From assembly GCA_003663445.1 (NCBI GenBank), contig QMZZ01000001.1, positions 1 through 29,562 on the forward strand: a stretch of 29,562 bases of DNA. The letters are read 5' to 3'. This stretch comes from Candidatus Aenigmatarchaeota archaeon. Its GTDB lineage: Archaea > Aenigmatarchaeota > Aenigmatarchaeia > QMZP01. A program made the translations under genes and the position numbers. The notes beneath the pieces were generated by a model. It had not been told where the DNA came from. It was given only the letters and a program-made list of their open reading frames with translations, and ran no database searches. This document shows positions 1 to 29,562 of the stretch, one piece after another. Numbering within the stretch: position 1 is the first letter of the stretch; the number at the start of each line of letters is the position of its first letter.

Positions 1-5
1 GTTAT

Positions 6-134
6 ATCCATATGTAGTAATTTTTATCCAGAAAAATCCATATTTAGTAAAAATATAACAGCGTTATTAAAATAAATATACCCACACCCCCAGATAAAAA
101 ATAAAAAAAGAAAAAATAAAAAAATAAAAAAAAA
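6..134. repeat. Left half of candidate origin: 15-bp direct repeats, one arm of a 20-bp inverted repeat, A-tract
   Basis: atccatatgtagtaa (6-20) and atccatatttagtaa (36-50). aatataacagcgttattaaa (52-71) matches the reverse complement of 29517-29536 at 19/20. A-tract at about 96-134. Confidence 0.7.
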
Positions 135-142
135 TTTAAATA
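135..142 (+). promoter_or_regulatory. Archaeal TATA box, leaderless promoter for 162
   Basis: TTTAAATA starts 27 nt upstream of ATG 162, with no RBS in between. Confidence 0.7.
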
Positions 143-161
143 CCCTTGGATAAATATAGAT

Positions 162-470
162 ATGGTGGTAAAGCTCGGTGACCTGGAGAAGTTCGTGGCG
201 GATGTGAAGAACAGGACGGGGTTCTGGTTCGAGATACCGGACAAGGAGCTCAAAAAGGAGATAGCGAGGAGGTTCGGCATAAGCAATTACATCCAGAAAA
301 ACATCATAACAGCTTTAGAGGAGTACGGGCTGATAGAGAGGAAAAACCTGAACGTCTGGAAGTGGGCTGCAAACGGCCAGCCGGAAGAAAACAAGGAAGA
401 TCAGGAAGCCGAAAAGGAGGCCGACGAGCTGATAGAGAAGCTCGATAATGCAAAGGCCGAAGAAAAATGA
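162..470 (+). CDS. Winged-helix DNA-binding protein with acidic C-terminal tail
   Basis: ELKKEIARRFGIS...IITALEEYGLIER...VWKW fits a wHTH pattern; the last 30 aa are E/K/A-rich. Confidence 0.55.
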   Translation: MVVKLGDLEKFVADVKNRTGFWFEIPDKELKKEIARRFGISNYIQKNIITALEEYGLIERKNLNVWKWAANGQPEENKEDQEAEKEADELIEKLDNAKAEEK

Positions 471-655
471 TAGCTCTGGTGCTCAGGTGCCCTCACTGCA
501 GGAGGGAGCAGAAGTACGTGAACTACTTGGTTAGGAGAAGGGATGAGATTTTCGGTAAGAGAAGGGCATGTGTCTGGTGCGGAAAGAGGTTCACGATAAA
601 ATCAGCGAAGCAGGACAACATAGTCAGGGAGATTTGCTTTTTCGGGAGAGGCTAA
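467..655 (+). CDS. Zinc-ribbon protein
   Basis: CPHC...CVWC; ATGA overlap with the upstream gene. Confidence 0.7.
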   Translation: MIALVLRCPHCRREQKYVNYLVRRRDEIFGKRRACVWCGKRFTIKSAKQDNIVREICFFGRG

Positions 656-1932
656 AATTCGATCAGGGTTTTCTGCGAGATTAATGGCTTTATTCTCTTT
701 TCAGCCATCCTGACATACTTCGGGCTGGCTTCTATTCCTATAAATCTCCTTCCAAGCTTTATAGCAACCAGAGCAGTGGTTCCGGTGCCTATAAAGGGAT
801 CGAGAACTATTCCGGGTTCCCACTCATCATTACACTCGCAGCTCTCCCATTTCTGTCTCGGCTTGCCACATTTACTGCATACATATTGAGGACATCCAGC
901 CAAGATCATAGGTTCAACCAACTTTTCCGGGAAATGGGCGAAATGAGCTTCGGGAAAGGCTTGGGTAGGAACGCTCCAAAAATCGCCGGGGTTGGCACCT
1001 TTTAGATCGTTTTTCAAATCTTTTGAAGGGAAGCCTTTTTTGTAGAATGTCTCCCTGATCTTGCTTTTAACAATGTTTTCCAGCAAGACAAAAGGGTTCT
1101 GAGAATCCGGGTTTATTTTGTGCTTGCTTGGGTCGAAATGCTCTTGATTTTTTATAAACCTGACTATACGTTTTATCGTTTCGGGTGACAGCGGTTTTCT
1201 CACTGAATCGAGATCGAAGAAATATTTTTTGTTTTTAACGAACATAAAAATCGGTTCATAAGTTGTTGTGAATCTATCTTTTACCGACTCAGGCTTGTGG
1301 TTCGGTTTAAACCAAATGATTACATTCCTCAATATAAACCCTAATTCATCCACACAGCGAATAACAAACCTGAAATTTTGAAGTGCCATGCATTTAGGAG
1401 TTATACTTGCGTTAGGTGGCTTTCCTTTAATATATCTCTCATCTATTCCTGCTGGTTTTTGGAAACCTGTTTTGCTTGGATGTTTTGCACCCCAACCTTG
1501 CAGTGAACCACCATAGCAATCCCCATGATTCCAAAAAATAACCCCTCTCTTCTTAAGAACTCTTTTTAGTTCTCGCATTATTTCCAAAAGATGGTCAAGA
1601 TATAAATCTAAAGTCGGTTCAAGTCCTAATTGACCATACCAAGCACCACATTTTTTGCAGAACATTCCGAGGGACAGGTGAGCGGATGGTATGCTCTTTT
1701 TCCGTTTTCCATCATCGTTTCCTCCCGATACCCATTCATGTTCGCAGTTTGGATCTCCATCCCAAACTCTCCACGTCTCTTGACCGTAGTTTCTCAGTCC
1801 CCAGTACGGCGGTGAGGTGATAATGCAGTCAACTGATTCATCTGGCAGCTTTTTGAGAACTTCGAGTGCATCGCCCAGAACAATCTGATTTACAGGCAAA
1901 TCTCCCGGCTTAAGGTCTTCTGCCCTTATCAT
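652..1932 (-). CDS. Beta-class N4-cytosine/N6-adenine DNA methyltransferase (N6_N4_Mtase family), orphan
   Basis: N-terminal catalytic motif IV TSPPY, C-terminal SAM-binding motif I DPFIGTGTT, GRRFIGIE; inserted Cys-pair segments. Confidence 0.92.
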   Translation of the reverse strand: MIRAEDLKPGDLPVNQIVLGDALEVLKKLPDESVDCIITSPPYWGLRNYGQETWRVWDGDPNCEHEWVSGGNDDGKRKKSIPSAHLSLGMFCKKCGAWYGQLGLEPTLDLYLDHLLEIMRELKRVLKKRGVIFWNHGDCYGGSLQGWGAKHPSKTGFQKPAGIDERYIKGKPPNASITPKCMALQNFRFVIRCVDELGFILRNVIIWFKPNHKPESVKDRFTTTYEPIFMFVKNKKYFFDLDSVRKPLSPETIKRIVRFIKNQEHFDPSKHKINPDSQNPFVLLENIVKSKIRETFYKKGFPSKDLKNDLKGANPGDFWSVPTQAFPEAHFAHFPEKLVEPMILAGCPQYVCSKCGKPRQKWESCECNDEWEPGIVLDPFIGTGTTALVAIKLGRRFIGIEASPKYVRMAEKRIKPLISQKTLIEF

Positions 1933-2013
1933 TTTTTAAAAACTCCTCAAGAAAGGTTTGCCTTGAATGGTCGTCCCAGTACGGGCTGCACATCCTTCTC
2001 CTGAGCCTTTTTT

Positions 2014-2187
2014 TCATACCAAATCCTTAAACATGGACGGGTAGCACTTGTAGGCCTTGACGAACTTCTCTATGGTCTTCTTGTACCCGCCCAGCTCGAC
2101 AGATATCTTCTTGAACTCCACCTTGAGATCCTCTGGAACAACTATCTTTATGACTGACTTTTGGGAACTTGGTAACCTTTCTACCAT
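2014..2187 (-). CDS. Ribbon-helix-helix-like transcription regulator (57 aa, not in ORF track)
   Basis: Manual translation MVERLPSSQKSVIKIVVPEDLKVEFKKISVELGGYKKTIEKFVKAYKCYPSMFKDLV: beta-strand plus two helices. TATA 29 nt upstream; divergent from the capsid operon. Confidence 0.6.
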   Translation of the reverse strand: MVERLPSSQKSVIKIVVPEDLKVEFKKISVELGGYKKTIEKFVKAYKCYPSMFKDLV

Positions 2188-2264
2188 ATATATTTTTATA
2201 CTCTGGGGTATTTAAATCTTTACAGAGAGAGCGATCAAAAAAATGAAAGGAGGGTAAAAAGGGA

Positions 2265-2783
2265 ATGCCTGTTTCCACGAAGTTCACCCTCGAGCAGGCA
2301 CGGGCCCTTGAGGAAAAGCTCAAGGAAGAGCTGATCCGAAGGGCAATCGAGCAGAAAGTGATCACCTCGAGGGAAGAAGCGGTGATCAGGGACATAATCC
2401 CTGACGTCGATCTCGGGGCAACCAGAAACGTCTGGGAGCAGACCCTCGCAACCGCAGACGCCTACAACGACGTCTACAGTGTAACCCTTCCAGACAAGAA
2501 GGTCATCGGGTTCTACGGCTTCAAGACAAAGGCCTCGACCCCCGTGGTCACAGCGGTAAAGTTTGCCCTGGGTACCGGCGGGGCAAAGGTCAAGGACATC
2601 TGGCAGGTTGAGACGGCACACACCGAGCTCAACGCAGAGGCAAGGGCAATAGTGCCCATCATCTACAACAAGTCCGAGACAGTAACGATCAGCATGTACA
2701 ACTCAGGGTCAGCAGGTGCGACTGACAACGTGATTCTCCTCGGGTTCGTGGTCGAGCCGAAGGGTGAGCTCGTAACGCAGTAG
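2265..2783 (+). CDS. Candidate major capsid protein 1 (single jelly-roll) with N-terminal helical arm
   Basis: First gene of the structural operon, RBS GGAGGG. About 40-aa amphipathic helix followed by alternating beta-strand pattern, ending LLGFVVEPKG. The fold is inferred. Confidence 0.55.
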   Translation: MPVSTKFTLEQARALEEKLKEELIRRAIEQKVITSREEAVIRDIIPDVDLGATRNVWEQTLATADAYNDVYSVTLPDKKVIGFYGFKTKASTPVVTAVKFALGTGGAKVKDIWQVETAHTELNAEARAIVPIIYNKSETVTISMYNSGSAGATDNVILLGFVVEPKGELVTQ

Positions 2784-2793
2784 GAGGGTTTGA

Positions 2794-2886
2794 ATGCCAA
2801 GGAAAAAGAAGGAAGGGGAGCAAGACAGACCGACTTCCCCGATAGGGGTAGTCAATAGACTCAAGCTAAAAAAGTTAAGGAGGTAA
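2794..2886 (+). CDS. Basic 30-aa microprotein
   Basis: MPRKKKEGEQDRPTSPIGVVNRLKLKKLRR; RBS GGAGGG upstream; fills the gap between the two capsid candidates. Confidence 0.55.
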   Translation: MPRKKKEGEQDRPTSPIGVVNRLKLKKLRR

Positions 2887-2889
2887 AAA

Positions 2890-3387
2890 ATGGGCTACAT
2901 CCACAAGGTAGACCTGGAACCGGTAGCTCTGCCTGGAGAGAACATAGTGATCCTGCCGGACAACAAGCCCTTCAGGGTCGCCTGGATTGAGCCCCTGCCC
3001 GCGATAGACAAGGACTTCGGCAGCCTCGCGGCCGGGGCCGAGACCGGGGACACGGAGGTCACGGACGTCTACACAGACGAGAACCAGCTCGTTCAGTTCA
3101 GGATAATACCCCTGGACGACGTCGAGGTCACGGTCAAGCAGCCGAGAGCCAAGGGAAGGTGGGTCACCAAGGTGGTTCAGGCAAAGCTCATAAAGGACAA
3201 CCCCCACGACAACCTCGCGGAGATGTTCCAGTTCGAGGACCGGGGCCTGTTCTTCAACGTGAAGAACCCGACCAGCTACACCCTTCCGGCCTCGAGGGTC
3301 AGGCTCGTCGGGTTCAGGTTCGTTCTCGAGCCGCTCTCCGAGATGCCGGAGAAAAAGACCTACGTGGTCGTGGGAGGAAACGAATAG
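2890..3387 (+). CDS. Candidate major capsid protein 2 (single jelly-roll)
   Basis: 165 aa, beta-strand-rich, RBS GGAGGT, similar in size to 2265..2783, ends RVRLVGFRFVLEP. Confidence 0.5.
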   Translation: MGYIHKVDLEPVALPGENIVILPDNKPFRVAWIEPLPAIDKDFGSLAAGAETGDTEVTDVYTDENQLVQFRIIPLDDVEVTVKQPRAKGRWVTKVVQAKLIKDNPHDNLAEMFQFEDRGLFFNVKNPTSYTLPASRVRLVGFRFVLEPLSEMPEKKTYVVVGGNE

Positions 3388-3399
3388 GAGGTGTGAGAA

Positions 3400-3720
3400 A
3401 TGGTCAGGAAAGGTGGTAATGCCTCGATAACCGCCGCCGACACCGACACCACGATCTACTCGGTGACTTCAGGAAGGGCCTTCGAGCCCAGTGTGATAAT
3501 AATAACGAACAACTCCGGCGCGACGGCGAGGGTCAGGATATGGGACGGTGCCTCCGCGACCGGAACCAAGTGGCTTGACGTGATGGTTGCCAACGGGGAG
3601 ACCGTCCAGCTCAACAACATAGAGGGAATGAGGTTCTACACCTCTGTGACGGCTCAGTCGGACAACGCCGGGGCAGAGCCCGCTCACGTCTGGGTCTTCG
3701 TCGGCGGGGAAGAGGAGTGA
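3400..3720 (+). CDS. Small beta-sandwich virion protein (penton/vertex-like)
   Basis: 106 aa, T/S/G/A/V-rich all-beta pattern (IIITNNSG..ARVRIWDG); RBS GGAGGTG. Confidence 0.55.
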   Translation: MVRKGGNASITAADTDTTIYSVTSGRAFEPSVIIITNNSGATARVRIWDGASATGTKWLDVMVANGETVQLNNIEGMRFYTSVTAQSDNAGAEPAHVWVFVGGEEE

Positions 3721-3764
3721 ATTTATTTTTAAGCCGCCAAAACTAAATATGGGCAGTCGGAGGT

Positions 3765-3866
3765 ATGGAAGAAAAAATGGAAGTCCTGGCCAGGAAGGGC
3801 GACAAGGAGCTCAGGGGCTACATTAAGTGCAACTACGGGAAGGTGAGGGTTGAGATAAAAGAATGA
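3765..3866 (+). CDS. Hypothetical 33-aa protein
   Basis: MEEKMEVLARKGDKELRGYIKCNYGKVRVEIKE; ATGA overlap with 3863; codon usage matches neighbours. Confidence 0.4.
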   Translation: MEEKMEVLARKGDKELRGYIKCNYGKVRVEIKE

Positions 3867-4321
3867 CCTGCACACTTTGGGAGGGGATACTGCTCAGGCA
3901 GTATTCCAACCTGGTGGAGGACCTGCAGATGGTTTTCGACATTCCTGGGAACACCTCGGTCACCCTTCGCTACAGCCCGCCTGAAAGGTATGTTTTCATA
4001 CCGATATACAGTGTTTCCGGCCGCCAGCCCTACGGGGAGCTGATGATCAGCGCATGGATAGACGGGGAAACCCTCTGGAGCAACATAGTGTCCTCGGCCT
4101 CCCTCGAGGTTTTGATGCCATCCTCGGACTTCAGGCCGGTCAAGAGGGAGATGAGGATGGACATAACCAACCTCTCATCCTCGACCAACACCGTGGACTT
4201 CCTCGTGGGCGGGGCCCTGATCAGGGTCGAGGACTACGGCCAGTTCGTGGAGGAGATAACCGGGAGGAAGCTTATCAGGAAGCTCGAGGAGCTCATAGAG
4301 GTTCTTAAAGGAAGGCGGTAA
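3863..4321 (+). CDS. Beta-rich minor virion protein with C-terminal helix
   Basis: Beta-strand pattern followed by RKLIRKLEELIEVLK; inside the structural cluster. Confidence 0.5.
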   Translation: MTCTLWEGILLRQYSNLVEDLQMVFDIPGNTSVTLRYSPPERYVFIPIYSVSGRQPYGELMISAWIDGETLWSNIVSSASLEVLMPSSDFRPVKREMRMDITNLSSSTNTVDFLVGGALIRVEDYGQFVEEITGRKLIRKLEELIEVLKGRR

Positions 4322-4330
4322 AAATAAAAT

Positions 4331-4696
4331 ATGGGCGAGTTCAGGGTAAACCCGGTCGAAATCTGGTCAGGCAGTTACAGGGCCGGGATTACCTCGGCCT
4401 CCAGGATCATGGTGGACGCCCTTCCGTCCCCGCTGACTTCCCCCACGATAGTAAACTTCACCACCAGCGGATCTTCCGCCTGGGAGCTGGCCGCCACCCT
4501 GCCCTCCACGGCAAGGTCCTTTACCATAAAGTGCAGGGACATGTCCGCGGAGATAGACTTCGCCTACTCCGCCTCCCCGAGCACCTGGATCACCCTCTGG
4601 CCGGGCCTGGTCTACTCCGTGGACGCCAGGCCCCCCGCCATCTACGTTAGGGACAGGGGGACCCCCGTGGTGGTCGAGATAGAGTACTGGGAGTGA
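4331..4696 (+). CDS. Small beta-sandwich virion protein
   Basis: 121 aa, S/T/A/P-rich all-beta pattern ending VVVEIEYWE. Confidence 0.5.
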   Translation: MGEFRVNPVEIWSGSYRAGITSASRIMVDALPSPLTSPTIVNFTTSGSSAWELAATLPSTARSFTIKCRDMSAEIDFAYSASPSTWITLWPGLVYSVDARPPAIYVRDRGTPVVVEIEYWE

Positions 4697-4697
4697 G

Positions 4698-5633
4698 ATG
4701 GCAAGAGCGATTTTCGTCGGGCTGAGAAGGACAGGAGATTCGGTTGGAACCGTTGATACAGGGACGTCTCTAAACAGGTACAGGTTCAACCAGCCCGCGG
4801 GGACGGTTCAGGACAACAACTCGGTGGTTTCCCTCGGCGGGGAGTACGACGGGTCCCTGGCGACCTTCGGCTTCCCGGCGAACACCCTCTCGGCCCAGCT
4901 GTTCTGCCAGGCGAGGAACGACGGGACCGCAACGATCTACGCCGGAGTGATGGGGTGGTGCGACACGAACAGGAACCCCTACGAGATGATAGCCGTGGGC
5001 GGGGCAGCCTACGGTGCGGGGGCCTACGGGCTTTACTTCGGCGGCGGAACCTCCGCGGACCCGATAGAGTGCCTGGCCTACATAGACGGGTACTCGAGCA
5101 ACCACGGGCTCTGGGTCAATCAGAGGTACTCCGGCTCTCCCGTGGCGACCTTTCAGTATTCCGGATCGTCCGTTCTGGAGATTCAGCACGACAGGGTGAA
5201 CATAAACGAAGACGTTTACTTCGGGACCGGTGGGATGATGATGAACCTCAGCCAAAACCAGGTGAAAGCTTCGCGGTTTACGACACTGGACAACAGCAAC
5301 GCCGAGTTCGCCGGAATGGGCTACGGGAGGCTGAAGTATTACGCCTCGTGCAGCTACTCACTCGGCTCCGCTCACAACTTCTACAGCTACATGACAGACG
5401 ACAACGTCGCGACGGTTTCCGTGGACACAACAACAAACGGCCACACGGTGAACAACCTGATAATCTTCAAGGTCGACGGAACGGAAAAATTCAGCATAAA
5501 TCCCGAGGGGATAGTGAACTACGCCGGATCCATGGGCGATTCAACAAAAGATCCCCGAACGGACGCTCCCGACGACTGGGTGGAAATAAAAATAAACGGG
5601 ACAACATATTATATTCCGGCATATTCAGCATGA
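4698..5633 (+). CDS. Fibre/spike-like virion protein
   Basis: G/S/T/N/Y-rich, 311 aa; C-terminal DWVEIKINGTTYYIPAY resembles fibre C-termini. Confidence 0.55.
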   Translation: MARAIFVGLRRTGDSVGTVDTGTSLNRYRFNQPAGTVQDNNSVVSLGGEYDGSLATFGFPANTLSAQLFCQARNDGTATIYAGVMGWCDTNRNPYEMIAVGGAAYGAGAYGLYFGGGTSADPIECLAYIDGYSSNHGLWVNQRYSGSPVATFQYSGSSVLEIQHDRVNINEDVYFGTGGMMMNLSQNQVKASRFTTLDNSNAEFAGMGYGRLKYYASCSYSLGSAHNFYSYMTDDNVATVSVDTTTNGHTVNNLIIFKVDGTEKFSINPEGIVNYAGSMGDSTKDPRTDAPDDWVEIKINGTTYYIPAYSA

Positions 5634-5848
5634 TAGAGATAGAGCCGAAACGGGATGAGAAGGGGAATATTGTTAGAGGAGTTTGGATACGCAAGGGCCT
5701 AACCGAGACCATAAACGAGACCCAGCTGAACATAGAGATATCCAGGCTCGAGAGGGCGGTGGACGACCTGAAGGCGAGGCTCGACTTCCTGAAGCGGGTC
5801 AGGGCCGAGATAGAGAGGCGAAAGGCGGAGCTCGAGAAGTCGGCATGA
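5630..5848 (+). CDS. Coiled-coil protein (72 aa), possible fibre chaperone
   Basis: ATGA overlap with the fibre gene; heptad pattern ISRLERAVDDLKARLDFLKR. Start re-called from the 4955 ORF. Confidence 0.6.
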   Translation: MIEIEPKRDEKGNIVRGVWIRKGLTETINETQLNIEISRLERAVDDLKARLDFLKRVRAEIERRKAELEKSA

Positions 5849-6060
5849 AGTACAGGGTGGAGAAGCTCGAGGACATCTACCAGCTCCTCAAGCCGGACCC
5901 AGACGGAGGATGGTTCAGGCAGGGGAGGAAGTACACCTGGAAGGGCCTTTTGAACAGGGCAGAAACCGCGGGGATGCAGGGGGACGAGCTCGAGAGGGGC
6001 TTCGGGCTGACCGACGAGGAGTGGGAGGCCGTTCTGGAGAGGTACGAGAGATTTAAATAA
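5845..6060 (+). CDS. Hypothetical helical protein (71 aa)
   Basis: ATGA overlap; start re-called at MKYRVEKLE. Confidence 0.6.
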   Translation: MKYRVEKLEDIYQLLKPDPDGGWFRQGRKYTWKGLLNRAETAGMQGDELERGFGLTDEEWEAVLERYERFK

Positions 6061-6077
6061 AAAGCCCAATTCTTAAT

Positions 6078-6974
6078 ATGGCTGTGTGGAGTGATGACTT
6101 CAGCGAGGATACGAGCCAGAACTACGCAATCCTGTGGAGAAATGTGACCGGCGGGCGCGGTTATGGAAACCCACCCGAATCCACAAGCATTACAGTTTCC
6201 GATGGATATTTGACAGCAGAAATTACGAACAGTGGCTACTGCAAGGGAATAGTTTACCTCAAGGCCAAGCCAACGGTAAATCCGCTGACAGAAAACTTTG
6301 TAATAGAGGTCAGGGGAAGGTCTCATGGTTGGGACGGGTTCGCGTCTGGCATAACCCTTGCGGTGGACAGGGTTCCAGAAGGAAGCGGAAATTTTGAAAA
6401 GTTTATAAGATTCGTTTACTCCACCTACCCGTCTCCGGATAGGATAGAGCTTCAAACCCATCAGAGAACCCTGGTAAGCATGGACTCTGATGTAGACACG
6501 GAAAAGACTATGTGCACCTTCGGGCCATGGAACAAATTTAGGATAGAGAAGGATGGCACCTGGTGGAAATTTTTTTTCAACGACAATCTTATCTGGGAGG
6601 GTGAAATTCCGGAAGCGGATGAGGAGATGTACATAGGCTTCACTGTGGATGTGACTTCAGGCGAATCCGGATGGACGGCAATAAACACTTACGATGATTA
6701 CTACTTCGCTCTTTATCCGTTTGGAGAAATAACCAACATCTCATCACCAAGCTCCGCCCACGCTGGGGATTCTCTGAGTGTTAGTGTAGATGTGAAAAAC
6801 ACCGGCTCGGATGGCACTATTTGGTGCAGGCTGGTGGACACCTACGACGACTCGGAGATAGGCATAAGACAGGAATCGTACCTTGCTTCCGAGGAAATAA
6901 AAACATTTTCTTGGGTTATAACCATGCCTAACAGGGACTTGACAGTTAGAGTCGAGGCAGGTCACGAGGAGTAG
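6078..6974 (+). CDS. ConA/LamG-like beta-sandwich plus C-terminal CARDB/Ig-like domain; putative adhesin
   Basis: N-terminal DDFS...FVIEVRGR...WNKFRIEKDG...IGF pattern. The C-terminal ~85 aa are closely similar to 9697..10011. Leaderless promoter. Confidence 0.6.
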   Translation: MAVWSDDFSEDTSQNYAILWRNVTGGRGYGNPPESTSITVSDGYLTAEITNSGYCKGIVYLKAKPTVNPLTENFVIEVRGRSHGWDGFASGITLAVDRVPEGSGNFEKFIRFVYSTYPSPDRIELQTHQRTLVSMDSDVDTEKTMCTFGPWNKFRIEKDGTWWKFFFNDNLIWEGEIPEADEEMYIGFTVDVTSGESGWTAINTYDDYYFALYPFGEITNISSPSSAHAGDSLSVSVDVKNTGSDGTIWCRLVDTYDDSEIGIRQESYLASEEIKTFSWVITMPNRDLTVRVEAGHEE

Positions 6975-7006
6975 AAAGTATTTAAATACCAAATCCAATT
7001 TTCGAT

Positions 7007-7267
7007 ATGGACGGAGTAAGCCTTCTGACCCTGGTGATAGTCGGCCTTCTGGCCGGCATAGTAAGGGGTCTGGTGGGCTGGCTGAAGTCGAGCAAGAAGG
7101 AGGACTTCGACTGCAAGAAGTTCGGAAGGACCCTGGTTCTGTCCGCCGTCCTCGGAGCGATACTCGGGCTTTACTGGGTGGGAGACCCGAAAAGCCTTTT
7201 CGCGACAGTGTTCCTCGGCGACGTGGTCATAGAGGACGTCCTCAAGGGATTCGTGAGGTCCAAGTGA
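7007..7267 (+). CDS. Small membrane protein (holin-like topology)
   Basis: Two or three hydrophobic segments separated by KSSKKEDFDCKK; TATA 26 nt upstream. Confidence 0.55.
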   Translation: MDGVSLLTLVIVGLLAGIVRGLVGWLKSSKKEDFDCKKFGRTLVLSAVLGAILGLYWVGDPKSLFATVFLGDVVIEDVLKGFVRSK

Positions 7268-7383
7268 TGCCGGACAGGGACGGCAGAGGGCCGAGAAGGG
7301 GATCCTGGATGTGGAGCCAGGGCAGGAGAGGCCCCATGGCCGGGCACCTTCAGGGAAACTGCGCCAGAAAAAGACCCTCTTAA
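7267..7383 (+). CDS. 38-aa Arg/Gly-rich peptide resembling the DUF5320 N-terminus
   Basis: MPDRDGRGPRRGSWMWSQGRRGPMAGHLQGNCARKRPS; TGATG overlap with the upstream stop. Confidence 0.45.
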   Translation: MPDRDGRGPRRGSWMWSQGRRGPMAGHLQGNCARKRPS

Positions 7384-7508
7384 ATTAACAGCAGAGTTCA
7401 CCAGCTGAAAACCAGACTCCTTTCTTTTCATTATTTTAACTCTGCTTTTCAGGAGATGAACAGCTCCTCGAACCCGGCTATTTTTGGGCGAGTAGTATAT
7501 ATTATATC

Positions 7509-8402
7509 CTACGCCTCGAGGTTGTTCGCCGAGACGGTGTTGGCCCCGTTCACGATTATCTGCCCCGAGGAGTTTCCCATGGCGAGGTTGCCCACTATTA
7601 GGTTGTAGTCGCTCCCGGTCTCCTCGTTTATCCCGTACCTCTGCCTCCCGTCAGTGGAAACCGCCTGGTTACCGACGAGAACGGAGTGCATGGTGTCGCT
7701 CAGCTTTATCCCGTCGGCGAACCCAGAGAAAGCCTGGGAGTTGTTCAGAACCTCGTTGCCCACGAGAACGCACCTCTCGCTCAGGCTGAAATTCATCCCG
7801 TTGAGCCTGTTCAGGCGGATGAAGTTCCCGGCGATCCTGACCCCGTTGGACTGGCTCACCGTCAGCCCGGTTCCGTTCCCGCTCAGGGTGTTCCCGCTCA
7901 GGAGGTTTCCGTCCGCCCTGAAAAGTATGACTCCGATGGAGCAGTCGGTGACAGAGCACCCCTCTATCGAGCAGGCGGTGGTGTTCTCGTCGAAGTATAT
8001 TCCCTCGTCCCTGCAGCCGCTCACCCGGCACCCCCTGACCGCTGAGCCGGTGGTCCCGCTGAAAAATATCCCGTGGGAGGTGGATGTCTGGCCGAACCCG
8101 TTCCCGTCCACGCTCAGGCTGCTTATCAGCACGTTTGAGACCCCAACGCACTTTATCGCATGGTCGTTTGCCCCGTCGTTCAGGTAAACTATCGTCGCCG
8201 GTCCGGACCCGATCAGGCTGACGTTTGACGGGACGACTATGCCCTCGTCTATGCGGTAGGTCCCCTCCTTGATGTAAACCACCCCGCCGGAGGACGGAAG
8301 GCTGTTTATCCCCTCCTGGATGTCCGTGGTGCTCCCGCTCCCGTCAGCCGCCACCAGGACCGTGGCAACCTTGGTGTCCCCGACAATCGACCTGACAGGC
8401 AT
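7509..8402 (-). CDS. Right-handed parallel beta-helix (pectin lyase-like) spike / receptor-binding protein
   Basis: N-terminal VAADGSG..DIQEGIN....GGVVYIKEGTY, then repeated ~22-aa coils (I.GN.L.GN..G). Confidence 0.85.
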   Translation of the reverse strand: MPVRSIVGDTKVATVLVAADGSGSTTDIQEGINSLPSSGGVVYIKEGTYRIDEGIVVPSNVSLIGSGPATIVYLNDGANDHAIKCVGVSNVLISSLSVDGNGFGQTSTSHGIFFSGTTGSAVRGCRVSGCRDEGIYFDENTTACSIEGCSVTDCSIGVILFRADGNLLSGNTLSGNGTGLTVSQSNGVRIAGNFIRLNRLNGMNFSLSERCVLVGNEVLNNSQAFSGFADGIKLSDTMHSVLVGNQAVSTDGRQRYGINEETGSDYNLIVGNLAMGNSSGQIIVNGANTVSANNLEA

Positions 8403-8704
8403 TACTCTCCCTCCCGGCGGGCCGAACCTCCCACCGACATCTCCTCGCTCCTCTCGATGAAGAGCTGCATGACCTTCCCGGGCTGGGCGGAGTTCGTCAC
8501 CAAGACGTCCTCAAAATCCATCTCGAAAACTATCATGGAGGGCCAGGTGAGCGGGCTCAGGGGTATGGCCGGGGACGTGGTGCTGTTGAACCTTATGGAC
8601 GCGCTCCCGGTCAGCCTGAAAACCGTCAGGGACTTTCCGGAAATCTTTAGGCTCTTGTTTGTCCTTTCGGTGTCCAGGCGGAGGGTAACGAAGTCGTAGG
8701 CCAT
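8402..8704 (-). CDS. Small beta-sandwich virion protein
   Basis: 100 aa all-beta pattern; stop overlaps the start of the beta-helix gene; TATA-like box upstream. Confidence 0.5.
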   Translation of the reverse strand: MAYDFVTLRLDTERTNKSLKISGKSLTVFRLTGSASIRFNSTTSPAIPLSPLTWPSMIVFEMDFEDVLVTNSAQPGKVMQLFIERSEEMSVGGSARREGE

Positions 8705-8725
8705 ATAAAGAATTTGCTCCCCCTT

Positions 8726-8926
8726 TTAATAAAACTTCTTGATTCCGAGAACGAAGCTGTCTACCGCGGACTCCTCGTCGTTCCCGTAGAACTCCAGGCC
8801 CCTCCACCTGACCCTGTACCTCCTCTCGGAGAGCTTCTCCACGTGGGCCACGTAGACCTCGCCGTCCACCTCGACGGAAACGGTCTTCCTCTCGAGGACC
8901 GGCCTGTACTCGATGTCGTGGCTCAT
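8726..8926 (-). CDS. Hypothetical protein (66 aa)
   Basis: Start re-called at MSHDIEY; ATGA overlap with the upstream micro-ORF. Confidence 0.55.
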   Translation of the reverse strand: MSHDIEYRPVLERKTVSVEVDGEVYVAHVEKLSERRYRVRWRGLEFYGNDEESAVDSFVLGIKKFY

Positions 8927-9033
8927 TTCTCGTATATTTTTAGCCTCTTGTAGATTTCCTTCTCCTTCTCCTCGTCCGGGTCCCCCAAAACGGACATCGC
9001 GATTCCAACCCCGACAAAAAGCCACCAGATCAT
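8923..9033 (-). CDS. 36-aa single-TM microprotein
   Basis: MIWWLFVGVGIAMSVLGDPDEEKEKEIYKRLKIYEK; ATGA overlaps at both ends. Confidence 0.55.
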   Translation of the reverse strand: MIWWLFVGVGIAMSVLGDPDEEKEKEIYKRLKIYEK

Positions 9034-9227
9034 ATCAGAAGGTTGGCTATCAGGGCCAGGAGCAGGGCGGTGTTAAAGCCGAACATGACCTTGGTTATTA
9101 TGTCGAGCTTTCCCTCCACCCTGCCGAGCCTTTTCTCGACGTCGCCTATCCTGTCGTGAAGGCTGACCACGCTTCTCAGCACAGCCTCCCCGTGGGATTC
9201 CATCGGGCAGTCCTTCTTCCCTTTCAT
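9030..9227 (-). CDS. Coiled-coil protein with C-terminal TM helix (65 aa)
   Basis: LHDRIGDVEKRLGRVEGKLD followed by VMFGFNTALLLALIANLLI. Confidence 0.6.
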   Translation of the reverse strand: MKGKKDCPMESHGEAVLRSVVSLHDRIGDVEKRLGRVEGKLDIITKVMFGFNTALLLALIANLLI

Positions 9228-9376
9228 AGCCTCTCCATGGCCACGCCTATCAGCAGGATCAGGAAGGCGAGGAACATCGCCCAGTAGGACCACTCCTTGC
9301 CGTAGCCCATCAGGGACGCCAGCGCCGACGCAGTCGAGGCCCAGAGGGTTATCCCCCTTACAGGAGTCGTTTTCAT
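9224..9376 (-). CDS. 50-aa two-TM membrane protein
   Basis: MKTTPVRGITLWASTASALASLMGYGKEWSYWAMFLAFLILLIGVAMERL; leaderless, TATA 28 nt upstream. Confidence 0.6.
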   Translation of the reverse strand: MKTTPVRGITLWASTASALASLMGYGKEWSYWAMFLAFLILLIGVAMERL

Positions 9377-9410
9377 ATTAAATTTTGGGTTTTCCCTTTT
9401 TAAATTTCGT

Positions 9411-9542
9411 TTAAACCTCGTATCTTCTGGACGACAGAACCACCCCCACGTTTGTCATCAGCCACAGCCACCAGGGGTTGAAATACTCCAGCCTCTCCTC
9501 CGAGGCCACCGTCACCGTCCTGGCGGAGTCTAAAACATCCAT
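9411..9542 (-). CDS. 43-aa microprotein
   Basis: MDVLDSARTVTVASEERLEYFNPWWLWLMTNVGVVLSSRRYEV; overlaps the upstream gene end. Confidence 0.4.
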   Translation of the reverse strand: MDVLDSARTVTVASEERLEYFNPWWLWLMTNVGVVLSSRRYEV

Positions 9543-9697
9543 CCCATCATACCTCCCGCAACCGCCCCGGCTGAAATGAGGCTCAAATAGTAGCCGGAGG
9601 GATTGGCAACCTCTCCAGAGGCAACCTTAGAGCTGGCTATCATGAATGCTGACAGGGCTCCCAAAATCGCTCCCCCAACTATCTTTTTGGCTTCCAT
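9530..9697 (-). CDS. 55-aa two-TM membrane protein
   Basis: MEAKKIVGGAILGALSAFMIASSKVASGEVANPSGYYLSLISAGAVAGGMMGWMF; TGATG overlap. Confidence 0.55.
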   Translation of the reverse strand: MEAKKIVGGAILGALSAFMIASSKVASGEVANPSGYYLSLISAGAVAGGMMGWMF

Positions 9698-10011
9698 CAC
9701 TCCACGTGACCGGCTTCCACCCTTATCGTGAGGTCCCTACCGGGCATCGTCAGGGACCAGGTGAAGATGGTTTCCTGGCCAACGTCGAGAACGGCCTCCT
9801 GCCTCGCCCCTATCTCGGTGTTGTCGTAGGTGTCCACGAGCCTGCACCAGATGGTGTCGGAGGCCTCTCCGTCGTTCCTGACGGTCACGTTCACCGTTAT
9901 CGTCTCTCCCTCGTGGGCCGTCGAGGGGGCTGAAACGCTGACTATGGTCGCGAACCCCTCGAGCAGAAGGGTTATGGTAAATTCTTGGGTGGAGTCTATT
10001 ATGTCGGCCAT
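9697..10011 (-). CDS. Stand-alone CARDB/Ig-like domain protein
   Basis: ITVNVTVRNDG...IWCRLVDTYD...MP.RDLTIRVEAGH; paralogous to the C-terminus of 6078..6974. Confidence 0.65.
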   Translation of the reverse strand: MADIIDSTQEFTITLLLEGFATIVSVSAPSTAHEGETITVNVTVRNDGEASDTIWCRLVDTYDNTEIGARQEAVLDVGQETIFTWSLTMPGRDLTIRVEAGHVE

Positions 10012-10042
10012 ATTAAGACTTTGACCTGCCTATTTAAAAAGC

Positions 10043-10822
10043 TTAGGAGACGGTCACCCTGTATCCCCAGTGGGCCCTCGACTCCTGTATTTTGGCGTAC
10101 TCGTAAAGAACCCCTGCGGGCTGGGGCGGCGAGTAGTAGAAGTACCAGTTTATGCGGCTGCAGTCCGCAGGCGGGGAAATGTTTTCCTGCTCGAAGTACC
10201 ACGTCCAGATGTTGCTCGGATCCTCTCCGGACTGCTCGGTAACGACCACCCTGACCTTCGGCGAGGAGAAGCAGTTTGTGTCGAAGCAGAAGTACATGTA
10301 ATCGTTCACGGAGAAATCGGTGGTCAGGTCCCTACATCCAGCCGAGTAGCTCTTTCCAGAAACCATGTTGCTTACAGAGACGGTGGACGGGTTCTCGAAA
10401 GGAATCACGTTCAACACGGCATCCGCCTCTCCGGATGCTCCCGTGTCGGTGGTGAACCTGATCTTCAGAGGATTATTTCCGGCCACGGTCATGGCAGGTA
10501 TGGTGAAACTTCCTGATGTGGACTTTTCCTCGCCTGGGCTCAGGAAAAGCGAAGGCAAGTCCAGAAGCTTCCTCTCGATCCCGTCCTCGTCGATTAAAAC
10601 CACGTCAGGGTAAACCCGAACTTCCGAGTCCGTTCCGTTTCTTATCGAAACCTCGACCCCGACCGTGTCCCCCCTCTGGCCCTGCCCGACGCTGATCCCG
10701 GTTACCTCCACCTCTCCGGGAGGAGATGGGGGAGCGGGAGCTGCCCTGACCCTTGACAGAAGCAGAAGTGCTATTGCTCCTGCTCCCGCTCCCACAACCA
10801 AGGCAGCTTTTTTAGTATCCAT
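10043..10822 (-). CDS. N-terminally membrane-anchored Ig-like protein
   Basis: Start re-called at MDTKKAALVVG. TM helix, Pro linker (APAPPSPPGEV), Ig-like domain (VEVSIRNG...LSPGEEKS..FTIP), then a second beta domain. Confidence 0.6.
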   Translation of the reverse strand: MDTKKAALVVGAGAGAIALLLLSRVRAAPAPPSPPGEVEVTGISVGQGQRGDTVGVEVSIRNGTDSEVRVYPDVVLIDEDGIERKLLDLPSLFLSPGEEKSTSGSFTIPAMTVAGNNPLKIRFTTDTGASGEADAVLNVIPFENPSTVSVSNMVSGKSYSAGCRDLTTDFSVNDYMYFCFDTNCFSSPKVRVVVTEQSGEDPSNIWTWYFEQENISPPADCSRINWYFYYSPPQPAGVLYEYAKIQESRAHWGYRVTVS

Positions 10823-11078
10823 ACCTGATTTCCCGGCAGGGCGAGGACGAGACCTGAACCTGGGCCTCCCTCGGCCCGGCAACGCTGAAGATCAGGCCGG
10901 AAACGAAGGTCGAGGCCATGACGGAGAGAAAAATCTGCCTAATCCTTTCCTCCCTCTCGGACTTCTCTATTTTCGGGTAGCCGAGGGCCTCTGGCCATGG
11001 GAACTTTCCGGTTATCCACGAGACTATCACCGCGGTTATCGTTCCCGTGACCAGGCTCGGCAGGAGTATGTTGTCCAT
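10812..11078 (-). CDS. Two-TM membrane protein, paralog B
   Basis: Start re-called at MDNILL; WITGKFP...GPREAQVQVS. Confidence 0.6.
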   Translation of the reverse strand: MDNILLPSLVTGTITAVIVSWITGKFPWPEALGYPKIEKSEREERIRQIFLSVMASTFVSGLIFSVAGPREAQVQVSSSPCREIRYGY

Positions 11079-11080
11079 GG

Positions 11081-11326
11081 CTATATGTACTCGGGGGGAA
11101 CCGCGACCCTTCTCAGGACCGAAACCTGGGCGGCCTCGGCGGGCCTGGGGGCTGCCATCGCCATCAGGGCGAGGCCAGCCACGGTAACCAGGGAGTAGGA
11201 TGCTATCCTCCTGACCTTCTCCGAGGTGACCTCCTTGGGCTCTCCCTTCACAGGGAGGTCCCCGGACAGCCACGCCCCGACCAGGGGTATTCCTATCCCG
11301 CCTATGATCACTCCTGCCCAGCTCAT
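11081..11326 (-). CDS. Two-TM membrane protein, paralog A
   Basis: Start re-called at MSWAG; WLSGDLP...APRPAEAAQVS. Confidence 0.6.
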   Translation of the reverse strand: MSWAGVIIGGIGIPLVGAWLSGDLPVKGEPKEVTSEKVRRIASYSLVTVAGLALMAMAAPRPAEAAQVSVLRRVAVPPEYI

Positions 11327-11730
11327 GCTCTCGCCTCCATGCTTTCTATCGAAACCGAGTATCCGGTAGAGGAAACGTTGAGAAGCCCGTAGCACTTCGC
11401 CGAGGCCCACCTCTGCGAGTAGTCTCCAGCCTCCCAGTCAGCCTTCGACCTCCAGACCTCGACTATCCAGTCTATGCTCCTTCCTGCCCAGTCAGAGGGG
11501 ACCCCGTCGGTGAACTGGCAGATGAAGGTTCTCGTCCCCCCGGGCGGAACCGAGGATGTGGATTCAAAGCTACACCAAGCCCCTGCTCCCGCTGCAACGC
11601 TCAGAACGAAGAAACCCCGCGGCAGGTCGACGGTTCCGGTGTTTTTAATGGTAGCCCAGACCTCTATGTACTGCCCTGGGCTTACGTTGGCCGATCTGCA
11701 GGTCGTGTATATCTCGACTTCCGGACTCAT
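11323..11730 (-). CDS. CARDB/Ig-like protein
   Basis: VSPGQYIEVWATIKNTG...VPPGGTRTF; three Cys; leaderless promoter. Confidence 0.65.
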   Translation of the reverse strand: MSPEVEIYTTCRSANVSPGQYIEVWATIKNTGTVDLPRGFFVLSVAAGAGAWCSFESTSSVPPGGTRTFICQFTDGVPSDWAGRSIDWIVEVWRSKADWEAGDYSQRWASAKCYGLLNVSSTGYSVSIESMEARA

Positions 11731-11748
11731 ATTTATTTTTAGCCTTTT

Positions 11749-12189
11749 TTATTTAAATCCCCCCTGTGATATCAGGGTTCCGGCGGCCAGCATAGCCAAG
11801 GCCCACCAGGGCAGGGCAAACGCCACCGCCTTCCTGGTGCTCTCTATGGTTATTTCCATGGAGTCGTCGTAAACTTTCTGGGAGTCCTCGAGGTGACCGA
11901 GCTCTACCTTCAGCCTCCAGTCCCTCTCCGGCATGGTGAAGGGCGGGTCGTTCCAGAGGGTTCCGCTGTGGCCCGCTGGCAGTTTCACCTGATCTATGGA
12001 GATGCCCCAGACAACCTCCCCGGTGTCGAGGTCGGTTATCCTCGCGCACAGATAGCCGCTCTCGTCCCCGGCGTTCAGCCAGTCTATGTATACCGTGACC
12101 GGCCCCCCGGGGTCGCACCTTCCCTCGGTTTCCTGGCCCTCAACCTGACCGACTGCCCTGATTCCGGTTATCAAGAACCTCGCTGGCAT
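11749..12189 (-). CDS. CARDB/Ig-like protein with C-terminal TM anchor
   Basis: VTVYIDWLNAG...CARITDLD...FTMPERDWRLKVELGH, then AVAFALPWWALAMLAAG; RBS GGAGGTG. Confidence 0.6.
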   Translation of the reverse strand: MPARFLITGIRAVGQVEGQETEGRCDPGGPVTVYIDWLNAGDESGYLCARITDLDTGEVVWGISIDQVKLPAGHSGTLWNDPPFTMPERDWRLKVELGHLEDSQKVYDDSMEITIESTRKAVAFALPWWALAMLAAGTLISQGGFK

Positions 12190-12338
12190 CAGGTCTTCAC
12201 CTCCATGCTCACTATTTCAGCCGAAACCTCTCCGGGAGGAGGCGGAGGAGAGGGAGCGGTAGGCCTGAAAAGGTACCATATAAGCACCACTACCGCTATC
12301 GGGACCGAAATTGCCAGGACATCCTTTGCCGTTACCAT
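12189..12338 (-). CDS. 49-aa membrane microprotein: TM, poly-Pro, terminal beta-strand
   Basis: MVTAKDVLAISVPIAVVVLIWYLFRPTAPSPPPPPGEVSAEIVSMEVKT; RBS GGAGGT; TGATG overlap. Confidence 0.65.
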   Translation of the reverse strand: MVTAKDVLAISVPIAVVVLIWYLFRPTAPSPPPPPGEVSAEIVSMEVKT

Positions 12339-12339
12339 T

Positions 12340-13308
12340 CTACCTCCTTATGAAGCTTATCACCGAGGCGGCCAGGCCCACTATCGCTATAACCATGAGG
12401 GCCTCTATCACCTTCGGTATCATCTCCATTATGCTGTGCTGGACCTCTGTGGCCTTCTCATAGCCTTCCTTCTGGTAGGCGAGCAGGGTCTGGCATGTCC
12501 TGTCTATGGCCTCGAGGTACGGCTGACACTGATCCATGGTCAGGCCCTGCTCCTGGCACGCTCTGATCTGGCTCTCCCTCATTTCCTGGCACTGCTGGAG
12601 GGCGGCCTCCAGGTGGGCATAGTAGGAGTCCAGGGTGAGCTTGTTTATCAGGGCAGGGAAAACGAAAACCCCGTAGGCGGTTATCACGGCGAGGATGGCT
12701 ATTATCAGGTAGGCTATGACAGGGGCCAGCATGGCCCTCGCCTGGCCGTAGGGAACGGTGGTGTAGACGTTCAGGTAAACGAGCTCGTCCGTGACCGGTA
12801 TCACGCTCCTGACCCTCGGCTCGTATCCGCTTGCCAGAAGCTCGTCCCCCATCCTGTTCAAGACGTCGGTAACGAGCTGGTTGGGAATGTACCCGTCGGT
12901 GGCGGCGAGAACCGTCTGGAACCTCACTATGTCGTATTCCTTGCTCCTGTTCGCAAACCTGCCGACTATAACGGTCATTATGTCGTAGGTGTCCAGAAGG
13001 TGCCACCCAGCACAGCTCATGACCCTGTAACCGTAGAATGTTCTGTCCTGAATGACTATCTTCTTGTAGTCCACCGGGGTTATCTCCCTGAAAACCCCGT
13101 TTTTAACCAGGTAGTCGTAAACCCTGTTGGCTTCCTGGGCACCAACCACGATTATGAGGTCGGCATCCGTGTCGAAGGGAAATTCCGACGTCTGAACGAT
13201 CTCCACCGGGTATCCCTTCAGCTCGAGCAGCAGCTTCAGGTCCCAGGCGGTGCCCGAATCTGTCGAGGAATCGTACTGTATTAGAATCTTTTCGGCGTAG
13301 TAGGCCAT
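12340..13308 (-). CDS. Membrane protein with N-terminal cell-wall-binding-2/S-layer-like alpha/beta domain and two TM helices
   Basis: DLIIVVGAQEANRVY...MSCAGWHLLDT; TM MLAPVIAYLIIAILAVITAYGVFVF; four-Cys helical loop; C-terminal TM. Confidence 0.5.
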   Translation of the reverse strand: MAYYAEKILIQYDSSTDSGTAWDLKLLLELKGYPVEIVQTSEFPFDTDADLIIVVGAQEANRVYDYLVKNGVFREITPVDYKKIVIQDRTFYGYRVMSCAGWHLLDTYDIMTVIVGRFANRSKEYDIVRFQTVLAATDGYIPNQLVTDVLNRMGDELLASGYEPRVRSVIPVTDELVYLNVYTTVPYGQARAMLAPVIAYLIIAILAVITAYGVFVFPALINKLTLDSYYAHLEAALQQCQEMRESQIRACQEQGLTMDQCQPYLEAIDRTCQTLLAYQKEGYEKATEVQHSIMEMIPKVIEALMVIAIVGLAASVISFIRR

Positions 13309-13319
13309 ATTAAAGGTTT

Positions 13320-13341
13320 GGGTTTTTTAAATAAAAAACCC
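13320..13341. promoter_or_regulatory. Bidirectional quasi-palindromic TATA element
   Basis: gggttttttaaataaaaaaccc (20/22 self-complementary) lies between divergent ATGs at 13308 (-) and 13352 (+). Confidence 0.7.
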
Positions 13342-13351
13342 CACTATAAAT

Positions 13352-13657
13352 ATGGACGAGAAGAACCTTTTGCTCGGCCTCGGAGGGGCCTTGACCACGG
13401 CTGCGATAGACTGGGCCTTCGAGCACATCTGGCAGACAACCCCGGAAGTCCACGGACAGTTTCCCTATATCGTGGTGGCAGATCCCCTGCCTCCAGTAGA
13501 CGACCTGATAACGGCCTCGGTTCCGGCGATAATATATGCAATCGGGCATGTGACAGACTCCGAGCCCATGAAAAGCTTCGGGGTCGGCGGGGCGATGTAC
13601 GGGCTCGGAATGCTCCTGAAGGCCATCCTCCTGAGGAACGTCACCGGGTTGAAGTGA
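13352..13657 (+). CDS. Small Gly/Ala-rich membrane protein (candidate internal-membrane virion protein)
   Basis: Three hydrophobic segments; leaderless. Confidence 0.6.
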   Translation: MDEKNLLLGLGGALTTAAIDWAFEHIWQTTPEVHGQFPYIVVADPLPPVDDLITASVPAIIYAIGHVTDSEPMKSFGVGGAMYGLGMLLKAILLRNVTGLK

Positions 13658-13658
13658 T

Positions 13659-13784
13659 ATGGATCCCGCAAAGCTGCTGAAGCTTGCGGTGCTTTTCACA
13701 CTCTCGGGTATAACCGCCTACGTTTTCACCCTGATAGCCATGCAGATCAAGAGGGAGATCGAGGAAACAGCCTCTTCGATTTAA
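13659..13784 (+). CDS. 41-aa single-TM microprotein
   Basis: MDPAKLLKLAVLFTLSGITAYVFTLIAMQIKREIEETASSI. Confidence 0.55.
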   Translation: MDPAKLLKLAVLFTLSGITAYVFTLIAMQIKREIEETASSI

Positions 13785-13806
13785 AAACCGAAAGCAAAAA
13801 CTTAAT

Positions 13807-14052
13807 ATGGAAGTGACCGGAACCGTGCTGGAGATGTGGAGCAGAGCTCCGATATCTGGGGTGGCAGTTACAGCAGACGGGCACGTGACCTCAACCGACC
13901 CCTCTGGAAGGTTTTCCCTTGACCTGCCTCCCGGAACCTACACCATCAGGTTCGTCCACGCGGACTACGAGACCGCCACGAGATCGGTTGTGGTAACCTC
14001 CCCCACAGACATAGGGACGGTTTACCTGAAGCCGATATTCACTCCGCTCTGA
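13807..14052 (+). CDS. Stand-alone carboxypeptidase-regulatory-like (transthyretin-like) domain
   Basis: VTGTV....APISGVAV......TSTDPSGRFSLDLPPGTYTIRF...DYE. Confidence 0.8.
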   Translation: MEVTGTVLEMWSRAPISGVAVTADGHVTSTDPSGRFSLDLPPGTYTIRFVHADYETATRSVVVTSPTDIGTVYLKPIFTPL

Positions 14053-14053
14053 C

Positions 14054-14989
14054 ATGCAGGCGATAAGGGTAAAGGAGGAGCTCGAGAAGGACATACTCAA
14101 GATTCCCGGAGTCGTTGGCATAGGCCTTTCCCACTCCTCGCCCCAGGTTCTGAACATATACGTTGAGAGGCTGACCCCAGAGCTCGAGAAAAAGGTCCCC
14201 CCTGTTCTCGGAGGCCTGAAAACCAGGGTCATAGAGTCAGGCAGGTTCGTGGCCCTCCAGAGAACCTCAAAGCTCAGACCCTTCCCGATGGGAGTTTCCA
14301 TAGGCCACATAGACATAACCGCGGGAACGGTCGGGATAGTGGCCGTCAGGAACGGAGAGGAATTTCTGCTCAGCAACGCCCACGTTTTCGTCCCTGATCC
14401 GAGCTCGGAATCCGTGGAAAGGACGGACGTGGTTCAGCCGGGGCCCTACGACGGGGGAACGCCCGAGGACAAGGTCGGGGACGTGGTGGAGTGGGTCAGA
14501 ATAACTCCTGACGGGGAAAACCTCGTGGACGCGGCCCTCGCCAGGCCCCTATCAAAAGACCTATATGTAAAGGAAATCCTCGATGTCGGGATACCTGTGG
14601 GCATGGCAGAAGTGGCCGTGAACGAGGTTTTAATTAAGTCTGGAAGAACGACGGGAGTGACATCAGGAAAGGTTTTGGATGTGAACGCCAGCATAACCGT
14701 TGATTACGGGACGTTTACCGCGGTTCTAAAAGACCTGATAATAACCGAAAAGATGGCTGAGGGAGGCGACTCCGGTTCCCCGGTGGTGGACTCCAACCTT
14801 AACTTCGTCGGCCTCGTTTTCGCTGGTTCCGAGAGGCTGACAGCTATATGCAAGGCCAAAAACATAACCGAGGCATTCGGAATAGAGGCCTACATCCTTC
14901 CGGCTCCGGTTCTGTTCGGCGGGGCCCTTATGATGCTTCTCGCCGGGTCGGCCCTGCTTACCTCTACTTACCAGAAAACTCCTCTATAA
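14054..14989 (+). CDS. Trypsin/chymotrypsin-like (S1/PA clan) serine protease with C-terminal membrane anchor
   Basis: TAGTVG; His in LLSNAHV, Asp in VDAALA, Ser in GGDSGSPV; ~65-aa N-terminal prodomain-like segment; hydrophobic tail. Confidence 0.88.
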   Translation: MQAIRVKEELEKDILKIPGVVGIGLSHSSPQVLNIYVERLTPELEKKVPPVLGGLKTRVIESGRFVALQRTSKLRPFPMGVSIGHIDITAGTVGIVAVRNGEEFLLSNAHVFVPDPSSESVERTDVVQPGPYDGGTPEDKVGDVVEWVRITPDGENLVDAALARPLSKDLYVKEILDVGIPVGMAEVAVNEVLIKSGRTTGVTSGKVLDVNASITVDYGTFTAVLKDLIITEKMAEGGDSGSPVVDSNLNFVGLVFAGSERLTAICKAKNITEAFGIEAYILPAPVLFGGALMMLLAGSALLTSTYQKTPL

Positions 14990-15275
14990 TCTTGCTTATC
15001 TGACTTTTCAGCTCGAAAAACATGGTGGATATGGCCTCTGATTCTGGATCCTCCTTTAACCCAGATTCCAAGTCTTTCAGGACAGCGGATATTCTCGATA
15101 CATCGAATCCACACCTTTTCAAATCTTCCAGCTGTTTTTTCATGCTTTCGATCACCTCTAAAGTTATGTCATACTTTTCTTCCATCCAAAGCTCGTGTGC
15201 TGTGTTCGCGTCTCTCAGAAACTGGGCTACCGCCATCCCGCATTCAAACCCTCTCCTCTCGAATTCCCTTCTCAT
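14964..15275 (-). CDS. Hypothetical helical protein
   Basis: 103 aa; starts 1 nt after the upstream stop. Confidence 0.55.
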   Translation of the reverse strand: MRREFERRGFECGMAVAQFLRDANTAHELWMEEKYDITLEVIESMKKQLEDLKRCGFDVSRISAVLKDLESGLKEDPESEAISTMFFELKSQISKIIEEFSGK

Positions 15276-15276
15276 A

Positions 15277-16116
15277 TCAGTATTCCTCCGCCAACATGAA
15301 TGTAACCAGATACTGTGTGTTTACCTTTGTCCCGAGCTGCTCCGAAAGCACTTCTGGAGAGCCGAAGTCGTCGAGCTTCGCGTAAACCTTCTTGGGCAGC
15401 TCCGGCATGGGAACCCTCAGGGTTCTCCCCTCGTCCTCGTACTTCCGCTCCTTGGCGTCAGGATCGAAGACTATGAAGTCGGTTTTCGGAGATATCTCCC
15501 TCATGGTTATCTCCCATATCTTTGCCTGCAGGTCTGGGTGTATTTCCGAGGCGAATCCCCGGGTGGAAAGCGGTATAAAGCTTACCTTTCCGGGGAAGGT
15601 AATCGGCTTGGGTGGGGCTTCCTCTTTCTTTTCCTGCTTTTCGTAAAATTCCGCCAGAGCCTCCCTTTCCCTTTTTATCTCTCTCGCAACATCTTTCGCA
15701 ATATAAAGCGTAAGGGAAAACAGGGGGCCCCCGAACCCGATTTCCTTTACTATCCAATAATAAACATAGCCTCCCCTCTGCAAACCGATAACGTCGCCAA
15801 CACTCATGGATGTGTGCGATCTTTCCTCCCAGAGCGGGATTCCCTCTACCACGGCCCTGTCCTGGAAAAGCCTGAATATGTCCTCTTTGTCCATTTCCTT
15901 CGGGAGCTCGCCCTCCCAGACGAGATCGTGGGTTCTCTCGAGATCGTGGATGTCCGTCGGCTTCAGCTTACCGGTGAGACCCTCCTGTGCATACATCTTT
16001 TCCCAGTACCAGACCTGAACATACCTTTTACCTTCCGCTTCGGTTTCCGGCTTCGGCTTTTCCCTTTCCTCGGGATACTGCATTTTCCTCAACAGGGAGT
16101 AAATGTTCACGGTCAT
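15277..16116 (-). CDS. YodL-like domain protein with second unknown domain
   Basis: LVWEGEL...EDIFRLF...RSHTSMSVGDVIGL...YYWIVKEIGF resembles the YodL consensus HSLSVSDVV...YYVDxxGF. Confidence 0.55.
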   Translation of the reverse strand: MTVNIYSLLRKMQYPEEREKPKPETEAEGKRYVQVWYWEKMYAQEGLTGKLKPTDIHDLERTHDLVWEGELPKEMDKEDIFRLFQDRAVVEGIPLWEERSHTSMSVGDVIGLQRGGYVYYWIVKEIGFGGPLFSLTLYIAKDVAREIKREREALAEFYEKQEKKEEAPPKPITFPGKVSFIPLSTRGFASEIHPDLQAKIWEITMREISPKTDFIVFDPDAKERKYEDEGRTLRVPMPELPKKVYAKLDDFGSPEVLSEQLGTKVNTQYLVTFMLAEEY

Positions 16117-16421
16117 CTTTTCAGCAACCTCCCGACAGCATATCCGAGCACTATCAGGAACGCCCCACCGAGCAGGTACATCAGCACCCTCTGGGCCTGG
16201 TTCGGCTCTACATAGCCGAGGGGGGTAAGCTCCGGATAGACATAATTTCCGTCTGGAGTGACATAAACATTCAGGTCGAGCTTTCCCCTATCGGAAACGG
16301 TTATCCTGTATTCATCTGGAACCGCTCCGCCAGTTATTTCGTTATACCTCTGCATAAGCTCGTTTAAGCTTTTTTCTGGAATATCTCCAACGTAGATGTT
16401 GTTCACGAATACCTGCGGCAT
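16113..16421 (-). CDS. C-terminally anchored membrane protein with PEGA-like start
   Basis: VFVNNIYVG; C-terminal TM followed by GRLLKR. Confidence 0.55.
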   Translation of the reverse strand: MPQVFVNNIYVGDIPEKSLNELMQRYNEITGGAVPDEYRITVSDRGKLDLNVYVTPDGNYVYPELTPLGYVEPNQAQRVLMYLLGGAFLIVLGYAVGRLLKR

Positions 16422-16745
16422 TTACCTCCTCCCCAAGGCGAACCCCAGGCCCAGAAGGCCCACCCCGAGCAGGACATCCAACAGCCCGACCCTCGGGATG
16501 GGAACGAGCTGGGGGTCAGCCCATATTTTCAGAGCAGGGAATATTCCGGGTGCGACCTCTCCCCACACATATATAACCGTATCCTCAAAACCGTCCTTCT
16601 TGATAACTATCTTATGCTTCTCCGGGGTGTCGAGCCCCTTCTCCCTGACCCTCTCGGCGAAGTCCGAAATGCTCTCGCCTACCTTTCCTATGTAGACACC
16701 GTCCCAGTAAACCTCGGCACCAAGGGAATTTACATCCCGAACCAT
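16422..16745 (-). CDS. PEGA-like domain protein with C-terminal TM
   Basis: VNSLGAEVYWDGVYIG...HKIVIKKDGFED; TM followed by GRR. Confidence 0.65.
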   Translation of the reverse strand: MVRDVNSLGAEVYWDGVYIGKVGESISDFAERVREKGLDTPEKHKIVIKKDGFEDTVIYVWGEVAPGIFPALKIWADPQLVPIPRVGLLDVLLGVGLLGLGFALGRR

Positions 16746-16767
16746 ATTTAAATTTCGCCTCCGATAT

Positions 16768-17553
16768 TTAAAACCTTATTTTGCCTATTTCCTCCCTGTA
16801 TTTCGTTAGGCTCTCGTCCACCGGGGGCATAATCCTCCTCTCTACCGTGTAAACGAAGGCAGTGGGGTCGTAAATAACCCTTCCAGCCTCCGACATCCTC
16901 CGCCACAGCGCGATCTCCTCCTCCCTAACCATCTGGAGAACACTTTTTTGGTTGATTCCCTCGTTGAACCCCCCTATTTTCAGGAATGCCTCCCTTCTCA
17001 GGGCCGAGTTCCTGCCTATCAGCCTCAGGTCAGCAGTGGTCCTTCCAACAACCGCGTGCCATATCTCCAGAATGTTCACGAAAAGTGGGGATGGGGGGCT
17101 GTAAACGAGGCTCGGCCCCGTGACCGCCGCAACCGAGGGATCGGAAAAGTGCCTGAGCAGGACATCGAGCCAGAACTCCGGGGCGATCACGTCGGCGTCC
17201 GTGGAGACTATAACCTCTGCATCTGTAATCCTCGACCCTATGTTTCTGGCCGTCAGCTTTCCTTTTGGAACCGTGAGAACCCTGTCGGCGTAGTTTCTGG
17301 CTATCTCAACCGTGAGGTCCTCGGAACCAGAATCGAGAACCACTATCTCCACCCTGTCCCTGTTTTCCCTGTAAACCCTCTGGTTTACCAGGCTTTCCAG
17401 ACTGGACTCTATCCAGGCCTCCTCGTTCAGGGTCGGGACCTGAATGCTTACCGTGAAGTTGGGATCGAAGGGCTCGGCCCTCTCGGAGCTGAAAATTAAG
17501 CACTTGAAGGCGTAGGTCAGAACCGGAACCGCGAGGGGGATGATCTCCATCAT
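16768..17553 (-). CDS. Glycosyltransferase family 2
   Basis: VSIQVPTLNEE, VVLDSGSEDLT, ARNIG, STDAD (DxD), FLKIGGFNE. Confidence 0.92.
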   Translation of the reverse strand: MMEIIPLAVPVLTYAFKCLIFSSERAEPFDPNFTVSIQVPTLNEEAWIESSLESLVNQRVYRENRDRVEIVVLDSGSEDLTVEIARNYADRVLTVPKGKLTARNIGSRITDAEVIVSTDADVIAPEFWLDVLLRHFSDPSVAAVTGPSLVYSPPSPLFVNILEIWHAVVGRTTADLRLIGRNSALRREAFLKIGGFNEGINQKSVLQMVREEEIALWRRMSEAGRVIYDPTAFVYTVERRIMPPVDESLTKYREEIGKIRF

Positions 17554-17672
17554 ATAAAGGCCGCCTCAACAACCATTTTTGACCCGCAGAACGGGCAGGT
17601 TTCGCAGGGCCTTATATACCTCGGTATCGAAAACCCGCAGTTCTCACACCTGAGCGTATCCCATTCGCCCAT
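17550..17672 (-). CDS. 40-aa zinc-ribbon protein
   Basis: MGEWDTLRCENCGFSIPRYIRPCETCPFCGSKMVVEAAFI; ATGA overlap with GT2. Confidence 0.65.
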   Translation of the reverse strand: MGEWDTLRCENCGFSIPRYIRPCETCPFCGSKMVVEAAFI

Positions 17673-17727
17673 GGCAAAAATATAAATAAAAATAAGAAAA
17701 GCGGGTTACCCTCTCAGCGGGCCACCC

Positions 17728-18087
17728 TTATATGAACTGAGCTGGAGCTGCTGGCTTGGGTGCAGGAGCTGCCGCGACCTTGACAACCGGAGCCGGTGCC
17801 CTTGCTACCCTTGCGGGCGGTGCCACCAAAGCCTCTTTTGCCATGTTGCCGATCTCCTCTACCAGCATGTAGGTTCCCATGGATGCCAGCGGAAGGCTGA
17901 ACTTCTCGAGGGACCTAACAAACAAGCTCCCTGCGAGAGAGGCAAAGCCGACACCGAGGTTGATCACTCTGCTCGCTGGAACCCCGGGAGAAACCTCTCC
18001 TGGAGCGTAGGTTCTGCTAAGCTCGTTTATTCCCTTGCCTATGGCTGCTCCGCCGATTACCTGAAGCACCTCTCTTGCCTCGACCAT
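17728..18087 (-). CDS. Membrane-associated virion protein with Pro/Ala-rich tail
   Basis: Hydrophobic helices followed by APPARVARAPAPVVKVAAAPAPKPAAP; strong RBS; T-rich run downstream. Confidence 0.55.
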   Translation of the reverse strand: MVEAREVLQVIGGAAIGKGINELSRTYAPGEVSPGVPASRVINLGVGFASLAGSLFVRSLEKFSLPLASMGTYMLVEEIGNMAKEALVAPPARVARAPAPVVKVAAAPAPKPAAPAQFI

Positions 18088-18099
18088 GGCTATCCCTCC

Positions 18100-18474
18100 T
18101 TACTTGAGCAATGACCTTAGTTCCTCTACTGTGTGTATTGTCCTTCTCTCTTTGCTTGGATATCTTTTTTTTGGTAGTCTCGATGGGGCACTGTAGCCTC
18201 TCATTTCCTCTCTGATGTAGTAGGCTATTATCGGCAGACCGTCTTTGAAGCCTTTCTCTCCCTTGTGTTTCGAAGCGATTTCGGCGAAGTGTATTCTTGT
18301 TTCAATTTGTCCCTTGTGTGGACTCACTACTGTGTATGGCTGGTTTCTCAAAACGACGAGCTTTTTCCTTGCCCAAGGCACTGGCTTGACTTTCTGGATA
18401 CCCACTGCTGACAAAGCTGCTCTGGGCAGCCCGACCGTAGACATGGTCAAGCTCTCAGGTCTTAACAGGGCCAT
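18100..18474 (-). CDS. Basic protein, candidate nucleoprotein A
   Basis: K/R-rich; PYTVVSPHKGQIETRIHFAEIASKHKG; own BRE/TATA and RBS GGAGGTG. Confidence 0.55.
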   Translation of the reverse strand: MALLRPESLTMSTVGLPRAALSAVGIQKVKPVPWARKKLVVLRNQPYTVVSPHKGQIETRIHFAEIASKHKGEKGFKDGLPIIAYYIREEMRGYSAPSRLPKKRYPSKERRTIHTVEELRSLLK

Positions 18475-18535
18475 TTTTTTACACCTCCTATTTTTTAATT
18501 AATCAGAACCCCTTTAAATATTTTTTCCTTAACCA

Positions 18536-18892
18536 CTATTTTGTGGCTAAAATTCCCCTTTTTCCCTTAAGTAACCTGAGCAACTTCGCAGCCTTTATTA
18601 TGGTCTCGAGCCTGATCCTCGCGGCTGTCTCGAGCCTTTCCTCCCAGATGGCCTTTTTCTTCCTTCTCCCGACGGGCTTCATTTCCCTTTCTATTAGCTT
18701 GGCTGCCGGGGGCAAATCCTCGGTCATTTTCATGCCTTTCGCCTTCTTGGCGATCTCGGCGAAAAGTATTCTGGCTTTAATCTGGTTCTCGGTTGGGGTA
18801 AAAGCCGTTCTCGGGACAGCCCTGATGTAAACTTTGGGCACAGGCTTTTCCCTTCTAACTATCTGAAGGTCGGTAAGAGATCGAATCCTCAT
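18536..18892 (-). CDS. Basic protein, candidate nucleoprotein B (paralog of 18100..18474)
   Basis: PRTAFTPTENQIKARILFAEIAKKAKG. Confidence 0.55.
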   Translation of the reverse strand: MRIRSLTDLQIVRREKPVPKVYIRAVPRTAFTPTENQIKARILFAEIAKKAKGMKMTEDLPPAAKLIEREMKPVGRRKKKAIWEERLETAARIRLETIIKAAKLLRLLKGKRGILATK

Positions 18893-19259
18893 ATCTTTTA
18901 ATTGGGCTCACACCTATAATAAACCCATCACAGTAGAGCCTCGCCAGGAGGGTTTTCGGGTATATTTCAGCTTTCAGGCCAACCTTGTAGAAAATATCAC
19001 CTTCGAGCACCAGCAAACCCTGGGCTATGTGATCCTTTATGTCGAAAAAGTTCGGCCTCTGGAAAACCGCCATCCACCCGTTTTTCATGACTATGACAGG
19101 AAAATTCACCTTCCGCATTTTCACGCCGTTGGGATTCCTGTAAATGTAATCCTGGCAGTCAGGACACCAAAAGGCTTCCAGGCCCTTGTAATCCCCAACC
19201 TTCGGTATAAACTTTCCGTGAACCGGGCACTTAATCCTTTTGGTCATTCCTTTTTTCAT
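18855..19259 (-). CDS. Zinc-ribbon-containing protein
   Basis: CPVH...CPDC; start re-called at MKKGMTK. Confidence 0.55.
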   Translation of the reverse strand: MKKGMTKRIKCPVHGKFIPKVGDYKGLEAFWCPDCQDYIYRNPNGVKMRKVNFPVIVMKNGWMAVFQRPNFFDIKDHIAQGLLVLEGDIFYKVGLKAEIYPKTLLARLYCDGFIIGVSPIKRYEDSISYRPSDS

Positions 19260-20161
19260 TCCCTTTCCTTTTCCTTCTCTATTTGTATTAGCTTTCTGAC
19301 AACCCTCTTTAACCAAGGCACATACTCAACAGGTATCCTTTTCCACTGGGCGAGTCTTTCTATCTTGTAAGGGATCTTCAAGTATTTCACTAAAGGCAAC
19401 AAACCATATTTTTTCAATCTTGTCTCATCAGAAACGAGGTACGACTCGACTGGCCCACCAAACAGCGAGGCGAGGGTTATCATTGTCTCGTCATCCAGAG
19501 TTTTAAATGGTTTTCCGGTTTCTGGGTCTATTTTTATCACTATTTTTGGTTCTCTCATCTGGACGGGCTTAAGTTCCTCTGGTATTTCGGCTATGGTTGG
19601 CGGTGCGGTGGGTGGCGGGGTTGGAGGTGCGGGGGGCCTGGCTCTCGCTTCCGCCAGGGCTTTCTCGAGCTCCTCTATCCTCTTCTCCGCAACGCTCAGG
19701 GCCTCCCTGAGAAGCCGTATTGTCAGCTTGTAATCTTCGCTCTTTCTTTTTGCCTCCTCCCTCGCCCTTTCGAGCTCCTTTTTGGTCTTCTCGAGCTCCC
19801 GCTTTACTTTGTTTAACTCTGCTGGTGTGACTTTGCTTTCCTTCAGCTTTTCAAGCTCCCTCTCCAGGGATGCAACCCTTTCCTTGTAGAATCTGAGCTC
19901 TTCAAACTCCGCTCCAGGGGGGTATTCCCCTGTGATTTCCTCTTTTATTCTGGTCAGGTTTTCGGCATAGCTTAAGGCTGGATCTATGATCGCCCTGAAA
20001 TCAACCGTTTTGTAGTCGATATAGTATTCATCGCATAGTCGCTTGAACTGGTCGAAAAGGGTTCTGAGCTCGAGAAAAGTCATTCCTGTCTTTATCCTTG
20101 CCCTTTTCCACTCGCTCCAGATCCGCTTCAGGAACTCCTCATCCTCTCTCGTGAGTGCCAT
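19256..20161 (-). CDS. Coiled-coil protein with Pro-rich hinge
   Basis: About 90-aa E/K/R heptad region, then RPPAPPTPPPTAPPT, then a globular C-terminus. Confidence 0.6.
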   Translation of the reverse strand: MALTREDEEFLKRIWSEWKRARIKTGMTFLELRTLFDQFKRLCDEYYIDYKTVDFRAIIDPALSYAENLTRIKEEITGEYPPGAEFEELRFYKERVASLERELEKLKESKVTPAELNKVKRELEKTKKELERAREEAKRKSEDYKLTIRLLREALSVAEKRIEELEKALAEARARPPAPPTPPPTAPPTIAEIPEELKPVQMREPKIVIKIDPETGKPFKTLDDETMITLASLFGGPVESYLVSDETRLKKYGLLPLVKYLKIPYKIERLAQWKRIPVEYVPWLKRVVRKLIQIEKEKERE

Positions 20162-20252
20162 ACCTAATTATGATTATGTTCCCCATCCTTTTTATTTCCA
20201 TTTCGGGTTTCCCCTTCCTGATCCAATCCCGATACAAATCCTCAAGAGTCAT
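20139..20252 (-). CDS. 37-aa hypothetical protein
   Basis: MTLEDLYRDWIRKGKPEMEIKRMGNIIIIRYGTHERG; ATGA overlap. Confidence 0.45.
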   Translation of the reverse strand: MTLEDLYRDWIRKGKPEMEIKRMGNIIIIRYGTHERG

Positions 20253-20386
20253 TCCAGTATAATGGTCTCCCCTGACTCGTACCGAAATCTGCAACCACAC
20301 TCCAAGCAGATTTTGTGCTTCCCGTGCTTTTCAGTTTCCACATCTATATATGTATTCGAGCCGTGACATCTCGGACAGAACACCAT
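20249..20386 (-). CDS. 45-aa zinc-ribbon protein
   Basis: MVFCPRCHGSNTYIDVETEKHGKHKICLECGCRFRYESGETIILE; RBS GGGGGTG. Confidence 0.65.
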   Translation of the reverse strand: MVFCPRCHGSNTYIDVETEKHGKHKICLECGCRFRYESGETIILE

Positions 20387-20390
20387 ACTT

Positions 20391-20642
20391 TCACCCCCCT
20401 GTTGTTTGATCATAAAGCGGTTTCTCTACTGCAAAGTTGTAATTCAGGTTGTAATAAAAATGACGGATAAACTCGAGGATCTCGTACAGTCCCTTCAATT
20501 CGAGGTTTTCTGGCAAAACATCACCACCGTACTCCCAAACCACTACAGTAGTCCCAAACCTCTCCAGCTCTATTCTGTGGTTTCCCTTGATCAGCCATGC
20601 TTTCTTGAAGTTCAAATCTATTGTCGGTTTGTCTCCTTTCAT
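20391..20642 (-). CDS. Hypothetical protein
   Basis: RBS GGAGGTG; operonic spacing. Confidence 0.6.
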   Translation of the reverse strand: MKGDKPTIDLNFKKAWLIKGNHRIELERFGTTVVVWEYGGDVLPENLELKGLYEILEFIRHFYYNLNYNFAVEKPLYDQTTGG

Positions 20643-20662
20643 TTTTCACCTCCTTTACCCGC

Positions 20663-20920
20663 CTATTCCTCTACCTCCAGCCATCCAAACCCCCTGCTCA
20701 CCCTCACGAATACTTCCTCTGCATACAATAGCCCATATGTTGTCTCGGTTATGCCAGAAATCCCGACTGACACAATCGAATCCTCGAGATCCAAATTGAT
20801 TCCCCTCTTTTCCAGCACCTTTTTTGCTATCTCCTTTGCCTTCTCCTCGAGCTCCTGGAATGTCTTCCCTGTCAGGGAAAATTTCATTTCGACCTCGACC
20901 ATTCCTTTTATTCTGACCAT
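20663..20920 (-). CDS. Hypothetical protein
   Basis: RBS GGAGGTGA. Confidence 0.6.
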   Translation of the reverse strand: MVRIKGMVEVEMKFSLTGKTFQELEEKAKEIAKKVLEKRGINLDLEDSIVSVGISGITETTYGLLYAEEVFVRVSRGFGWLEVEE

Positions 20921-20981
20921 CTGATCACCTCCTTTTTTCTGATGGGAAGGTTGGGAGCGACCCCAGAACCTTCCTAATCTT

Positions 20982-21164
20982 TTACCACTCGGTTTCTTGC
21001 ATTTCTCCAGTTTTTATTTTTCTATTACAAAATTCCCTGAGCGACTCTGCAGAGGGGAAAGGTATCTCAAGAAATTGCCCTACTGGTTCACTCATACTTT
21101 TCAGTTTCCATGTTCCCCCCTCTCTTATTCTTATCCACACTTTTCCTTTCCAAAGCACAGGCAT
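20982..21164 (-). CDS. Hypothetical protein
   Basis: RBS GGAGGTGA. Confidence 0.6.
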   Translation of the reverse strand: MPVLWKGKVWIRIREGGTWKLKSMSEPVGQFLEIPFPSAESLREFCNRKIKTGEMQETEW

Positions 21165-21170
21165 ACATGA

Positions 21171-21455
21171 TCACCTCCTTTTTTCTACCTTTTTTATTTT
21201 TAGTTTTGATGATTTTCTAAATCTAACAGGAAAAAAAGTTTTAACTATTTGCTCATCTCCACATTTTTCACACTTTACTCTATACACATATGCTTTACTT
21301 AAAAATTTTCTAAATCTTTTTTCAATTTCCACATAAATCAAAAAATAATCACCGCCACATTTCCAACATTTTTGATTTTTTATGATATAATTATCCAAAC
21401 AAAAACTACTGCAAAAATCAAATTCACATTCTTTCCCACAATATTTACATCTCAT
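21171..21455 (-). CDS. Cys-rich zinc-finger protein (AT-rich gene)
   Basis: CKYC, CSSFC, CWKC, CEKC; first gene after a BRE-TATA promoter. Confidence 0.65.
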   Translation of the reverse strand: MRCKYCGKECEFDFCSSFCLDNYIIKNQKCWKCGGDYFLIYVEIEKRFRKFLSKAYVYRVKCEKCGDEQIVKTFFPVRFRKSSKLKIKKVEKRR

Positions 21456-21498
21456 ATTAATAATATTGATAGATAGTATTTAAATACTTTTCGGTTTT

Positions 21499-21769
21499 GG
21501 TTTCCTTTCTCGGTTTCCTTTCTTGGTTTACTTTTTGGTTTCCTTGTATAGTTACATTAAAAACTCAACCTACTTTATAAGGTATAAATATATAATAAGG
21601 GGGTACAAGGCAGCAAGGAAACCAGGAAACCAAGTAAACCAAGGAAACCGAAAAAAACCGAAAGCCGTCTCACTCTCGGTTTACTTCTTGGTTTCCTTGC
21701 GGTTTCCTTGTGGTTTACTTTTTGGTTTCCATCCCCAAGGAAACCGAGCTGCAAGGAAACCAGGAAACC
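21499..21769. repeat. Four alternating-orientation arrays of the GGTTT(C/A)C heptamer (16 copies)
   Basis: Forward at 21499, 21512, 21525, 21537; reverse at 21617, 21625, 21634, 21643; forward at 21678, 21690, 21701, 21712, 21724; reverse at 21739, 21755, 21763. Confidence 0.9.
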
Positions 21770-21770
21770 A

Positions 21771-21794
21771 ACCGAAAAGTTTAAATATTAGTTA
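21771..21794 (+). promoter_or_regulatory. BRE+TATA early promoter
   Basis: accgaaaagtttaaatattagtta; 23/24 identical to the minus-strand promoter at 29412-29435. Confidence 0.8.
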
Positions 21795-21824
21795 ACAACA
21801 TTATTTAATATAGGAGGTGGTAAC

Positions 21825-21923
21825 ATGAGAGAAAAGTGGATCAGGTTTGATCAGAAGGGCCGAATATTAGACATAAAGGGTGTTTGGACATTCGAGGAGC
21901 TTAGGAAAGTGCTCACGAAATAA
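21825..21923 (+). CDS. 32-aa microprotein
   Basis: MREKWIRFDQKGRILDIKGVWTFEELRKVLTK; RBS GGAGGTGG. Confidence 0.6.
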   Translation: MREKWIRFDQKGRILDIKGVWTFEELRKVLTK

Positions 21924-21938
21924 AGGAGGTGGTGAGGC

Positions 21939-22700
21939 ATGAAGAGTGTAATAGCTTTTAAAACACAAGAAACAAAAAAAGTTTGCGGCGATATGGATCT
22001 GGAACGGTTTGACTTTGAAGAAGAGAATTATATCATAAATACAACTGTAGATTTCAGAGACATTCTGTTTGAATTTAAAGTGAACACAAAAACAAGAAAG
22101 CATGTACTTGTTGAAGAAGACAGTGTTTTCAACGAACTTTTTGAGTTTTTTGAAAAAAACAAAGATAAAAAAATTATTCTTGAATCAGCGATATGTGACT
22201 ATAGCTACTTAGACATAAGAACATCTGAACAATCTTTTAGTTTGCAAGCTGTTAAGTATAAAATACAAAGCTTTGAAAAATATATTGCAGCAATTTACTT
22301 TTTGAATCGTCACAGAAAAAAATATAATATCGAAATTAGAGTCGAGCCTGGCGATATAAAGCTAAAGCTCAACAACGAAGAAATAATTGAACACACTAAC
22401 TTTATCGAATACAGAGACTATGTCTTTGTAGATTATAAAGATTTCTCAATATATCATTTAATTGCTTTAGAGAGTGCTATAGAATATGCTCTTGAAAAAA
22501 ACAAAAAGCTGATAGTGCTTGCAAAAAGCGATTTCGGACAGCCCTGTAAATGGTGCTATGAACTGAGAATTGTGCAGTTATCAAGACGAAAACTACTCAG
22601 TATACTTAAAGCAATAAAACAGCTTGACCGAAAACTTGAAAATAGTAGAAAGAGTTCGAGAGATGGAGGGATGCGAAGAAATGGCTGGAGGAAAGGATAG
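21939..22700 (+). CDS. Hypothetical protein (AT-rich gene)
   Basis: 253 aa, RBS GGAGGTGGTGAGG; no motif recognised. Confidence 0.65.
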   Translation: MKSVIAFKTQETKKVCGDMDLERFDFEEENYIINTTVDFRDILFEFKVNTKTRKHVLVEEDSVFNELFEFFEKNKDKKIILESAICDYSYLDIRTSEQSFSLQAVKYKIQSFEKYIAAIYFLNRHRKKYNIEIRVEPGDIKLKLNNEEIIEHTNFIEYRDYVFVDYKDFSIYHLIALESAIEYALEKNKKLIVLAKSDFGQPCKWCYELRIVQLSRRKLLSILKAIKQLDRKLENSRKSSRDGGMRRNGWRKG

Positions 22701-23088
22701 CGGAACGGCTGAAGGACTGAAAACCATTGTTTTCGGGAAAGCTTTCTCACTATTGAGAGACAAAAAGGTCAGGTTGGTTGCGGATACGAAAAGGGCCTGG
22801 CATTTCGAGGTCGAGGGCACCAGGGAAACCCACGATGTCATGATCAGACAGGACGGCGGGATAAAGCTGATATGCACTTGCGAGTTCTCGAGCATAAAAC
22901 CAGAAATGCTATGCTCCCACAAGGTCGCCTGCTTGATGTATATTTTCCAAAACTACTGTTCAGGAGTGAAAATCAGGGATGACATCCTGTCGGGCCTTGA
23001 ATACTACAAGGATCCAGGGGAAAGCTGGGAAACATTCGTAAACTCGGTTCTGGAGGAGTGGTTGATAGAGAAAAAAACAAAAAAATAA
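22681..23088 (+). CDS. SWIM zinc-finger protein
   Basis: LICTCEFSSIKPEMLCSHKVAC (CxC...CxH); start re-called at MAGGKD. Confidence 0.75.
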   Translation: MAGGKDSGTAEGLKTIVFGKAFSLLRDKKVRLVADTKRAWHFEVEGTRETHDVMIRQDGGIKLICTCEFSSIKPEMLCSHKVACLMYIFQNYCSGVKIRDDILSGLEYYKDPGESWETFVNSVLEEWLIEKKTKK

Positions 23089-23204
23089 AAAAAGAAAAAA
23101 GAAAAAAATAAAAAGGTTTCCTTGGTTTCCTTCTCGGTTTCCTTGGTTTACTTTTTTGGTTTCCTTTTGGTTTCCTTGGGGTTAAATTTATAAGGAAGGA
23201 AACC
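23071..23204. repeat. A-tract followed by a second GGTTT(C/A)C array (7 copies)
   Basis: A-rich 23071-23114; forward copies at 23115, 23124, 23136, 23145, 23158, 23169; reverse copy at 23198, downstream of TTTATAA. Confidence 0.85.
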
Positions 23205-23215
23205 AAAATAGATAT

Positions 23216-23848
23216 ATGCCCAGATTGAGCACGGAAACCATCAAGGAAATTAGGGATGCTCTTTCTCGGGGGGAGAAGTGGTCTGAAATCATGAAGAATT
23301 TTGGGATTTCAAAAAAAACCGTTTCCAGAATAGCGAAGCTCACGGATCAGGAGATCGAGGAGCTCGAGAAGAAGGAGCTGAAAAGCAAAACCGAAGAAAA
23401 GATCAGGGTAAGCAGGTATCCCGTACCATCTGGTCAGGTTGCGGTCAGGCGGGAGCTCGAGGATGAAATCGTGAAAAGGAGCACATCCGACATAGTTCAG
23501 GCCCTGGACATAGGGTATTGGTGCCTGAAAACCAGAATAAAGGACATAGCCGAGACCCTGGGGATGACCCCAAAAAAGCTGATCACCAGATCGGTAGGTT
23601 TTTACGTTTTCAGGAGAAAGGAATACCAGAAACTGGTTGAAAAATACGAGGGGTTAAAGGTTTTGGTAAAAAGGTTGCTTTTGTTACTCGCCCCTGAAAT
23701 CCAGAGGAGGCTGAAAATACGGATGCTTCTCCTGGCCATGTCTGTATATCTCAGGCACGGGGTCAAGCCCCCAGAGGAGCTGGTAAATGCGTTCAAGGAC
23801 GAGGTTATGGGTAACAAAAAGAAGGAGGAGGTGGTTGTGAATGGCTGA
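23216..23848 (+). CDS. N-terminal HTH DNA-binding protein with helical C-terminus
   Basis: IRDALSRGEKWSEIMKNFGISKKTVSRIAK is a classical HTH. Confidence 0.7.
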   Translation: MPRLSTETIKEIRDALSRGEKWSEIMKNFGISKKTVSRIAKLTDQEIEELEKKELKSKTEEKIRVSRYPVPSGQVAVRRELEDEIVKRSTSDIVQALDIGYWCLKTRIKDIAETLGMTPKKLITRSVGFYVFRRKEYQKLVEKYEGLKVLVKRLLLLLAPEIQRRLKIRMLLLAMSVYLRHGVKPPEELVNAFKDEVMGNKKKEEVVVNG

Positions 23849-24860
23849 AAAGGCGAAGGACGAGGAAGTGCTGGAGATAGTGAGTAAGGCCCTGGACAAG
23901 AGCAAGCCAGAGGTGATTTCTGACCTGGTGAATCTGCTTTCGGACATGGACGGGAAGCAACAGGGAGGGATCTCGGAGCTGGCGGAGCTCCTGAAGGAGA
24001 CCAAAGGGGACAAGGGAAGCGTGATCAAGGACGTGGTAGAGGCAATAGCTCTTGAAAGGCTGCTGAACAGGGACGGGGACGGCAACATAGTCAGGGATGT
24101 CTTGAGGTGGGCGATTCCGCTCAGGTATTTATCCCCCCTGATCTCTGGGCCGGAGCAGAAGGGCATGGACTTCAAGGACATGTTTTTGCTTATGAAGCTG
24201 GCCGACGGGGACAACAAGACCCTGGAGAGAATGCTTCAGTTCCAGCAGGAGCTGGAGAAAAGGAGGCTCGAGGAGCAGGGAAAGCAGCTCGAGGAGCTGA
24301 AGAACCTGCTCTGGGGAAAGCAGCTCGAGCAGACCAAAAAGGAGACTGAGCTGAAGATAGAGAGGATCGCCCAGGCCCTGGAGAGCCTGGAGCAGAGAAT
24401 AGCCCAGAACACAACACCAGAGGAAAGGAAAGGGCTCGTGGATCAGATCAGGGAGCTGAGCGAGATCAGGAAGGAGCTGAAAGGCCTCCTTGAGGACGAG
24501 TTCGGAGGCGGGGTCGTGGACAAGTCAGGGAAACCTAACTACGCCAAGCTGATAGAGCGGGGACTGAAGACGGTCGAGGAGATAGGGAAAAGCCTGGCAC
24601 AGAGAGCACCGCCACAGCAGCCCATCCAGCCCATGCCGATCCAAATCCAGCCGAGAATCGAGCAGGAACCCAAACCCGAACCCAGTGTCGAGCTGAAGGA
24701 AGAACCGAAGCCAGAACCGCAGGAAAAGCCAGAGGAGCAGAAATTCGAGTTCATAGCCGAGCCAGAGCCGACGCCGGACCAGAACCTCGACATAAAGCCA
24801 ACCAAGCTGCCAGAGGAAAACATAGAGGTCAAAGAGGATAAAAAGGAAGAAGGACAATAA
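23841..24860 (+). CDS. Large coiled-coil protein with Pro/Glu/Lys/Gln-rich disordered tail
   Basis: Long heptad regions; C-terminal EPKPEP-type low complexity. Confidence 0.65.
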   Translation: MAEKAKDEEVLEIVSKALDKSKPEVISDLVNLLSDMDGKQQGGISELAELLKETKGDKGSVIKDVVEAIALERLLNRDGDGNIVRDVLRWAIPLRYLSPLISGPEQKGMDFKDMFLLMKLADGDNKTLERMLQFQQELEKRRLEEQGKQLEELKNLLWGKQLEQTKKETELKIERIAQALESLEQRIAQNTTPEERKGLVDQIRELSEIRKELKGLLEDEFGGGVVDKSGKPNYAKLIERGLKTVEEIGKSLAQRAPPQQPIQPMPIQIQPRIEQEPKPEPSVELKEEPKPEPQEKPEEQKFEFIAEPEPTPDQNLDIKPTKLPEENIEVKEDKKEEGQ

Positions 24861-24865
24861 GATTT

Positions 24866-25243
24866 ATGGATGAAAGGGAAATCAGAAGGGTTTTCAGCAG
24901 TAGATCGAGGGTTCTCTCGCTCATAACCCTGGGGATAAAGCAGATAAGGGCGGAGGAGCTGGAAAATGCTATAAAAAGCGGGTTCGACCCGTCGCTCCTG
25001 ATCTTTAACCACCTGTCTGGCTACATGAACAACCCCATCCTGAAGCCGATTATAAGGGCCGGGTTGAGGAAGTGGTGGGGGGAGATAGAGTCGGTTCTGA
25101 CCGACGCGAGGAAGGTTTACGGAATCCTGACAGAAAACAGGCCGGACCTGAAAAGGATCCTCGACACGGAAAGGGGGAGAAGGTGGCTGAACTGGGCGGT
25201 TTACCAGAGCTATTCGAACCTGTATAGGTACACCTGGTTGTAA
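24866..25243 (+). CDS. Hypothetical helical protein
   Basis: 125 aa, operonic with flanking genes. Confidence 0.6.
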   Translation: MDEREIRRVFSSRSRVLSLITLGIKQIRAEELENAIKSGFDPSLLIFNHLSGYMNNPILKPIIRAGLRKWWGEIESVLTDARKVYGILTENRPDLKRILDTERGRRWLNWAVYQSYSNLYRYTWL

Positions 25244-25482
25244 TGCCAAGGCACGAGGTTCACAGGATGGTGGCGAAGGCGGTTCTCGGAAAGGCATACC
25301 CAGAGGTGGATAGGTTTCTCGACTGGCCCTACAAGATTCTGGGGCCAAGGCACAGGGTTCTTTTCCACGATCTGAAAACCACTCCTGCCATGGTGACACT
25401 GCTGACGGGCGACGTCAGAAAGGGGATGGCCGCGGCGGTTCACATTCTCCTGGACAAGACCTTCAGCAAACGAACCAGATAA
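25243..25482 (+). CDS. Putative minimal metal-dependent hydrolase (YdjM/DUF457-like His/Asp constellation)
   Basis: H7, D27, H37-R38, H42, H67, D71. Confidence 0.45.
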   Translation: MPRHEVHRMVAKAVLGKAYPEVDRFLDWPYKILGPRHRVLFHDLKTTPAMVTLLTGDVRKGMAAAVHILLDKTFSKRTR

Positions 25483-25813
25483 ACCTATCCCAGGGGAGGC
25501 CGTACACTTTCAGCTCCTTTTCGGACATGCTTTTGTTCGGGTAGAGAACCCAGACACCCTTCCTTTTGAACTTCACGACAAGAAAAGCCAGTCCGCCCTG
25601 ATCCATAAACCTCTCCATGAACTTCATCTCGCTTTCTGGCACCCTGATCCTGCTTCCAGATGAATACTTGCACTCGAACCCGAAGGTTTTACCGTCCTTG
25701 AGGGCGACCACATCTATTCCCCCGGATTTTGCAGACCTGATGACCACGAACCCGTGCTTTTTCAGCTCGTTCACAAGCCAGTTTTCAAATCTATATCCCT
25801 TCCTGTACCCCAT
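25463..25813 (-). CDS. hjc: Archaeal Holliday junction resolvase (PD-(D/E)xK)
   Basis: KGYRFE..LV..L...GF.VIRSAKSGGIDVVA...FGFECK. Confidence 0.85.
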   Translation of the reverse strand: MGYRKGYRFENWLVNELKKHGFVVIRSAKSGGIDVVALKDGKTFGFECKYSSGSRIRVPESEMKFMERFMDQGGLAFLVVKFKRKGVWVLYPNKSMSEKELKVYGLPWDRFIWFVC

Positions 25814-25991
25814 ATTTCTTACAGCGATAGATCACCATCTCGGCCCCGTCTGTCCTTATGGTGTCCTTGACCCCATATTGGCAGTATCTGCCGAAGTCGC
25901 AGTAATATTTTCCGTCCAGGGAGTACCCGAGAAAGATTATCCCGGCCTGGCACTTCCTTATTTTGTCTTCTGTGTGGTTATACTTTTTCAT
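25791..25991 (-). CDS. Cys-containing hypothetical protein
   Basis: Four Cys; overlaps both neighbours in operon. Confidence 0.5.
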   Translation of the reverse strand: MKKYNHTEDKIRKCQAGIIFLGYSLDGKYYCDFGRYCQYGVKDTIRTDGAEMVIYRCKKYGVQEGI

Positions 25992-26334
25992 AGCTTTCCA
26001 GCAGGTTTCCGGCGAGGTTTTCCCTCCTCGGAACCCATGTCAGTTTTATGTTTTTCTCCTCTATAAGTTTTTTCGCCTTCAGGAACAGGGGGAGCAGGTG
26101 CTGGGTTTTTACCCTCCAGCCCCGTTTCAGGTGCCCGACCAGGAGCTGGCTGTCCGTCAGTATCTCGTCCCCCGGGTCGGCGAGCTTGAGGGCGTTTATC
26201 AGGGCCTCGTATTCCATCTGGTTGTTGGTTCTTTCCTCCGGGATCGAGCCCCGCCTGATCGTCCCGTCCTCGAACACGACTATCCACTTCGATTCCCTTC
26301 CGTTCCAGCCCGAGCCGTCTATCCAGATTTTCAT
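25978..26334 (-). CDS. rnhA: Ribonuclease HI-like protein
   Basis: IDGS (D6), TNNQMEY (E41), TDSQLL (D61), WVPRREN. Confidence 0.85.
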   Translation of the reverse strand: MKIWIDGSGWNGRESKWIVVFEDGTIRRGSIPEERTNNQMEYEALINALKLADPGDEILTDSQLLVGHLKRGWRVKTQHLLPLFLKAKKLIEEKNIKLTWVPRRENLAGNLLESYEKV

Positions 26335-26459
26335 GCCGGGATCTCAGCCGTGCACATTACATATCCCTTTCCCTTACAGATCGGGCACACACACCCGTTT
26401 TTCCGACCTTTACCCCCGCACCTTTTACAGGGAAGCTTGTGCAGCCTCACATCATCCAT
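26331..26459 (-). CDS. 42-aa DnaJ-type (CxxCxGxG) zinc-finger protein
   Basis: MDDVRLHKLPCKRCGGKGRKNGCVCPICKGKGYVMCTAEIPA; ATGA overlap with RNase H. Confidence 0.65.
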   Translation of the reverse strand: MDDVRLHKLPCKRCGGKGRKNGCVCPICKGKGYVMCTAEIPA

Positions 26460-26691
26460 GTCGTGTTTCCCAGCCTTCTTCTCCCGCCGCAGACCGGGCA
26501 CCTGTGCAGAAGGCCGTCTTTCCAGCTTCTCTGCACCCCAGAGCCTGGGGTACCCCGTATCTATCCCACTTGATTTTGGTTCTCGGTTTTGGCAGTATTT
26601 TAACGTCTATCCCGAACAGCCCCTGAACAGTCACGACTACATAATTGCCCGTCTCTTTCACATCAATTATTTTTCCTTGTTTCTCATTCAT
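26452..26691 (-). CDS. Hypothetical protein
   Basis: Start re-called at MNEKQ; operonic overlap. Confidence 0.5.
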   Translation of the reverse strand: MNEKQGKIIDVKETGNYVVVTVQGLFGIDVKILPKPRTKIKWDRYGVPQALGCREAGKTAFCTGARSAAGEEGWETRHG

Positions 26692-27013
26692 TTTCGATAT
26701 CACCCGGGAACCATTTTAAAATTTTCTCCATGCACCACTGGAGAGTCCCTTCAACCACCTCCCGCCTTGTTCTGTACCTTTCCACGTTATTCGCAACTTC
26801 CACTATAACCTCTGGGTAGTAGCCCATTCTGCTTTTTTCATAGTTTTCCTTTATCTCCTGCAACAACCCCTCGCGGGCGGATTCTATGCGTTGCTTGATT
26901 TCCGTCAGCTTAGTTCTCAATATTTCGTTCAGGAAGGATAAATCCAGCTCCCCGACATATCCCCTAACCAATTCCTTTTCCACATCAATCTTAAGCGGTT
27001 TTGGTTTGTTCAT
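26684..27013 (-). CDS. KWFP-family protein, copy 3
   Basis: ESAREGLLQEI...LQWCMEKILKWFPG; start re-called at MNKPKPL. Confidence 0.65.
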   Translation of the reverse strand: MNKPKPLKIDVEKELVRGYVGELDLSFLNEILRTKLTEIKQRIESAREGLLQEIKENYEKSRMGYYPEVIVEVANNVERYRTRREVVEGTLQWCMEKILKWFPGDIENE

Positions 27014-27299
27014 CTTCCCATTCCTCCTCAAACACACCGGGAAACCATTTCTTTATTATTTCCTCAACATTTTCAACAGTAATTACTGCTGTTGATTTAG
27101 AATAATATGGAGAAACTTTTTTCTCAATCTCTGAAAGCAACCCCTGAACTGCGGATTTGAGGCGTTCCTCAAATAACTCTAAAATTTCTTCAATTGTATA
27201 ATCTCGTTTGATTTGTTTCTTTTCATCATATTTTTGCTCTTTCCAGTATTTCTCAATCAATTCTTTCCTAATCACTTCCAAGTCAAGCGGTTTGCTCAT
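26991..27299 (-). CDS. KWFP-family protein, copy 2
   Basis: KSAVQGLLSEI...EIIKKWFPGVFEE; start re-called at MSKPLDL. Confidence 0.65.
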   Translation of the reverse strand: MSKPLDLEVIRKELIEKYWKEQKYDEKKQIKRDYTIEEILELFEERLKSAVQGLLSEIEKKVSPYYSKSTAVITVENVEEIIKKWFPGVFEEEWEDEQTKTA

Positions 27300-27564
27300 T
27301 TTCCACCTCCTCAAACACATCTGGAAACCATTTTTTGATTTTTTCGATACACCACTCAAGAGTAGCTATTCTTCTTTTTAAAAATGCAATTTCTAATCCA
27401 CTTGCTATTTTTATGCTTTTTTCCCAGTATTCTATCTCTTGTATAATTTCCTTAATTAATCCCCGAACTGCGGATTTGACATCGGGATAAGCATATAAAG
27501 GCACTCCTCTGTTTTTTACCCAGAATCGTTTTGATTCATTCAGCGGTTCATTCTTTTCTGGCAT
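27283..27564 (-). CDS. KWFP-family protein, copy 1
   Basis: KSAVRGLIKEI...LEWCIEKIKKWFPDVFEE. Confidence 0.65.
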   Translation of the reverse strand: MPEKNEPLNESKRFWVKNRGVPLYAYPDVKSAVRGLIKEIIQEIEYWEKSIKIASGLEIAFLKRRIATLEWCIEKIKKWFPDVFEEVENEQTA

Positions 27565-27706
27565 TTCTCTTTTCCTCCTTCCAACATGGATATCGCGGAC
27601 AAGAGGGATAAGGACATTGTTTCATCTTTTTCATTTCTTCACATTGCTCTTTTGTCGGTGGTAAATCCCAACAGCCAGCATATTCATTCCAAATATATCC
27701 TTTCAT
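27548..27706 (-). CDS. 52-aa Cys-rich protein
   Basis: Start re-called at MKGYIWNE; five Cys; ATGA overlap. Confidence 0.5.
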   Translation of the reverse strand: MKGYIWNEYAGCWDLPPTKEQCEEMKKMKQCPYPSCPRYPCWKEEKRNARKE

Positions 27707-27846
27707 TTCCCGCACCATATCAAGGACGGGCCCCAGTGGCCCAGTCCCCCGCAGGCGGGACACCTGTGGAGCATCCCGTCCTTTCCCCGCTGGACTCCGC
27801 TCCCGCCGCATGCGGGGCAGGGTCTCGGCCACGGTCTAAAGGTCAT
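27703..27846 (-). CDS. 47-aa DnaJ-type (CxxCxGxG) zinc-finger protein
   Basis: MTFRPWPRPCPACGGSGVQRGKDGMLHRCPACGGLGHWGPSLIWCGK; RBS GGAGGTGA. Confidence 0.7.
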   Translation of the reverse strand: MTFRPWPRPCPACGGSGVQRGKDGMLHRCPACGGLGHWGPSLIWCGK

Positions 27847-27866
27847 GTCTTATCACCTCCATTATA

Positions 27867-28076
27867 TTACCACAGGCCACCTATGCTGTTCTTCACGAAC
27901 CTGATTATCGCCCTCGTTTGTGATGCCGTGAAGACCAGCACCGTGTCCTCGTTCTCCTTATCCGGCTTGAAGAACCTGATCACCAGGTGGCCATGGCTGT
28001 TGTAGCTTACCTGAATCGCACTCTCCGGGTCTATCACGGTCTTCTTGACCTTGGACTTTCTCTCTATTATCTCCAT
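27867..28076 (-). CDS. Hypothetical protein
   Basis: RBS GGAGGTGA. Confidence 0.6.
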   Translation of the reverse strand: MEIIERKSKVKKTVIDPESAIQVSYNSHGHLVIRFFKPDKENEDTVLVFTASQTRAIIRFVKNSIGGLW

Positions 28077-28123
28077 TCTATCACCTCCCTTTCTCGCTCC
28101 CCTGGCCTCGGCCGTTTGGGGGC

Positions 28124-28291
28124 CTACCCGGCCTCGCCGACCGTGATCTCAGCTTCTGGCGTGTAGCTGTCCAAGTAAGTAAACAAGACATGCAGTAGCT
28201 TTATCGCAGCTATCGAGACGTCAGACAGCGAAACCTCCCGTATCCTGAGCGCACAGCTTCCATTCCTGAATTCGAACTTTATCTCCCCCAT
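28124..28291 (-). CDS. 55-aa hypothetical protein
   Basis: MGEIKFEFRNGSCALRIREVSLSDVSIAAIKLLHVLFTYLDSYTPEAEITVGEAG; RBS GGAGGT. Confidence 0.5.
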   Translation of the reverse strand: MGEIKFEFRNGSCALRIREVSLSDVSIAAIKLLHVLFTYLDSYTPEAEITVGEAG

Positions 28292-28449
28292 TTCCTGTAC
28301 CTCCTCAGCGTCCTTATTACCTCGGCCTCCTCTCTCTTTGCCAGCTCCTCGAGAGCCAGCCTGAGCACCTCCTTCACCTGGGCTATGCTCAGGTTCACCT
28401 TTCCGCCCTCTTTCAGGGCTATCCTTCTCGCGAGGTCGTTCAGGTTCAT
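28279..28449 (-). CDS. 56-aa protein resembling the helical body of HU/IHF
   Basis: MNLNDLARRIALKEGGKVNLSIAQVKEVLRLALEELAKREEAEVIRTLRRYRKWGR; RBS GGAGGTGA. Confidence 0.5.
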   Translation of the reverse strand: MNLNDLARRIALKEGGKVNLSIAQVKEVLRLALEELAKREEAEVIRTLRRYRKWGR

Positions 28450-28460
28450 GCTATCACCTC

Positions 28461-28556
28461 CTATTCCTTTTCTCCGAAGTCGAGCAGGATGGTTGCCTCA
28501 CCCAGCTTCACTTCCAGCTTCCCGCTCACCTTCACTTTTGCCTTTTTCCTTTTCAT
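28461..28556 (-). CDS. 31-aa basic microprotein
   Basis: MKRKKAKVKVSGKLEVKLGEATILLDFGEKE; RBS GGAGGG; overlaps the 3' end of 28498..28947. Confidence 0.4.
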   Translation of the reverse strand: MKRKKAKVKVSGKLEVKLGEATILLDFGEKE

Positions 28557-28947
28557 ACCAAACACCCTCCTTTATCCAGAGCTCGAACTGGTCCGCGAGC
28601 CTTTTCACCTGCCTGACCCTCTCCTCGTAGATCATTCCGTTCACTCCAGACAGAAGTATTGTCGCGTCCCTGAGGGCGGACATCCTGATCATCCTCTCCT
28701 CCCTGCCGTCCAGGTCAGCTTTCTCCTCCTGAACCTCCTCGGCGGATATTATGCGTGGATACTTCCCCTCGAGGATCTCTACTTTCAACTTTTTCCCGGG
28801 CTTCAGCAGCCCGAAAAGGGCCTTGTCCCAGACGTAAAAGACATCCCCGTTTGACTTCACGATCAGGTAGTCGTTCCCGGACTCGGTTCTCTTTTTGGTT
28901 ATATCCGACACGGTTATCGTTCTCGTTCCCATGTTTTTCTCAGGCAT
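28498..28947 (-). CDS. Putative OB-fold ssDNA-binding protein with helical C-terminal domain
   Basis: Five-strand OB-like N-terminus (ITVSDITKKRTESGNDYLIVKSNGDVFYVWD...LKPGKKLKVEI), then IRMSALRDA helix. Confidence 0.45.
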   Translation of the reverse strand: MPEKNMGTRTITVSDITKKRTESGNDYLIVKSNGDVFYVWDKALFGLLKPGKKLKVEILEGKYPRIISAEEVQEEKADLDGREERMIRMSALRDATILLSGVNGMIYEERVRQVKRLADQFELWIKEGVWYEKEKGKSEGEREAGSEAG

Positions 28948-29218
28948 ATCCCAACCTCCTCATTTTTATGTATTCCGTGACCGCGAGGATGTGGGAGCAG
29001 ACCAGGCCCTTGGTTCTGTTGTACTGGCAGGAGCACCTGAAGAAGCTGCCGTCCGAGGTGACCTCGTAGGTCGTTTTGTTGTATCCCGGGATGGGCCTGA
29101 CTATCCAGGATTTGGGGCCGACCTGAACCACACAGCCGTTCTCTATGAAGGCCCGAACCTTGTTCCTGACAGATCCGACCATTCCCTTTCCAACCTCGTA
29201 CCTGATTATTTCTTCCAT
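28940..29218 (-). CDS. SWIM zinc-finger protein
   Basis: FRCSCQYNRTKGLVCSHILAV; start re-called at MEEIIRY. Confidence 0.75.
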   Translation of the reverse strand: MEEIIRYEVGKGMVGSVRNKVRAFIENGCVVQVGPKSWIVRPIPGYNKTTYEVTSDGSFFRCSCQYNRTKGLVCSHILAVTEYIKMRRLGYA

Positions 29219-29397
29219 ACCAGCTTCACCCTCCTTGTCTCGAGCATGTTTATCTTGCCGTCCCTCGCGAGTATCTCGCACCACTTCAGGAAGGTCGCGT
29301 AGCTTATCCTGTCCGAGACGAGCTTCCAGACCGCATGTATGCTCTCCGGCTTTTCGAAGCTGCTCACGGCCTCGAGCACAATTTTTGATTTGTTCAT
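29206..29397 (-). CDS. Winged-helix DNA-binding protein (63 aa)
   Basis: ESIHAVWKLVSDRISYATFLKWCEILARDGKI...KLVW; first gene of the leftward operon. Confidence 0.6.
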   Translation of the reverse strand: MNKSKIVLEAVSSFEKPESIHAVWKLVSDRISYATFLKWCEILARDGKINMLETRRVKLVWKK

Positions 29398-29411
29398 GTT
29401 AATAATTGTAA

Positions 29412-29435
29412 TAACTAATATTTAAAGTTTTCGGT
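29412..29435 (-). promoter_or_regulatory. BRE+TATA early promoter
   Basis: Reverse complement is accgaaaactttaaatattagtta; TATA 29 nt upstream of ATG 29397. Confidence 0.8.
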
Positions 29436-29554
29436 TTTTTTATTTTTTTCTTTTTTTATTTTTTTATTTTTTTTTCCTTTTTTATTTTTTTTAAATAGGG
29501 GGGTATTTGATAAAAGTTTAATAACACTGTTATATTCATATTATGTAATTTTTT
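29435..29554. repeat. Right half of candidate origin: T-tract, inverted-repeat arm, degenerate direct repeat
   Basis: T-tract 29435-29492; tttaataacactgttatatt 29517-29536; attcatattatgtaa 29534-29548 (12/15 to 36-50). Confidence 0.7.
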
Positions 29555-29562
29555 ACGTGATA

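What the first reader, a model, noticed from the sequence alone, without database searches (positions are those of the whole stretch)
1..29562. Candidate new archaeal virus lineage: two SJR-like capsid genes but no packaging ATPase, polymerase or integrase
Seen: a self-contained genome with capsid-, spike- and membrane-type genes, and no Walker-A protein, PolB, primase/helicase or recombinase in any ORF I could read. Known: Halopanivirales pair two single-jelly-roll MCPs with an A32-like ATPase. Portogloboviruses (SPV1) have one SJR MCP, an inner membrane and a nucleoprotein-coated circular genome without a recognised packaging ATPase. Inference: this genome combines two MCP candidates with ATPase-free, nucleoprotein-driven assembly, a combination I do not recognise from a described family.
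Basis: partly seen in the sequence, partly recalled or inferred. Interest (0 to 1): 0.85.

Follow-up and report, generated by a model that had tools for sequence, protein, structure and literature searches.

The report
Tailless archaeal virus without packaging motor
This 29.6-kb contig from a hydrothermal sediment is most likely the genome of an undescribed tailless archaeal virus whose shell protein resembles that of Sulfolobus polyhedral virus 1, has no DNA-packaging motor, and belongs to a large unnamed family.

Summary
The window is a whole contig, binned in a 0.57-Mb Aenigmatarchaeota (DPANN) genome, with archaeal promoters and ribosome-binding sites. No P-loop motif occurs in any real frame. 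Pfam and PHROGs scans of all six-frame ORFs find no ATPase, polymerase, primase or integrase.

A defines a large family with no Pfam, PHROGs or NCBIfam match: 546 clusters at 50% identity. A and B are adjacent in nine independent elements. The A gene was duplicated and fused at least three or four separate times.

- SPV1 itself has two jelly-roll shell proteins, so the layout has a precedent.
- Three relatives encode a small RecA/Sak4-like ATPase that the window lacks.
- The window does encode an Hjc resolvase and an RNase H.

Host, genome topology and nucleoprotein-driven assembly remain inferred. The scan earlier noted SPV1-like, motor-less elements on other, bacterial DNA.

The parts
1..161 (.). 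Left non-coding end: degenerate ~30-nt direct repeats, a 20-bp palindrome-containing arm (52-71), an A-tract with 8-nt period (96-134) and a TTTAAATA box (135-142)
652..1932 (-). N6/N4 DNA methyltransferase (426 aa)
   Evidence: Pfam PF01555, E 2.9e-45; phrog_67
2265..2783 (+). Protein A, 172 aa: N-terminal helix plus 8-strand jelly roll; candidate major capsid protein
2794..2886 (+). 30-codon basic micro-ORF with its own GGAGG site, between A and B
   Evidence: pI 11.5 and upstream GGAGG. Not conserved at this place in the relatives examined.
2890..3387 (+). Protein B, 165 aa: jelly-roll-like beta sandwich; candidate second shell protein (penton or minor capsid protein)
3400..3720 (+). Protein C, 106 aa beta protein, conserved after B
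   Evidence: Homologs in L004, L006, L007 and L009. The Atlas holds a model with pTM 0.80; its nearest clusters are labelled viral.
3863..7267 (+). Rest of the structural operon: 152-, 121- and 311-aa beta-rich proteins, a 298-aa protein with a CARDB-like C-terminus, and an 86-aa membrane protein
7509..8402 (-). NosD/right-handed beta-helix protein (297 aa); candidate spike or receptor-binding protein
   Evidence: Pfam PF05048, E 1.2e-27. PHROGs tail-spike families were hit in the all-ORF scan but not mapped to an ORF. Homolog in L006.
8402..13308 (-). Block of small, CARDB-like and membrane-anchored proteins (candidate virion membrane and surface proteins)
   Evidence: inverted DNA repeat 6815-6874 / 9797-9856
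13807..14989 (+). 81-aa CarboxypepD_reg-like domain protein (13807-14052) and a trypsin-like serine protease with a C-terminal TM anchor (14054-14989, 311 aa)
   Evidence: phrog_20754, E 5.6e-45. 34% identical to the Aeropyrum coil-shaped virus protease. CarboxypepD_reg appears in the all-ORF scan; assigning it to 13807-14052 rests on its match to L019's CarboxypepD_reg-bearing protein. TM at residue 279.
16768..17553 (-). GT2 glycosyltransferase
   Evidence: Pfam PF00535, E 3.6e-21
17728..18892 (-). Conserved 119-aa protein and two paralogous basic proteins (pI 10.5 and 11.2); candidate DNA-condensing proteins
   Evidence: Paralogy 40% over 85 aa; pI values; homologs in L004, L006, L007 and L012
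21456..23215 (.). Low-GC island (0.34-0.37) with GGTTTCC heptamer arrays flanking an orphan 253-aa gene (21939-22700); candidate replication or control region
23216..25482 (+). HTH regulator (210 aa), a 339-aa acidic coiled-coil protein, and conserved 125-aa and 79-aa basic proteins
25463..26334 (-). Hjc-type Holliday junction resolvase (25463-25813), a 66-aa ORF (25791-25991) and RNase H (25978-26334)
   Evidence: Pfam PF01870, E 4.6e-15, and PF00075, E 2.4e-10
29403..29562 (.). Right non-coding end: inward promoter, T-tract and the complementary 20-bp arm (29517-29536)

Best explanation
The contig is the complete or near-complete dsDNA genome of an undescribed tailless, membrane-containing archaeal virus from hydrothermal sediment.

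Inferred roles of the genes:
- Protein A (2265-2783) is the major shell protein, a single jelly roll with an N-terminal helix built like VP4 of Sulfolobus polyhedral virus 1.
- B, and perhaps C, are further shell or vertex proteins.
- The beta-helix and CARDB-like proteins are surface spikes.
- The many tail-anchored proteins populate a lipid layer.
- The anchored serine protease and the glycosyltransferase mature and decorate the particle.

Inferred mechanism: with no P-loop ATPase, the DNA is probably not pumped into a preformed shell. It would be condensed by small basic proteins (18100-18892) and then enclosed by membrane and shell, as proposed for SPV1. Replication would use host enzymes, helped by the viral RNase H and Hjc resolvase. 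It may start at the repeat-rich ends or at the heptamer-array island.

Shown here: the folds, the missing enzyme families, the conservation of the A-B(-C) module, and the size of the family. Inferred: the capsid role, the assembly route and the host.
For: Virus-like genome:
- It is a whole contig with repeat-bearing non-coding ends and archaeal TATA and GGAGG signals.
- Fragments at 95-100% identity occur in a second study's hydrothermal-vent metagenome.

Protein A:
- AF2 gives pLDDT 79 and pTM 0.77: a helix plus an 8-strand sandwich.
- Foldseek also returns viral jelly-roll capsids, including IBDV VP2, HCIV-1 and SPMV.
- Atlas clusters with the same fold (TM 0.77-0.84) are labelled viral. The best AlphaFold DB cluster (TM 0.76) and the fourth-ranked one (TM 0.64) carry automatic 'major capsid protein' names.

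Conservation:
- A is followed by B in 9 independent elements of 7-47 kb, and by C in 5-7 of them.
- The A gene is single, tandemly duplicated or fused. The halves of three fused forms are sister to each other (support 100/100, 100/99, 99/94). A fourth joins the A1 and A2 paralogs.

Missing motor.

Other virion-type genes: beta-helix spike, CARDB modules, protease shared with Aeropyrum coil-shaped virus, GT2, and at least 11 TM proteins.
Against: - No sequence or profile similarity to any solved chain, SPV1 included.
- B's matches are generic.
- The A+B complex prediction gave no answer.
- No particle, no CRISPR spacer match and no host link beyond binning. The contig's tetranucleotide correlation to the rest of the bin is 0.81, against a median of 0.95.
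- Topology and completeness are unknown, so a gene could be missing if the ends are incomplete.
- Three relatives encode a RecA/Sak4-like ATPase.
- The Atlas 'Uroviricota' labels, if correct, would point to tailed phages.
Confidence: 0.6

Rival explanations
1. It is a virus of the two-MCP type (Helvetiavirae-like), in which A and B form heteromeric capsomers. The packaging ATPase is then too divergent to see, is supplied in trans, or has been lost in this genome.
For: There are two adjacent jelly-roll genes of about 170 aa, as in P23-77 and the haloarchaeal sphaerolipoviruses, and HCIV-1 MCP is among the Foldseek hits. Relatives carry up to three such genes, A1, A2 and B. Some relatives have a 208-236-aa P-loop ATPase, the size of A32-like packaging enzymes.
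Against: That ATPase scores only for AAA_24 (Sak4), AAA_25, KaiC and RecA, which are recombination-type families, and not for FtsK/HerA. In L004 and L006 it lies seven genes upstream of A, not adjacent. The window has no homolog in any frame and no Walker A at all. SPV1, not a helvetiavirus MCP, is the top structural match. A and B show no profile similarity.
Confidence: 0.12
2. It is a non-viral mobile element, a plasmid or similar. The A-B-C module would then build a cell-surface or other oligomeric structure, such as a jelly-roll pilus like Ena or a lectin, rather than a capsid.
Against: There is no conjugation or secretion ATPase and no partition system. The module travels with spike-like beta-helix proteins, a virus-type protease and many small membrane proteins in 7-47-kb elements. 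Atlas clusters with the fold are labelled viral. Repeated duplication and fusion is the pattern known for capsomer proteins.
Confidence: 0.15
3. A and B are accessory or vertex proteins. The real major capsid protein is another unrecognised ORF, for example the 311-aa or 322-aa protein, possibly of a new fold. Alternatively the particle is enveloped and pleomorphic, with no icosahedral shell.
For: Only two of about 60 ORFs could be folded here. The genome is rich in membrane proteins. Viruses from hot environments often have unique virion proteins. The protease is shared with a coil-shaped virus.
Against: A and B head the operon with strong GGAGG sites and are the most widely conserved genes of the group. 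The 311-aa protein has no relatives among the eight related loci compared, none in IMG/VR, and only weak fibre-like leads.
Confidence: 0.1

Closest known systems
Portogloboviridae (Sulfolobus polyhedral virus 1 and 2)
   Different: No detectable sequence or profile similarity. The genome is 29.6 kb rather than 20 kb, and its topology is unresolved with inverted-repeat ends. It comes from hydrothermal sediment and is binned with an Aenigmatarchaeota genome, not Sulfolobales. It also encodes Hjc, RNase H, a serine protease and a beta-helix protein. No mini-CRISPR array was seen. The family is far larger and shows MCP-gene duplication and fusion.
Helvetiavirae (Halopanivirales: Sphaerolipoviridae, Simuloviridae, Matsushitaviridae)
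   Same: Adjacent small jelly-roll capsid-type genes and a probable internal membrane. Relatives of the window have duplicated A genes, which recalls the proposed duplication of an SPV1-like MCP gene (PMC8812541).
   Different: The defining FtsK/HerA (A32-like) packaging ATPase next to the MCP genes is absent. Helvetiavirus MCPs are not among the top structural matches in the wide search.
Spiraviridae (Aeropyrum coil-shaped virus)
   Same: A homologous trypsin-like serine protease (34% identity, E 2e-24; phrog_20754).
   Different: Only this one gene is shared. As recalled, not tested here: ACV is a circular ssDNA virus with a coil-shaped nucleoprotein virion and no jelly-roll capsid.
SPV1-like motor-less jelly-roll elements noted earlier in this scan in bacterial genomes (e1-2127278, e1-2301437)
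   Same: Tailless, jelly-roll shell genes, one made by duplication, no packaging ATPase, tail-anchored membrane proteins, and SPV1 as the closest known virus.
   Different: They lie in other genomes and other hosts (Bacteroidales and another bacterium). No shared short words with protein A were found. Homology to this family was not tested.

Membership tests
Portogloboviridae | Single-jelly-roll MCP homologous to SPV1 VP4 | tested here: inconclusive
Portogloboviridae | Second SJR protein forming pentons (VP10) | tested here: inconclusive
Portogloboviridae | No genome-packaging ATPase, polymerase or replication initiator | tested here: met
Portogloboviridae | Circular dsDNA genome of about 20 kb | tested here: inconclusive
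   The contig is 29,562 bp. Its ends carry imperfect inverted and direct repeats but no exact overlap. The laid contigs break in the A-tract.
Portogloboviridae | Nucleoprotein (VP1) core and internal lipid membrane | not testable with these tools
   Only candidates exist: basic paralogs at 18100-18892 and at least 11 TM proteins.
Portogloboviridae | Gene content shared with SPV1/SPV2; host in Sulfolobales | tested here: not met
   No similarity to the solved SPV1 chains. The SPV1 record was not in the collection. The source is sediment and hydrothermal-vent metagenomes, and the contig sits in an Aenigmatarchaeota bin.
Helvetiavirae (two-SJR-MCP viruses) | FtsK/HerA-type packaging ATPase encoded beside two SJR MCP genes | tested here: not met
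   No Walker A in any ORF and no ATPase family.
Bamfordvirae (double-jelly-roll MCP viruses) | Double-jelly-roll MCP plus A32-like ATPase | tested here: not met
   A is a single 172-aa jelly roll. Fused double-A proteins occur only in relatives. There is no ATPase.
Caudoviricetes (tailed viruses) | HK97-fold MCP, portal and large terminase | tested here: not met
   No such family in Pfam or PHROGs scans of all ORFs. The largest ORF is the 426-aa methyltransferase.

The most novel reading that the evidence does not exclude
Protein A marks a large, undescribed assemblage of packaging-motor-less jelly-roll viruses. It is found in DPANN and Thermoproteota genome bins, and possibly in bins of small-celled bacteria. 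It would be the missing wider kin of the so far isolated Portogloboviridae. Within it, the shell gene has gone from single to tandem pair to fused double several separate times. That would be a living series for how double-jelly-roll-like capsomers arise from single jelly rolls, independent of the known double-jelly-roll viruses.
Probability: 0.3. Interest if true: 0.85.

Novelty: new variant of a known kind. Interest (0 to 1): 0.7.

Why it matters
Portogloboviridae currently has two members, both from Saccharolobus (order Sulfolobales). They have been proposed to resemble the ancestor of the two-MCP helvetiaviruses (PMC8812541).

A family of hundreds of sequence clusters with an SPV1-like shell protein and no motor would give that idea real comparative material. 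It would also extend motor-less icosahedral-type viruses well beyond hot acid springs. It may provide the first shell-bearing virus candidate linked, weakly, to Aenigmatarchaeota.

The recurrent duplication and fusion of the shell gene makes the single-to-double jelly-roll transition directly testable by structure prediction and expression. The family is not recognised by Pfam, PHROGs or NCBIfam, so such genomes are probably missed by marker-based virus finders.

Tried and rejected
Searches that found nothing:
- Megablast of 25 kb, and tblastn of A, against the phage and archaeal-virus collection: no match.
- IMG/VR scans with A, the 311-aa protein and alignment A1: no relative. Alignment A4 was too diverse for that tool.
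- Profiles of A (8 and 142 sequences) and B against PDB sequences: nothing meaningful.
- Pfam, PHROGs and NCBIfam on A, B, C and their neighbours: no family.
- hhalign of A against B: no relation.
- BFVD Foldseek for A: only generic jelly rolls, TM at most 0.46. Atlas shape search for B: nothing above TM 0.51.
- Word-based homolog search for B and for the 253-aa orphan: only themselves. B relatives were found instead in loci and in AlphaFold DB clusters.

Host and topology:
- No CRISPR array in the assembly.
- Short DNA matches in 16 genomes of the phylum are low-complexity and not inside arrays.
- Laying Logan contigs did not settle the topology, because the contigs break in the A-tract.

Other:
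- The A+B complex prediction returned 'no answer' (score 0.00). This is evidence neither for nor against binding.
- The SPV1 papers PMC6842630 and PMC5469268, and record KY780159, were not available.
- Rejected: tailed virus (no terminase, portal or HK97 protein) and integrated provirus (whole contig, no integrase, no tRNA).
- The apparent junction of a related element with bacterial mreBCD genes in L010 begins inside a gene. It may be an assembly chimera, so it was not used as evidence of a bacterial host.
Full report
**What the window is.** The 29,562-bp window is the entire contig C1 of a 574-kb, 111-contig, 71%-complete assembly. A contig of a sister genome in the same class (G145:C94) is identical to a record titled Candidatus Aenigmatarchaeota. 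The bin is therefore a DPANN archaeon of that phylum.

The contig is a compositional outlier in the bin. Its tetranucleotide correlation to the rest is 0.81, against a median of 0.95, at similar GC. The bin has no CRISPR array.

The DNA comes from a sediment metagenome. Fragments at 95-100% identity, covering 26 of 30 bins of the first 20 kb, occur in a hydrothermal-vent metagenome of a second study. The element is therefore real and not an assembly artefact.

Genes carry archaeal TTTAAATA boxes and GGAGGTG ribosome-binding sites. There are no tRNA genes, and there is no nucleotide match in the phage and archaeal-virus collection.

**Ends.** Both ends are about 160 nt of non-coding DNA with inward-facing promoters. 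Each has a 20-bp arm holding a short palindrome (52-71 and 29517-29536, 19 of 20 complementary) and A/T tracts with an 8-nt period. The last roughly 30 nt also resemble the first roughly 30 nt as a degenerate direct repeat.

It equally fits a linear genome with imperfect terminal repeats. There is no exact terminal overlap, and the public contigs break in the A-tract. Topology stays open.

**Missing enzymes.** No Walker A motif occurs in any credible frame, and looser patterns give nothing. Three family scans find no ATPase, polymerase, primase, helicase or integrase: Pfam on 30 selected ORFs, Pfam on all 144 six-frame ORFs of at least 58 aa, and PHROGs on the same set.

Two weak PHROGs hits need comment. 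The 'DNA invertase' hit is just the HTH of the 210-aa regulator. A 'DNA helicase' hit at E 1.9e-4 could not be traced to an ORF.

The scans do find these genes:
- an N6/N4 DNA methyltransferase;
- a NosD/beta-helix protein, and CARDB-like modules;
- a CarboxypepD_reg-like domain protein;
- a GT2 glycosyltransferase;
- HTH, zinc-ribbon and SWIM proteins;
- an Hjc Holliday-junction resolvase and an RNase H.

At least 11 proteins have predicted transmembrane segments, several at the extreme C-terminus.

**The two capsid candidates.** Protein A (2265-2783) was modelled with 8 homologs. The model has pLDDT 79 and pTM 0.77, and shows a 21-residue N-terminal helix followed by an eight-strand sandwich.

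The matched chains, A and T, are the same 178-residue protein. Because it occurs in many copies in the entry, I infer that it is VP4, the hexamer-forming MCP. This was not checked against the entry's own annotation.

**A large unnamed family.** A profile of A finds 546 clusters (50%-identity representatives) at E of 1e-3 or better, and 251 at 1e-10 or better. Most members are 165-200 aa. None of 142 members hits a Pfam family above noise. Neither A nor the relatives tested (P0157, L004 A1, P0113) match NCBIfam, and A has no PHROGs match.

ESM-Atlas clusters with the same fold (TM 0.77-0.84) are labelled as viral. So are those of protein C, one of which has 1,528 members. The 'Uroviricota' tags rest on few members, and no tailed-virus hallmark appears in any context I read. 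The best AlphaFold DB cluster for A (TM 0.76) and the fourth-ranked one (TM 0.64) carry automatic 'major capsid protein' names. That is a lead, not evidence.

I read the contexts of nine independent elements: the window, L004, L006, L007, L009/L010, L011/L012, L014, L018 and L019. A is followed by a B homolog in all nine, and by a C homolog in five to seven.

Other genes recur among the relatives:
- the 119-aa protein at 17728;
- the basic proteins at 18100 and 18536;
- the 125-aa and 79-aa proteins at 24866 and 25243;
- the protease and the beta-helix protein.

Relatives sit in an Aenigmatarchaeota bin, a Nitrososphaeria bin and hydrothermal or sediment metagenomes. Only 3 of 371 genomes of the phylum carry A. 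That suits a mobile element rather than a cellular gene.

**Duplication and fusion of A.** The closest relatives have two A paralogs in tandem, A1 and A2. Others have fused double-A proteins of 331-426 aa.

In a maximum-likelihood tree, the two halves of three fused proteins are each other's closest relatives. Support is 100/100 for P0042, 100/99 for L009 and 99/94 for P0025. The halves of P0006 fall with A1 and A2 respectively.

The gene was therefore doubled at least three or four separate times, unless gene conversion mimics this. Such behaviour is what one expects of a subunit of hexameric capsomers drifting toward pseudo-hexameric trimers. That link is an inference.

**The ATPase caveat.** L004 and L006 (208 aa) and L014 (236 aa) encode a small P-loop protein with Walker A and an hhhhDS Walker B motif. 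It scores weakly for AAA_24 (Sak4), AAA_25 and KaiC in L004 and L006, and for AAA_24, RecA and AAA_25 in L014.

This looks like a recombination or replication protein, not an FtsK/HerA packaging enzyme. Its role is nonetheless unknown. A profile of these three proteins finds nothing in any frame of the window. The window really lacks it, but 'no ATPase' is not a trait of the entire group.

**Other links.** The protease matches phrog_20754 (E 5.6e-45). It is 34% identical to the serine protease of Aeropyrum coil-shaped virus. A 36-40% homolog lies on contig C85 of the same bin.

The two basic proteins are paralogs, 40% identical over 85 aa. The 253-aa gene inside the low-GC, heptamer-array island has no relative anywhere.

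**Reading.** The best explanation (about 0.6) is an SPV1-like, membrane-containing, tailless virus that encloses protein-condensed DNA without a motor and replicates with host enzymes plus its own RNase H and Hjc. The rivals are:
- a helvetiavirus-like two-MCP virus with a missing motor (0.12);
- a non-viral element whose jelly rolls build another structure (0.15);
- a virus whose true major protein is a different ORF (0.10).

Its interpretation is partly supported. The genome is a new lineage and SPV1 is the right comparator. However, SPV1 already pairs two jelly-roll shell proteins with no ATPase (PMC8459092), and B is not shown to be a second MCP.

I found no paper describing this family in the library searched. 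That library lacks most subscription journals. Earlier reports of this scan describe SPV1-like motor-less elements in bacterial genomes. Their relation to this family is untested.

Noticed in passing
L004:6465-7091, L006:4383-5006, L014:15648-16358(-): Three relatives encode a 208-236-aa RecA/Sak4/KaiC-like P-loop ATPase (Walker A GxPFVGKS or GPQGAGKT; Walker B LLIVDS or LIVVDS) that has no counterpart in the window.
   Followed up: partly
window 21456-23215: Low-GC island (0.34-0.37) with arrays of GGTTTCC heptamers in both orientations. They lie on either side of a 253-aa gene that has no relative in 5.8 billion proteins. It could be an iteron-type replication or control region.
   Followed up: partly
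window 6815-6874 and 9797-9856: A 60-nt inverted DNA repeat (82%) that encodes the same CARDB-like motif (WCRLVDTYD..EIG.RQE) in two genes on opposite strands.
   Followed up: no
L010:1-3700 versus L009: One copy of a related element adjoins mreB, mreC, mreD and a PBP-dimer gene (bacterial genes). The 99.6% identity to the other copy starts inside that PBP-like ORF. This may be an integration into a bacterial chromosome or an assembly chimera.
   Followed up: partly
window 14054-14989; G000 contig C85:1535-2200: The anchored serine protease has a 36-40% homolog on another small contig of the same bin and a 34% homolog in Aeropyrum coil-shaped virus.
   Followed up: partly
window 1262-1656: Inside the methyltransferase gene, contigs of other much more abundant organisms in the same run (depth up to about 180, against 17 for the element) align at 85-95%. 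The gene is shared with or acquired from cells of the community.
   Followed up: no
window 26684-27564: Three tandem small genes share DNA blocks (27023-27062 versus 27306-27345 at 88%; 27126-27160 versus 27445-27479 at 77%) and short protein motifs, but differ in between.
   Followed up: no
AlphaFold DB clusters matched by model B: Proteins with the fold of B (TM 0.60-0.77) have accession series that I recall, unchecked, as belonging to a candidate-phyla-radiation bacterial bin, marine-sediment records and viral-metagenome records. This hints that the module is not confined to archaea.
   Followed up: no

Follow-up and report, generated by a model that had tools for sequence, protein, structure and literature searches.

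Site arrays abutting three promoters form a probable multi-site operator system in a portoglobovirus-like archaeal virus

The locus described here is most probably a multi-site operator system with a new family of HTH proteins, carried by a new portoglobovirus-like archaeal virus. It comprises two arrays of a short polar site, array 1 (21499-21769) between two divergent promoters and array 2 (23115-23239) at the promoter of a gene for an HTH protein, referred to below as A. We hold it at somewhat better than an even chance that the arrays are multi-site operators for this virus-encoded protein, controlling the divergent operons and its own gene.

The window, the whole stretch of DNA that was analysed, is one complete contig (C1, 29,562 bp) of a 574-kb, 111-contig, 71%-complete assembly, the relatives of which have genomes of DPANN size. 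Pfam scans of the contig identify a DNA methylase, a NosD/beta-helix protein, a trypsin-like protease, a glycosyltransferase, RNase H, a Hjc-type resolvase and SWIM fingers. The same scans of its ORFs found no Rep, primase, helicase or Orc gene and no member of the ParA family; no ParA, ParM or TubZ-type NTPase was found, and none of the scanned ORFs matched an integrase or recombinase family. The contig also has no Walker-A protein, the six-frame scan giving a single chance hit in an 87-codon open frame. Blastn of 20000-25500 against phage and plasmid collections gave no match.

The kind of element is suggested by a 172-aa protein (2265-2783), homologues of which are found on metagenomic contigs. 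Modelled together with these homologues, it forms a jelly roll with an N-terminal helix (pTM 0.74), a fold matched best over the whole length by the SPV1 (Sulfolobus polyhedral virus 1) capsid protein (6oj0_A, TM 0.52/0.50). Because of this match the contig is best read, as far as the model goes, as a portoglobovirus-like virus or virus-like element. SPV1, of the Portogloboviridae, packages nucleoprotein-coated DNA without a packaging ATPase. Capsid-like paralogues number two in the window (2265-3387) and three in relatives. Two basic paralogous proteins (18100-18892) are kept in the related loci L156 (up to 64% identity), L155 and L134, and this conservation fits a core role such as coating DNA. 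The G+C content is 34-38% in the regulatory region (20500-23000) and 55-60% in the structural module, with distant relatives at 29-38% throughout. Binning and a single motif in common, the palindrome ATAACANNGTTAT discussed below, are the grounds for the probable assignment of the contig to this host.

The site sequence and its confinement are observed directly. Array 1 contains exactly 16 copies of GGTTTMC within 270 bp, and a recount agrees with the earlier note in finding four forward, four reverse, five forward and three reverse copies (++++ ---- +++++ ---); array 2 contains eight, six forward and two reverse. The window as a whole has 53 copies against 11 ± 3 in shuffles, none of 100 shuffles reaching 53. 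The copies of the 7-bp motif first described are present, but the unit is longer: TT directly follows GGTTTMC in 22 of the 24 clustered copies and in none of the 29 scattered ones, and the clustered copies usually have T/C-T directly before it. The true site thus exceeds 7 bp and measures about 9-11 bp, approximately TTGGTTT(C/A)CTT, and the scattered copies can be set aside as background because none has the following TT. All 20 occurrences of the 9-mer GGTTTMCTT on the contig fall in one or other array; the remaining 545 kb of the assembly have 12. No cluster of three or more copies was found elsewhere in the 574-kb assembly, which is 71% complete.

The first array is bounded, as had been proposed, by two outward BRE-TATA promoters, with the TATA word TTTAAATA at 21477-84 on the minus strand and at 21780-87 on the plus strand, each preceded by the BRE CCGAAAAG. 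TTTAAATA is used throughout the contig (16 copies against 0.86 expected) and typically lies 26-29 nt before the ATG of leaderless first genes. The leftward promoter, P_L (21477-21494, minus strand), drives the leftward operon, whose first gene (21171-21455) is leaderless and encodes a 94-aa Zn-finger protein; the promoter's TATA-to-ATG distance of 29 nt is that of the other leaderless genes of the contig. The rightward promoter, P_R (21772-21787, plus strand), drives a 32-aa ORF (21825-21923), a 253-aa gene (21939-22700) and a SWIM-type Zn-finger gene ending at 23088. An atlas look-up of the 253-aa protein gave weak nuclease-like leads at most. A third promoter (29419-29440, minus strand) has a BRE/TATA and downstream sequence nearly as in P_R (ACCGAAAA-C/G-TTTAAATATTAGTTA), with a T/A tract upstream where P_R has the site array.

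Between P_L and P_R the sites are arranged in four blocks of alternating polarity. Block 1 (21499-21543, plus strand) begins 4 bp from the P_L BRE and has four forward sites with start-to-start spacings of 13, 13 and 12 bp (TRF score 77), and a degenerate copy, GGTTTTG (21493-21499), overlaps the edge of that BRE. An A+T-rich gap follows (21544-21616, no strand), in line with the earlier description; it measures 73 bp with 71% A+T and ranks with the contig's least stable 60-bp windows. The gap contains TTTATAAGG at 21574-82, an exact word found elsewhere only as the TATA of the HTH gene promoter; this box has no purine-rich BRE and no start codon downstream, and the gap may be a bendable spacer or an internal promoter. 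Block 2 (21617-21663, minus strand) consists of four reverse sites spaced 8, 9 and 9 bp apart and then two degenerate AAACCGAAA units, and block 3 (21678-21730, plus strand) of five forward sites with a period of 11-12 bp (12, 11, 11, 12). Block 4 (21739-21769, minus strand) has three reverse sites spaced 16 and 8 bp apart, the last of them 2 bp from the P_R BRE, and the sites at 21724 (+) and 21739 (-) form a 7-8-7 inverted pair across its boundary with block 3.

The period therefore differs by orientation within the array itself, at 11-13 bp in the forward blocks and 8-9 bp in the reverse blocks (block 4 including the interval of 16). The spacing of 8-13 nt given previously holds for most copies but not for the 15- and 16-nt gaps around block 4. 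Nine forward and seven reverse copies fall into four orientation runs (P = 0.0098, exact runs test). The sub-cassette GGTTTAC-T5/6-GGTTTCC recurs at 21525, 21712 and 23145, all three as reported. A CRISPR-like reading of the array was rejected, the units being just 7-13 bp, as was a coding reading, the sole ORFs across the array beginning with TTG and consisting of the repeat itself.

The forward part of array 2 (23115-23175, plus strand) is built of three 21-bp units with two sites each (TRF period 21, score 78) and stops 4 bp from the BRE of the HTH gene promoter (23180-23204, plus strand), whose TATA box TTTATAAG at 23187 lies 29 nt before the ATG (23216). Of its two reverse sites, one (23198-23204) is located between the TATA box and the start of the gene, and the other (23233-23239, minus strand) falls inside codons 6-8. 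The sites at 23169-75 and 23198-23204, whose centres are 29 bp apart, form a palindrome (I6) with the TATA box in the middle and 26-nt arms of 81% complementarity. Long A-rich/T-rich tracts of a AAAAAAAT-type unit lie at both contig ends (96-134 and 29435-29492) and just upstream of array 2 (23071-23114).

At all three promoters, P_L, P_R and that of the HTH gene, the array edge is 2-4 bp from the BRE. The proposal that the arrays are dense, polar sites of the protein-binding type in a region of divergent promoters is supported. In each array the sites nearest the promoter have a defined direction, away from P_L and from P_R but towards the gene A promoter. It is only at the gene A promoter that a site takes the archaeal repressor-type position between TATA and transcription start, the start being placed by the leaderless geometry.

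When viral, metagenome and genome collections were scanned for runs of three sites, hundreds of uniform but unrelated tandem repeats came up, either 10-11-bp satellites or repeats with a coding period (9 or 15 bp). Among these matches were L248, a contig with eukaryote- or giant-virus-like genes, and L212, a 750-bp satellite. In none of them were alternating polarity or homologues of window proteins (RNase H excepted) found.

The candidate binder of the sites, A, is a 210-aa protein encoded at 23216-23848 on the plus strand. It carries a three-helix HTH at its N-terminus (residues 6-40), where Pfam HTH_23 matches residues 16-41 weakly (E 2.6e-5, narrowly missing the cut-off), and in the model a helical domain for dimerisation at about residues 92-158. 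A word-indexed protein search with A returned the self-match only; A was not found in 60 relatives' genomes, and 371 genomes of the phylum gave only matches to the N-terminal HTH. Exhaustive phmmer searching recovered about a dozen full-length relatives at 24-30% identity (alignment A1), and A is a member of a previously undescribed HTH family. When alignment A1 and the 253-aa protein were used as queries for related loci, they gave no loci or too low a conservation.

The AF2 model of A, with the family alignment as input, has a pLDDT of 85.7 and shows the three-helix HTH followed by long helices. In fold searches of the PDB and AlphaFold clusters, the HTH head matches the IstA transposase, serine recombinases, ArdK and KorA, the ArdK and KorA matches being weak (E 0.16-1.3) and restricted to the HTH part; nothing beyond the head was matched in either collection, and neither the model nor the fold search revealed an enzymatic domain. 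The best PDB sequence match, 8vd6, is a designed repeat protein and was set aside as uninformative, and an atlas look-up gave generic HTH leads only. The homodimer model scores 0.45 (best control 0.00) and passes a mark that was reached by 20 of 30 proteins solved as pairs of one chain but by only 1 of 23 single-chain structures. Its three runs have at least 55% of contacts in common, with a partner pLDDT of at least 68. The modelled interface is two-fold, covers residues 92-158 and leaves the HTH heads free, which supports a dimeric A at the level of the model.

Blastp and tblastn show three genes to be co-conserved with A, namely B (339 aa), C (125 aa) and D (79 aa), which occupy 23841-25482 on the plus strand. 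B has a coiled coil and a Pro/Gln/Glu-rich tail, with a conserved D-x-SGK-x-N motif before the tail (alignment A2); no known family or function match was found for B, C or D. In the relatives A heads the same module, with B of 320-410 aa, C of about 130 aa and D of about 80 aa. Counterparts of the window's capsid-like and basic proteins are encoded on some of these contigs, and we take the A-module contigs to be related viruses on that account.

Conservation of the arrays, proposed earlier as a check, is found in part: the GGTTTCC motif itself is not conserved, but short tandem repeats recur at the promoters of HTH genes homologous to A. The relatives are few and distant; of the eight whose upstream sequence is usable, about six have lineage-specific short tandem repeats, located with TRF within about 150 bp upstream of the A gene, that abut the TATA of the A homologue. 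In L157, 12 of the 22 TTTCCA copies of the locus fall within 250 bp upstream of the A gene, with a period of 10-11 bp and a few of them inverted, and the highest TRF score in the locus belongs to this repeat (6.8 copies, period 11). L156 has 20-bp repeats containing (A)GGAAAAC upstream of the A gene, again the top TRF score of its locus, while L159 has three to five TGAAG(A/T)AAA units and L136 four to five T(A/G)AACA units with a 9-bp period, the last unit lying at the TATA box in both. In L158, GTTT(T)C-type sites face GAAA(A)C-type sites around the TATA box, and L134, which has the synteny of the window, has mirrored divergent promoters (a 77-nt inverted repeat) enclosing a TTAACA array.

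A core of TTT(T)CC / GGAAA(C) is common to the motifs of several relatives and to the site of the window. L155 and L133 have the A gene without a comparable upstream array, and in the parts fetched of the distant capsid relatives L128, L130 and L131 neither A nor arrays were found. The shorter arrays of the relatives are suggestive, because a crude count of exact 6-mers singles out the window and L157 as exceeding their own-locus background, with L136, L156, L158 and L159 not doing so. Elsewhere in L158 (4177-4254), the top tandem repeat of the locus, a 25-bp repeat in three copies, lies upstream of a small HTH_24 gene and is probably the operator of another regulator. A tRNA-like sequence was spotted by eye in a divergent intergenic region of L155 (9440-9520, minus strand).

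The HTH protein had been named among those to be tested for binding to the sites, and as judged from sequence it is the best candidate, its gene having an array at its own promoter and analogous repeats at its homologues in relatives. From the arrangement of sites and the model of A we infer binding, cooperativity and looping as follows. Each small N-terminal HTH head, carried on a long arm, would read one site of about 9 bp within TTGGTTT(C/A)CTT, and the dimer would be held together through its central helices. Head-to-tail blocks would allow many A dimers to be loaded side by side. Opposed blocks, or the two arrays 1.4 kb apart, would offer two-fold symmetric partner sites for bridging by a dimer, and a dimer so bound would impose a bend or loop on the DNA spanning the A+T-rich gap. 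It speaks against A as the reader that a two-fold symmetric dimer is a non-obvious reader of head-to-tail repeats.

Since each array stops 2-4 bp from a BRE, occupancy of the arrays could act on TFB/TBP at P_L, P_R and the gene A promoter. In archaea, sites upstream of the BRE usually activate, and sites over TATA/BRE or between TATA and start repress (PMC5512572). A most likely represses its own gene, because inverted sites bracket the TATA and one site separates the TATA from the start, the classical position for an archaeal repressor. Sites solely upstream of the BRE, by contrast, take the usual position of archaeal activators (PMC5512572), so that the arrays may act in either sense. At P_L and P_R we lean modestly to repression, because both already have a consensus BRE and TATA; it would be exerted through cooperative occupation and the bridging of opposed blocks. 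The polarity of the sites relative to each promoter, away from P_L and P_R and towards that of A, may set different outcomes.

The arrays could also be operators read by another protein, such as the 94-aa Zn-finger protein, a viral Zn/SWIM protein or a host factor, with A merely one of the genes regulated. Several genes for small Zn-finger and SWIM proteins lie on either side of the arrays, what ties A to the sites is its nearness and its co-occurrence with arrays in relatives, and A is present in L155 and L133 without a visible array. We regard this as unlikely, since A is conserved across relatives and the genes left of the arrays are not, and since the arrays of relatives abut A's own promoter; the lack of a site cluster elsewhere in the host-like assembly argues against the factor of a host regulon. 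The same blocks would be distinctly unlikely as a replication origin, in which opposed initiator sites flank an A+T-rich unwinding element and A or the host Orc1/Cdc6 serves as loader. Blocks 1 and 2 do face each other across the gap, so that the repeats adjoin an A+T-rich region as plasmid iterons do, array 2 is iteron-like in its 21-bp units, and the contig, encoding no replication protein, must recruit the host replication machinery somewhere. Bacterial oriC has opposed DnaA-box arrays, plasmid iterons are likewise repeats of initiator sites, and archaeal oriC has short polar elements (ORB/mini-ORB), which resemble the present sites in being opposed and in flanking an A+T-rich stretch. Here, however, no orc1/cdc6 is adjacent, the contig has no Rep, primase, helicase, Orc or Walker-A protein in the scans, A has no enzymatic domain, and an origin does not require abutment to BREs at three promoters. 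The iteron origin of the earlier note is not borne out for want of a Rep-like protein on the contig and because a better origin candidate exists elsewhere; the skew analysis it suggested is silent, as GC skew tracks gene direction on the contig and is of no use for locating an origin. That better candidate is ATAACANNGTTAT, a 13-bp palindrome with nine copies in the 574-kb assembly against 0.19 expected. A pair 99 bp apart lies directly upstream of orc1/cdc6 (contig C11 of assembly G000, at 837 and 936), where no GGTTTCC cluster was found in this 71%-complete assembly, and copies at the ends of the viral contig (55-67 and 29521-29533) would be 96 bp apart if the contig were circular. This distribution links the contig to the host lineage, and ATAACANNGTTAT may be an origin element or the site of a host factor common to virus and host. 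Other copies adjoin TATA boxes, and single copies occur in the relatives L134 (4370) and L158 (3981).

A role in genome handling, either as a centromere-like partition site or as a nucleation site for condensation or encapsidation without a packaging ATPase, with A as adaptor and B or the basic proteins (18100-18892) as partners, strikes us as quite improbable. It would accord with the jelly-roll capsid model and its best match to the SPV1 capsid protein, with the conservation of A-B-C-D as a module and of the basic proteins in relatives, and with sites at only two places in the genome, which could mark viral DNA as self. Omega and ParR act both as centromere-binding proteins and at operators, there together with a motor ATPase; here no ParA, ParM or TubZ-type NTPase was found, and the partition site proposed earlier is disfavoured by the absence of a Walker-A protein anywhere on the contig. 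Nothing ties B, C and D to virions or partition, and the BRE/TATA abutment and TATA-bracketing palindrome are explained by transcription control and unneeded for packaging. We give a similarly small chance to a combined device of portoglobovirus-like viruses in which the arrays, dimeric A and coiled-coil B would mark the viral chromosome for nucleoprotein condensation, encapsidation or partition without an NTPase and double as a transcriptional switch. Least of all do we expect the opposed blocks to act as nucleic-acid structure, as a DNA cruciform or as a small-RNA hairpin started from the TTTATAAGG box, which we consider very improbable. The region folds far better than shuffles (z = -11.1 for DNA; z = -5.4 for RNA at 21600-21735), and the gap holds a TATA-like word identical to that of the gene A promoter; but any opposed repeat blocks fold in this way, and the box has no purine-rich BRE. 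As the block periods differ (12-13 and 8-9 bp) and the spacers are not complementary, pairing is limited to the 7-9-bp cores, which speaks against selection for pairing and against the cruciforms or hairpins first suggested, and Rfam gave no family at gathering score over the window.

The multi-site operator reading has partial counterparts. KorA of RP4 and ArdK of R388, global regulators of plasmids, also combine small HTH heads with a dimerisation domain and act on repeated operators at several promoters of a mobile element; they are bacterial proteins of about 100 aa with single inverted or direct repeat operators, and no sequence kinship to A beyond the HTH was detected. In its presumed mode of working, the locus appears nearest to the Apl/Cox arrays, the omega heptads and the EarA sites, and it stands outside these families because spacing, binder fold, partner genes and promoter type differ. 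Apl of phage 186 and Cox of P2, RDF-type regulators at the switch between lysis and lysogeny, use many direct-repeat sites about one helical turn apart between two early promoters, with a monomer on each site, head to tail, binding cooperatively and bending the DNA (bioRxiv 10.1101/784983). Short repeat sites between two promoters and a second set of sites elsewhere in the genome are common to both. In contrast to the small winged-helix excisionases Apl and Cox, the candidate binder here is a 210-aa HTH protein and a modelled dimer; their second site set lies at att beside the integrase, here at the HTH gene promoter with no integrase found; their early promoters face each other, here archaeal BRE/TATA promoters diverge; and their direct repeats of one turn compare here with forward spacings of 11-13 bp, reverse spacings of 8-9 bp and alternating polarity.

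Omega (ParB) of pSM19035 recognises a 7-bp unit in both orientations at several promoters of one replicon and needs at least four repeats (PMC9499535). The locus resembles this system in having a 7-bp unit in both orientations and arrays upstream of several promoters of one replicon. The omega heptads, however, are contiguous with a 7-bp period and tolerate no gaps, whereas the start-to-start distances here are 8-16 bp and never 7, and omega is a ribbon-helix-helix dimer that works with a ParA ATPase, where the present candidate is an HTH protein and no Walker ATPase was found. The EarA sites at the fla promoter of Methanococcus maripaludis, several 6-bp copies immediately upstream of the BRE (PMC5512572), share with the present sites, as do other archaeal upstream activator sites such as those of Ptr2, the placement of short sites directly before the BRE. 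EarA has four sites against 16 plus 8 here and makes up for a weak BRE, whereas consensus BRE/TATA elements are present at P_L and P_R; no site brackets TATA at the EarA promoter, while the TATA of gene A is bracketed.

Regulation in archaeal viruses is poorly known, and viruses of hosts of DPANN size are almost unstudied. The locus provides a concrete candidate pair of regulator and operator, with a site of about 9 bp in 24 copies, three promoters and an HTH family with a conserved gene module. It could serve to examine the action of a bacterial-type regulator on the eukaryote-like BRE/TATA machinery and, with its unequal spacings and changing polarity, is well suited to work on cooperative loading and looping. 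Should the arrays prove to act in genome condensation or replication as well, they would have a bearing on the selection of DNA by portoglobovirus-like viruses in the absence of a packaging motor.
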